Shown: positions 1 through 51,768 of the stretch, piece after piece
How positions within the stretch are numbered: the first letter of the stretch is position 1
How the letters are laid out: the number at the start of each line of letters is the position of its first letter
NCBI GenBank assembly: GCA_046543005.1
Contig: JBKHAG010000004.1
Location: 1-51,768, forward strand
DNA length: 51,768 nucleotides
Direction of reading: 5' to 3'
From: Candidatus Woesearchaeota archaeon
Lineage (GTDB): Archaea > Nanobdellota > Nanobdellia > Woesearchaeales > SKGA01
Translations under genes and position numbers: made by a program
Notes under the pieces: generated by a model
What the model was told of the DNA's origin: nothing
The model's database searches: none
The model's input: only the letters and a program-made list of their open reading frames with translations

Positions 1-875
1 GCTTTTTGCATTAAGAGAAGATCTTCAGTGGTAAGTTTTCCACCAGTTTTCATTTTCTCTTGGACAATTTTTGCTTTTTCTTTAATCTGAGCAGCTTCTT
101 GTTTTTTCTTGTCTTCTTCGACTTGCACATCATTTTCTTCAAGTTCAGCTCGAAGTTCTTCAGATTCTTTAAGTAAAGATTTTAAATGATCATTACGTTG
201 AGTAAATATATCTTTAAATTCTCTAAATTTTTCAAAACACTCTTTTTCTTTACTTTTAAGCTCATCGATTTCTTCAGATTTTTCAAGAATTTCTTCATGA
301 TACTCTTGAGATTCTGCTGCTTGAGATTGAATATTTTTATGTATAGCGTTTGATTTTTTTCGAAGTTTGTTTACTTCTTTAGATAGTGAAGATAATGATT
401 CCCAATCCAAACCTTTTTCATTTAATTCTTTTAATTCTTTCTTGAGCTGTTTGATAGTTTTAGTCATTTTTTGCTCTTTATCAAAAGACATAGGTTGGGT
501 TTGTAAAGTATAATCAAGACGTTCAATTTCTTTTTTAATCATAGATGGACTTTGTTGTTTTTTTTGAGAAGGTTTTTGATCGCCTTGTTTTTCCTTGAGT
601 TCTTTAAGAAGGGTTATTTTTTGAGCAATTTCTTTATTAAGTTCATCACGTTCAGACTTCATATCTTGAACACTTTGAGTTCTATCATTTCGTTCTTCTT
701 TATTGCCTTTTACTCCACCGATAAGAGAGAGTATTTTTTTATTGTAATGAGATCGTTTACTAAACCAAGATTCCTTTTCTCGATTTAACTTATTCAACTC
801 TTTTTTTACTGTTGCAATTTCACTTCGTAATGCGTTAAATCGCGCGAGTTTTTCTTTGATCTGTGCTTGGTCCAT
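1..875 (-). CDS. Archaeal coiled-coil protein (COG1340-like), 3' end runs off the window
   Basis: Not in the ORF track. Manual translation from ATG at 875 (MDQAQIKEKLARFNALRSEIA...) is K/E-rich with heptad character and ends ...GGKLTTEDLLLMQK, the typical C-terminus of this family. Confidence 0.7.
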   Translation of the reverse strand, partial: MDQAQIKEKLARFNALRSEIATVKKELNKLNREKESWFSKRSHYNKKILSLIGGVKGNKEERNDRTQSVQDMKSERDELNKEIAQKITLLKELKEKQGDQKPSQKKQQSPSMIKKEIERLDYTLQTQPMSFDKEQKMTKTIKQLKKELKELNEKGLDWESLSSLSKEVNKLRKKSNAIHKNIQSQAAESQEYHEEILEKSEEIDELKSKEKECFEKFREFKDIFTQRNDHLKSLLKESEELRAELEENDVQVEEDKKKQEAAQIKEKAKIVQEKMKTGGKLTTEDLLLMQK

Positions 876-974
876 CTTTAGTATACCTTCTTTTGAGAGT
901 TATTAGGTAACTCCCAATATAAAAAAAATTAAAATGTAAAAATAAAGAAGGGTTACCCCTTCATACAAAAAGAT

Positions 975-1289
975 CTATCCGAAGAGAGCTCCAAGTCCAG
1001 CTGCTGCTGCACCATCATCTTTTTTCTCTTCTTTTTTCTCTTCTTTTTTCTCTTCTGCTGCAGGTGCTGCTGAACCAGCATCTTGAGCGCTGCTTGCTGT
1101 CACAACTGGTGTCGCTGCTGCTTTAGCGATAGCTTCTTCAATATCAACACCATCAAGAGCTGCTACTAAAGCTCGTACTCGACCGTCATCAACTGTTACA
1201 CCAGCTGCTTCTAAAACTTTTTTAACAGCTGCTTCTTCAACTTTTTGTCCTGCTTTATGTAAAAGCATTGCCGCATAAATGTATTCCAT
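975..1289 (-). CDS. rpl12: 50S ribosomal stalk protein P1 (L12)
   Basis: [14 protein letters not shown] start, Ala-rich hinge, acidic tail ending GLGALFG; GGAGTGA RBS supports start at 1289. Confidence 0.97.
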
Positions 1290-1424
1290 TTTTTGTTCAC
1301 TCCTTATTTTTTTAAAATACGTGAATAGTATTTGTTTGTTGTTCACACAAAAACTATGTGAAATTTATCCGAAGAGAGCTCCAAGTCCAGCTGCTGCTGC
1401 ACCATCATCTTTTTTCTCTTCTTT
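976..1424. repeat. 59-nt perfect direct repeat (976-1034 and 1366-1424) encoding the shared P1/P0 C-terminus
   Basis: tatccgaagagagctccaagtccagctgctgctgcaccatcatcttttttctcttcttt occurs identically at both positions. Confidence 0.95.
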
Positions 1425-2372
1425 GTTGTTGTCCTCTTTCTTTTCCTCTTCTGCAGGAGCTTTAGCCTCAGGGGCTGCTGCTTGAGCAGAAACGGTTGCT
1501 TGAGCAGATTTTAATGCATCAGATAATGCATCTTCAGGAAGAACTCCTGCTACACCAAGCATTTGATTATGAGCTTTTATCAAGGTATCGCCAACAGTAA
1601 GGTCGGTTAAAATATCTTGATCAAGCGCAAGAGATATACTTTGTGAAAATGCTTTTGTTACTAATGCAATGATTGTTTCTTCACAAGGATAAGCTGTTTG
1701 CATAGCCAAATTAAATGCCCATGAAGCTGCTTGGGAAAGATCTGCATAGTATGCATCTTCATCAATATCAAGAACTGCTTTTGTTAAAATTTCTCCATTT
1801 TCACAAACAGCAGTTAAATCAAGACCAATTTTCATCGGCTCAATTTCAAGTCGTGAAAGAATTCCAGCTAATTGTTCAGAAATTTCGTCGCCTTCTTTTG
1901 CAACCACTGTATCTTGTTTGATTGCAACTTTTCCACCTTCAATTCCTGCCTTTATTCCAACAGCTCCTAATTCTCCAATTATTGGTCCTGGTGCAAAACT
2001 TGTTGGTCCTGCAGTTACCACAATATCATTTGGAGCTATTTGTCCAGCTTTAATTGCTGCAGTAGATTTATTTTTCTTTAATGTTTTAAATAATGTAAAA
2101 GGATTGTCATTTGAAAACAGAAGTGCAGGCATACCTTTAAGATAAGGTTCTAAATCAGTAAGCCCTTCTTTTTTAGATTGTTCTAAAGCAACTTTCATAA
2201 TACGTCGCTTATTCATTTTTACAAGAACTGTTTTTCGTAATTTAGTACGCATCACATTAAGTTGTTTTGCTGGAAGATTTTCTAAATTTACTGCACCAAC
2301 CATATCATATGAATTGATTAAATCAACATATTCTGCTACTGCGTCTTTTTTTGCTTGTGAAACATGAGCCAT
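1365..2372 (-). CDS. rplP0: 50S ribosomal protein uL10 (P0)
   Basis: MAHVSQAKK, GPTSFAPGPIIGEL motif, P1-like tail; lies between L1 and L12. Confidence 0.97.
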   Translation of the reverse strand: MAHVSQAKKDAVAEYVDLINSYDMVGAVNLENLPAKQLNVMRTKLRKTVLVKMNKRRIMKVALEQSKKEGLTDLEPYLKGMPALLFSNDNPFTLFKTLKKNKSTAAIKAGQIAPNDIVVTAGPTSFAPGPIIGELGAVGIKAGIEGGKVAIKQDTVVAKEGDEISEQLAGILSRLEIEPMKIGLDLTAVCENGEILTKAVLDIDEDAYYADLSQAASWAFNLAMQTAYPCEETIIALVTKAFSQSISLALDQDILTDLTVGDTLIKAHNQMLGVAGVLPEDALSDALKSAQATVSAQAAAPEAKAPAEEEKKEDNNKEEKKDDGAAAAGLGALFG

Positions 2373-2398
2373 TTTTTTATACTCCTACATTTACACCC

Positions 2399-3049
2399 TT
2401 ATTTTATAGGGACAGGTTTACCCATGGTTAATTTAATAAGGGTACCTTGAATATTGTGCCGTTCTTTTGGTAAGTGGTGCTCAATTTGATCATAAATATA
2501 CACCACATTTTTTGCAACGTCTTCATCAGACATGTTTTCATTTCCTGCTGCTAACTGTATAACAGGGAATTTTTTTGCAGAAATTTTTACCGTTTTTTGT
2601 AATCGTTGATAAAGAGGGGCTAAAGATCCTTTTGGTGGAACTACACAACCAGCTTTTGGATTTGGCATTTTTCCACGTGGTCCAAGCACTCGTCCAAATG
2701 CTCCTGCAACTTTACCCATAAGGTTTGCTTGAGCAATAAAGAAATCATATTCTTGAGCAAGTTTTTTTGCTTTCTTTTTATCTTTTTTATATTCATCAAG
2801 TTCAGATTGTGTTATTACAAAATCACAAACTTTTTTTGCTTCGTCAACAAGTTCTACGCCTACAATTGCGCAAACTTTTTTTGAGCCAAAAGCATTAGGT
2901 AAAATTGTAAAAAATTCTACTTGATCGTCAGGATTTTTTAAGTTTAAATCTTTAAGATTTACAATAAGTTCTACTGTTTGTTTAAATTTTCGCGGTTTTG
3001 CTTCTTTTCGAAGTTGTGCGATTGTTGTTTGAATTGTTTTTTCATCCAT
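2399..3049 (-). CDS. rpl1: 50S ribosomal protein uL1
   Basis: RKFKQTVELIVNLK, GRVLGPRGKMP, KLTMGKP motifs; GGTGA RBS before ATG at 3049. Confidence 0.97.
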   Translation of the reverse strand: MDEKTIQTTIAQLRKEAKPRKFKQTVELIVNLKDLNLKNPDDQVEFFTILPNAFGSKKVCAIVGVELVDEAKKVCDFVITQSELDEYKKDKKKAKKLAQEYDFFIAQANLMGKVAGAFGRVLGPRGKMPNPKAGCVVPPKGSLAPLYQRLQKTVKISAKKFPVIQLAAGNENMSDEDVAKNVVYIYDQIEHHLPKERHNIQGTLIKLTMGKPVPIK

Positions 3050-3248
3050 TTTTTTCACCAGTATTCGTCATAATGACTACCGTTTATGCAGTGCAATAAT
3101 CAACAAAGAACAAGATAACCCATACCTATCAAGGAAAAGCTTTTTTGTTCCGTATCAATTAAGTAACGCGACCACGTAGAGGACAAACGGTTTGTTTTCC
3201 AAAACGTGTGATAACGGTAACGTGCAGAAATTATGAAGGGTTTATAAA
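3050..3248 (-). promoter_or_regulatory. Promoter (TTTATAAA 3241-3248) and long structured leader of the L1-L10-L12 operon
   Basis: TATA box about 190 nt upstream of ATG; GGTA-GTCA-tta-TGAC-GAA-TACT hairpin abuts the RBS. Confidence 0.5.
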
Positions 3249-3331
3249 GGTTATTGTTTGATATGGTACTTGTTAAATAAGTAGATTCTAATACCCAAAT
3301 ATTTTTATTAGATTCTAACTTCAACACCATT

Positions 3332-3916
3332 ATGTGGGGACCGACTCAAAAAATAATTGAATTACCTAAAGAAATTCAAAAAGAATATGTTTTTGAAGCT
3401 AAAAATAGGCTTACTTCTCTTAATAACGCGCAATTAAAAGTTGAATTATATGACGCTCCAGAACCTAAACACGTCAGTCACAAAATTCGTCGAGCTCAAG
3501 AACATAATCCCGACTGGTATTCAGAGTTATTTCAAGCATATGCCCACATAACAACATATAGGTCTTCTCAAACAAACCGCAAAAGAACTTGTTTAGTTTC
3601 TAAAATTAATCGACAAAAAACAAGTATTGCTCTTGAACGCATTATTTCTTTACAAGAAAAAAACACATTTCATGAATATGTGCTTCGTGAACAAATACAC
3701 ACCCATTTCATTAAAGGATTTATTGAGAATACTTCTTGGATTCCTGCAAACGACTATGTAAGAGAGTTTTTTGGTTTACAACCACTATATGCTAACGCGT
3801 ATCAAAAAACAGATAATAGAAAAATAACACAAAAACAACCTTATGAAGATCCTTTCCCTAAAAACGCATATCCTAACGAATGTTGTTTACCAGATGATTT
3901 TTTCACAACAATATAA
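3332..3916 (+). CDS. Hypothetical protein
   Basis: 194-aa ORF divergent from rpl1, no recognised motif. Confidence 0.65.
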   Translation: MWGPTQKIIELPKEIQKEYVFEAKNRLTSLNNAQLKVELYDAPEPKHVSHKIRRAQEHNPDWYSELFQAYAHITTYRSSQTNRKRTCLVSKINRQKTSIALERIISLQEKNTFHEYVLREQIHTHFIKGFIENTSWIPANDYVREFFGLQPLYANAYQKTDNRKITQKQPYEDPFPKNAYPNECCLPDDFFTTI

Positions 3917-4084
3917 AATAATAACGTTCCTTTCTAAAAAAAGGAGAAAACATCTTTTTTGTCATTTTTTGCAATTTTATTTATAAATACAAATTATTTA
4001 CTACTTTAAAGTGATTAAAAAATAGAAACATTTAAATAGGTTCTCTAAACTAAACAAAAATAAACAAAAAATACAAATAATAAA

Positions 4085-4636
4085 ATGACTCAAAAAACAT
4101 ACGTTCAAAAACTTGAGGAACTTGAAACTAAACGACAAAAAGCATTCCATAAAGGAAACGAATCAAGTTATGCGTATCTTTGTGATTTGTTAGGTATGAC
4201 TCCTGAAGACAATATTAAATACCAACAAGGACTATTTGAATTATCTCAACAACCTCGACTTAAGTCAACTTATGAAAATTACATAAATAGATTTTTGTAT
4301 AACCAACCACAAACAACAAGTCAAAATAATAAAAAAACAACAGTTGAAGTCAACATTAAAAAAACTGTTGAAAATGACTACATACAAAAATTTATTGATG
4401 CGGCAAAAAAATATCTTAACAGCATCCCCGCAGATATTTTAAACAGATCCGATTTTGAAAAAAATAAAACATATAAAGAAGGAAAACAATTATTACAAGC
4501 ATTTTTCCCCAAACGTTTTGGTCCAAAAGGATCACAAGACTTAGATAAAGTAGATACACAAAACCAAAAAGTTTACGCCGATTTTAAAATACCAAATAAA
4601 GTTAAACACGTTTTAGAAACATATCTTAAAAAATAA
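4085..4636 (+). CDS. Hypothetical protein
   Basis: 183-aa ORF with upstream GAAACA-TTTAAATA promoter-like signal (about 4025-4038). Confidence 0.65.
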   Translation: MTQKTYVQKLEELETKRQKAFHKGNESSYAYLCDLLGMTPEDNIKYQQGLFELSQQPRLKSTYENYINRFLYNQPQTTSQNNKKTTVEVNIKKTVENDYIQKFIDAAKKYLNSIPADILNRSDFEKNKTYKEGKQLLQAFFPKRFGPKGSQDLDKVDTQNQKVYADFKIPNKVKHVLETYLKK

Positions 4637-4639
4637 CTC

Positions 4640-6247
4640 CTAAGAAAAATGTTTAGCTGCTTGTACTAAGCCCAAGAATAATGGCGCTGGTTGCTGCAGA
4701 CTGCTCTTTAGTTCAGGATGTGCTTGTGTTGCTACAAAAAAAGGATGTGCATCCACAGGTAATTCAATACATTCTGTTAATTCTCCATCAGGTGATACAC
4801 CACTAAGAACTAAACCTGCACTTTTCAAATCATCCATATAAGAAGGGTTAACTTCATAGCGATGTCTGTGTCGTTCACTTACAACTACATTCCCATATAA
4901 TTGATGCACTAAAGAATGTGGCGTTATGTGAGCTTTATACGCGCCCAATCGAAGAGTCCCACCTATATTTGAAAGATTTTTTTTATCAGGCAAAATATCT
5001 ACAACAGGCATTGAGGTATTCGCATCAATTTCTGTAGTGTGAGCATCTGTTCTTCCAATTACATTTCGCATATATTCAATTACTGCAAGTTGTAAGCCAT
5101 AACACAATCCCAAAAAAGGAAGTCGATGAGTTCGACAATACGAAATAACATCAATTTTTCCATTAACACCGCGAGTTCCAAAACCACCAGGAACAATAAC
5201 TCCTTGAACACCTTCTAAAGCTTGTTCTACAGATAGTTCTTTTTTTTCAATTGCTTGCGTATCAACCCAAACAATATCTATTTTTGTTTGAGCGTGCGCG
5301 CCTGCGTGAGTGAGTGCTTCAACAACACTTGCGTAACTATCTTCAAGCGCAGTGTATTTTCCACAAATTGCAATTTTTGTTGTAGATTTTGGATGTTTAA
5401 TTTCATCAATAAGATACGCCCATGCCGAAAGATCGGGACGTGCTCGAAGACCTAATTTTTTATTAACAACATTAAGTAATCCTTGGTCGTGAAAAAGTAA
5501 AGGAATTTTGTAAATAGTATCAACATCATATGCGCTAAATACATGAGAAGAAGGTAAATTACAAAAACAAGAAATTTTTTCTTGAATGGCATGTGTTATG
5601 GGTTCTTTGCCTCGACATAAAACAATATCAGGAACAATACCTCGCTGCATAAGTAAACTTACACTTTGCTGAGTAGGTTTACTTTTTTGTTCATTAACAC
5701 CGCCCGGAATTGGAATGTAGGTTAAGTGAACAAACAAGACATTTTCTTTTCCTTTGCGAAGTTTTAATTGACGAGCAGCCTCTAAGTATAATTCATTTTC
5801 TAAATCACCAACTGTTCCTCCTATTTCAATAACAACAATTTCCGGATTGTTTTTTTTAACTAAAGACTGCCACCAATCAATAATATGATCTGAAGCGTGA
5901 GGTATAAATTGAACGGTTTTTCCTAAAAAATCCCCTTTTCGTTCTTTTTCTCGAAGCTGAGCAAATACTTTACCCATAGTTATATTTTGTTTTCCAGTGC
6001 AAGATGTTTTTAAGAATCGTTCGTAGTGGCCAAAATCCATGTCTACTTCTGAACCATCATCAAGAACAAATACTTCTCCGTGTTCAACAGGATTCATCGT
6101 TCCAGGATCAACATTAAGATAACCATCACATTTAATTGGCATCACAGAATAATCATGAGAAAGTAGGTGACCAATAGAAGCTGTAGCAACTCCTTTTCCC
6201 AAGCCAGAAAGAACTCCACCCGTTACAAAGATATATTTTGTATCCAT
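4640..6247 (-). CDS. pyrG: CTP synthase
   Basis: GGVLSGLGKG, DPGTMNPVEHGEVFV, GLCYGLQ nucleophile, RHRHRYEVN, HPE. Confidence 0.98.
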   Translation of the reverse strand: MDTKYIFVTGGVLSGLGKGVATASIGHLLSHDYSVMPIKCDGYLNVDPGTMNPVEHGEVFVLDDGSEVDMDFGHYERFLKTSCTGKQNITMGKVFAQLREKERKGDFLGKTVQFIPHASDHIIDWWQSLVKKNNPEIVVIEIGGTVGDLENELYLEAARQLKLRKGKENVLFVHLTYIPIPGGVNEQKSKPTQQSVSLLMQRGIVPDIVLCRGKEPITHAIQEKISCFCNLPSSHVFSAYDVDTIYKIPLLFHDQGLLNVVNKKLGLRARPDLSAWAYLIDEIKHPKSTTKIAICGKYTALEDSYASVVEALTHAGAHAQTKIDIVWVDTQAIEKKELSVEQALEGVQGVIVPGGFGTRGVNGKIDVISYCRTHRLPFLGLCYGLQLAVIEYMRNVIGRTDAHTTEIDANTSMPVVDILPDKKNLSNIGGTLRLGAYKAHITPHSLVHQLYGNVVVSERHRHRYEVNPSYMDDLKSAGLVLSGVSPDGELTECIELPVDAHPFFVATQAHPELKSSLQQPAPLFLGLVQAAKHFS

Positions 6248-6311
6248 GCAACATATCTAACAAGTCAAAGTTAATAAACAAACTGGTTGTAAAGACTATA
6301 GATTAGAATGT

Positions 6312-6419
6312 ATAGACTCAACAATTTCACTAACGCCTTGACACGAAATCAGAGTACGCGCCGATTATCTGCAGGCGATCGCTCGCAACTAAACCGTTGT
6401 GAAAATTTGTCAGTTTAGT
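6312..6419. repeat. Palindromic intergenic element (family 2)
   Basis: Imperfect outer inverted repeat; GCCTTGACACgAAaTCAGA is shared with the element at 16460. Confidence 0.45.
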
Positions 6420-6488
6420 AAATTATGAAAAAATATAATTAAGAAAAAAATATAAGAAAAAGAGGAAAAAAACAAAATAAAAAACAAC

Positions 6489-7502
6489 TCACATAAAAAC
6501 CATATCGTCCCAGAAAGGAGCTTGAATGTTCATCTTTTTATTTGTCACAGGATGAGTAAATTCTAATCCTTGAGCGTGAAGAAGTTGTCTGGTTGCTCCA
6601 AGTTGTTCTAGGAGTCTTTTATCAGAAATACCAGCATATAAAAAATCTAAAAAAAGTTCAGGATGTTTTCCATGTTCTTTGTCGCCAACAATTGGACAAC
6701 CCATCGCTGCAAGATGTGCTCGAATTTGATGTTTTCTACCAGTACGCAGTTCGCAAGTAACAAGCGAGCAATCAAAGCCATTAAGAGTTATGTGTTTTAT
6801 TGTTTCGTATTGTGTAATTGCAGATTTTCCTTTTCCAGCAGGAGCCACTTCAACATAATCTCGCAAAACACCGTTTGATAATTTTTTTTCAACAATATGA
6901 AGAGGTAATTTACATACACCTTTGTCAGGACTAAGACTTCCAAAGACCACTGCAAAATATGTTTTTTTCATAGTTTGCTTTCGTACTTGTTCATGCAAAG
7001 CATCACGAGTGTTTTCGTTTTTTGCACATAACACAATTCCTGACGTTTCTCTATCAAGTCGATGTATTGGGAAAATTTGTGAATTCGTTTTTTGAGAAAG
7101 AATATGAGTGAGTGTTTTAAAATAATATTTACCCACAGGGTGAGTTAGTAAATGTGGCGGTTTATTGGCAATAACAATATCAACGTCTTCGTAAAGAATG
7201 CGCACGTGTGTTCGCGCAAAAGGCTCGTCTTTGGGTGAAGAAATAAATGAGATAACATCATCTTTTTTTACAACAACATCTAAAGAAAAAAGAAGTTCTC
7301 CATTAAGAAAAATTCTGCTTTGAGAAAAAAGTTTTTGTACATCTTTAGAAGTTTTATAAAAAGGAAAAAGAGAAAGAAATGTAAACGTAAATGATTTTTC
7401 TAAAGTATCTTTTGTGACTCGTGCATTTTGCACGCGATACATTGACCTGTCAAGAGTGGCAAGTGTTTTGACAAGAGGAGTTATTGCTTTATTCGTCGTC
7501 AC
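6489..7502 (-). CDS. RluA/RluD-family pseudouridine synthase
   Basis: NKPPHLLTHP, HRLDRETSG (catalytic Asp), KTY, TGRKHQIRAHL, PIVGD, RQLLHA. Confidence 0.93.
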   Translation of the reverse strand: MTTNKAITPLVKTLATLDRSMYRVQNARVTKDTLEKSFTFTFLSLFPFYKTSKDVQKLFSQSRIFLNGELLFSLDVVVKKDDVISFISSPKDEPFARTHVRILYEDVDIVIANKPPHLLTHPVGKYYFKTLTHILSQKTNSQIFPIHRLDRETSGIVLCAKNENTRDALHEQVRKQTMKKTYFAVVFGSLSPDKGVCKLPLHIVEKKLSNGVLRDYVEVAPAGKGKSAITQYETIKHITLNGFDCSLVTCELRTGRKHQIRAHLAAMGCPIVGDKEHGKHPELFLDFLYAGISDKRLLEQLGATRQLLHAQGLEFTHPVTNKKMNIQAPFWDDMVFM

Positions 7503-8427
7503 TTTGAGATTCTAAAAACCGTTGAGCATCAAGTGCCGCTTTACAACCATCGCCTGCGGCGACAATTGCTTGCCAATACATTTTTGAATCTGCAACATCG
7601 CCTGCTGCAAAAATTCCTTCCACAGAAGTTTTTGTTGTGTCAGGTTCTGTTTGAATTAAGCCATATTGATTTTTTATGATTGTTTCTGGTAAGAAATCAG
7701 TGTTTGGCTTTCGACCGATTGCTAAAAACATTCCATCGGTTTTAAAGTTTTCTTGTTTGCCAGTCACGGTGTTTTCTAACACAACACCTTCAACTTTATT
7801 TTCACCCAATACTTCTGCTACGCGCACGTTTGTTTTAATATCTACTTTAGGATCTTTTTGCGCCCGAGTAAGCATAATTGGAGACGCTTTAAAGTCCTCT
7901 GTTAAATTAAGAATGGTAACTTTAGACGCAAACTTTGCAAGGAATGTTGCTTCTTCCATGGCAGTATCACCACCACCAACTACAACGACTTCTTTTCCTG
8001 AAAAGAAGAATCCATCACATGTTGCACAAGCACTTACACCTTTTCCTTTTAATTTTTTTTCACTTTCTAAACCAAGATATTTTGCTCGCGCGCCTGTTGC
8101 AACAATAATTGTTTTTGCAAGATATTCTCCAGCGTTTGTAACGATAGTAAATGGTTTTTTGGAAGTATCAATCGAAGAAACAAGTTCAAAAGTATCTTGC
8201 ACGCCAAAACGAACTGCTTGTTTACGCATGTCTTCCATAAGCTCAGGTCCAGATTTTCCTTGAACAAATCCGGGAAAATTTTCTACATCCGTTGTTGTTG
8301 TAAGTTGTCCACCTGGAGTTTCTCCTTCAAATAAAACTACATCAAATTCAGCTCTCGCTGCATAAATTCCTGCAGTATAACCTGCAGGTCCGCCACCAAT
8401 AATTGCTACATCAAAAGTTTTTTCCAT
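7489..8427 (-). CDS. trxB: Thioredoxin reductase
   Basis: GGGPAG, GGQLTTTTDVENFPG, CATCDG, GGGDTAMEEA, FAAGDV. Confidence 0.97.
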   Translation of the reverse strand: MEKTFDVAIIGGGPAGYTAGIYAARAEFDVVLFEGETPGGQLTTTTDVENFPGFVQGKSGPELMEDMRKQAVRFGVQDTFELVSSIDTSKKPFTIVTNAGEYLAKTIIVATGARAKYLGLESEKKLKGKGVSACATCDGFFFSGKEVVVVGGGDTAMEEATFLAKFASKVTILNLTEDFKASPIMLTRAQKDPKVDIKTNVRVAEVLGENKVEGVVLENTVTGKQENFKTDGMFLAIGRKPNTDFLPETIIKNQYGLIQTEPDTTKTSVEGIFAAGDVADSKMYWQAIVAAGDGCKAALDAQRFLESQSDDE

Positions 8428-8660
8428 TTTAATTTACCACACATAATGCATCATGACCAATAGTTTACTTAATATATTTGTCATAATAAATGCACAAAAT
8501 AAACATAAGTAATAAATACAAAGCACGACTTAAAAAAAGTGCAATTACTAAAAAACTAAAACGCTTTAAAAATAATTGCATCTTAACAAATCATACATGA
8601 CCTATTAACAATAAAAAAATAAAAAAACAATAAAAAAATAAAAAATAAAACAATGTATGT

Positions 8661-8987
8661 TTATACTTTACTAAACAAATCATCAAGTTTTTGCTTTAAC
8701 ATTTCTTTGGGTAAAAAACCAACAATTCTGTCAAATTCTTTACCATCTTTTAAAAGCAAGAGAGCAGGAATTCCTTGAATACCAAATTCTCCTACGAGCT
8801 CAGGATGATCTTGCGTGTTTAGTTTTGCAAAAACTATATCATCATATTCTTCACTAAGTTCTTCAAACACCGGACCCATCATTTTACATGGACCGCACCA
8901 AGGCGCCCAAAAATCTACTAAAACAGGTTTATCGTTTTGTTTGAGTACTTTATCAAAATTTTCTGGTGTTACATGTATAAGTGCCAT
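8661..8987 (-). CDS. trxA: Thioredoxin
   Basis: DFWAPWCGPCK active site, GIP cis-Pro motif. Confidence 0.97.
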   Translation of the reverse strand: MALIHVTPENFDKVLKQNDKPVLVDFWAPWCGPCKMMGPVFEELSEEYDDIVFAKLNTQDHPELVGEFGIQGIPALLLLKDGKEFDRIVGFLPKEMLKQKLDDLFSKV

Positions 8988-9228
8988 AGTAGTTACCTCA
9001 TATTGAGTTAAAGCATATGTGTGCGCAATAATTTTTTACGCATATTCATATTTTAACTTCTTAATAACTGCTATGATAAAGAAGTTTAAAAAGGTAATGG
9101 TCTGCAGATAAAAAAAGACAAAAAAAGCAAAGACTACTGACAAAAATAAGAAGTATACTTAACGAAAAATCAAGCATGAAAAAATAAATAACAAAACGAG
9201 ATAAAATTACAAAAAGAAAAAAAGTAAA

Positions 9229-10746
9229 TTACTTTTTTTTCTTGGTTTCTTTACTTTCAACAACAGGTTTCATCGTTGGAAAAAAGAGAACGTCTCGAAT
9301 ACTTTCTTGTCCTAAAAGAAGCATAATCATCCTATCAATTCCGATACCAATTCCTCCAGCAGGAGGCATTCCTGTTTCAATCGCATCAAGGAATTCTTCA
9401 TCTAAAGGATTTGCTTCAGCATCACCTGCAGAAAGTTGACGCTGTTGGTTTTCTAAAAGTTCTCTTTGAAGCACAGGATCATTTAATTCAGAGTATGCAT
9501 TTCCAAGCTCCATGCCTAAACAAAAGGGTTCAAATCGTTCAATAAGACGTTCATCCCCATATCGAAGTCCTTTACATAGAGGAGTTGATTCTTTTGGATG
9601 ATCAATTACAAAAGTTGGATTTACAAATTTATCTTCACAAAAATGTTCAAAAAGTGCACTGACTAAATTACCCCAATTTCGTTCTTTGTCAAAATCAATT
9701 AGATGTTTATCAATTTCGTCTTGAAGCTCATCAACAGACATGTTTTTTGCATCAATATTTGCGTATTCTTTTAATGCATCAAGCATAGTAATTCGTTTCC
9801 AAGGTTTTGCAACATCAATTTCTTGACCTTTGAAAGTTACTTTTGTTGTTCCTAAAACTTTTTTTGCAACAAAATCATACATGCTTTCCATTAAATCCAT
9901 CATGTCGTTGTAATCTGCATACGCTTGATATGCTTCAAGCATAGTAAATTCAGGATTATGAGTGGTATCAATACCTTCATTTCGAAAATTTTTATTCATA
10001 TCAAAGACTTTATCAAAACCACCAACGAGCAATCGTTTTAAGTAAAGTTCTGGACTAATTCTAAGATACATATTCATATCAAGCTCATTATGGTGTGTTT
10101 TAAAAGGACGAGCTGCCGCGCCACCATATTGGTTTTGTAAAAGAGGAGTTTCTACTTCTAAAAATCCTTGAGCGGCCATAAATTCTCTTATTGCCTGCAT
10201 AATTTCAAGTCGTTGCTCAAAAACCTTTTTACTTTGCGAATTCATAATTAAATCTAAATGACGTTTTCGATATTTTGTTTCCGTATCTTGCAAACCATGA
10301 AATTTTTCAGGAAGTGGTTTAATAGCTTTACACAATAGTTCAAAAGAAGAAGCATATATAGTAATTTCACCAGTTTTTGTAGCAAAAATTTCTCCTTTAA
10401 CTCCTAAAAAATCACCCAAATCAAGTTTTTTAATAAGTTTATAGGTTTCTTTTCCAACATCATCACTTCGTAAATAAATTTGAATATCTCCTTTACTATC
10501 TCGAAGAGTAAGAAAAGTAGCCTTTCCCATTTTTCGAAGAAGAACAATTCGTCCAGCAACACGTTCAACACATCCAGATTTTTCTTCGGGAGCAAGAAAT
10601 GCGTGTTTTTCTTTAATTTCTGCTGACTTCTTAGTAACACTGTAATTATAAGGATAGGGATTAACGCCCCGTTCTCTAATTTCAGAGAGTTTTCTGAGTC
10701 GTTCTTGCACTAAATGGTGCGTTGAAGCTTGATTTTTGTTTTCCAT
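9229..10746 (-). CDS. lysS: Lysine--tRNA ligase, class II
   Basis: OB-fold N-terminus, GGAAARPF, YLRISPELYLKRL, FRNEGID, HNPEFT, GMPPAGGIGIGIDR. Confidence 0.97.
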   Translation of the reverse strand: MENKNQASTHHLVQERLRKLSEIRERGVNPYPYNYSVTKKSAEIKEKHAFLAPEEKSGCVERVAGRIVLLRKMGKATFLTLRDSKGDIQIYLRSDDVGKETYKLIKKLDLGDFLGVKGEIFATKTGEITIYASSFELLCKAIKPLPEKFHGLQDTETKYRKRHLDLIMNSQSKKVFEQRLEIMQAIREFMAAQGFLEVETPLLQNQYGGAAARPFKTHHNELDMNMYLRISPELYLKRLLVGGFDKVFDMNKNFRNEGIDTTHNPEFTMLEAYQAYADYNDMMDLMESMYDFVAKKVLGTTKVTFKGQEIDVAKPWKRITMLDALKEYANIDAKNMSVDELQDEIDKHLIDFDKERNWGNLVSALFEHFCEDKFVNPTFVIDHPKESTPLCKGLRYGDERLIERFEPFCLGMELGNAYSELNDPVLQRELLENQQRQLSAGDAEANPLDEEFLDAIETGMPPAGGIGIGIDRMIMLLLGQESIRDVLFFPTMKPVVESKETKKKK

Positions 10747-10815
10747 AACAAGAAACGAAAGAACAGATATTTATAAAAGTGGCGGAAAAAAAGGAAAAAG
10801 GAAAATAAAATTAAT

Positions 10816-11175
10816 TTATATAAAATCTTTAAACAACAAGAAAGTGTGTGCTTGATCTTTAGAAGCATTTTCATGAAGAATAATTAGCTGACGAGAATTT
10901 TCAATGGTTTGCCAATGATTAGATTCTTCTTTTAATGATAAATCATCAAGACGAGTTAATCGTTGAGGTAATAAATTAATAACCCCTGTTTTTTGAGTTA
11001 ATGAAGCTTGATAAGCCCCTTTTCCTTTAAAGGAATAAGCATCAGTTATTAAGTCTAAAGCATGCTGCATATAAAGTTGTTGTTTAGGTGAAAGGTCTTG
11101 CTCTATACAAATTTCTAATGAATTTGAAAGTTTATATTTATTTTTTTGATTAGTTGTGTAATGATTTAAAGCCAT
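10816..11175 (-). CDS. Hypothetical protein
   Basis: 119-aa ORF with GAGGGT RBS-like sequence. Confidence 0.55.
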   Translation of the reverse strand: MALNHYTTNQKNKYKLSNSLEICIEQDLSPKQQLYMQHALDLITDAYSFKGKGAYQASLTQKTGVINLLPQRLTRLDDLSLKEESNHWQTIENSRQLIILHENASKDQAHTFLLFKDFI

Positions 11176-11228
11176 TAATATCTACCCTCATTTTATAATA
11201 AAATAAAAAAGAAAAAAGTATATCGAGT

Positions 11229-11684
11229 CTATTCGATATACATTTTAACTTGTTTTGGATTGTAATTCCAATCTTTAGAAACTCGTCCTGTTTTTTTGTA
11301 GTAACGAACTAAAGCTAAAATTTTAGATTCAGTAAGCGTCAAACCACGTCGTGCGGGCTGATCCATACGATTAGTTTGAAGATGTTGTTGAATTGCTAAT
11401 ACTTTTTTTAATAAATTCATCAAATCATCTGGAAGTTTTTTAGAAAGTTTTTTTTCTTCAAGAATTTGAGAAATAGATTTTTTAGTAAGTGTTTTTACGC
11501 TAGGAATTCCGTATTCATCTCGTAAAAGTATTCCAATTTGACTTGCAGTTTTACCTTCTTTAGCATATTTAGCAACTAAAAGTTCAATTTCGTTTGCAGA
11601 GTATTTGACCCATGTTGGAACTTCTTTTTTTGCTGGTTTTGTACTACCAGATTTTCCTTTGTTTCGACTATACATTCGTGCCAT
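11229..11684 (-). CDS. rps15: 30S ribosomal protein uS15
   Basis: MARMYSRNKGKSGS, IGILLRDEYGIP, LTESKI..LVRYYK. Confidence 0.97.
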   Translation of the reverse strand: MARMYSRNKGKSGSTKPAKKEVPTWVKYSANEIELLVAKYAKEGKTASQIGILLRDEYGIPSVKTLTKKSISQILEEKKLSKKLPDDLMNLLKKVLAIQQHLQTNRMDQPARRGLTLTESKILALVRYYKKTGRVSKDWNYNPKQVKMYIE

Positions 11685-11795
11685 TTTTTTATACCTCGTA
11701 TCACCCAGTCATTCTCAAGCAAAGATATTACCGAGTGATCAATGTGTGTGTAATCAACGCTTATGTTAAAGCAATTAAAATTACAACAGTATTAC

Positions 11796-11960
11796 TTATT
11801 TACGTTCAGAATAAGCACATTTCCCACAACTTCGTCGATCTTTATGTTCTGCAAGAAAAACTCCCGCACCACATTTAGGACAAGTTTTGTTTTTTTTGGA
11901 AAGTTTATCTCCTGAAACTTCATATACTGATGAAATTGATTGTGATTTTTTTTCTGCCAT
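11796..11960 (-). CDS. rps27ae: 30S ribosomal protein eS31 (S27ae)
   Basis: CPKCGAGVFLAEHKDRRSCGKC zinc finger; start at MAEKK. Confidence 0.95.
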   Translation of the reverse strand: MAEKKSQSISSVYEVSGDKLSKKNKTCPKCGAGVFLAEHKDRRSCGKCAYSERK

Positions 11961-11970
11961 TTTTTTACCT

Positions 11971-12276
11971 TTACTCTTCTTTTTCTTCTTTTGGTTCGTG
12001 ACCAGCGTGTTTTTCAACTAAATTTTTTCGCTCAAGCGTGTTCATTGCTTCTTCATTTTCATAAATATGAGCTTTAACGTAAGCTTTAGCGTCACCAAAA
12101 TTGGTATTAATTTGTGTTATAAGAACTAAAGTTTCTTTTGACTTTGTTTGTTTTGAGAGTTCTGATTGCACTTCTTTTCGAGAAGGTGTTGTATTCCCTT
12201 CAAAAAGAATTGTTGCAGTTACTTCTTTTCGAGAAAGTAAAGCATTTTCTTTTGTTTCATTAATTGTGAGATTCAT
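11971..12276 (-). CDS. rps24e: 30S ribosomal protein eS24
   Basis: NALLSRKEV, TPSRKEV, AHIYEN; between spt4 and rps27ae. Confidence 0.92.
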   Translation of the reverse strand: MNLTINETKENALLSRKEVTATILFEGNTTPSRKEVQSELSKQTKSKETLVLITQINTNFGDAKAYVKAHIYENEEAMNTLERKNLVEKHAGHEPKEEKEE

Positions 12277-12287
12277 GAGTAGCACCT

Positions 12288-12476
12288 TTATTTTACTTTG
12301 ATTGCAAATTCTCCATTATGCTCTATATCAGATTTTTTTGCAATTTCACTTCTTTTGGCATCTAAAATAATCATTCGACCGGTAAAATTAGTCGAAAATG
12401 AAGATTTCTTACAAATTGGACAAAGATCTTCTTGAACTACAAGTTTGCATGTCCGACATACTTTTTCTTTTGCCAT
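12288..12476 (-). CDS. spt4: Transcription elongation factor Spt4 (RpoE2)
   Basis: CRTC...CPIC, SEIAK, GEFAIKV. Confidence 0.93.
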   Translation of the reverse strand: MAKEKVCRTCKLVVQEDLCPICKKSSFSTNFTGRMIILDAKRSEIAKKSDIEHNGEFAIKVK

Positions 12477-12605
12477 TTTTTATACCTTTTTGAGACTTAA
12501 AATGCACCGAAAAGAAATAAATTATTTCTTTTTTGCAATTTTACTTGCTCTAATAAATTATTACATGTTTAAAAAAATAACTAATAAAGCAAAAATATCA
12601 ACTAC

Positions 12606-12860
12606 TTAGTTAATAGATACTGATTGTCCGATTGCTTGACCAGGCATTCCTGTTTCAAACAATACTCGAATTGCGCCACTATTACCATGAGCACTTCGGA
12701 TTTCTCCAACCATATCTTTTTTGCCAGTATTGTAAGTTACTTTTTTTCCAACAAGCTTTGCAGCGTCTTCTCGGCTGGATACACTTGCTACTGCCACAAT
12801 CATTTGATTGGTCACTTGCGTGTGTTTTCCGCCTTTATAGTTTACAATAATACCGTTCAT
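12606..12860 (-). CDS. rpl35ae: 50S ribosomal protein eL33 (L35Ae)
   Basis: NYKGGKHTQ, HGNSGAIRVLF, PGQAIG. Confidence 0.93.
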   Translation of the reverse strand: MNGIIVNYKGGKHTQVTNQMIVAVASVSSREDAAKLVGKKVTYNTGKKDMVGEIRSAHGNSGAIRVLFETGMPGQAIGQSVSIN

Positions 12861-12934
12861 AGTTCTATGCAGAAACAAGAGACCGTTTATAAACTTAACT
12901 CTTTGAAGAATAAAAAAGAAATAAAGATAAAATA

Positions 12935-13112
12935 GGCCTTGTTCAAAAAGGAGTCTTTATGTATGCTACCTTGCAGAGAATTTTTTTGAAAGTAAATAAG
13001 AAGAACTGTCAAGTTCGCACGTATAATCATTGATTCAAAAATACTGTTTATACGTCCCAAGGCGATAACAATAACGCGCAGTATACAGATTTACAGTATT
13101 TTAAACAAGGCC
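12935..13112. mobile_element. MITE copy A (IS1595-like, non-autonomous)
   Basis: TIR GGCCTTGTTcAAAA / TTTTaAACAAGGCC (13/14); flanks ATAAAATA / ATAAAAATA; interior shared with other copies. Confidence 0.8.
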
Positions 13113-13258
13113 ATAAAAATAGGAATAATAAAAATACTAAAAAGTATGAGAATAAACTACGATAAAACAGGCCATAGTTTAAAATAATAATTAAAGTAAA
13201 GTAAACTAACAATAGAATCTGAAAAAAATAATCTAAAAAAACAATAAAATAAAAAAAA

Positions 13259-13408
13259 TTAAGCCGCAGGACAAAATATTCCTGAACCCATTGGTAAAAT
13301 ACCTTTAGCCATTAAAAATGCAAGCACTAAACCCAGTATTAATCCGATAATGAGACCTTTCATTAAATCAGCCCAACTCATAATCATTCCTTTTTTTGAA
13401 AACAACAT
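13259..13408 (-). CDS. 49-aa membrane protein with class III (pilin-type) signal-like N-terminus
   Basis: Not in the ORF track. MLFSKKG-MIMSWADLMKGLIIGLILGLVLAFLMAKGILPMGSGIFCPAA; GTGAGGT RBS and TTTATAAA at about 13442. Confidence 0.7.
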   Translation of the reverse strand: MLFSKKGMIMSWADLMKGLIIGLILGLVLAFLMAKGILPMGSGIFCPAA

Positions 13409-13491
13409 AATAATAACCTCACTTTATTTGTACTTTTTGTATTTATAAAGTTTTGCTCAAAAACCCTTTAATAATACAATACACTCCCCAG

Positions 13492-14313
13492 CTATTTTAA
13501 TTTTGCAGGTTCGTGTGAAATTAAAAATTTCATTTTTTTAACAAACTCATGAGCTTCGTTAAGCAAGACATCAACTTCTTTGCCAGAAATTTTGGCAAGC
13601 TGATGATGACCAACGTCTTTTGCTAGTTTATAGAGCTTAGTTAATGTAGATACATATTCTTTTTGCAAAAGACGTTTTCTTACAAAATGTTTTTCTAACA
13701 ATTCAGCAACATGGTGCGGTGCTCCAGGAACAACATCAATGTGCATAAGCGCTGAATGTGCAGCGTCAATAACTGCCCAATAACAATCCACAACTATCGA
13801 TAAGTATTTTGATTCAGCAGAATATAATGTTTTAGGTGCTCGTTGATAATATGCCCATACAGCTTCTTTTGTTGGACGAATTTTTCCATCTGTAAGTAAT
13901 GTCTGCATAGGTGAAAAAAAACCTTCATCATATACAGGATAGCCTTCTCGTAAAATATTTACAACAATAGGATCGCCGCTTCGCACATAGCTCCAGTAAT
14001 CACTAATATTCATTGTAGTAATGTGAAAATTATTGGAAACAGTCGCTGCTGTTGTTTCAATAATAACTCTCAAACTAGTCATCACTTCTTTGGAAAGGAC
14101 TATAGAAATGTCGTCAAGAATAAGCAACACATCAAGATCAGATTCTGGTTTTTTTGTTCCTCGCGCAGCGCTTCCAAAAAGTACCACACCTTTGAGTAAA
14201 TCGTGCAGCTCTTTTTTGAGCTTGTTTGCAAACTGTTTTGTAATTTGGATGTCGGACTCGTCGTGATGATACTCGACCGGTCGCTTTTTGTATTGAAAAG
14301 AAATATCTACCAT
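13492..14313 (-). CDS. Minimal nucleotidyltransferase (MNT) fused to HEPN-like domain
   Basis: LFGSAARG...ESDLDVL Pol-beta motif; helical C-terminal half (YWAVIDAAHSALM...HH...AKDVGH). Confidence 0.8.
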   Translation of the reverse strand: MVDISFQYKKRPVEYHHDESDIQITKQFANKLKKELHDLLKGVVLFGSAARGTKKPESDLDVLLILDDISIVLSKEVMTSLRVIIETTAATVSNNFHITTMNISDYWSYVRSGDPIVVNILREGYPVYDEGFFSPMQTLLTDGKIRPTKEAVWAYYQRAPKTLYSAESKYLSIVVDCYWAVIDAAHSALMHIDVVPGAPHHVAELLEKHFVRKRLLQKEYVSTLTKLYKLAKDVGHHQLAKISGKEVDVLLNEAHEFVKKMKFLISHEPAKLK

Positions 14314-14358
14314 TCTCTCACCCTTTTGACATATTTTAACGAGTTATCGTTTATAAAG

Positions 14359-16410
14359 TTATTCCAAAGGAGTCTCACTCCAGAGTTTCCAATCATTACT
14401 AGGATTATAGGCGCCAGCAATGTAATTTGGAGGGGCTCGATATCCTGCAGCGCCGCCATTTCCAGAATAAATGTTTCCAAATGAATTCCCTCCTTGCATG
14501 CCACCACCAAAATGCCCTGCAGCGCCAGTGCTTGCACCAAACGCATTCCATAAAGAATATTGAATCCGCCCAGGCTCTAAATTGTCTTCTTCGTGACCTT
14601 CAGAGACTATTTCTCCTTCAAAACCTTTTTCTCTAAGGCGTTTTAATGCGTCAACAACAGGAAATATTCCTTGATCAACCGGCAGGTGTCTGTGATCTCC
14701 TGTTGCAGAGTTTACGGCTTGCACTGCAGCAACGGTTCCTGATTCTGCAAGTTTATCCATTTGTTCAAGATACCATTTATTAAAACGATTAAGACGTTGT
14801 TCTTCTGTTTCATGAGGATTGTTTTTATCTTTTGGAAAATGATTATACCACATAGAAAGGTGCGAGGTGTCTAGCATTCCACCGATATGTTTTTTTGCCA
14901 AGTCTTTCATTTGTTTATCAGTATATTTAGAACGGTAATGAGGATCATTCTTCATTTTGTTAACCATTTCGTCTCGAGATTTTTGCACGATTTCAATAAA
15001 TTCGTCCGTGTGACCGCCATAACCTTGAGGCCAACCAATTTCTGGACCTACATGTATGGGTTTGGTGACGTGGTGTTGTTGTGTTTGTTCAAGAGCGTAA
15101 ATTCCTAAATCTGCGTATGAATCAAATGTTTTTTCTTTTCCATACTTATCAATAGTTGTAATATTATCAATATTTTCTAACATTGAAGCTGCTTGAGAAT
15201 CTGCTCGCGAAGAAATTTCTCGAGAATATTTAAGACTGTGTTTCATTTGATCAATTTGTTCAGACAATTGCTCGCTTTTTTTTTGATATCCACCAGAAAC
15301 ACTCTGTTTTGGAACCATTAAGCCCATTGACAAAAGTTCTTCTTCGGATTTTCCTTCTTCTATTTTTTTGAGTTCATCTTGTTGTTTAAGTGCTTCTTTG
15401 AGTTCAGTAGATTGTCGTTCATACTGTTGAGAAAATTGCATGGATTGTGCACGTTGCGATGCATATTGTTCTTCGAGTTGCACTCGATAAAACCATTCTT
15501 GAGGGGTTAAATAATCTTCTTTAGATCTAAATTCTTCTTGGTTTCGTTTTTGCGCGTAGTCTTTAAACTGCGTCCAAGACATTGTTTTAGTCTTAAAACT
15601 ACTTGTTTTGGGATCCCATTTAGGGACTCGCTCCATTAAAAAATGAGAGTCTTTTGCATCAGGAGTTAATTTATTTCCTTCAGCATCAATATAATCACCT
15701 GTTTCAACCAGTACACCATTACGATCAACGTAGTTTGAATCTGCTTTTTCCCATTCAGGAACTGCGATTTGAGGTACTTGCTGAGCAGCGAATTGTTGTA
15801 CTTTACCTGTTCGTTTATCCACTAAAGACATTACCGAATCTCTATCTTCTTGGAAACCTTCAAAATCAACAAATGTTCCCTTATCACTAAAATTTGCATC
15901 GTGAATACTTCGCGTGTACTCTTGACTCCATATATCAATACCGCCACCCGTACCTATTTCAGCAGCGAATTGTATAGCGTCTTTGACATGTCGAAGATCA
16001 GAATTTCTTTTTTGCTCGTTAAAACCGCCTTGTCGAGGATCAAACCCTGAAACATTACTCATACTATTTGTTGGCATTTCAAGACCTTGCCAGTCAACAC
16101 CAGAAACTTGAATTACTTCTTTGAGGGCTTGGCGCATATCTTTTCCCCAACTAGAAACACCACCACCCATTGCTTGATCAACAGGTGTTTGAAGCGCTAA
16201 CTGGACTTTTCCACTTCCTTGACGAATAGATGCAAGTAAACTGTTAAGGATATTACCTTGACCACTAGGGCCTTTTTCCCCAAAAGTTACTCCTAATTCG
16301 CTAATAGGAACGATAGGTTCAGAATCTGTGGGTTCTGCACCCTTTACAAAACGATTGACTTCTCCAGGACCAAGAAATTTATCCAATTGTTCAAAATAAT
16401 TATCTGCCAT
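14359..16410 (-). CDS. Large xylose-isomerase/AP-endonuclease-2-like TIM-barrel protein with helical insertion
   Basis: DAIQFAAEIG, GPE, LDTSH, DHRHLP..GIFP, SEG motifs; about 300-aa Q/E/K-rich insert; Gly-rich tail ending WKLWSETPLE. Confidence 0.6.
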   Translation of the reverse strand: MADNYFEQLDKFLGPGEVNRFVKGAEPTDSEPIVPISELGVTFGEKGPSGQGNILNSLLASIRQGSGKVQLALQTPVDQAMGGGVSSWGKDMRQALKEVIQVSGVDWQGLEMPTNSMSNVSGFDPRQGGFNEQKRNSDLRHVKDAIQFAAEIGTGGGIDIWSQEYTRSIHDANFSDKGTFVDFEGFQEDRDSVMSLVDKRTGKVQQFAAQQVPQIAVPEWEKADSNYVDRNGVLVETGDYIDAEGNKLTPDAKDSHFLMERVPKWDPKTSSFKTKTMSWTQFKDYAQKRNQEEFRSKEDYLTPQEWFYRVQLEEQYASQRAQSMQFSQQYERQSTELKEALKQQDELKKIEEGKSEEELLSMGLMVPKQSVSGGYQKKSEQLSEQIDQMKHSLKYSREISSRADSQAASMLENIDNITTIDKYGKEKTFDSYADLGIYALEQTQQHHVTKPIHVGPEIGWPQGYGGHTDEFIEIVQKSRDEMVNKMKNDPHYRSKYTDKQMKDLAKKHIGGMLDTSHLSMWYNHFPKDKNNPHETEEQRLNRFNKWYLEQMDKLAESGTVAAVQAVNSATGDHRHLPVDQGIFPVVDALKRLREKGFEGEIVSEGHEEDNLEPGRIQYSLWNAFGASTGAAGHFGGGMQGGNSFGNIYSGNGGAAGYRAPPNYIAGAYNPSNDWKLWSETPLE

Positions 16411-16458
16411 AATTCGTTTTTACACCACGCAATACAACTATAACAGCTCAAACAAATA

Positions 16459-16625
16459 TGCCTTGACACAAACTCAGAAATTAGCGCGATTCACAGTGAA
16501 CAAACATTGGTTTGTTACTGTGTGCAAAAAACATTTCAGTTTTTAAGCACATGCAGCGCTCATTTCGCGAAATATCAAAAGGGAATCTTTGACAAACTGT
16601 CGCATGAAGTTTAGCGATAAACTAA
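16459..16625. repeat. Multi-hairpin palindromic element (family 2) in the leader of the TIM-barrel gene
   Basis: GAAATtAGCGC/GCGCTcATTTC outer stem enclosing CACAGTgAACAAAC-attg-GTTTGTTACTGTG and an AAAAAC/GTTTTT hairpin. Confidence 0.55.
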
Positions 16626-16913
16626 AATCAACCAACCTCATTACGTAGCGAGGACACCTCTACCACGACTTAAGAAGATGTTGTTTATAAATCTTGTGAG
16701 AAGAAAAAGAAAAACTATTCACCAAACACCACTCACCCAAACTCCACATACCGCATTCTGCTTACCCGACCGCCGCTACCGCTCACTGAAGCCTTGTTTC
16801 CCTGAGAAAAAAAGCGCCTTCACCCGGGAACAAAATTGGGGGGATTGTAAAAGGATGAAGGCAAGAAAAACGAAGTACCCTAAAGTCTTCGTTGAAAATA
16901 AAAGAAAAAAAGA

Positions 16914-17076
16914 ACTAAGTTTGTTGCGTACAGTTGTCACGTCCTGCCTGGCGTGAAATCCACGAAAATGCTTTTGCATGCCGAGTGTCGAAACAATTTT
17001 TGTTTCTCGTGACGCCCAAAAAACTTGAAAAGTTTTTTCTACGAATCAAAGCATTTTTTGACAAAAGTACAAGGCA
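16914..17076. repeat. Multi-hairpin palindromic element (family 2, inverted copy)
   Basis: AAAATGCTTT/AAAGCATTTT outer stem enclosing GAAACA/TGTTTC and AAAAAACTT/AAGTTTTTT hairpins; TGCCTTG and TGACAACTGT ends resemble the 16459 element. Confidence 0.5.
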
Positions 17077-17104
17077 ACAAAACCGCCGTTCTTATTATGT
17101 ATGC

Positions 17105-18178
17105 TTATCTTAAAACTTCAATTCCGAGTTCAGAAGAGAGTTCTTGTCGAGCTTGTGCTTGTTCCTTATGAGATTGTGGCCCCACAACCCAAGGAGATTT
17201 TACACCTGTAATGATAGTCATAACAGTTAATTTTCCTTTCATATCATCACTTACTCGAGCTCCCCAGATAACGTTTGAGGAATCATCCATGGATTCAGTT
17301 ACAAGTTCTCCGATTTTGTTAATTTCATCAAGAGTCATATCGTGTCCGCCATGAATTTGAATAATTGCACCTTGTGCCCCTTCATAACTTATATCTAAAA
17401 GAGGATTTGAGAGTGCTCCTTTTACAGCTTCTTCAACTCGATTGTTTGTATCAGATGATCCAACACCAATACTTGCAACTGCTCCATTTGTCATAACTGC
17501 TTTTACGTCTGCAAAGTCTAGGTTTACTAAACTTGGAACTGCGATTGTTTCAACGATTCCTTTAATCATTGTTGCAACTAATTCGTTTGCTACTGCAAAA
17601 GCTTGGTTAACCGGAAGGTTACCTGCAATTTGTACAAGTCGATTATTGTCAATTACAATAACTGTGTGTGTATTTTGTCGGAGTTGTTGTAGACCAAATT
17701 CTGCTTTGTCTACTCGTGCTCGTTCAATTTTAAATGGCATAGTTACGGTTCCAATTACAATTGCACCAGCTTCTTTTGCTACTTTTGCAATTACGCTTGC
17801 TGCTCCTGTACCGGTTCCTCCACCCATACCTGCTGTAATAAAGACCATGTCTGAACCTTTTACAGATTCTTTAATTTCAGAAATAGTTTCTTCAGCTGCT
17901 TCTTTACCCATTTGAGGGTATCCACCAGCGCCTAATCCTCGCGTGAGATCTTTTCCTAATAAGAATTTTTTATCAGCTTCAATCATTTTTAAGTGCTGTA
18001 AGTCAGTATTACATGCGATGATTTCTGCTCCTTCAATCCCTTTCTTATATAACCAGTTGGTCATATTTCCACCAGCGCCGCCCACGCCGATTACTTTAAT
18101 GTTAGCTTGTCCTACATCCATTTCGCCGAATTGTTGAGCTTCAGCGTTTTCTTGTGCTGCATTTACAATAAAATCCAT
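17105..18178 (-). CDS. ftsZ: Cell division protein FtsZ (FtsZ2-type)
   Basis: GVGGAGGN, GMGGGTGTG, NLDFAD, VIWGA; ERAR..KAE.GL and LGIEVLR tail resemble archaeal FtsZ2. Confidence 0.97.
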   Translation of the reverse strand: MDFIVNAAQENAEAQQFGEMDVGQANIKVIGVGGAGGNMTNWLYKKGIEGAEIIACNTDLQHLKMIEADKKFLLGKDLTRGLGAGGYPQMGKEAAEETISEIKESVKGSDMVFITAGMGGGTGTGAASVIAKVAKEAGAIVIGTVTMPFKIERARVDKAEFGLQQLRQNTHTVIVIDNNRLVQIAGNLPVNQAFAVANELVATMIKGIVETIAVPSLVNLDFADVKAVMTNGAVASIGVGSSDTNNRVEEAVKGALSNPLLDISYEGAQGAIIQIHGGHDMTLDEINKIGELVTESMDDSSNVIWGARVSDDMKGKLTVMTIITGVKSPWVVGPQSHKEQAQARQELSSELGIEVLR

Positions 18179-18434
18179 TTGTTTTCACATCCCCCCGAAG
18201 GGTTTTTTGTCACTAAGAAAGCTATCGCTACAATCTATTTGTTTGCGTTAACTTCTTGTGGAAAGAGGAAACACCTCAAGTCCTTTCGTATGAAAGGCAC
18301 CCCATCCCTTTTCAAGTAACATACAAAGGTGAGACTGAACCATATATAAATATATTGGTATTGGAAAATATATGTTAAAAAATAAAATGATTAAAATATA
18401 TAACAAAAATAATTCAAAAACCTTCAAAAACCAA

Positions 18435-18986
18435 CTAATACTGCTTTAAAGACTCTGATTCAAACAAAATCTTTTTCTTCCCAGGATACAATCCCATAGA
18501 CGACATTTGATTATATTGATCTGGCGTGAGCACTAAAAGAATTATATTAAAGGCGTATTTATCAGACATATAAAGAGCATTTCGCTTAATACTCTCTTCA
18601 TCCATGTTTTCACCTATTACAATAACATTTGCGCTGTCTTTTTCTTCTTTGCCATGCAAAACAACCATTTCAACACCAGAGAACTCTTTTATAGAACGTA
18701 CAAATTCTGCAACAGCGGATTTTCTATCTTGGAACAAGTCTAAAAGAAAGCGATTCGACTCCGTATTCATTGAATAAAGCTTAAATTTCTTTATTTTAGT
18801 AATAGTTAAAATATCTTCATCAACAAGGCGATTAAGAACTCTATACGTTGTAGAAGGAGGGAGGCGCGTTAATTTAGACACTTCACGCAGATAATATTGT
18901 TGCTCCTCGTGATTTATAAATAGTTTAAGAACTTTTAGTAAAGAAGAATCAATTAATGCCTCTAAAACATCACGTTTTACCGCCAT
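18435..18986 (-). CDS. Winged-HTH regulator with degenerate nucleotidyltransferase-like C-domain
   Basis: YYLREVSKLTRLPPSTTYRVLNRL HTH; VVLHG...SANVIVIG where FGS...SDID is expected; start at MAVKR about 22 nt below TTTATAAA. Confidence 0.7.
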   Translation of the reverse strand: MAVKRDVLEALIDSSLLKVLKLFINHEEQQYYLREVSKLTRLPPSTTYRVLNRLVDEDILTITKIKKFKLYSMNTESNRFLLDLFQDRKSAVAEFVRSIKEFSGVEMVVLHGKEEKDSANVIVIGENMDEESIKRNALYMSDKYAFNIILLVLTPDQYNQMSSMGLYPGKKKILFESESLKQY

Positions 18987-19028
18987 ACATTCTTCACGAA
19001 GAAGTTCTTTATAAAGATATCGCTGTTT

Positions 19029-19081
19029 TGGAACAACGTTCCAACGGTGGTGAACTGTTCCATTTATGGAAGCTTGTTCCA
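19029..19081. promoter_or_regulatory. Three tandem 15-bp palindromic operators, TGGAAC-N3-GTTCCA, 19-bp period
   Basis: TGGAACaacGTTCCA (19029), TGGtgaactGTTCCA (19048), TGGAAgcttGTTCCA (19067), just upstream of the TATA box at 19008-19015. Confidence 0.7.
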
Positions 19082-19186
19082 TAATTGAATATAATTGTTA
19101 TATCATCAACAAAACAACATTTAAAGAGATTTGCTAAAAAAATAAAAAGAAATTACACCAACCAAAGAAAAGAAAAAGAACTACAT

Positions 19187-20935
19187 CTATTGAGCATAAT
19201 ATAATTCTTCAATATCTTCAACATAAGCAATATCATCCAAAGCCCTATCTGGTCGCAAACGAATTACTCGAGGAAAACGCAAGGCATAACCCGAACCATA
19301 CGTAGGACTTTTTTGAATTTCTTCATACGCAATTTCTACAACCACTTCAGGTTTTACAACAACCTCTTTAGAAATCTTATCAACTATTAAAGGTTCTAAA
19401 AGAGAAGTAAGCTGAGCAAAAGTAACCATATCAGGATCATCTGATTTCTCTTTCATTCCAGTCCCTACTTTTCCAACCTCAACAAAGTCTCCAGAATCCG
19501 TACGACAAGCAAGAGTAAAGCTTGTAAGCCACTTACTTCGCTTCCCATTACCCCACTGCGCACCTACAATTACCAAATCTAATTCTTGCATTGTAGGTTT
19601 CATCTTAATCCACGCAGATACTCTGCCACCTGGCTGATAAGGTGCATTAAGATTTTTAATCATAATTCCTTCATTTCCAGCAGCTAAGGATTTTTGATAA
19701 AAAGCCCGGGCTTCAGACTCAGTAGATATTTGATCACCTTTAGCCAATATAAGTTGTAGTGGCTTTTGAACAACAATTGAACGAAGTAAATCTAGACGTT
19801 GAGACAAAGATTTATCAAAAACTACTTTTGAATCAATTAATAAAATATCAAATACCAAAATTTCAACAGGTAATTCTTTTGCTAACACTCCAATATCATA
19901 TTTTCTTTTAATTCGTTTAGATATATGTTGAAAAGGTTGATACTTAGACGTCTTAGGATCATAGCCCACAATTTCAGCATCCACAATACAATCGCCCTGT
20001 AAACGTTCTTTTACGACCGCGACCACATCAGGAAACTGAGCAGTCACATCTTCTAAGCGTCGAGTAAACAACCAGATGCGAGAATCTTTCTTATGAATTT
20101 GCATACGAAAACCATCATATTTATACTCGAGGCGTACAGGAAGTCCTGTTCGTGCAAAAGCAGCTTCAAAAGTTTTTTCTTTTCGTGCAAGCATACACCG
20201 ACAAGGAGTACCTATTTTAAGACGAATTGCACTTAATGGTTTTCCTTGTTTTACATGTTTTACTACCTGGGCAACATCTACAGTAAGATCTAAAGCCTCT
20301 CGAAGAGCTTCCTTTGCTTCACCAATAGTTGCATAAGGATATTTTATCGTGTAATTAATAATATGTTCTTCTTTAATATAAGAAAAATCTTGAGTAAAGT
20401 AAGCATATGCTAGCGCGTCACGAATTGTTCCCTGAGCAACACCGACACGTAAATCCTCAAGCACTATTCTTACTAAAAATTTTGCTTCTAAAGAGGTTGC
20501 ACTTGTAAGCAAGCCACTAAGTTCTGCTAATTTTTGGTCTTGAGAACCAATACCTTCTTGAGATGCTAAATGTCGAAGTGAAGAAAATACGGATTGCACA
20601 GTAAGGCTCGTAGAAAATAGGGTTTGTTGTTTTTTTGTAGAATGAAGAGCTTGAGCGACTTCCCCCAAATCCCCTTTTTGTTTAAACAAGGCAAGAACTT
20701 CAGATTCGCTATGACCTGTTGATTGAGCAAGAGCTTTTAACACCAATTTTGCAGCCAAACCTAAAGTTTTAGCCTCCCATTCAGGATACACCATACCTTG
20801 AAGAAGCAAAATACATTCATCAACATGATCTAAAGGGATTTTTTGCAAAAATGTCGCTAAAATAGCTGTTTTTTCCAAACGAGAATTTGTTTGCGACAGT
20901 GCATCGTAAACATCAACTAACGAACTAAATTTCAT
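19187..20935 (-). CDS. lig: ATP-dependent DNA ligase
   Basis: EYKYDGFR adenylation motif, EGIMIK, WIKMK, ALRFPR. Confidence 0.97.
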   Translation of the reverse strand: MKFSSLVDVYDALSQTNSRLEKTAILATFLQKIPLDHVDECILLLQGMVYPEWEAKTLGLAAKLVLKALAQSTGHSESEVLALFKQKGDLGEVAQALHSTKKQQTLFSTSLTVQSVFSSLRHLASQEGIGSQDQKLAELSGLLTSATSLEAKFLVRIVLEDLRVGVAQGTIRDALAYAYFTQDFSYIKEEHIINYTIKYPYATIGEAKEALREALDLTVDVAQVVKHVKQGKPLSAIRLKIGTPCRCMLARKEKTFEAAFARTGLPVRLEYKYDGFRMQIHKKDSRIWLFTRRLEDVTAQFPDVVAVVKERLQGDCIVDAEIVGYDPKTSKYQPFQHISKRIKRKYDIGVLAKELPVEILVFDILLIDSKVVFDKSLSQRLDLLRSIVVQKPLQLILAKGDQISTESEARAFYQKSLAAGNEGIMIKNLNAPYQPGGRVSAWIKMKPTMQELDLVIVGAQWGNGKRSKWLTSFTLACRTDSGDFVEVGKVGTGMKEKSDDPDMVTFAQLTSLLEPLIVDKISKEVVVKPEVVVEIAYEEIQKSPTYGSGYALRFPRVIRLRPDRALDDIAYVEDIEELYYAQ

Positions 20936-20994
20936 TGCATTATCCCCTACACAAGATGAATGAAGAGAAGTTTTTAAGCGTTTGGAAAAGAAAA

Positions 20995-21058
20995 GAACGT
21001 TTCCACAAAGGACTGAGGTGTTATGAGGCGCGTAAGAACAACCTTTGTAGAAACGTTC
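20995..21058. terminator. 17-bp inverted repeat (16/17), possible terminator or RNA stem
   Basis: GAACGTTTCcACAAAGG ... CCTTTGTaGAAACGTTC. Confidence 0.5.
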
Positions 21059-21082
21059 AAATGGTTAAAGAAGGGTTGAGCG

Positions 21083-21205
21083 CTACACCACATCACAAAA
21101 GGCAGTGTTCCACAAATAATCTTCAATAGCTTGTTGTTCTTCATCATAAATAAGACCTGCTTGACTAAGCATAGCAGATAACTGTTTAGGGTAGGTTGAT
21201 TTCAT
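21083..21205 (-). CDS. 40-aa small acidic protein
   Basis: MKSTYPKQLSAMLSQAGLIYDEEQQAIEDYLWNTAFCDVV; GGAGGGG RBS; starts 1 nt after the upstream stop codon. Confidence 0.5.
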   Translation of the reverse strand: MKSTYPKQLSAMLSQAGLIYDEEQQAIEDYLWNTAFCDVV

Positions 21206-21206
21206 T

Positions 21207-21341
21207 TTACAAACCCCCTCCAACAGATCCTACAAAAGCATCTGAAAATTGATAATCATATGAATTCATTGCAGATTGTACAGATAATTTTTTTATTTGA
21301 TTAAAAAAAAGTTGTTCGATATGTTTTTGGTTTTCTTGCAT
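21207..21341 (-). CDS. 44-aa small protein
   Basis: MQENQKHIEQ...VGGGL preceded by a perfect GGAGGTGA RBS. Confidence 0.55.
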   Translation of the reverse strand: MQENQKHIEQLFFNQIKKLSVQSAMNSYDYQFSDAFVGSVGGGL

Positions 21342-21503
21342 AGTTTCACCTCCAAGGCCATTTTGCCTTGTATATATAATTGAGTAGAAAGTGTTTATAT
21401 ATCTCGCACGAGCATGTCCAGTGCTTGTGTTAATTTCTATATTCATTACTTAAGGGTAGTGTAATATAGAAATATTTATAAATAAAAGGACATTCCACAA
21501 AAT

Positions 21504-21863
21504 ATGAAACCAAAACAAACTCTTGGAAAAATATTATTGTACGGATCATTTCTAGCAACAATAGCAAGCGCATATAATTGCTCTTCAACACAAAATACAA
21601 CCTCAAACAATAAAGAATTTGAATCTGAAAAATTCAAAGGAACAGCAGTATTTAGAGGATATCGATACAAAGGAGATGAGCTTTATGGTGTTCATTTTAA
21701 ATTAGAAGGACAACCCGAAAAATTCACCATTATAGGCAAAGATACAACAGCAGATTATTATTCTAAAACAATACCAGGAAGCAAAATAAAATTCGAAGCA
21801 ATTCAAAAATCAGAAAACGGAAGATATTTTGTAAATGAAAAAAAATTAAAAATAAAAAAATAA
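21504..21863 (+). CDS. Putative secreted or lipoprotein
   Basis: Basic N-terminus, hydrophobic stretch, Cys followed by S/T/N-rich linker, small beta-rich domain. Confidence 0.6.
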   Translation: MKPKQTLGKILLYGSFLATIASAYNCSSTQNTTSNNKEFESEKFKGTAVFRGYRYKGDELYGVHFKLEGQPEKFTIIGKDTTADYYSKTIPGSKIKFEAIQKSENGRYFVNEKKLKIKK

Positions 21864-21868
21864 AAAAA

Positions 21869-22258
21869 TTATTTTGTAACGTCCATTACTTGCACAGCAG
21901 CAGTCGTTTCATGAGAAACACCAACCACAGGACCATTAGAAGTATCAATCGTACAATCAGAACCCTCATTACAAGGAGGAGCAAAATAATCAACCAAATC
22001 ACGACCACCAGCATAATAGTCTTCTACAACACATTTACACCATTGTTGATCACGAACTACAGTTTTATAACTAGTCCCAACAACAGCTTCTCCAGCTACA
22101 TTTGCATCATCAGACACATAATCAGCAGAAGGCATATTCGCAGAACCACCCGTACTTGTCATCATCACTAAACCAATCACTCCAACAATTGCAACAACAG
22201 CAACAAGTGAAAGAAGTGCTAAACTATTATTACTTTTTTCAACGTCATTTTTTACCAT
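21869..22258 (-). CDS. Membrane-anchored Cys-containing surface protein
   Basis: LALLSLVAVVAIVGVIGLV anchor, NVAGEA linker, 4 Cys; GAGGTGA RBS. Confidence 0.7.
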   Translation of the reverse strand: MVKNDVEKSNNSLALLSLVAVVAIVGVIGLVMMTSTGGSANMPSADYVSDDANVAGEAVVGTSYKTVVRDQQWCKCVVEDYYAGGRDLVDYFAPPCNEGSDCTIDTSNGPVVGVSHETTAAVQVMDVTK

Positions 22259-22347
22259 TTTAAAATATTCACCTCACAAAAACGCTTAAAGCATCATGCA
22301 ATAACACACACAAAACAAAAAGACATTTATAAATGTTTCTACAAAAA

Positions 22348-22506
22348 GACCCTGTTCAAAAAGGAGTCTTTATGTATACTGCCAATTACAACACAAACAG
22401 TAATCTGGTTATGTGCTTACCTGTTCACTACTTGCTCGTTATTTATCTCAAGGCGATAATAATAATAACGCGCAGTATACAGATGTACAGTATTTTAAAC
22501 AAGGTC
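22348..22506. mobile_element. MITE copy B (different central segment)
   Basis: TIR GACCcTGTTcAAAA / TTTTaAACAaGGTC; flanks TACAAAAA / TACAAGAA (7/8). Confidence 0.8.
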
Positions 22507-22580
22507 TACAAGAAAACCTAAAAAAAGAGCGCGAACAATTGCCAGAACAGATAAAAACAATAAAAAATTGCAATTTTTAA

Positions 22581-22750
22581 GGATTTGTCCTAAGTCTTTG
22601 AGTTAGCCAATAACATCTACACCAGTAGTACTTAAAATTCAAAAAAATTTCAAAGAAAAAAAGAGAAAAAAACACTTAGCATTAAGCAGTATTTTTTCTA
22701 TGATGTTGGCAAGGAAGAAGTGTTATTCATGGGACTCTTAAAACAAACCC
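22581..22750. mobile_element. MITE G, second subfamily (unrelated interior)
   Basis: TIR GGaTTTGTccTAAG / CTTAaaACAAAcCC; subterminal GCCAA..CATC/GATGTTGGC repeat; flanks AATTTTTA(A) / AATCTTTA. Confidence 0.55.
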
Positions 22751-22852
22751 AATCTTTACAAAAGCTTTATAAATATACTTTAAATTCTTGTCGTAAGCAA
22801 GCACAAATTGTGTGTATTGCTCATTATTATCTATTTGAGGTATTTTTTTACA

Positions 22853-23251
22853 ATGGCAGGAGAAATTAAACATATCAGTACCAGTTCCTTAAAAAAAGGA
22901 AGTTACATCAACGTTGACGGCATCGCATCAACTGTTACAGACATTAGTATTTCACGACCAGGAAAACACGGTCACGCAAAAGCAAATATTATGGCTGTAG
23001 GAATGATAGATGGTAAAAAACGTAATATGGTTACTGGCGATCACGAAGTAGAAGCTCCTGTTATTGGCAAGAAAAACGCTCAAGTATTATCCATTAATGC
23101 AGATCATGCAAACGTTATGGACTCAGAAACATACGAAACCTTTGATTTAGCAATTCCCAAAGAACTTCAAGGAACTGTAGCTGAAGGAAATACTATCGTA
23201 TACTGGGAAATTATGACTGATCGGGTAATGAAACAGGTAAAGAACGATTAG
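22853..23251 (+). CDS. eif5a: Translation factor aIF5A
   Basis: SRPGKHGHAK hypusine loop, VMDSETYETFDL; GAGGT RBS before ATG at 22853. Confidence 0.96.
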   Translation: MAGEIKHISTSSLKKGSYINVDGIASTVTDISISRPGKHGHAKANIMAVGMIDGKKRNMVTGDHEVEAPVIGKKNAQVLSINADHANVMDSETYETFDLAIPKELQGTVAEGNTIVYWEIMTDRVMKQVKND

Positions 23252-23337
23252 TTGTTTACAGTCTCAAAAATTTGAATAAATTTTTAAGGACACATAAAAA
23301 GCAACTAAAAATCAAAAACAATTCATAGGTGAATATT

Positions 23338-23499
23338 ATGGCTAAATTTCCAGAAGCACACGCTCGACTCGAAAAAAACATGTTTGTATGTAAAGATTGC
23401 AAAGCAAAATTTCGAGCTCAACAAATGAAAGTATTACAAGGTAAAATTTCTTGTAGAAAATGTCACAGTAAAGCATTACGATCTGTTCGTAAAAAATAA
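23338..23499 (+). CDS. rpl40e: 50S ribosomal protein eL40
   Basis: Not in the ORF track. MAKFPEAHARL..VCKDCKA...CRKCHSKALRSVRKK; AGGTGA RBS. Confidence 0.92.
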   Translation: MAKFPEAHARLEKNMFVCKDCKAKFRAQQMKVLQGKISCRKCHSKALRSVRKK

Positions 23500-23533
23500 A
23501 ACAACGTTTTATTTTTCCTTTTTCTTCACTTTT

Positions 23534-25573
23534 TTATTCTTCATTAAATAATACAGTACAAAGTTCTATAAAAGTTGCAACAGACCAGGTTTGTGCTAAA
23601 CTTCCTTGCCCTGTTTGATATAACGCGCCAGAAAGTTCACTTGCGCTTCCTGCAAACCCTAATTCTAAAATATCTTTAGCATGAGCATTAAGTAGTTTAG
23701 AAATAAAAACAGCAAATTCTTCAGAGTCAACACGATACAGACTTTGCGCTGCAAGAGCATTTACAAAATACCATGAGTCCCCACGATGATAACTTTTATT
23801 ATTCTCTCCAGAATAAGATGGTTCAAATAAAAAATGTTTTGAAGACAAAGTACTCAAGCCACCCCAAGGTTGCCAAAGTTTTTTTACATGGGCTTGGAAA
23901 ATTTTTTTCCATTCATTTGTAGAGCATAATTTAGGCGCTAAATAAAAAGCAATAAAAACATTTGGTCGTAGTGTTTGATCAACATCACCATTTGCAAAAA
24001 AGCCATCTATCATTTTTGCATCTAAATCAAAACGTAAAAAAGAAGTTCTAATAGTCTGAATTAAGGCGTCATGTTCTACTCGAAGAGAAGAATATAATGG
24101 ACTGTTTATTTTTTTTGCAAGAAGCAAAATCGCTTCATACAATGCGACGTATCCTGCTTGTATTTCAATTCTAAAACCTGCACGACCATCGTCCATAAAC
24201 TGCGTATCCATCCATGTTTCACAAGACTTATTTTCAAACAATGCATTCTCTTTTTGTAAAGATTTTTTTGCGTGCTCTAAAGCGTTATGAAGTTGTGAAA
24301 ACCAAAAAACCAATTCTTGTGCAGACAATACAACAAATAATGAATCAATGTCTTCAAGTAATGAAATGTATCTTGTTACTTGTTTTCCTAAAATACCTAA
24401 GGAGTCTGCATGCTCTAACGTTGTTTTTGGAAATCGAGAAGGTAATTCTCCTTTTGGAGAAATACTGTGAATATAACGATGTAAAATCTCGCCTATTGTT
24501 GCTAAGCGTTGAGCATCAACGGAATCTGTTTGATGCAAAGCAAGACTTTTATTTTTTTCCACCAAGGAAAATAATCCGCTTAAAGAAAGTAATTCGTCAC
24601 GAGACCAAAAGTGAAAAAACCAAGGTAAGCCCGCGAATAATCCTCGCAAGGGCGTATTAAAAGATATGATCTGAGTAAGCTGGTGAAGTGAATGCGTTGC
24701 AAGACGCGCAGCGCTTTGCAATCGTCGTGAAGGAAGAGCGTCCCACGTTGGCATGCAAGTATACACGTGTTCGTGTAAGTCCCCGCTTATATGCGCATGA
24801 TCAAAAAATAATAATTGGGCTTCTTCTTTTGCTTCTTCTAAAGTAGACGCACATACAAAAACTGCAACTTTAGGTGTGTCAAAAGTGAATGCGTCATACA
24901 CCCAATAGGTATCTTGAGCCCCTCTTTGTTTATTTGAAGAATATTTTTTTTCTTTCCAGTTTTGTAAAAAATTTATATTGTTAACGCCCTTACAAGCAAG
25001 ATAATAATCAAAGGATTCTTGTGAAAGAGAGGTTGTTGAAGTTTGTTGTTTTTTAAAATGTAAAATCAAAAGATCTTCTTTGTGATATGCAACCTCATAA
25101 AATCGTCCAAATTGAGAGCCTTCAAAGGTTTCTCGAGGATCAAGAGTTAATCGGATAGGTCCTTTAATAGTATTTGTTTCATAAAATAAAGCATTTTTGT
25201 AAGGAATAAATACATCACGTCCTCCGTTTTCAAAACTTCGACGAAAAGCATACCCTTGATGATAAAGAGTTGTGCATTTTCCTTGAAAAAGAGGCTGTAT
25301 TGATTCAATAATTTTGTTTAGTTTCCACGTTTGTGGCTTGAAAAGATACCAACCACCATAACTTGAAGTGTCATCTAGTGCAACATAGCCTCCTTCATTA
25401 TTGGTAATCAAAGATTTGCAAGGACCTTGAGTTGAATAATCATAATCAACGAATTTATAGACTCGTTTAACAAATGAATCAGAAGAAAAAGTAGTAGCAT
25501 TTTCATTGGTAGTATTGTCATAATTAGTATTCTTATGAGTATTATTAGGATTATTATTATAATTACTAGTCAC
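23534..25573 (-). CDS. Glycogen debranching enzyme (amylo-alpha-1,6-glucosidase)
   Basis: AGLPWFFHFWSRDE, TWMDT..R.G..IEIQA, YHRGDSW, SEL...AQTWS motifs. Confidence 0.85.
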   Translation of the reverse strand: MTSNYNNNPNNTHKNTNYDNTTNENATTFSSDSFVKRVYKFVDYDYSTQGPCKSLITNNEGGYVALDDTSSYGGWYLFKPQTWKLNKIIESIQPLFQGKCTTLYHQGYAFRRSFENGGRDVFIPYKNALFYETNTIKGPIRLTLDPRETFEGSQFGRFYEVAYHKEDLLILHFKKQQTSTTSLSQESFDYYLACKGVNNINFLQNWKEKKYSSNKQRGAQDTYWVYDAFTFDTPKVAVFVCASTLEEAKEEAQLLFFDHAHISGDLHEHVYTCMPTWDALPSRRLQSAARLATHSLHQLTQIISFNTPLRGLFAGLPWFFHFWSRDELLSLSGLFSLVEKNKSLALHQTDSVDAQRLATIGEILHRYIHSISPKGELPSRFPKTTLEHADSLGILGKQVTRYISLLEDIDSLFVVLSAQELVFWFSQLHNALEHAKKSLQKENALFENKSCETWMDTQFMDDGRAGFRIEIQAGYVALYEAILLLAKKINSPLYSSLRVEHDALIQTIRTSFLRFDLDAKMIDGFFANGDVDQTLRPNVFIAFYLAPKLCSTNEWKKIFQAHVKKLWQPWGGLSTLSSKHFLFEPSYSGENNKSYHRGDSWYFVNALAAQSLYRVDSEEFAVFISKLLNAHAKDILELGFAGSASELSGALYQTGQGSLAQTWSVATFIELCTVLFNEE

Positions 25574-27446
25574 GAGAATTCACCACAGTATTTTTTTGTA
25601 AAGAAGTTGTCATTGCTTCAACATAAACTTTTTCATACAAAGGAATAAATAAAGACCAACTTGCTTTAAGAGATATTTCTTGAGCATTAAATTTACTTTT
25701 AACACGGTCTTGTTTTGACGAAAAAACAAATTTTTCTAAAATACGATACACGTCGTGGCTGAATTTTTTTTTATCTTGAGTGTAATCAACAACGTGAAGT
25801 CCGACATGGTCTTGAGAAAGTAAAGGTTTCATGAATCGTCCAAATCCTGTTTGTGAAGTGGTTATTGCAGGAACTGCTTGAGCTATAGATTCTAAAGGCG
25901 TATAGCCCCAAGGCTCATATCTGCTAGGGAAAATTCCTAAATGACACCCTTGTATAAAATCTAAATAAGTCATATCTAAAACGCCATCTCGACCATCCAA
26001 GTAAGAAGGAATAAATACAATTTTTACTCGATCATCTTTGTGATTTCTAAGCCCGAGTTCAAAACATTTTTTTAAAATAGGATCTTGATCATAAGGTAAT
26101 TGATGAGTGCATAAAGCAGGAGTTCCACTTTGTTTACTTCGTCTAAATTCTTTTTCTAAAGAAGTGATTAATTCAGGTGAAAAAACCTCTGGTAGCGATT
26201 TAGAAATAATACAAGGACCGGGTTGTGATGATTGCGATAAGACGTCAATAATAACTTGTTCTTCTAAGGCTTGTCGATGTTCTTCTATAGCGTCATATAA
26301 TTTTAGTAAATGATTTTTATTTTCTAAAATTTCAGTTTGTGGTTGCATTTTTAAAGCCCAAGGAATAATAGTACAAAAGAAAATAACAGTTTTTGTACTA
26401 GCTTCATTTTTTAATCGTTTATTGAGTTTTGCAGCAGCCTCAAGTGCAATATCAATTCCTTTGTTTTCAAATTCATAACGACCACTCGTGTAAAAAAATA
26501 CGGTGTTATTAACATCAAATACGTAGTAAGGAAAAAAATATTCAAGTAAAAATTTTCGTAATTTTCGTTTGCTCACAATATGATTATAAGATGATTCTTC
26601 AAAGGTTAATTGTTGATGAGAACTTATACCATTAGGAACAATAAAAACTTCTTTTTCAAAAAAATCCCTACATTCTTGAGCAGTAATTGAAGAAACCGTG
26701 GTTACTTTATCTGCGGTGTTTACCGCTGCATATTCTACAGTATGTTTTCCTATAATCCCTATTTCTTTTGCTTTTAATAATGCAGATTCTTTATTTTTTG
26801 GAAAATGTAAAGGATTAATACTTCGTGAAGATAAGCTTCGTCCAAGCATTGTTGCGTGTGTGGTAAATACGGTTGCAACTTGAGGTTGATAGGAATGTAA
26901 ATAGAGTAAAGCTGCTGCGCTTAGCCATTCATGCGCGTGTAATAATATTTTTTTTGAAGAGAAAAATTTTTGAGTATGATCAACTAATTGGCCTACCGCC
27001 CAAGACCATAGAACAGGTTCATCAAATAAGCTATCAGCGCGTAAAGAATCAACACCATACTGTTCCCAAAGTTCTTTTTTTATACTATTTTTTTGTTCAA
27101 GTAATTGTTTAGTAGGAGAAACAAGTATAGTTTTTGGTCGTCCTATAATATCCCATAATCCATATTCACAACGTATTCCTTTTTTTGCGAGTTGTGAAAA
27201 AATCGCTGCAAAAGAAGCAGGTGCTTGTTGAGGAATAAATTCGGAGGGCAAAGGTTTATTTTCAAACAAAGGACCTATAGCAAAGTATAAGTCGTGGTGT
27301 TGAGAAAGATAAGGAGCTTTTGAAGAAAGTACAGTATAAATTCCTCCGCATTTATTACAAACTTCCCAACTAGCTTCAAATAATATATCAAAGTCTTGAC
27401 TAGAAGAATCTTGCGAATTGTTTTTTTGTTGAGTTGTTCTCACCAT
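25566..27446 (-). CDS. Glycogen synthase, GT3 family
   Basis: FEASWEVCNKCGGIYTV, FTTHATMLGR, SGRYEFENKG, GCHLGIFPSRYEPWGYTPLES. Confidence 0.92.
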   Translation of the reverse strand: MVRTTQQKNNSQDSSSQDFDILFEASWEVCNKCGGIYTVLSSKAPYLSQHHDLYFAIGPLFENKPLPSEFIPQQAPASFAAIFSQLAKKGIRCEYGLWDIIGRPKTILVSPTKQLLEQKNSIKKELWEQYGVDSLRADSLFDEPVLWSWAVGQLVDHTQKFFSSKKILLHAHEWLSAAALLYLHSYQPQVATVFTTHATMLGRSLSSRSINPLHFPKNKESALLKAKEIGIIGKHTVEYAAVNTADKVTTVSSITAQECRDFFEKEVFIVPNGISSHQQLTFEESSYNHIVSKRKLRKFLLEYFFPYYVFDVNNTVFFYTSGRYEFENKGIDIALEAAAKLNKRLKNEASTKTVIFFCTIIPWALKMQPQTEILENKNHLLKLYDAIEEHRQALEEQVIIDVLSQSSQPGPCIISKSLPEVFSPELITSLEKEFRRSKQSGTPALCTHQLPYDQDPILKKCFELGLRNHKDDRVKIVFIPSYLDGRDGVLDMTYLDFIQGCHLGIFPSRYEPWGYTPLESIAQAVPAITTSQTGFGRFMKPLLSQDHVGLHVVDYTQDKKKFSHDVYRILEKFVFSSKQDRVKSKFNAQEISLKASWSLFIPLYEKVYVEAMTTSLQKNTVVNSRD

Positions 27447-27492
27447 CTCTTTTCTCACCTACATAATTCTTGAATGTAAATTCAAGAAGGAA

Positions 27493-28527
27493 TTATATAT
27501 TATTTCGTTGTAAAAACGAAGTAAAGTTTTGATTGTTCATATGTTGTTTAAAAAAATTTTTTACTTCTTGACTAGGAGAATCACTAACCACAGGAGTGTT
27601 GTAAATTTTTCCTTGTCTGGCATTTGCCGTTGAAAGTATTGTTGTTGCAACATCAGCACACATATGCATTACTTGCGCGTACATTTCGTAAGGGCTATGA
27701 TTAATTGAAGCTGTTTGTGGATGAATGTTTTGTAATCGGGAAGGTTGTAAAAGTAGTCGCCAAGATTTAAGTAAATCATTTTGTTGAGAAGATGTTAGTT
27801 GTAAAATATAGGGTTTAAGTTGTGAAAGTTCTTCAATAACATGTTTTTGCAAAGGATGTAAAGTAACTGATTTTTTGTTTGGATGCAAATTGCAAATGTC
27901 TGAATCGTTTTGAGAAACGAGCTGCCAAAGAAAAACAAATGATTTTTTTAATGAAGAATCTTTTGAAAAAAGTTCTTTAAAAGCTGGTTTTAAAAATTCT
28001 TGAGACGCATTCTCTATAGGCACAATAAAACAAGAATCAAGATGTTTATGTGAAGGAACAAGGCAATTAAATTTTTTTTGAATAAAACGTTTTTGCCAAG
28101 AACTAAGATGTTCTTGGGAAAACAAAACTTTAGGTTTTTTAGCATATTGTTGCACGCAAGAATGCATGTGCCAATCTAATTGTTGTTGCAATTCCTCATC
28201 GTCCATAATATGAAGTGACGTGTTATAAAAAGGAACTAAAGCAAGTTCTACAGGAGCGTGAGCTATAAAATGAGCTAATTTTTGATTCGTTAAAGGATAA
28301 TGTTTATGCAATATTTCAATTACAAAGCCAGGAATAACTAATGTTACAGGAACAGATATATTTTTAAAAAAGGTAGGTAAAGATTCTATTCGATTCAATA
28401 ATGTTTTTGAAAAATGATATGATAAAGCACCCGTATCAAGGTGTTGTTTATTTTCCCCAACATGAAATGCGTGAAAATCACTAAGAGGAACATCAGGAAG
28501 ACAAGTTATAAGTAAAGACTTATTCAC
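27493..28527 (-). CDS. Degenerate GH57 alpha-amylase-like protein
   Basis: VELALVPFYNTSL, KPKVLFSQE, WRLL, SPYEMY..MH..ADV resemble GH57 blocks; HQP and DYETFG motifs absent. Confidence 0.6.
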   Translation of the reverse strand: MNKSLLITCLPDVPLSDFHAFHVGENKQHLDTGALSYHFSKTLLNRIESLPTFFKNISVPVTLVIPGFVIEILHKHYPLTNQKLAHFIAHAPVELALVPFYNTSLHIMDDEELQQQLDWHMHSCVQQYAKKPKVLFSQEHLSSWQKRFIQKKFNCLVPSHKHLDSCFIVPIENASQEFLKPAFKELFSKDSSLKKSFVFLWQLVSQNDSDICNLHPNKKSVTLHPLQKHVIEELSQLKPYILQLTSSQQNDLLKSWRLLLQPSRLQNIHPQTASINHSPYEMYAQVMHMCADVATTILSTANARQGKIYNTPVVSDSPSQEVKNFFKQHMNNQNFTSFLQRNNI

Positions 28528-29911
28528 TTACTTCACCTCTTTGATGTGCTACAGAAGTCGCTGATTTGAGAGGGATGTTTTTTGAGGTTTTCTTAGAAAG
28601 CTTTTCATAAATACTAACACATTCTTTAGCAGGGGTATTCCAATCCATCGCTTTTGCTTCTTTGTAACCTTCACGAGTTAAAGCTTTGTGAAGTAAGGGA
28701 TATGTTAATAAGCCAACTACGTGAGAAGCCATTTTATCAACATCCCAAAAATCAACTTTAAAGCAGTGTCGTATGGCTTCAGAAACCCCGCTTTGTTTAC
28801 TTACAATAACGGGAGTATTTTTTTGCATTGCTTCAAGCGGTGTCACTCCAAATGGTTCCATAAGTGAAGGTAAAACAAAAACATCACTAAGATCATAAAG
28901 AAGTTCTGCTTCTTCTCGAGTGTAAAATCCGTGAAAATAAAATTTTTCAGCAATTCCCATATCGTTTGTTTTAGAAATACATTCTTGAAGTTTATCTCCA
29001 GTTCCTGCTACAATAAATTTTGTTTTAGGACATTTTTCTAATACTTTTTTTGCCATTTCCACAAAATGTTGAGGGCCTTTCATCGCAGTAATTCGACCCA
29101 TAAAAGAAACTATTTTACTACCGTCTGCAGTGAGTTGATGTACACGTTTTTGCACAGGCGCCATATTTACGCCACCATTATGGACAACTTCTATTTTTTC
29201 TCCATTAACGCCATATTGGTCTATAAGCGTTTGTTTTATTGCATTACTCACAGCAATAATTTTATCAGCTTGCATAAACCCTTCTCGTTCTACTTCATAA
29301 ATATCCTTATGAATGCCGTGTCCAGGATTTTTATTAAATTCAGTAATATGCACGTGAACTATGAGTGGTTTGCGAAGTATTTTTTTTGCTTGTATTGCTG
29401 CAGGAATAGTAGTCCAGTCATGAGCATGAATAACAGAATACGAACTAGCACGTTTTTTAGAAATTTTTTGTAAAGAAAGCCGGGTTTCTAAAACTTTTTT
29501 TGTTCGTTGAGCAAATAATTTAACTTCATCAAGCAAATTCTCACCATATAATGAATTAGTCGAACCAGAAGTGTTTGCACCAGTTCCAAAAAAGCGTTCT
29601 TTTTGTTGCATTGCTTGTAAAAGTTCTTTTGTCTTTTGATAAGATTCTTTGGTTTGGTATGCTTGTAAAAAACTAGTCACACCTAACTTTCGTATACGAG
29701 GAGAAACTCGTTGAATACTAACCCGTGGTTCAAGTTTACTTGCATCAAGAAGGTGAACAATGTGTTGAGAAAGTTTAAGAGGCATTCGAGGCATGAGATA
29801 ATCTATATTTATTCCCTGAGAAGCAAGTTCTTTGGTAAGTTCATAACAAACCATACCTACACCGCCAGCAAAATATGGTGGAAACTCCCACCCTAACATT
29901 AATACCTTCAC
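28520..29911 (-). CDS. GT4 glycosyltransferase (glycogen-associated)
   Basis: MLGWEFPPYFAGGVG, HAHDW, GRITAMKGP, PSLMEPFGVTPLEAM. Confidence 0.92.
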   Translation of the reverse strand: MKVLMLGWEFPPYFAGGVGMVCYELTKELASQGINIDYLMPRMPLKLSQHIVHLLDASKLEPRVSIQRVSPRIRKLGVTSFLQAYQTKESYQKTKELLQAMQQKERFFGTGANTSGSTNSLYGENLLDEVKLFAQRTKKVLETRLSLQKISKKRASSYSVIHAHDWTTIPAAIQAKKILRKPLIVHVHITEFNKNPGHGIHKDIYEVEREGFMQADKIIAVSNAIKQTLIDQYGVNGEKIEVVHNGGVNMAPVQKRVHQLTADGSKIVSFMGRITAMKGPQHFVEMAKKVLEKCPKTKFIVAGTGDKLQECISKTNDMGIAEKFYFHGFYTREEAELLYDLSDVFVLPSLMEPFGVTPLEAMQKNTPVIVSKQSGVSEAIRHCFKVDFWDVDKMASHVVGLLTYPLLHKALTREGYKEAKAMDWNTPAKECVSIYEKLSKKTSKNIPLKSATSVAHQRGEVSE

Positions 29912-30147
29912 ACGTCACAACCCCTTTTTAAAAGTTTCAACAAAACTCAATATTTTAGTATTTAAAAACTTTCTGTTTATTTATATTATAAATAAAAAGA
30001 AAATAAACAAAAAAGAAACTAAAAAGGGCAATAGAAGCTCTAAAAACAATTTATTAATTAATTACATAAGTTAATTTTTTAAATTTATTAACTAAAAACA
30101 TAATAAATAGAAATGTTTATATATCAAAACAACCACCAATAAGATAT

Positions 30148-30801
30148 ATGATTACACCACGTCAAGAAGAAATTTTATCTGCAATAAGTAAAGGGATTCA
30201 AACGCCTACTGCGCTTGGCAAACATACCTCTTGTAGCTTGCCATATATTACCATACAACTACAACTTTTACAAGCAAAAGAACTTATTTCTAAAGAAGCT
30301 CAAAAAAAGAAACAACAAGTAGGGCGTCCACAGCAAAAATATAGTATAATACAACCAATAACTAGTATACAAACAATTCATAACGCAAACGTTTCAACAA
30401 CAGTAATAAAAGAAAAAAATGAAGAACTTTTTAACACATTCATACAACTCAGCGTTCAAGTTCCATCTAGATTTCGCAATAGTTTTGCAGAATATTTTTG
30501 GACAAGACCTGAATCATTTGCGCGGTGTCAAGCAATAGGAATAATAAGTAGTAAAGAAGATGAAATAGAGCTTATTGCAATTACTCAGCCTCAATATCTT
30601 GAAATATTACGAGAAAAAATCAGTCATGTTCATATCACCCACGACAAAAAGCAAATTCATTTTGCGTGTTGGGTGCATTCCAAAAAAGAGTGTGAGACAG
30701 GAATAGAAAAACAAGACGATTATTATCTAACAATGTTAAAAAAAACCAAGCGATTAGTTGATGCTGATCTTATTTTAAAAAAATTACGAGAAAAAATTTG
30801 A
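30148..30801 (+). CDS. Winged-HTH regulator with probable degenerate NTase-like C-domain
   Basis: TPRQEEIL...TPTALGK..SLPYI..QL..L...GRPQQKY; EIELIAIT strand; divergent from the glycogen cluster. Confidence 0.65.
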   Translation: MITPRQEEILSAISKGIQTPTALGKHTSCSLPYITIQLQLLQAKELISKEAQKKKQQVGRPQQKYSIIQPITSIQTIHNANVSTTVIKEKNEELFNTFIQLSVQVPSRFRNSFAEYFWTRPESFARCQAIGIISSKEDEIELIAITQPQYLEILREKISHVHITHDKKQIHFACWVHSKKECETGIEKQDDYYLTMLKKTKRLVDADLILKKLREKI

Positions 30802-30841
30802 AACTACTTCAAATATATGTATCGTACACGAGGTATACAAC

Positions 30842-31117
30842 ATGAATGTCTTAGCACAACTTATTAAAGAATTAGAATATGATGATCTTCTTCTTTTAAA
30901 AAAAGATGTTGACAAAGGAACCATAAAAAAGATTCTTAATAAACAAATTAAACAAAAACAAAAAGAAAAACAAAAAATATGTCCTGTGTGTGAAGGGGCT
31001 ATTTGCAAGGGTTGCGGATTTCATTTAGAATTTGGAAGTGCTGATTTTCGACAAGAAGCAACATTTGACGGTATTGATTGTTTAAACTATTTTATTAAAA
31101 ACACATTAAAAAAATAA
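30842..31117 (+). CDS. Small Cys-rich (putative Zn-binding) protein
   Basis: CPVC...CKGC...FDGIDCL; GAGGT RBS. Confidence 0.7.
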   Translation: MNVLAQLIKELEYDDLLLLKKDVDKGTIKKILNKQIKQKQKEKQKICPVCEGAICKGCGFHLEFGSADFRQEATFDGIDCLNYFIKNTLKK

Positions 31118-31252
31118 GCAATCAACCACCCACCAACAAACAGAATAATTCATAATCTTTTATCAGCTAATCAGACATAAATTTTTCATAATAATAACTA
31201 CAATAATAATGGCCTTATTTTTGCATAAAAAAATATATACTATACAATCTAT

Positions 31253-33463
31253 TCATATACCATGAAGAATGTGTAGGATATCTTCTCCAAACTCAGTAAT
31301 TTTTGCACGTCCTAAACCAGTGACGTGAAGAAGTTCTTCAACTTCTAAAGGTTGCATAGCAAGCAACGATTCTAAAGCTTTATCTGTAAAAACCATATAG
31401 GGAGGAATTCCTCTATCTTGAGCTTCTAAATATCGCCACCGGCGAAGTGATTCTCGTTGTTGCTCAATATAGGCAACATCGACTTTATCTTTAGAAACGG
31501 TTTTTTGAGTTTCAAACACATCCGTTGCTTTTGCTTGAACACTAGGCGTTAAAAAATAAGAAGGTCCGCCAACATATGAGATAAAAAGTTCTTTTTTCGC
31601 ACGAGTGCAAGCCACGTAAAGCAATCGTCGTTCTTCTTCAACAACATTATAATTTGGTTTTCCTGCAAGCATGTCCACATAGGTATGATCTTTTGATTTA
31701 CAAGGATAATGTTTAAAATCAGCACCGACAACAAAAACAAATTCTGCTTCTAAACCTTTAATAGCGTGAACTGTTGAAAGCGTTATTTGATCATCATGAG
31801 CGGAAATGTTTTGTTTGGTTTGTTCGTCAGTTCGCAATAAAAAAGAAATATTTCTTTGAATACATAAATCTTCAAAACGTTGTAATTGCTTATTGGTACG
31901 CGCAAGAACAAAAATGTCTTTTCGAGGACAAGCAAGACCTCCAATAATATCAATAATAGCAAGTGCTTCTTCATCTTCAGATTTGTGTTTCATCATTACC
32001 ACGCGACCTTCACGAGTATCTTTAGCGACAAGTCGTTTGTAAGGATGCGCCTTTCGTTTCGCTTGAGCAATAATTTCATTTGCAAATTCTACAACGGGCT
32101 TTGTTGATCGAAAATTATTTGTAAGTTCAACCACTTGAGTATCATTAGTAATGGAACTAAAAATCATATCAGGATCAGAGCCTCTCCAAGCATAAATGCT
32201 TTGACGAGGATCTCCTACCATAAAAACATTTTTAGGAGCTAAAAGATTGACAAGTTGTACTTGCAGGGGATTTACATCTTGAAATTCATCAATTAATAAC
32301 CACTCAAAGTCGGGTTTGCAAGTTGGGTTTGTAGTGTATAAGCGAACACAATCTAAAATTTGATCTGCAAACGTTCGCAAATGTTGTTGGCGAAGTTTTG
32401 TTAAAACCATTTTTGTTAAACGCACCAATGTTTTTGCTGTTATTCGTTGAGAAAGAGGCGCTAAATCTAACCTTTTTTCAAAATAAGACTCGTCATCAGC
32501 GTGAAAAACTGCTGCTTGCATTATTGTTTTAAAATCGTATAAAAAAGAAAATAATAATTGTCGTTGTTCTTTTCCTTGACGTTCTTTAGAAGTAAAATAA
32601 TGTTCTAAAAACACATCCAAGTCATAACCTAATTCTGCTAAAGAACTAATAATAAAATGATTATATTCTTTTGAAGAAACAGTTCTTGTTTTACTACCAT
32701 ACCACGAATTACCGTGTTTGATAAGTTCTTTTTCACTAAACGAATTAAATGTCTCAATGCGAATATTAGTGTTTGGCAATAAAACCGCAAGACGTTTTTT
32801 CATTTCTTGTTTTGCTTTTCTTGTAAACGTTATAGCCAAAATTTTTTCTGGTAAGACACCACAATACTTAATCAAATAAACAATTTTATACGTAAGCACA
32901 CGCGTTTTTCCACTACCCGCACCTGCAATACATAATTGTCGAGAATGATTGGATACTACGGCTTTTTTTTGTTCGTTAGTAAACCCTTCAAAAAAATCTT
33001 GTAAATTACAACAAAGCTCTTCTTCTTTTTCATTTAATGAAGCGCTAGTATATGTTAAATCAACACAATCTTCTTTTTTTCCAGCTGTATATTCTTTATA
33101 AATTTCATCAATTTTACAAGACGTTTTCACACTACGTAATTCTTCCAAAGCTTGTTTAGCTAAAACTAAAACTAAAAATTTTCCTTGTTTTTTTTCAACG
33201 TGTAAAAAATTTTTTTCTAATAAGTAATCAATAAAAACAAGTAATTCATGACTAGAATAACCCCCTAAAACACCAAATTGACTGTGTTTATGAAGTTGTA
33301 ATCTTTTTATTTGAGATGTTTTTTCACCACGTAAAGAAGCTACTAGTAATTTTTTCCCAACAGGAAAGGAAAGTTCTGCAATTAGTCGAAATACAGGTAA
33401 ATGATCTTTACTAATATTGATGTCTTGAGAGGAGTTTGATGAAGAAGAGCTAAGGAAAGTCAT
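31253..33463 (-). CDS. UvrD/PcrA-type SF1 helicase with N-terminal RQC and C-terminal HRDC domains
   Basis: AGAGSGKT, IDEFQD, GDPRQSIYAWRG, NFRST, TVHAIKGLE, EERRLLYVACTRAK; RQC-like GKKLLVASLRG...FGVL; HRDC LRRWR...IPPYMVFTDKAL...GLG. Confidence 0.9.
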   Translation of the reverse strand: MTFLSSSSSNSSQDINISKDHLPVFRLIAELSFPVGKKLLVASLRGEKTSQIKRLQLHKHSQFGVLGGYSSHELLVFIDYLLEKNFLHVEKKQGKFLVLVLAKQALEELRSVKTSCKIDEIYKEYTAGKKEDCVDLTYTSASLNEKEEELCCNLQDFFEGFTNEQKKAVVSNHSRQLCIAGAGSGKTRVLTYKIVYLIKYCGVLPEKILAITFTRKAKQEMKKRLAVLLPNTNIRIETFNSFSEKELIKHGNSWYGSKTRTVSSKEYNHFIISSLAELGYDLDVFLEHYFTSKERQGKEQRQLLFSFLYDFKTIMQAAVFHADDESYFEKRLDLAPLSQRITAKTLVRLTKMVLTKLRQQHLRTFADQILDCVRLYTTNPTCKPDFEWLLIDEFQDVNPLQVQLVNLLAPKNVFMVGDPRQSIYAWRGSDPDMIFSSITNDTQVVELTNNFRSTKPVVEFANEIIAQAKRKAHPYKRLVAKDTREGRVVMMKHKSEDEEALAIIDIIGGLACPRKDIFVLARTNKQLQRFEDLCIQRNISFLLRTDEQTKQNISAHDDQITLSTVHAIKGLEAEFVFVVGADFKHYPCKSKDHTYVDMLAGKPNYNVVEEERRLLYVACTRAKKELFISYVGGPSYFLTPSVQAKATDVFETQKTVSKDKVDVAYIEQQRESLRRWRYLEAQDRGIPPYMVFTDKALESLLAMQPLEVEELLHVTGLGRAKITEFGEDILHILHGI

Positions 33464-33472
33464 AAAATGCAC

Positions 33473-34417
33473 CTAATTATTTTTTGCTACTTCAAAACGA
33501 AGAGCAATTGTTGAAGCGCTAAAATCTGCAATTTGTAAAATAATTATATGTAAATAATGTAGCAGAATTCTTTGATGTGATGAACTAAAAAAATCATCTG
33601 ATTGCACAAGCAAATTGGTTATTTTTTGTTCTAAAATTTTTTTTTCTTGATTTATACTAACGAGTTTTTCAAAAGAAAAAGAGTAAAAAAGAGAATTTAA
33701 TTTTTTTGCAAGAGCAACAACACCTGCAAGTAAATCCATAACAGAATCATCTAAAGAAATAAGAGCATGTAAAAAGTAATGGGCAATATATTTATAGGAA
33801 TCTACAACTTTTTCAAGGTTCCAAGCAACAACATACCAAAAATGACCTTTATCTTTTTGCTGTAAAGATTTATTTAAGAGGCGTTGGCAAAGATTTGTTA
33901 GTTTGTTATTTTCTTGCTCAGCAACAAGTATTTTTTTTAAAAAAGAAGAATCTTGCGTTTCAAAAGAAGTATATAAATCAAGGTTTAATTGTTCAAATTG
34001 CCTAAATGCTTGACGTAAAGCAATATCAAACTGTTTTTCATCAATTGCAGCGACTTGACCTATTATAATACGTAAAGAAGATCGTTCTTTAACCATGAAA
34101 CCAACGAATAAATGTTCTACTAAATCGGCAAGAATTTTTTCTTGATACGCATCATAATAAACTATCTCTATTTCATCAAAACCTTGTTTATGTAAAGAAG
34201 AGATTTGCCAACGTAACACTCGTTCTGAAATATTTCTAACATCTACACTTACCGTTTTTATATATCGTTGTAGAAGAGGTGGCTGGACAAGTAATGAAGA
34301 ATTAGTGACTAAAACATCAAGCTCATCTCCTTTTTCTAATTGACAAGCATTAACCCATGATGTTGGAAGAGAAACAACCAAGGTTTTTTCTGCAAGTTTT
34401 ATTATTTTTCGTTTCAT
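33473..34417 (-). CDS. AbrB-PhoU phosphate uptake regulator family protein
   Basis: MKRKIIKLAEKTLVVSLPTSWV...LEKGDEL AbrB domain; RLLNK, NLEKVVDSY PhoU-like helices. Confidence 0.85.
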   Translation of the reverse strand: MKRKIIKLAEKTLVVSLPTSWVNACQLEKGDELDVLVTNSSLLVQPPLLQRYIKTVSVDVRNISERVLRWQISSLHKQGFDEIEIVYYDAYQEKILADLVEHLFVGFMVKERSSLRIIIGQVAAIDEKQFDIALRQAFRQFEQLNLDLYTSFETQDSSFLKKILVAEQENNKLTNLCQRLLNKSLQQKDKGHFWYVVAWNLEKVVDSYKYIAHYFLHALISLDDSVMDLLAGVVALAKKLNSLFYSFSFEKLVSINQEKKILEQKITNLLVQSDDFFSSSHQRILLHYLHIIILQIADFSASTIALRFEVAKNN

Positions 34418-34483
34418 ACTATACCCTGTACTATATCTTATGCTATACTTATACCACACATTATAATTTAACGTAATACTTAG

Positions 34484-35719
34484 CTATTCTTTTAGTTTTT
34501 TAAATTTATGTTTTTGTTTATTTTTTTCTTTTATCGACCAAGATTTTTTACCCATGGTTAAAAAGAAATTTTCTAATTGTTGAGCGGTTTTGTCCCAATT
34601 GAATTTTTTACAAACCAATTCCCTTGCTTGCACACCCATTTTTTTTGAATGCAAAGGATGAGAAATAACATCTAATATTTGTTGAGCTAATTTGTAAGAA
34701 TTTCCCGCAGGAAAAAAATAACCTGTTTTATGAGGAGTAATATAATCCTTTATATAACCTACAGGAGTTGAAATAACAACGAGTTCGCAAGCCATCGCTT
34801 CAAGTGTAGAAAGCGAAGTTGTTTCAGTAAGCGAAGGTAGGCAGAAAATATCGCAAAGCGGTAAATAATCTTGAACTCGAGAAGTTGTTGGAATGTAAAT
34901 AATATCTTTTTTTCCTTGAAGTTGAGAAACAATTTGAGGAAGACCGCCTCCAATAATTACTAGTTTTGCACCATAAAATTTTTTTCTTACTTGTGCAAAA
35001 GCTCTTAAAAGAGTAGGTATATCTTTTTCTCTAGCTAAGCGCCCATGATAACAAATCGCGACATCTTCTAAATCAAGACCTATTCGTGCTCGTTGTTCAT
35101 TTCGTTTTTTTTGATCATGAAGAGGCGAAAATTTTTTGACATCAACACCTAAGTGTACAATAGTTCGAGGAGTATTAATACGTTTATAGAGTAAAATTTC
35201 AGAAACAGATTCTGAAGGAACTAGTAAATGAGTTGTACGAGAATATAAAAATCGAACCAAAAAAGAGGATGTAAAATAAACTATTCTTTTCAAAAAAGAT
35301 CCTTGTAATGCTTTTGAAGCAAGTTCCCATTCTAAACTATGAATATAAGAAACTGTTTTTTTTCTTTTTTGTTGTGCTAAAAATAAAGATAAACCGCCAA
35401 TAGGACCTATGGTTTGTGAAAAAACAATATCTGCGTTATGTATTGCTTTTTTTATGAGTCGGGGTTTTGCTTTTGAAAAAATAAAATCCCCTGCCTTTTT
35501 TTTAGAAACAGGAATTCTTACAAAAGAAACTCCTGCCAACACATGTTTTTGTTCGTTATCTGGGCAAATAACAGTAATATCAAAATGAGGTTGCAGTCGA
35601 GGAATTATCTCTTCTAAAAAACTAACGATTCCGTCTTTGCGAGGCAAAAAATTATCTGTTGCAATAACTAAGCGGATTTTATCTTGAGAATTATTTAAAA
35701 ATTGCTTATTTTTAACCAT
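34484..35719 (-). CDS. GT4 glycosyltransferase
   Basis: TDNFLPRKDGI, GRLAREKD, PSLTETTSLSTLEAMA. Confidence 0.88.
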   Translation of the reverse strand: MVKNKQFLNNSQDKIRLVIATDNFLPRKDGIVSFLEEIIPRLQPHFDITVICPDNEQKHVLAGVSFVRIPVSKKKAGDFIFSKAKPRLIKKAIHNADIVFSQTIGPIGGLSLFLAQQKRKKTVSYIHSLEWELASKALQGSFLKRIVYFTSSFLVRFLYSRTTHLLVPSESVSEILLYKRINTPRTIVHLGVDVKKFSPLHDQKKRNEQRARIGLDLEDVAICYHGRLAREKDIPTLLRAFAQVRKKFYGAKLVIIGGGLPQIVSQLQGKKDIIYIPTTSRVQDYLPLCDIFCLPSLTETTSLSTLEAMACELVVISTPVGYIKDYITPHKTGYFFPAGNSYKLAQQILDVISHPLHSKKMGVQARELVCKKFNWDKTAQQLENFFLTMGKKSWSIKEKNKQKHKFKKLKE

Positions 35720-35723
35720 GCTC

Positions 35724-36380
35724 TTATCGTTCTTTTATGAACTCCTCCGCAAAGCGCACGCCATTTTTTAATCCTGCAAATAATGCTTTAAAATAAATAA
35801 TGATACCAAGCCAAGAAAGAGTTAATTTTTGAGATTTAAATACTTTTATTGCTTGACGCTTTTTTGAAAACGACCGAGAAATATTGACCACTAATTTTAA
35901 ATGTTGTTTAGATTTAAAACTAAAACCGTATAATCCAAAAGAATAAACTGCGCAAGAAAAAAGTCCTTTAGCATATAATTCATCATATGCTTGCAATACC
36001 AAATTATTTACTGCGACATGATCTGGATGACTTTCAGAAGATGAATGAGTAAATATTTTTGCAGGTTGAAGATGTAAAAATATATCTTGAAGTTTCAAAA
36101 CAACAGAATGTTCTTTTGCTTGAGTGCGAAATTTACCTTCATCAAGACCAAAAAAGGTTACACCTTTTCCCCCAATTACCTTATCAGCTTCTCGAGCTTC
36201 TTTTACTCTCATTGAAGCAATCACTTTTTTTTTAAGATGAGGATGAGACATTTCCCCATAAGAAAGTATAATTGTATGAACATCTTTTCCTTGCGAGGCA
36301 TATTTAGCAAGCGTTCCACCAGGACCTAATATTTGATCATCAGAGTGAGCCACAATGACTAAAATTGTTGATGAAGACAT
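35724..36380 (-). CDS. PIG-L/LmbE-family deacetylase
   Basis: AHSDDQILGPGGTL, R.KEA, HPDH, FKSQ. Confidence 0.88.
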   Translation of the reverse strand: MSSSTILVIVAHSDDQILGPGGTLAKYASQGKDVHTIILSYGEMSHPHLKKKVIASMRVKEAREADKVIGGKGVTFFGLDEGKFRTQAKEHSVVLKLQDIFLHLQPAKIFTHSSSESHPDHVAVNNLVLQAYDELYAKGLFSCAVYSFGLYGFSFKSKQHLKLVVNISRSFSKKRQAIKVFKSQKLTLSWLGIIIYFKALFAGLKNGVRFAEEFIKER

Positions 36381-36469
36381 GAAAAGTGTTAATAATTAGA
36401 CATTTATAACTATACCTATTCAACTTGTAAAAAAATAATCTGTTAAGATATGAAAGCTATGAATAAAAA

Positions 36470-36634
36470 TGGTGCACTGGCCGGGACATACGAACCAGAA
36501 CGCAAAATTTAGCACATTAGAACGCCGCTTCTTATTTTCTGATTATTCGAACCCAGATCAATGGCTCACATCACCAAACACGCGCACGTGAATGATTTGG
36601 AAGGCCACTATCCTAGCCGTTAGACTACCAGTGC
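36470..36634 (-). tRNA. tRNA-Gly(TCC) with encoded CCA and two introns (37/38, 31 nt, 36567-36597; 59/60, 59 nt, 36487-36545)
   Basis: Removing both inserts gives a 75-nt cloverleaf: GCACTGG/CCAGTGC acceptor, GTGGC-CTTCCAA-GCCAT, CTGGG-TTCGAAT-CCCGG, ACCA; both junctions fold as BHB; TATA at 36660-36667. Confidence 0.92.
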
Positions 36635-36680
36635 AAGTGATAAAAGAATTGAAGAAGGGTTTATAAATATTATTGTAAAT

Positions 36681-36850
36681 GGCTCTGTCTTGAAGGGAAT
36701 ACAAAAGTATATTGCCCGATATACTTATTGCCTTGGCTTGTGAAGACTAGTTTTGAATCAGTAATTATGTGTGCAAATTCGAAGATTTTTCTTATCTTCT
36801 TCAAAAAAATTGCAAGGCATATAAAAAACATCATCCTCTTAAGAAAATGC
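36681..36850. mobile_element. MITE copy D (degenerate, reverse orientation)
   Basis: Begins GGCTCTGTCTTGAAGGG; reverse complement aligns along copy A and its end matches the right end of copy C; far boundary approximate. Confidence 0.7.
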
Positions 36851-36898
36851 TCGTATACTACTGGCATATACCTCAAGCAAAAACGATAATTACCTGCA

Positions 36899-37825
36899 CT
36901 AATAACTCAATCTATTAATTTCTCGTATAAGCTCACTAATATCAATAATCAAATGTAATAAATGTTTTTTATCAAAAGACGTTTGAGCCGCATAAGATTT
37001 TTGAACGTCAAGTTCAAGAAGTTTAAGTTCATCTGCATAGATATTTGCTTTTTGAGAATTTTGTACATAAAAATTATCTAAAATTTTTTTAAAAAGTTCT
37101 CTTGCTTTTTGTGCTTGAGTAGGTAACGATTCTATTATTATGTTATCTTCTAACTCTAAAGAATAATTTGCAACAATATCTGAAATTTTTTCTAAATTTT
37201 TAATCACATCCCAATAATCCAATAATCGCGAAGGATCTTCATCATGTAAAGTAAATTGTTGTAAACGTTCTTTAATAACTCGCCTCATCATTAAAGAAAG
37301 TTTATCTATATTAACTTCTTTTTGTTTAATATCAGCAACAAGACGAGGATCTTTTGATTGAAAATACTCAAAAAATTCTATTACTGCTGTACGAAGAGAG
37401 GTATCGATTCGTTTTACAAAAGTTTTTATATTAATTTCTTGAGTGGAGATATATGTTTTAGCAACAATAGAATTTGTTGTTTGTTCTATTATTTCTAAAC
37501 CTATAAATGATTCAACAAGAGCAGTAATAAAAGTTGAGTGAGATAGTAAGCCATTACCTGAAAAAATTATTTTTGTAGCGTTATTCTCATAAGCACTTAT
37601 GAGTTGACGTTTAATAACATGATCAGTTGTTTTTTTTGATATGGAAATGACTATTTCTTTTTGTGTTGATTTTTGTTCTTCAGATATTCTAAAAATAATG
37701 CTATTGCCATAAAGTTCGGTGATAAGAGCGTCGCCCTTAGAAAGATTATACTGATCAACCCATCGTTTAGGAAGCGAAATAACTGACGTGTTATGACCTA
37801 GTTGAATTATTTTTCGAAAATCCAT
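36899..37825 (-). CDS. AbrB-PhoU phosphate uptake regulator family protein
   Basis: MDFRKIIQLGHNTSVISLPKRWV...LSKGD; LISAY, GLEIIE, NLEKISD. Confidence 0.85.
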   Translation of the reverse strand: MDFRKIIQLGHNTSVISLPKRWVDQYNLSKGDALITELYGNSIIFRISEEQKSTQKEIVISISKKTTDHVIKRQLISAYENNATKIIFSGNGLLSHSTFITALVESFIGLEIIEQTTNSIVAKTYISTQEINIKTFVKRIDTSLRTAVIEFFEYFQSKDPRLVADIKQKEVNIDKLSLMMRRVIKERLQQFTLHDEDPSRLLDYWDVIKNLEKISDIVANYSLELEDNIIIESLPTQAQKARELFKKILDNFYVQNSQKANIYADELKLLELDVQKSYAAQTSFDKKHLLHLIIDISELIREINRLSY

Positions 37826-37925
37826 GTAATAAGTAAAATATATAGTATTTATATATTTTATTGTGAATACATATATATTGCTCAAGATCTGTATGCGATT
37901 GAAGGATAATCAGGGGGTGGTTGTC

Positions 37926-38075
37926 GTGATAAATCAATACGCTAAGCAAAAAGAAGACTTTTTTCGTGAAAAGGAGCATCATTTTTACAAAGAAGCGTAT
38001 GTTGAGAGTCTGTTACAAGACGATGAACTTACAAACGAAGAAGCAGCATTTATGAGAGGATATATATCTTCATAG
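37926..38075 (+). CDS. Small acidic protein (DDEL..EE.AFM.GY type)
   Basis: GTG start after GGGGTGG; ESLLQDDELTNEEAAFMRGY. Confidence 0.7.
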   Translation: MINQYAKQKEDFFREKEHHFYKEAYVESLLQDDELTNEEAAFMRGYISS

Positions 38076-38102
38076 TAATTAAAACACTAAAAACGCCAAA
38101 AA

Positions 38103-38200
38103 GCACAATTACACCAAACTCGCAGGTGTTGTGCGTTGTGCTCAAAGCTAAAGCCTTGAGTACAGCAACCAAAGAGGGAGGGGAGTCAATCCGCTCCCTC
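38103..38200. ncRNA. Three adjacent GC-rich hairpins between convergent genes; candidate structured RNA
   Basis: GCACAAttACACC/GGTGTTGTGC; GTTGTGCTCAA/TTGAGTACAgcAAC; GAGGGAG/CTCCCTC followed by a T run. Confidence 0.4.
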
Positions 38201-38231
38201 GACTTTTTCTAAAAAAAGGGTCACAACATAC

Positions 38232-38720
38232 TTAACTTGCTGAAAAAAAACCTTCTCGTTTAATATCATCAACAATATAATTTGTTTGATACTCAAAAAC
38301 ACCAAATTTTTCTTCAAGTAAACGAATAAAAGGCTCTACTTGAGAAATAGAAGGAAAAATGCATTCTACTAAAAAATGAAAACCATTTGCTAAACGAAAT
38401 AAAGAATTCACCGAATCATGAACTCGCAAATAACTTTCTAAATGTGAACGAAACTGAAAAGGAACTTTTAACAAAACTTGCGCTCGAGCATCATAACCTA
38501 ATTTTTTAAAATCTACAAGACTTGTGTGCTTAGTAATTAAAGAATCTTCGTTTGCACGCAACCTATCAAATAATGTCGAAATAGGTATTCTTGTTTGTTT
38601 ACTCATTTGAGTAAGACTCGTTCGTGCATTCGCACGCAATTGTTGTAATAAAACAATATCTTTTTTTAAAATTTTTTGTGTGTGTGGTTCTTCACGTAGT
38701 TTATCCATCAATATCACCAC
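38232..38720 (-). CDS. Lrp/AsnC family transcriptional regulator
   Basis: LRANARTSLTQMSKQTRIPISTLFDRL HTH, DFKKLGY, RAM-like C-domain. Confidence 0.88.
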   Translation of the reverse strand: MVILMDKLREEPHTQKILKKDIVLLQQLRANARTSLTQMSKQTRIPISTLFDRLRANEDSLITKHTSLVDFKKLGYDARAQVLLKVPFQFRSHLESYLRVHDSVNSLFRLANGFHFLVECIFPSISQVEPFIRLLEEKFGVFEYQTNYIVDDIKREGFFSAS

Positions 38721-38874
38721 ACTATATTAGTGCAGTACACTACTAAAAAAGAATCCTTATACTTCTTAAGAAACTATAAGATAAGATAAAGTAATAAAAA
38801 AGTAATTGCGTATAGGAATAAAAAAATAAGAAAACAATAAGAGAAAAAAATAAAAAACAATAAGAAAACAATAC

Positions 38875-39486
38875 TTAGACAAGTTGTTCTTTTGCGCTTC
38901 GAACAATAACAGGGTGTATTCCTTCTTTAATTGCTGCTTTTTCTAAAACATCCAAATCACAAGCATACTCGTTATAAGAAGAAAACATTGCTTTAACATC
39001 TAAGACATCATCGTGATGATTCATAAGTCTACAAGCATGCAAAACGTCTTTTTGACTAAATCCTTGTTTTGATAAATGTTGAGCAATAACAGTATCAGAA
39101 TAACCTTTTTTTCGTTGAGCTAAAATATATGACGTTAAAGATGCTAAGAAAGATTCTTGAGAAGATAATTCTAAATCTTTTCGCGAAGAAGAAAAAGGAT
39201 CTGTTAAAAAAGTAATTGTTAAAAGTATTGAAAAAACAAAGAATCCAATAAGTAGTGTTGAAAGCCAAGAAACGCTAGAAGCGCTATCTTCAGGGGAAGT
39301 AACAGATGCGGATTCTTCAAACGCGAAAATAAAGGATTGATCATCAACAACCATCCCTGCAGTTTTTGCAAAACCAAGATCTTTTGTAGCAGGAGAAAAA
39401 GCAACGACACTTAAAAATAAGATAGTTACAAAAAACATAGTAAGAACTGCATATGAACCAACTGTTTGTTTAAATAAGCGTTTCAT
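38875..39486 (-). CDS. Membrane protein (2 TM) with small helical C-terminal domains
   Basis: Two hydrophobic segments; YI..QRKKGYS...I..HL..QGFS motif. Confidence 0.65.
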   Translation of the reverse strand: MKRLFKQTVGSYAVLTMFFVTILFLSVVAFSPATKDLGFAKTAGMVVDDQSFIFAFEESASVTSPEDSASSVSWLSTLLIGFFVFSILLTITFLTDPFSSSRKDLELSSQESFLASLTSYILAQRKKGYSDTVIAQHLSKQGFSQKDVLHACRLMNHHDDVLDVKAMFSSYNEYACDLDVLEKAAIKEGIHPVIVRSAKEQLV

Positions 39487-39553
39487 CACATACACCTTAT
39501 AGTAATTATAAGTAAAGAACAAGAAAGCAAGTTTAAAAAGGTTTCGTATTTAT

Positions 39554-39751
39554 GGCCTTGTTTAAAATACTGTAAATCTGTATACTGCGCGTTTTTGTTA
39601 TCGTCTTGGAACGTATAAACTTTATTTTTGAATCGAGAATTATAAGTACGAACTTGACAGTTTTTCTTATTCGTTTCAAAACTGGCCAACACGTGCCAAA
39701 GCGATAAGTATATCGGGCAATATACTTTTGTATTCCCTTCAAGACAGAGTC
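39554..39751. mobile_element. MITE copy C (chimeric ends)
   Basis: GGCCTTGTTTAAAA ... CTTCAAGACAGAGTC; flanks GTATTTAT / GTATGTAT (7/8). Confidence 0.8.
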
Positions 39752-39883
39752 GTATGTATCTAAAAAGCTTCAAAAAAGTTTTAAAAATGAAAAATCGCCA
39801 AAAATAAAAGACTAAAATAGAGCAAAAAAAAATAAAAACCACAAAAAGCAATATTTAAAAAAAGAATCCTCTTAACAGACTTA

Positions 39884-40516
39884 ATGAAACTATTTGCTTT
39901 TGGAGATACACACGGAGACTTTTTTGTTTTAGAATATAATAAAGAGCTTGCCAAAAAAGCAGACCTCGTTGCGTGCATTGGCGATGTTAGCGTATTTAGT
40001 GAGCATCTTGAAGAAATTATTCCTCATTTGGCAACGATGCACGAAGATATACTTCTTATTCACGGCAATCATGAAGATGCAGATGATGTAAATGCCTTAA
40101 GTGCACCTCACAAGTCAATACATTTTTGTCATAAAAAAATAAGTAAACGAGAAGGATACACATTCGTATGTTATGGAGGAGATGGGTTTTCTCAAATCGA
40201 TGAAGAATTTGAAACATTTATTGAAAGTATAAAAGATGAACTTACCCCTAAAAAAACAATTTTTATTTTACACGGACCACCACACAATACAAAAATAGAT
40301 GTACCTTTTGAAGACCACCATAGTGGAAGTCTTAGTTACAGAAAAATTATTGAAGACGTCCAACCATTGCTAGTTTTAAGCGGACACATTCACGAAGGAG
40401 AACATCTTATTGATTCTATTGGTAAAACACTCATACTTAATCCAGGACCTGATGGAGAACTTATTGATTTAGAAGTGCTTAGTAAAGAACGAGAAGAAAA
40501 AGAGAAAAAAACTTAA
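39884..40516 (+). CDS. Calcineurin-like metallophosphoesterase
   Basis: DTHG, GD, GNHE, HGPP, SGHIHE, NPG. Confidence 0.9.
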   Translation: MKLFAFGDTHGDFFVLEYNKELAKKADLVACIGDVSVFSEHLEEIIPHLATMHEDILLIHGNHEDADDVNALSAPHKSIHFCHKKISKREGYTFVCYGGDGFSQIDEEFETFIESIKDELTPKKTIFILHGPPHNTKIDVPFEDHHSGSLSYRKIIEDVQPLLVLSGHIHEGEHLIDSIGKTLILNPGPDGELIDLEVLSKEREEKEKKT

Positions 40517-40527
40517 AAAAGGTAATT

Positions 40528-41652
40528 TTATTCATCTACAGGATATCTAAGAATCGCTGCAATACCGCCCAAAGATGCTAATTGAGAACCTTCTTCAGTT
40601 TCAGTGCTTATAATTTCAATAGTTGATCCAAATTGTTCAGCAGCGTCTTCATAATCTTGCAAAGTGGCATCATCAATATCTTCTGAAATTAAAATAATAT
40701 CTACTGCGCCCATATTAACATGACGCAAAACGTCTGCAGAACCATAAGAAACTCTATTAGATTCTTTAGCAAGAGTTTCAAAAAACTGTCTCATTAGTTG
40801 TTTTTCATGAACAACTTCTTCTTCAGCTAAAACATCTTCAGATTTTTCAACAAGTTCTTTAAGACCAAAATCTCCAGTATAAGATAAATCTTTTACAGCA
40901 ATAATTTTTCTTTTTAATTGATCAGTAATATAACCACCCTCCACAAAATCATGTTTTGTAGGACCAGGGCCACCAATAATAATTCCTTGTAATTCTTTGG
41001 AAGATTCTAAAAATTCTTCAGTCATATACTGAGCGATTCGTTTATAAAATTCAATAGCTGCGCCTGTTCGAAGTCGTTCGAATCGTTGAGCGGATTGCCC
41101 GCCTGTTTTATGTTTTCCAGGTACTGCGCTATGAAGTTCTTTAAGAGGAATAATATTTTTTCCTTTAAGAAGAGCAATATTTCCGTCTCGTTTATCCATT
41201 GCAACAAGACCAAACATTATTTTATCATCAAGTATTTCTTTTAGAGGCTCTAAAACGAATTCTTTATCACAACGATACAAATTTTGATTAAGCTCCACAG
41301 GAGGTTGTATGCTCCACACTTTAAAATCTTGTTGACCTTCTCGTTGTGCAGCGTTTCCTGAAAATACGACAAGACCATTGGGAGGAGTTTTTTTAAAAGA
41401 ACGTAAGTGCTGAATCATTTTTTCAAGAGAGGAAATTACACTATCTCGCGTTTGCTTACTTTTGATATTAGTTGCAGTTCCTTGTTCTTGTTGAAGTTGA
41501 TTAATTTTTGCAGTTATATCATAACCAGCAGGAATGTACACACTAATAAGTTCAGTATGACGACCTTTAACAGCTTCCACTTCTCTAAGAAAATGTTTTA
41601 TGTGGACTCTGTCTTTAGCGCTTAAACGCTTTATTTTTTCCTCTTGAGCCAT
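40528..41652 (-). CDS. prf1: Peptide chain release factor aRF1
   Basis: GRHTELIS, NIKS, YRCD, GGQSAQRF, GGIAAILRY. Confidence 0.97.
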   Translation of the reverse strand: MAQEEKIKRLSAKDRVHIKHFLREVEAVKGRHTELISVYIPAGYDITAKINQLQQEQGTATNIKSKQTRDSVISSLEKMIQHLRSFKKTPPNGLVVFSGNAAQREGQQDFKVWSIQPPVELNQNLYRCDKEFVLEPLKEILDDKIMFGLVAMDKRDGNIALLKGKNIIPLKELHSAVPGKHKTGGQSAQRFERLRTGAAIEFYKRIAQYMTEEFLESSKELQGIIIGGPGPTKHDFVEGGYITDQLKRKIIAVKDLSYTGDFGLKELVEKSEDVLAEEEVVHEKQLMRQFFETLAKESNRVSYGSADVLRHVNMGAVDIILISEDIDDATLQDYEDAAEQFGSTIEIISTETEEGSQLASLGGIAAILRYPVDE

Positions 41653-41789
41653 TTACCTTGCAGAAAAAGAAGGGCTTTATAAATCTTGCTTTGTTGCTTT
41701 AAAAAGCAAAAAAATAACCTCAAAAAATACCTAATACAACCATCTCAAACCCTAAAACTTTTTAAAGAACAAAACAATAAACCTTTTCT

Positions 41790-42320
41790 ATGACAATAAA
41801 AAAATCATTTTCAGAACTTGTTAGCGACGTTGAAAACTCAAAAGCATTCAAAAATGTAGAAGATGAAAAAAACTATTATCTTGCACACATTTTTTTTCAA
41901 TTAAACAACGCATTTGAACTTGCTAAGCCAATACAACTTGGTTGGTATTGTAAAGAACAAGATCATTTAAGCATGTTTGAAATTACTTCAGAAACAATAA
42001 AACATAATGGTTTTGAAGAAGCGTTTAAAGACGGAGGTATTATAGAAGAATTACAATTAACTACGTCTTCTTGCACACTTGATGAAGCTAAAAAAATCAT
42101 AGATGAAATACTCAAAAAAGACTTTCCTGAAGAACATCCTAATTCATATTTATGTATTGCTCAAAACGTCAAAGGTAAAAATATTCTTAATTGCACAGTT
42201 ATTTGTATTTCATTTGCCATGATTTCAATCCATATTGATTTAGAAACAAAAGAAGTTATACATAAACAAAAAAATAGTATTCTTGATTTAAAAAAAGAAA
42301 CAATTAAAGGAGAAAAATAA
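41790..42320 (+). CDS. Hypothetical protein
   Basis: 176-aa ORF, TATA-like TTTTTAAA about 25 nt upstream (leaderless). Confidence 0.7.
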   Translation: MTIKKSFSELVSDVENSKAFKNVEDEKNYYLAHIFFQLNNAFELAKPIQLGWYCKEQDHLSMFEITSETIKHNGFEEAFKDGGIIEELQLTTSSCTLDEAKKIIDEILKKDFPEEHPNSYLCIAQNVKGKNILNCTVICISFAMISIHIDLETKEVIHKQKNSILDLKKETIKGEK

Positions 42321-42376
42321 ACATACAAAAAAGATTATTATTGAAGTAATACTCATTTAAAAATTAATGCACTGCC

Positions 42377-43078
42377 TTATTTCCAAAAACTAAAAAGAGA
42401 TTTGGTTGTAGTTATTTTTTTCTTTTTTATAAAACGTTCAAGTTGATGTTCTATATTTTTTACTTTATATTTTTTTTCATCACGTCTAAAAGCTGGCGTG
42501 TGATACTGAGTCTGGCCGCTTTGTGATCGCGTAAATGAATGTTTTTTGTGAAGCAATTCATGATACAAAACGTATTTGAGTAACTCGTTATTTTCTTGTA
42601 AGGCCGTGCTAAGAGTCACTGTGTCTGTTGAAAATGTGTAATGACCAAGCGTTGTTAATGTGTGTTTTCCAAAAACCAAGTTAGGCATGTCCATAAGACC
42701 TTCAAAGTATTGTGTGTTAAGTTCATGAAATAATTCTATAAGTAATGGCTCGCTAGGAGTTCGTTTCGCGTAGCGATTAACGTGTTTCATAAAACCATGA
42801 TATAATTCTTGTTGGGTACTTTCTTTATTAGTTTTAAAAACTTTATTAAGCAAATGTTGAAGAACACCAATAACAATATCATCTTCACAATCTAAAAAAG
42901 CTCGCGAAAGCGAAAAAGTTACTGCTTCAAGTTTTCTTCCTCGTGACGTCATAGACACTGTAGCATTATACTCTTTAAATCTTCCTGAGTATCGCAAAGC
43001 CATTTTTGGCTTAGCAATGTCTTGAGTAAACAATTCAAAAGCAGTATTCAAAAGTTCTTGTGAAGAGAGTTCTACCAT
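42377..43078 (-). CDS. SprT/YgjP-like zinc metalloprotease
   Basis: LGHY, YVLYHELLH (HExxH), HTPAF. Confidence 0.78.
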   Translation of the reverse strand: MVELSSQELLNTAFELFTQDIAKPKMALRYSGRFKEYNATVSMTSRGRKLEAVTFSLSRAFLDCEDDIVIGVLQHLLNKVFKTNKESTQQELYHGFMKHVNRYAKRTPSEPLLIELFHELNTQYFEGLMDMPNLVFGKHTLTTLGHYTFSTDTVTLSTALQENNELLKYVLYHELLHKKHSFTRSQSGQTQYHTPAFRRDEKKYKVKNIEHQLERFIKKKKITTTKSLFSFWK

Positions 43079-43269
43079 AAAAAATACAAACTATGCAGAT
43101 AATAAAAAGCTTTGTAAAAAAAGAAAATAAAACAACAATAAAAAATTATTAAATAAGAAATAATAAATAAAAATCTAAAAATAAGAAAAAAGAAAACACG
43201 CGGTCAAAAAAAAGCTCCTGTGCGATTTGAATATAAAATTCAACTAAAAATAAAAAAGACTGTTAAAAT

Positions 43270-44202
43270 TTAGTCTGCACAGACTGCGTAAACATCTGCA
43301 GTGAGTGCTCCTTGATTGTTTTGATAATATGCGTGAGCTACAGCTCCACCACTATCAAATTCAAAACAAAAGTTTTGTGGACAATATGTTGATCCATCAA
43401 TCATCGGACCGTTTATTCCTTGTCCACCATCAGGAAAGTATACATTTACCATGTACGCGTTTGAAGAAGTATGATTCATGTATTGCACCCCATAATTTTC
43501 AAACCAAAATATTTGTCCTGCTATAATTCCTGTTGTATATCCATTATCTAAAGGCAGTTCTTGTGCTAAAACACTTGGTGTTGTTTGGCAATCATTTGCA
43601 CTTAATTCTCTAAATTGGCCATCAAGCGTTCGATAATACATCATTACACAGTCTCGATTCATATCTGCACATACTTCGTCTGCAGATTTAAAATCTTGTG
43701 TTAATTGTATTTCTTCACCGGTCGCGTATTCTGCCCGAGTAACTAATGCAATTTCTTCGCATTCATTTGCAAAGCAAACTCCTCCACAACGATACTGAGT
43801 TGTTTGAGGTCTATTATACTCCCCACAATATCGTTCAGTTATATATACAGGTAGGCCATTTTCATCTTTAGATGGCGTACATGTATCTTCTAATTGTTGT
43901 CGCCCAGCACTCGTTTTTGTTTTTACTACACCAAATTGAGCATAATTTTTTCCACCGTCTGAATCTTTACAAGATAAATAATTCACAGGCGAATCATCTA
44001 AAGCAGCATCTGCTTGAACAGCCGCAGAAGTAGTAGAATTTTTGTTTTTTAATACTGAAGAAATATCTGTTGCAAAACCTGCAATAGTGTCATTATTTGA
44101 AACTGAATGCGATGGCAAAACCACTACAATTAAACCCACCACTGCAACAACTAAAACCATTGCGAGCATAAAAAAAGCATATTTTTTTTCTTCTTCATTC
44201 AT
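43270..44202 (-). CDS. Membrane-anchored Cys-rich surface protein (CxDSDGG repeat)
   Basis: LAMVLVVAVVGLIV anchor, IAGFA linker, CKDSDGG...DTC...E.YC...C...C...C. Confidence 0.72.
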   Translation of the reverse strand: MNEEEKKYAFFMLAMVLVVAVVGLIVVVLPSHSVSNNDTIAGFATDISSVLKNKNSTTSAAVQADAALDDSPVNYLSCKDSDGGKNYAQFGVVKTKTSAGRQQLEDTCTPSKDENGLPVYITERYCGEYNRPQTTQYRCGGVCFANECEEIALVTRAEYATGEEIQLTQDFKSADEVCADMNRDCVMMYYRTLDGQFRELSANDCQTTPSVLAQELPLDNGYTTGIIAGQIFWFENYGVQYMNHTSSNAYMVNVYFPDGGQGINGPMIDGSTYCPQNFCFEFDSGGAVAHAYYQNNQGALTADVYAVCAD

Positions 44203-44263
44203 TATACTACCTCAAACACAACAATTTTTAACAAGAAATAGTATTTAAACATTGCGAAAACGA

Positions 44264-44446
44264 GGACATGTCCATAAAGGAATCTTTATACGCTGCCTTG
44301 CGGCGAATTTTTTTGAAACGAATAAAGAGAGTCGCAAGAATTGATGATTCGAAATTATAATCCTCGATTCAAAAATACTGTTTATATATGCCAAGCTGAT
44401 AATAATAACGCACAGTATACAAATTAATATCATTCTGGACGTAGCT
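44264..44446. mobile_element. MITE copy E
   Basis: Interior aligns with copy A; degenerate TIR GGACATGTCCA / TGGACGTAGCT; flanks GAAAACGA / AAAAACGA (7/8). Confidence 0.75.
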
Positions 44447-44516
44447 AAAAACGAAGAAAAGAGCAAGTATAGTACAAAAAAGAAAAAAATAAGTGAAATT
44501 CTTACTGTTAGAATAC

Positions 44517-45683
44517 TTAAAACAATACAGATTTCACTATTGGCCAAAGAATTAAAAAAATAACTATAATTGCTAAAAACCAACTCAGTTTTTTCCAGTG
44601 AGCAACTCCTTTTTTCTCACCTTTAGTTCGCGTAAAAGCAAGTCTACTCATGTGACCACCATCAACTGGACCTAAAGGTAATAAATTAAATAATCCAAGA
44701 CCAAGACTTAAAACAAAAATCCATAGTAAGAATTGCGAAAACCAATTTGTTATACCATATACCCATTTAGGAATAGTTTCTTTTACATCAAAGTCTGTTG
44801 CAAGCCCTATAACCCCTAAATATCCTTGCGAAGAATCTTGAGGATGAGCAACAGTAGTTAATGTATGAGAACTATTATTGTTTGCAATAACAAGCGTTTG
44901 ATTGGGTTGTAAAGAGCCAACAGTACTTGTTAATTGTTCTTGAGTAAGTACTGATTGATTATTAATCAACGTGTAGGTTGTTTGTGGCGTAATTCCTGAA
45001 ATATCTGCAGGGAATCCTTCTTGAACACTATCAAAACTAAAACCTACTGGTGCAACCATTGCCATTGTAAGAGGATTAAATACTAACATCATAAGTGCAA
45101 ATGCAATTCCTGCTGTTAAAAAATTCATCCCAGGACCTGCTGCAAAAACAGAATATTTAACAACATCATCTTTTTTTTCGAGTTGTTTATCATCAGGTTC
45201 TACAAATGCTCCTGCGAGGGGTCCAAAAAATACAATTCCTGTTGTTTTTACTTTCACGCCATGAGCACGTGCAACAAGACCGTGCCCTGCTTCGTGAATA
45301 AGCACAACAATAAATAAAGGTATAAGTACCCATAACGGAATAAAAATTGCGCTTCCAGGAATATTTACTCCAGGTAAAACTAAAGAAAAAGATGCTGGCG
45401 CGGTAGGTACAAAAAGTGCTTGATATAATGCGAATAAGACATATCCAAAAATAAAAATCATTCCCGCAAATCCTAAACCTATAAAACAATATCCTAATAA
45501 TTTAACTGTCTGTTGATGTTTTTTTGCATAACGATTCAAAAAAGGGATTCCAAATTTTGTTTTTCGAAGAGCAATAATTCCTTCCCAATCAAATTTTTTC
45601 CTATTGATTACTAAAAGAATAATAATTGTAAGATACACAGCTATTGTTAGCCAATTGTTTGCAAGATATTCAGGTACTGCCAT
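44517..45683 (-). CDS. Site-2 protease (M50) with PDZ domain
   Basis: HEAGH, GAFVEPD, AAGPGMN, NLLPLGPVDGG. Confidence 0.93.
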   Translation of the reverse strand: MAVPEYLANNWLTIAVYLTIIILLVINRKKFDWEGIIALRKTKFGIPFLNRYAKKHQQTVKLLGYCFIGLGFAGMIFIFGYVLFALYQALFVPTAPASFSLVLPGVNIPGSAIFIPLWVLIPLFIVVLIHEAGHGLVARAHGVKVKTTGIVFFGPLAGAFVEPDDKQLEKKDDVVKYSVFAAGPGMNFLTAGIAFALMMLVFNPLTMAMVAPVGFSFDSVQEGFPADISGITPQTTYTLINNQSVLTQEQLTSTVGSLQPNQTLVIANNNSSHTLTTVAHPQDSSQGYLGVIGLATDFDVKETIPKWVYGITNWFSQFLLWIFVLSLGLGLFNLLPLGPVDGGHMSRLAFTRTKGEKKGVAHWKKLSWFLAIIVIFLILWPIVKSVLF

Positions 45684-45899
45684 AAACACTAAACAATAAT
45701 AAGCAACTTATAAAGTTTTGGTAAGAAAGTAGGTGCAAAATAACCCACAAATTGCTTTAAAGTAAAATAAAAAAGAAGTATTTTGTAGTAAAGCCAAAAA
45801 TCTGCGCATTCAATAATTAGAATTTCGCACGTGAAACGAAAATACAAAACTTTACACTATAAAAAAATAATTAAAAAAAAAAATTAATATGCATAAACA

Positions 45900-47699
45900 T
45901 TATATTTTCTTACCAACGTAAGGTCCTTGTTGAAAATACCCTAAGTATTTTTTGTAATATTGACGAACACCAATTCCACTTATAACCAATATATGATTAT
46001 AACCGTTTTCTTTTGCAATTTCTTCTGCGCGTTTCATCAATTTTTTTCCAAAACCTTTGTGCTGTGAAGAACCAATTTCAAAACCCTTATTACTACCTAC
46101 TTGAACGTCGCCTTGTTTAGTGTTTTTCTGCTCTAAACTCTGAGCGCCGACTCCCGAATTGAGTTCCTTTGCTGCGCCGTAGACGTGTAGTTCTCTAATG
46201 AGCGCTGTTGTTGGAGTGATTTCTTCTCGGAGTTGTTGTGAAGGAAAACGAAGTCTACAAAATCCTGCTATTCGATTATTTGCAATATCTTCCATTGCGA
46301 TAAAAAATTCTTTTCCTTGACTTGCTTTGTATTCTGTTACGACTAGTTCAAATACTGGTTTTTGTTTTGGTGCTACTCTTCCTGTTTCTCGAGAACGAAT
46401 TTCTTGTGGATGTTTGTCTCTTTTTTGTATTTCTTTATCAACGTATTGTCGAAGATTGGTTTTATCAACACCTACCATAATCCGATATGTTGGAATATCT
46501 CGTTGCACTCTCATTACTCGACAATAATTAGGAATTTGAGGGATAACTTGTGCTAAAATATCTACAGCAAGAGGTGTTGTTAATGGTTTGTAAAGTCCTT
46601 GCTTAAAATCTTGTTCAAGTTGCGTTCCTGGTAAAACAAGTAAAGGATAGATTTTTATCATATCTGGACGATATGCATCATTAGTAAATAGTTGCAAAAG
46701 ACCTTCAACATCTTGTTGAGGAGAAACTCCAGGAAGTCCCAGCATCATGTGAAAATTAAGTTTGAATCCTAAGTCGCGAAGTTGACGAATACTTTGTATT
46801 GATTCTTTTGACCCATGTCCTCGACTGATTGCGTCAAGAGCTTTATCATATACTGATTGGATTCCTAACTCAACACGAGTTGCTCCTTGTTCAAGCATAC
46901 TATTTCCGTGTTGAACATAGCCCCAATCAGGTCTAGTTTCTATAGTCATACCAATACAACGAATTGTTGCAAACTCATTTTTTTCTTGTTCGTGTTCGAG
47001 ACTGGTTTGTTTTTTTGTTGCTAAGACTTTGTTGTGAATTTTTTTAATACGATCTTCGCAGTAAATATCATCAGGGAGTTCAAAAAACGTTTTGAAGGCT
47101 TCTAAATCAAGCACACCATCAGAAAAAAATAGTTCAGAAAATGTATTCATTGCATTAAGCACATCACAAACGAACTGGTCTTGATACTCTTTAGTTCGCG
47201 CAGGAAATGTTCCGCCCATAATAATAACATCAACTTTTTGAGGATTATGACCGGTAACAACATATTGTTCTAATCGATTAAATACTTGTAAATAAGCATC
47301 AAATTCTGCTCGCTCTGCACGCATCGTTGCAGGTTCTGCACCTGTATAACTTTGTGGTTTATCTCCCCAAGGACTTTTAACACCGCCCGGACACATTCGA
47401 CATTTCCCATGAGGACAGGGGTGTGGTGAAGTCATAAGGGCAACGGGCGTTACACCACTCAAGGAATTATTTGGTTTGGTTTGTAAGTGGTGTTGATATT
47501 TTTTTGCAAAGGAAGATTTTGCACGTAAATAAAGTTCTATATCAGTTGGGATTTTTTTAATACTCGTATATTTTTTACATAATCTAACTTTAAGTTTTGC
47601 AATATCTTCTTTAGTATAGTGTGGATTTTTTTCTAATTCCAAGAAAAAATTATGTAAAAAGAGCTGCATTTGAGTTTCATAGTCTGCGCGCGATGACAT
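45900..47699 (-). CDS. elp3: Elp3 radical-SAM/GNAT tRNA U34 carboxymethyltransferase
   Basis: CPHGKCRMCPGG, QSYTG.EPA, MGGTF, ETRPD, RVQRDIP, RELHVYG, QHKGFG, SGIGVRQYY. Confidence 0.95.
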   Translation of the reverse strand: MSSRADYETQMQLFLHNFFLELEKNPHYTKEDIAKLKVRLCKKYTSIKKIPTDIELYLRAKSSFAKKYQHHLQTKPNNSLSGVTPVALMTSPHPCPHGKCRMCPGGVKSPWGDKPQSYTGAEPATMRAERAEFDAYLQVFNRLEQYVVTGHNPQKVDVIIMGGTFPARTKEYQDQFVCDVLNAMNTFSELFFSDGVLDLEAFKTFFELPDDIYCEDRIKKIHNKVLATKKQTSLEHEQEKNEFATIRCIGMTIETRPDWGYVQHGNSMLEQGATRVELGIQSVYDKALDAISRGHGSKESIQSIRQLRDLGFKLNFHMMLGLPGVSPQQDVEGLLQLFTNDAYRPDMIKIYPLLVLPGTQLEQDFKQGLYKPLTTPLAVDILAQVIPQIPNYCRVMRVQRDIPTYRIMVGVDKTNLRQYVDKEIQKRDKHPQEIRSRETGRVAPKQKPVFELVVTEYKASQGKEFFIAMEDIANNRIAGFCRLRFPSQQLREEITPTTALIRELHVYGAAKELNSGVGAQSLEQKNTKQGDVQVGSNKGFEIGSSQHKGFGKKLMKRAEEIAKENGYNHILVISGIGVRQYYKKYLGYFQQGPYVGKKI

Positions 47700-47774
47700 A
47701 AAAAAGAAAAAAGAGGAGTTGTTTATAAGGGTGTTGAAAAACAGATATTAAGGTGTTAAAAAAGCTAAAAACTG

Positions 47775-48842
47775 CTAAAAATCACAAACTGCTTGCAAAA
47801 CTTCATACCAATTTTTAAGCGCTTTGTAAGATGACATTTCATAATTAGTATGATAATACATGGTAGGAAGTTGTAGTGTTGTTCCATTAGATTTTCCTTG
47901 AGTATGAGCAACTATTGCTCCTAATTCAGTTCTTCCTAGTGAACGTTGAGAAACAGTCGGATCGTTTTTTGTTCGTTGATTTCTTAACTGAATATACTTG
48001 TCTTTAATACGATAAGGAATATTTTTTTGCTCACAAATAGATTGAATACTAGTAACCATTTGTTGACTAAATGAGGCGTATTCGTCTTTTGTTCGAAGAA
48101 CTACAGCTCCTTGTTGTAAACTTGTTGCTTGTTTGAAAGGCGAAGTATCTAAAGTTAGTATGTTTTGAGATGTAAAATGTATTTTTTCTAAACAAGAAAG
48201 AATATGTTGCCAGCTCCTGCCAATTTCTTCTTCGGCAACGAATAATACTCGCCCTTTAAAACCATCGGCAAGTGCTTGCATTGCAACAGCAACACTTATA
48301 CAGTTATCAAGTTGTGAAGAAAATGTTGTCTTGGTTTCTTTAACATATGATTCTAAAGCAATAGGAGTTTTTGGTTTAAGTTCTTGAGCTTTTGCATCAT
48401 CATCCCATTCAATAGTGTAATATACTCTTTTTTTTGAGAAATCAAATTGCGAACCATTAATTGCTCCAGCAACTAATTTTTTACCTGTTTGAGAATTATA
48501 AGCAAATATTCGTTCACCCATGTAACGAGCAGCTGTTTTTTCAAAAATTATTTTTTCCTGATAAAAATCATCACCGTGCTCGTGTTTACGATAAAATGCT
48601 GCAAATTCAACTTGTTTATTTTGATTAAGAATAAATCCGTGTCTATCAACATGAATAGTCAACATTTTATCTGAAGGAGTTTTTGTTGCGCTAACAAGAA
48701 GCCAACTTTTTGATTTTTGCACGATAAAACCTTCTTTAGTCGCAAGACCAGCTAAAAAATCTAAAAATAGTGTTTCAAAACCAACAACACTAGGCAGCAA
48801 TATATATTCCTGTAAACGTTGAAGAATTTTTTGTACGACCAT
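47775..48842 (-). CDS. M42/M20-type metallopeptidase
   Basis: PSVVGFE, HVD, LDN, EEIG, LDT, TE, YHT metal-ligand pattern. Confidence 0.8.
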   Translation of the reverse strand: MVVQKILQRLQEYILLPSVVGFETLFLDFLAGLATKEGFIVQKSKSWLLVSATKTPSDKMLTIHVDRHGFILNQNKQVEFAAFYRKHEHGDDFYQEKIIFEKTAARYMGERIFAYNSQTGKKLVAGAINGSQFDFSKKRVYYTIEWDDDAKAQELKPKTPIALESYVKETKTTFSSQLDNCISVAVAMQALADGFKGRVLFVAEEEIGRSWQHILSCLEKIHFTSQNILTLDTSPFKQATSLQQGAVVLRTKDEYASFSQQMVTSIQSICEQKNIPYRIKDKYIQLRNQRTKNDPTVSQRSLGRTELGAIVAHTQGKSNGTTLQLPTMYYHTNYEMSSYKALKNWYEVLQAVCDF

Positions 48843-48963
48843 GATGAACAAAATAAACTATTTGGATTTTAAATACATTTGGAATTTAAGATACTTAGTT
48901 AAGAAAAGAGTATACAAATTATAATAAACAAAATTTAAAAAGCCATAAGCAAACACAAACTCC

Positions 48964-50148
48964 ATGAAAAAAGAAGTTTTTGAAGGAAGACTACGTCTCA
49001 CGGTCGATACTGATGCTGTAGTTTCCAAAGAGTTAGAAGTTTTTTATAATCCTAAAATGGCTCTTAATAGAACTCTTAGCTGTAGCATTCTTAAGGCTAG
49101 TGAAAAAAAAGATATGCATATCGCCCTTCCTTTAGCAGGAACAGGCATTCGAGCTCTTCGTTTATTAGACGAATTACGTTCTGAAAATATTAAAAAAATT
49201 TGGGTTAATGATAAAAATTCAGAATCAAAAAAATATTTTTTATATAATGCACAACAAAATAATATGCACTCGTTAGTTAAAGATAAAGTAGAACTTGTTC
49301 AAAAAGATGCAAATGTTTTTTTACAAACAAGCGAGGGTTTTGAGTATATAGATATTGATCCTTATGGCAGTCCTAATTTTTTACTTGATTCAGCAATTTC
49401 TCGACTAAAAGAAGGGGCTATTCTTGCAGTTACTGCAACAGATACTGCTGCTCTTAGCGGAACCTACCCTTGTGTTTGTAAACGTAAATATTGGGCACAA
49501 TCTGCTCGTTGCCCACAACAACACGAAATGGGTCTTCGAATTTTAATTCGTAAAGTACAACTTATTGGGATGCATTGCGAACGCGCACTCACACCAATTC
49601 TTAGTTATCATCATCAACATTATTATCGAATATTTTTTATTTCAACAAAAAGCAAATCAAAATCATCTGCACTTTTTACTCAAATTCAAGAATACTTTTT
49701 ATTTTGTTCAAAATGCGGTTTTCATACAACACAACAAGCGATAATAAAAACGTGCCCGTATTGTTCTGCTACTATGCAATTGTGTGGACCACTATATACG
49801 GGATCTATGCAAGACGAAGAGTGGTTAAACAAATGCATTAGTCAAACAGACGCAAAAGAAAAAGAAGCTTTGCGAGTTCTTAAACAATTACAAAAAGATA
49901 GCTTACTGGATAAGGAGTTTACTTTAGAAGAACATAAAAAAAATAAAGCAAATAAAATAAAGAGTATTGTGGGAAGTTATGATACGCACCAGTTATGTAA
50001 ACGCCATAAACTTTTAGTGCAACCCCTTCAAGAAACAATTAAAAATCTCGTTGATAAAGGATTTGTTGGGACGCGTAGTTGCTTTCCTTTAACAAGTATT
50101 AAAACTACTGCTGATTTTAAAACCATTCTTGAGTGTTTACGAAAATAA
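48964..50148 (+). CDS. trm1: tRNA (guanine26-N2)-dimethyltransferase
   Basis: VFYNPKMALNR, AGTGIRALR, DIDPYGSP, TATDTAAL, HEMGLRIL, CxxC zinc ribbon. Confidence 0.95.
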   Translation: MKKEVFEGRLRLTVDTDAVVSKELEVFYNPKMALNRTLSCSILKASEKKDMHIALPLAGTGIRALRLLDELRSENIKKIWVNDKNSESKKYFLYNAQQNNMHSLVKDKVELVQKDANVFLQTSEGFEYIDIDPYGSPNFLLDSAISRLKEGAILAVTATDTAALSGTYPCVCKRKYWAQSARCPQQHEMGLRILIRKVQLIGMHCERALTPILSYHHQHYYRIFFISTKSKSKSSALFTQIQEYFLFCSKCGFHTTQQAIIKTCPYCSATMQLCGPLYTGSMQDEEWLNKCISQTDAKEKEALRVLKQLQKDSLLDKEFTLEEHKKNKANKIKSIVGSYDTHQLCKRHKLLVQPLQETIKNLVDKGFVGTRSCFPLTSIKTTADFKTILECLRK

Positions 50149-50234
50149 TACAAAAGAGTAAGACAACTAACAGTAAAGAAGAAAAACTAACAAAGAAAAA
50201 AATAGATGATAAGAAAAATAGTTCTTCTCAACAA

Positions 50235-50456
50235 TTAAAACGCCACGTATTCACCGTCTTCTTTAAGTATGTGCTGTGCAATGAGTTTGTCTAAAAGTGC
50301 GTACACTTCATCTTCGCCAAAACCAATTTGCTCAGCTTCAAAAAGAAGTGTTTCTTTACGTACTCGGCCAAATTTATCAGTTACTAAAGTTTGAAGTAAA
50401 GAAAGTAAATCCACAGTTCTATCTAATTGACGATCACGCGCAAGGCGTTGAGCCAT
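50235..50456 (-). CDS. Small winged-helix-like protein
   Basis: MAQRLARDRQ...LLFEAEQIGFGEDEVYALLDKL...LKEDGEYV; start reassigned to 50456. Confidence 0.55.
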   Translation of the reverse strand: MAQRLARDRQLDRTVDLLSLLQTLVTDKFGRVRKETLLFEAEQIGFGEDEVYALLDKLIAQHILKEDGEYVAF

Positions 50457-50577
50457 GTTTGTTTGAATTTGTGATACAGAAAAATCGTTTGTCAATATTG
50501 TCCCCCAGTATGCACAATTCACATAGAATATATATACTTTGCGCTCCAAAGAGAGTAAAAACCATACTATTTGAGAA

Positions 50578-51603
50578 TTATGAAAAAAATATTGCTGCTG
50601 CAGAATATAATGTGTGAAGTGTTCCTGACCATGAAAGCACTCCTGATTCTACAATTGCACCAATGATAAACAATACTAATGCACAAACAAAGAGCCAATA
50701 ATTATACTTAAACACTTGACGATGTTTTTTGTCCAAAAATGCGAAACGTAAAAAATAAACCACGAGTAAAACAGTAACCATTCTTAACAAAATAATAATA
50801 GGAATTATAGTAATAAAAGAAAATACAATATTTAAAACATAAAATAATAAAATTCCAAAAAGCATGAGCCCTAAAAATTTATTCATCTCATTTGATTCTG
50901 AGACGATATCACTACTTATGATAGCTCCCGCTATGCCTGCTAAAATATATGCCCCGCCTTCTAAGATTACATGCGGTAAAACTATTGCTTGCATAGTAAG
51001 CAAAGAACCCACTGCTGATTTTCCCAAAACTGCTGCTGCAGCCACTGCTCGCATACCAAAAATCGCACCCCACGCTGAAGCATTCCATACAATAAAAAAT
51101 GTTGCTCCATTACCTGTAAGAAGCGAAAGACCAAAACAAGCAAGTAAAACCCACCAATTATTATGTAAAATACTCCACAAGGTTTGAAAACTAAATGCGG
51201 TTGCTCGACCTTGCACAGCAGGATCTAAAAATAATTGTTCTTGAAACATCGAAATAACATCCCAACCAAAATAGGTTCCTGCAAATGAAAGTAAAAGATA
51301 CGTTACATAAACGCCAAAAAATATCCCCACATAAGCATGTATTAAACCTTTATTATCTGCATATAATCTCTTTAAAGAAAAACCTCTTTCATGTTCTTCA
51401 AGACGTTCTTCTTGATTAATCATTTTATACATTGAAGGTATAATTAAAAGAGATGAAAAAATAACTGAAGCAAGTCCTGAATTTGCACCAAATAAAAGTT
51501 GAGCTAAAACTATTCCAATTAAGGAAGAACCAGCTCCTAAAAGTAATGCGAAACCAAATCTTTTTTCAAGCCAATTTGATGGAAATAAATTTTCTAAAAC
51601 CAA
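50578..51603 (-). CDS. SpoIIM/DUF95-family membrane protein
   Basis: Multiple TM helices, ILHNN, WNAS.WG, LPHVILE, GAIVES. Confidence 0.8.
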   Translation of the reverse strand: MVLENLFPSNWLEKRFGFALLLGAGSSLIGIVLAQLLFGANSGLASVIFSSLLIIPSMYKMINQEERLEEHERGFSLKRLYADNKGLIHAYVGIFFGVYVTYLLLSFAGTYFGWDVISMFQEQLFLDPAVQGRATAFSFQTLWSILHNNWWVLLACFGLSLLTGNGATFFIVWNASAWGAIFGMRAVAAAAVLGKSAVGSLLTMQAIVLPHVILEGGAYILAGIAGAIISSDIVSESNEMNKFLGLMLFGILLFYVLNIVFSFITIIPIIILLRMVTVLLVVYFLRFAFLDKKHRQVFKYNYWLFVCALVLFIIGAIVESGVLSWSGTLHTLYSAAAIFFS

Positions 51604-51662
51604 ATAATCTCAACCTCTACACGTAATTAACAATACAGAGTTTATAAATGTTAAGGTGAAGT

Positions 51663-51768
51663 GGCCTTGTTTAAACTACTATAAATTTGTATACTGCGCA
51701 TTATTATTTTTTTTTATTATTATTATTATCGCCTTGGGACAAATAACGGGCGAGCGGTGAACAAGTAA
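51663..51768. mobile_element. MITE copy F (reverse of the B type; truncated by the window end)
   Basis: GGCCTTGTTTAAA...GTATACTGCGC...ATCGCCTTG.GA.AAATAACG...GTGAACA.GTAA matches the reverse complement of copy B. Confidence 0.78.

What the first reader, a model, noticed from the sequence alone, without database searches (positions are those of the whole stretch)
12935..51768. MITEs inserted at a fixed distance upstream of TATA boxes: candidate TBP/TFB-guided transposition
Seen: nucleotides between element end and the first T of the neighbouring gene's TATA box are 14 for B (22348 vs TTTATAAA 22333), 14 for C (39554 vs TTTTTAAA 39539), 14 for E (44264 vs TTTAAATA 44249), 14 for F (51663 vs TTTATAAA 51648), 13 for D (36681 vs tRNA-Gly TATA 36667) and 15 for the unrelated element G (22750 vs aIF5A TATA 22766, other strand). 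Only A deviates (41). Fourteen nt equals the 8-bp target duplication plus a 6-nt BRE (for example GAAACC, GCAATG, GAAACA), so the target site abuts the BRE. Either element end can face the promoter and target sequences differ. Inference: selection against promoter disruption sets a minimum distance, not a fixed one, so the transposase may be positioned by the TBP-TFB complex. This would be a safe-harbour strategy analogous to yeast Ty3 targeting through TBP/Brf1; I know of no archaeal description.
Basis: partly seen in the sequence, partly recalled or inferred. Interest (0 to 1): 0.9.

Follow-up and report, generated by a model that had tools for sequence, protein, structure and literature searches.

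The report
Archaeal transposons that land beside TATA boxes
Small mobile DNA elements in this tiny archaeal genome, and their full-size relatives in related genomes, almost always sit with their duplicated target site ending six bases upstream of a gene's TATA box, which points to promoter-guided insertion not described before in archaea.

Summary
The window is one whole contig of a 0.79-Mb archaeal genome. All seven distances check to the base. Genome-wide, 35 of 76 element tips have a TATA-like 8-mer exactly 14 nt outside the tip; other offsets give 0-4, apart from 12 at d=12 (motif self-overlap). Of 29 complete elements, 26 have it on at least one side (null 4.8%). Target duplications of 8 bp are real. 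The TATA boxes are host promoters: the genome's TATA peak lies 30-31 nt before start codons, and an empty paralogous site and MITE-free orthologous promoters exist. The constant is a 6-nt gap (the BRE) between duplication and TATA; families with 9-bp duplications sit at 15 nt. Selection alone cannot explain it. The rule recurs in related MITEs and in full-length insertion sequences of other genomes of the order (12 of 12 copies in three near-complete genomes). Their transposase is IS5-like (PF01609, DDE/YREK), not IS1595. Whether TBP/TFB or direct DNA reading sets the register stays untested. A bacterial analogue exists (TnGBS, ISLre2, ISKra4 upstream of sigma-A promoters); six literature searches found no archaeal description.

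The parts
12935..13112 (.). MITE A, GGCC family (L and R ends). The exception: no TATA at 14 nt; the nearest TTTATAAA is 12886-12893, 41 nt away. Duplication ATAAAATA/ATAAAAAT matches 6/8.
22326..22333 (-). TATA box of the leftward gene (ORF 21869-22258). The 6-nt BRE is 22334-22339 and the 8-bp duplication TACAAAAA is 22340-22347.
   Evidence: The same TATA, gap and target stand without an element at the paralogous site in C1.
22348..22506 (.). MITE B, GGCC family, with its L end facing the TATA. The second duplication copy TACAAGAA is 22507-22514 (7/8).
22581..22750 (.). MITE G (inverted repeat GGRTTTGTCCTAAG). 9-bp duplication AATTTTTAA 22572-22580 / AATCTTTAC 22751-22759 (7/9), then gap AAAAGC, then TATA.
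   Evidence: family copy C28 has a perfect 9-bp duplication plus a 6-nt gap
22766..22773 (+). TATA box of the rightward aIF5A-like gene, 15 nt from G. AAAGC-TTTATAAA is conserved in same-genus genomes that lack the element.
36660..36667 (-). TATA box 13 nt from element D. By eye it drives a tRNA-Gly(UCC)-like gene with two introns (about 36470-36637, minus strand).
   Evidence: not detected by ARAGORN or Rfam
36681..36848 (.). Element D (tip GGCTCTGTCTTGAAGGG). The left tip is exact; the right limit is approximate, taken from the extent of blastn matches.
39532..39539 (-). TATA box (TTTTTAAA on the minus strand) of the leftward gene (ORF ending 39522, in-frame ATG 39486), 14 nt from C.
39554..39751 (.). 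MITE C, a chimeric unit: a GGCC-family R end on the left and a D-type end on the right. Duplication GTATTTAT 39546-39553 / GTATGTAT 39752-39759 (7/8).
   Evidence: (I1, I3)
44242..44249 (-). TATA box (TTTAAATA on the minus strand) of the leftward gene (ORF 43270-44202), 14 nt from E.
44264..44446 (.). MITE E (tip GGACATGTCCATAAAGG, about 75% identical to A). Duplication GAAAACGA 44256-44263 / AAAAACGA 44447-44454 (7/8).
51641..51648 (-). TATA box of the leftward gene (ORF 50578-51603), 14 nt from F.
51663..51768 (.). MITE F, GGCC family R end, cut off by the end of the contig. Copies of these repeats lie at many contig ends of this assembly.

Best explanation
The elements are non-autonomous derivatives (MITEs, about 155-210 bp) of a clade of IS5-like DDE insertion sequences found in this order of small-genome archaea. 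The transposase makes staggered target cuts 8 or 9 bp apart. The promoter-proximal cut falls 6 bp upstream of a TATA box, at the upstream edge of the BRE. The element therefore ends 14 or 15 nt from the TATA, in either orientation, and the core promoter and its gene stay intact. This works as a safe haven in a genome that is about 87% ORF.

Shown: the fixed register, the target duplications, that the TATA/BRE belong to the host, that the rule holds in several genomes and for full-length copies, and the transposase family.

Inferred (about 0.5-0.55): the register is set by promoter-bound TBP-TFB, or by the DNA distortion they create. TFB covers exactly the 6 bp that are spared, and a transposase that had to read BRE/TATA itself would compete with these factors at active promoters.
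For: Register: 35 of 76 tips at d=14; 26 of 29 complete elements against a 4.8% null.

Duplications: at least 7/8 in 17 of 29 elements, null 0.3%.

Host promoters: the genome-wide TATA peak lies 30-31 nt before the first ATG (118+81 of 679 ORFs). An outward ORF starts 43-49 nt from the tip in 18 of 40 TATA-bearing tips, against 2 of 35 tips without TATA. The same BRE pattern occurs in 210 promoters without an element.

Empty sites: the C1 paralogue and aIF5A promoters of same-genus genomes.

Constant 6-nt gap: families with a 9-bp duplication sit at d=15.

Second hit at the same site: C13 reads TATA-tattcc-CTATAAAT|H|CTATAAAT|GGCC element.

Not selection.

Replication elsewhere: G149 12 of 15 and G388 4 of 4 complete MITEs. 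Full IS copies: G335 5/5, G174 2/2, G235 5/5. A distant subgroup with different ends follows the rule in 4 of 4.

Transposase: PF01609, with invariant D115, D188, E245 and the Y-R-E-K spacing.

Compatible with promoter occupancy mattering: targeted promoters have a more consensus BRE (A at the last gap position 70% against 39%) and TATA (29 of 40 perfect against 111 of 221).
Against: No result shows that TBP or TFB take part. A transposase domain reading AAYA-TTTAWAWA directly would give the same genomic pattern, and the enrichment for consensus BRE/TATA fits that reading equally well.

G000 holds no transposase (0 matches). The link between its MITEs and the IS rests on shared terminal sequence (GGNNNTGTYC..AAAGG..GTATACTG, read by eye).

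Promoters are inferred from position, not from mapped transcript starts. Exceptions exist: 3 of 29 elements, including A. D sits at 13 nt, and one H copy (C2) has a 5-nt gap. The H family shows an orientation bias, with 7 of 9 L tips facing TATA; this is unexplained.
Confidence: 0.55

Rival explanations
1. The transposase itself reads the BRE/TATA sequence, or its intrinsic shape, on naked DNA and cuts at a fixed distance. No host factor is needed.
For: Targeted sites are closer to consensus than ordinary promoters. TATA is perfect in 29 of 40 targeted sites against 111 of 221 promoters. The gap positions next to the TATA are biased: C 42% against 19%, and A 70% against 39%. The rule is conserved among transposases only about 25-40% identical, as a conserved DNA-binding domain could be.
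Against: Recognition lies on one side only of a target cut by a presumably symmetric enzyme, and either element end can face it (18 L against 22 R). At active promoters BRE/TATA are expected to be occupied by TFB/TBP (established knowledge, not tested here). A range of TATA variants is used, for example TTTATAAA, TTTTTAAA, TATAAAAA, CATATAAA, TTAATAAA and ATTAAATA.
Confidence: 0.35
2. Insertion is random within intergenic DNA, and purifying selection leaves only copies that do not break a promoter or a gene.
For: The genome is compact, with about 87% covered by ORFs. Insertions inside genes or between TATA and start codon would be lost.
Against: Selection sets a minimum distance, not a single one. 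Offsets 15-49 hold 0-3 tips each against 35 at d=14. In 21 of 23 elements at least 10 nt of non-ORF DNA lie beyond the far tip, with a median of 121; this figure includes neighbouring elements. The uniform model gives log10 P = -41.8. Near-identical, hence recent, copies in G149 already obey the rule (12 of 15).
Confidence: 0.03
3. The TATA box and the 14 nt belong to the element, which would carry an outward promoter, so the fixed distance would be trivial.
For: The distance is constant, and TTTATAAA is near-palindromic, so its direction is not obvious from the box alone.
Against: The 8-bp duplication lies between the inverted repeat and the TATA, and it differs from copy to copy. TATA, gap and target stand without an element in the C1 paralogue and in same-genus orthologous promoters. 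The same TATA-to-ATG geometry holds for 210 promoters without any element.
Confidence: 0.01

Closest known systems
TnGBS conjugative elements and the ISLre2 / ISKra4 insertion sequences of Bacteria (Brochet 2009; Guerillot 2014, PMC3942029; passages read)
   Same: These are prokaryotic DDE transposons that integrate at a fixed short distance (15-17 bp) upstream of promoters, so the promoter is spared. Their authors also proposed contact with the initiation complex, by analogy with Ty3.
   Different: Those transposases are Mutator-like; here the enzyme is IS5-like (PF01609). Their target is the sigma-A -35 box in Bacteria; here it is the archaeal BRE/TATA. Most of them insert in one orientation (IRr next to the promoter); here both orientations occur. 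For archaea that paper reports only an AT-rich duplicated target (AANATNTT) for ISH6. Its supplementary tables could not be read.
Yeast Ty3 retrotransposon, targeted by TFIIIB (TBP and Brf1) (recalled; cited within PMC3942029)
   Same: Near nucleotide-precise integration next to a TBP/TFIIB-family factor complex, used as a safe haven in a compact genome. TFB is the archaeal homologue of Brf1/TFIIB.
   Different: Ty3 is an LTR retrotransposon with a retroviral-type integrase. It inserts at Pol III start sites, and its contact with TFIIIB has been demonstrated. Here the element is a DNA transposon upstream of the TATA box, and no contact has been shown.
IS5 family insertion sequences (ISfinder; NCBIfam NF033579; Pfam PF01609)
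   Same: DDE triad with Y-R-E-K spacing, a single transposase ORF of about 300 aa, short terminal inverted repeats beginning GG, and 8-9 bp duplications as in the ISH1 and IS903 groups (group properties recalled, not checked here).
   Different: The best NCBIfam score is 117 bits, below the 140-bit cut-off, so this is a distant clade. I know of no IS5 member reported to be phased to a promoter element, and six searches found none.

Membership tests
MITE (non-autonomous DNA transposon) | Short, with terminal inverted repeats, flanked by target-site duplications, multicopy, and without a transposase gene | tested here: met
   Elements are 155-210 bp with the inverted repeat GGCCTTGTTYAAAA. There are 29 paired copies and 18 single tips. 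The 8-bp duplication matches at 7/8 or better in 17 of 29. No transposase homologue was found in G000.
MITE derived from the IS5-like IS clade of this order | Terminal sequence shared with an autonomous element | tested here: met
   The same-genus G001 IS end GGCGTTGTTCAAAAAGG...ATGTATACTG resembles the G000 MITE end GGCCTTGTTCAAAAAGG...ATGTATRCT. This was compared by eye. No cross-mobilisation test is possible with these tools.
IS5 family / Pfam DDE_Tnp_1 (PF01609) | Pfam match above the gathering score | tested here: met
   39.6-61.5 bits against a cut-off of 23 for the G046 fragment, P0001 and P0002.
IS5 family / Pfam DDE_Tnp_1 (PF01609) | DDE catalytic triad with the Y-(2)-R-(3)-E-(6)-K signature | tested here: met
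   D115, D188, E245, Y238, R241 and K252 are invariant in 23 sequences.
IS5 family (NCBIfam NF033579 equivalog) | Score above the curated cut-off of 140 bits | tested here: not met
   116.7 and 115 bits. It is the best-scoring family but lies below the cut-off, so this is a distant clade.
   No PF12762 match in G000. The autonomous relatives with the same ends carry PF01609.
Promoter-targeting Mutator-like transposons (TnGBS, ISLre2, ISKra4) | Mutator-like (p-MULT) transposase with the signature motif between domains N1 and N2 | tested here: not met
   The transposase here is PF01609 / IS5-like. The resemblance is in behaviour, not in descent.
Ty3-type tethering to TBP/TFIIB-family factors | Physical contact between the integrase or transposase and TBP or TFB/Brf1 | not testable with these tools
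   It needs biochemistry. The single complex-prediction job gave no verdict (see Tried and rejected).

The most novel reading that the evidence does not exclude
The IS5-like transposase is recruited by promoter-bound TFB/TBP, or by the bend they impose. This would be an archaeal DNA-transposon counterpart of Ty3-TFIIIB tethering. Targeting of TBP/TFIIB-family initiation complexes as a safe haven would then have arisen independently in Archaea, in Eukarya, and, with sigma factors, in Bacteria. It would also give a natural system that writes DNA at a fixed register upstream of archaeal core promoters.
Probability: 0.45. Interest if true: 0.9.

Novelty: new variant of a known kind. Interest (0 to 1): 0.8.

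Why it matters
Target choice is the least understood step of DDE transposition, and host-factor tethering is documented mainly in eukaryotes. Here a simple one-gene IS family, with its MITEs, marks archaeal core promoters at single-base precision in many uncultured small-genome archaea.

Several things follow:
- A clean test of whether the archaeal TBP/TFB complex can guide a transposase.
- A third, independent case of promoter-upstream safe havens, after Ty3-type elements and the bacterial TnGBS/ISLre2 group.
- A free annotation aid, because each insertion flags a promoter.
- A possible tool for promoter-proximal insertion in archaea.
- An account of how mobile elements can multiply in genomes that are almost entirely coding.

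Tried and rejected
Empty alleles in the population. Three metagenome runs hold the window, with no RNA holder listed. Logan contigs laid on 31800-51768 break at the element borders, and one contig bridges E in X1. No joint that precisely skips an element was seen. Contigs drop rare variants, so this is uninformative.

Search for the family elsewhere by its 20-nt end. The four genome contigs and three metagenome contigs matches lie mostly in unrelated contigs of 44-59% G+C (L017 is 31%). Only the roughly 20-nt word matches in three of them, and nothing at E <= 1e-3 in the other four. These are chance matches.

Element A as a DNA query found nothing in 60 relatives apart from one 23-nt chance match.

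The interiors of the G001 and G380 IS copies are not in those assemblies.

A pairing search in G000 for a long element with inverted repeats found none.

Complex prediction with G335 TBP, TFB core and transposase, each given as an alignment: score 0.01, no support and no verdict. It is reported here only.

tRNA-Gly beside D: no ARAGORN or Rfam match.

Supplementary tables of PMC3942029 (ISH6 target sites) could not be read; they may bear on how close ISH6 comes to this behaviour.

Literature. Six searches listed no paper describing archaeal IS or MITE insertion phased to TATA/BRE. Only listings and abstract starts were seen, except PMC3942029, where passages were read.

Unpublished genomes were flagged (G225, G148, G318, G329). 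No claim here rests on them.
Full report
WHAT THE WINDOW IS. The window is the whole contig C25 of G000, a genome of 789 kb in 33 contigs with about 32% G+C. It is rated 94.5% complete. It encodes archaeal TFB. Its relatives in the same order have 0.6-2.7 Mb genomes. It is therefore a small-genome, DPANN-type archaeon. One transposase homologue comes from a record named Candidatus Pacearchaeota.

THE OBSERVATION. The elements have terminal inverted repeats GGCCTTGTTYAAAA, are 155-210 bp long and are flanked by 8-bp direct repeats.

Genome-wide, blastn-short with the two end probes gave 76 tips.
- A TTTAWAWA match of at least 7/8 lies exactly 14 nt outside the tip in 35 of the 76 (21 perfect).
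- All other offsets from 0 to 49 hold 0-4, except d=12 with 12, which is the motif overlapping itself.
- With scoring in both orientations, 40 tips qualify, 29 of them perfect.
- Of 29 elements with both tips, 23 have the TATA on one side, 3 on both and 3 on neither.
- The null is 4.8% of 104,705 non-ORF positions.
- The flanking 8-mers match at 7/8 or better in 17 of 29 elements, against 55 of 20,000 random pairs.
- The L end faces the TATA 18 times and the R end 22 times.

THE TATA BOXES ARE HOST PROMOTERS.
- Across 679 ORFs, TATA-like 8-mers peak 30 and 31 nt upstream of the first ATG (118 and 81 cases against a background of about 10-25). This is the geometry of leaderless genes.
- Of the 40 TATA-bearing tips, an outward ORF of at least 40 aa starts 43-49 nt from the tip in 18. 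It starts at 50-140 nt in 18 more, and there is none within 140 nt in 4.
- Among 35 tips without the TATA, only 2 show the 43-49 nt geometry.
- The six bases between duplication and TATA carry the same pattern (R-N-A-A-Y-A) as the corresponding bases of 210 leaderless promoters without an element. They are this genome's BRE.
- An empty site exists. C1 holds a paralogous copy (93.7% over 894 bp) of window 21456-22347. It reads TTTATAAA-TGTTTC-TACAAAAA and then continues into the sequence that follows B's second duplication copy.
- In same-genus genomes the aIF5A promoter (AAAGC-TTTATAAA) and the divergent promoter on the other side stand 16-30 nt apart with no element between them.
- The TATA and the 14 nt are therefore not part of the element.

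THE CONSTANT IS A 6-NT GAP. Related families occur in G000: H (GGSBYTGTCCCA, with an interior about 83% identical to A), G (GGGTTTGTCCTAAG) and D (GGCTCTGTCTTG). They share the end type GGNNNTGTYC.
- Seven of 9 clean H L-tips have the TATA at 14 nt.
- Copies with a 9-bp duplication (G in C28, G in the window, H in C27) sit at 15 nt. What is fixed is the 6-nt gap.
- In C13 the arrangement TATA-tattcc-CTATAAAT|H|CTATAAAT|GGCC element shows a second hit at the same promoter-proximal site. It pushed the earlier copy outward.

NOT SELECTION. In 21 of 23 one-sided elements at least 10 nt of non-ORF DNA lie beyond the far tip (median 121, which includes neighbouring elements). A model of uniform insertion followed by selection gives log10 P = -41.8.

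BEYOND THIS GENOME. Element A was not found as DNA in 60 relatives. The degenerate end pattern, however, is multicopy in G149 (25), G388 (11), G380 (7) and same-genus G001 (6) among 401 genomes of the order.
- Next to those tips the TATA stands at 14 nt in 8 of 24, 8 of 11, 5 of 7 and 2 of 6. Only one end type was sampled in G149.
- G149 carries 156-bp MITEs in near-identical copies. Fourteen of 15 have perfect 8-bp duplications, and 12 of 15 have the TATA on one side.
- G388 shows it in 4 of 4 complete copies.
- In G001 and G380 the copies lie about 138 nt from contig ends and open an ORF about 47-55 nt from the tip. These are full insertion sequences whose interiors were not binned.

THE TRANSPOSASE. 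A 197-aa fragment from G046 and its homologues P0001 and P0002 match PF01609. Their best NCBIfam hit is the IS5 equivalog NF033579, at 117 bits and below the 140-bit cut-off. An alignment of 23 sequences has invariant D115, D188 and E245 and the Y-R-E-K spacing. PF12762 (IS1595) is not found in G000.

FULL-LENGTH COPIES. Homologues occur in 58 of 401 genomes.
- G335: 5 of 5 copies (1030 bp) have the TATA at 14 nt, and the 8-bp duplication is perfect in 4.
- G174: 2 of 2 copies, one with an 8-bp duplication at 14 nt and one with a 9-bp duplication at 15 nt.
- G235: 5 of 5 copies (890 bp, 9-bp duplications all perfect, transposase about 29% identical to P0001), four at 15 nt and one at 14 nt.
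- Among 8 further loci where inverted repeats were found, 6 clearly follow the rule. One has only a 6/8 TATA and one is degraded.
- A distant subgroup with ends GGCTAATATGAAA follows duplication(9)+6+TATA in 4 of 4, after correcting the tip by eye.

MECHANISM. The steps shown are promoter-phased integration by an IS5-like transposase, in either orientation, sparing BRE and TATA.

What reads the promoter is inferred. I favour promoter-bound TBP-TFB (about 0.5-0.55) for three reasons:
- The spared 6 bp are exactly the TFB-contacted BRE (established structural knowledge, recalled).
- Recognition is one-sided and independent of element orientation.
- A transposase reading BRE/TATA itself would compete with the factors that occupy active promoters.

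Direct reading (about 0.35) is not excluded. Targeted promoters are closer to consensus than average, which fits either view.

WHAT IS KNOWN. Passages of PMC3942029 describe bacterial TnGBS, ISLre2 and ISKra4 elements. They carry Mutator-like transposases, insert 15-17 bp upstream of sigma-A promoters, and their authors proposed a Ty3-like contact with the initiation complex. For archaea that paper notes only an AT-rich duplicated target for ISH6. Six searches listed no description of TATA-phased insertion in archaea. I therefore rate this a new variant of a known kind: the same strategy, with a different transposase family and a different transcription machinery.

Noticed in passing
window 36470-36637, minus strand: By eye this is a tRNA-Gly(UCC)-like gene: GCACTGG...CTTCCAA...CCAGTGCACCA, with what look like two introns, one after the anticodon loop and one in the T arm. 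It starts about 23 nt after the TATA. ARAGORN (with and without introns) and Rfam do not detect it.
   Followed up: partly
G000 C1:8133-9024 against window 21456-22347: A paralogous duplication of 894 bp (93.7% identical; the last 485 bp are identical). It covers two small ORFs and their promoter. The C1 copy lacks MITE B.
   Followed up: partly
G000, whole genome: TATA-like boxes peak 30-31 nt upstream of first ATG codons (199 of 679 ORFs), so a large share of genes appear to be leaderless.
   Followed up: partly
L071 (G001) and L120 (G046), IS ends: The IS ends carry their own TATA-like box at positions 18-25 from the tip, with the transposase ATG at 48-49. The transposase gene would thus be leaderless too, and after insertion it would form a back-to-back promoter pair with the host gene.
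   Followed up: no
protein P0003 (791 aa): This is a database 'fusion' of this transposase with SufB. The linker translates an IS end and a TATA-like run just before the SufB methionine. It looks like an IS inserted just upstream of a leaderless sufB and read through by the gene caller. This is inferred from the protein sequence only.
   Followed up: no
G000, whole genome: No TBP (PF00352) match in the G000 assembly, although TFB is present. The genome is rated 94.5% complete, so the gene may simply be unassembled.
   Followed up: no
window 39554-39751: Element C is a chimera: a GGCC-family R end joined to a D-type end. It is still flanked by a 7/8 duplication, so mixed ends seem to be mobilised as one unit.
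   Followed up: partly
G000 H-family copies (for example C6:9766, C8:151, C12:151): In the H family the L end faces the TATA in 7 of 9 clean L tips. The GGCC family shows no orientation bias (18 against 22).
   Followed up: no
window 961-1055 and 1363-1445: An 83-nt repeat, 90% identical. On the minus strand it would encode an acidic Glu/Lys-rich tail ending in a Gly/Ala/Leu-rich motif. From recall, this resembles the shared C-terminal tails of ribosomal stalk proteins.
   Followed up: no
G000 C20:1230-1439 and C20:11946-12133: Two elements have a TATA at 14 nt on both sides but non-matching flanking 8-mers (1/8). This would be expected if two copies at divergent promoters had recombined.
   Followed up: no
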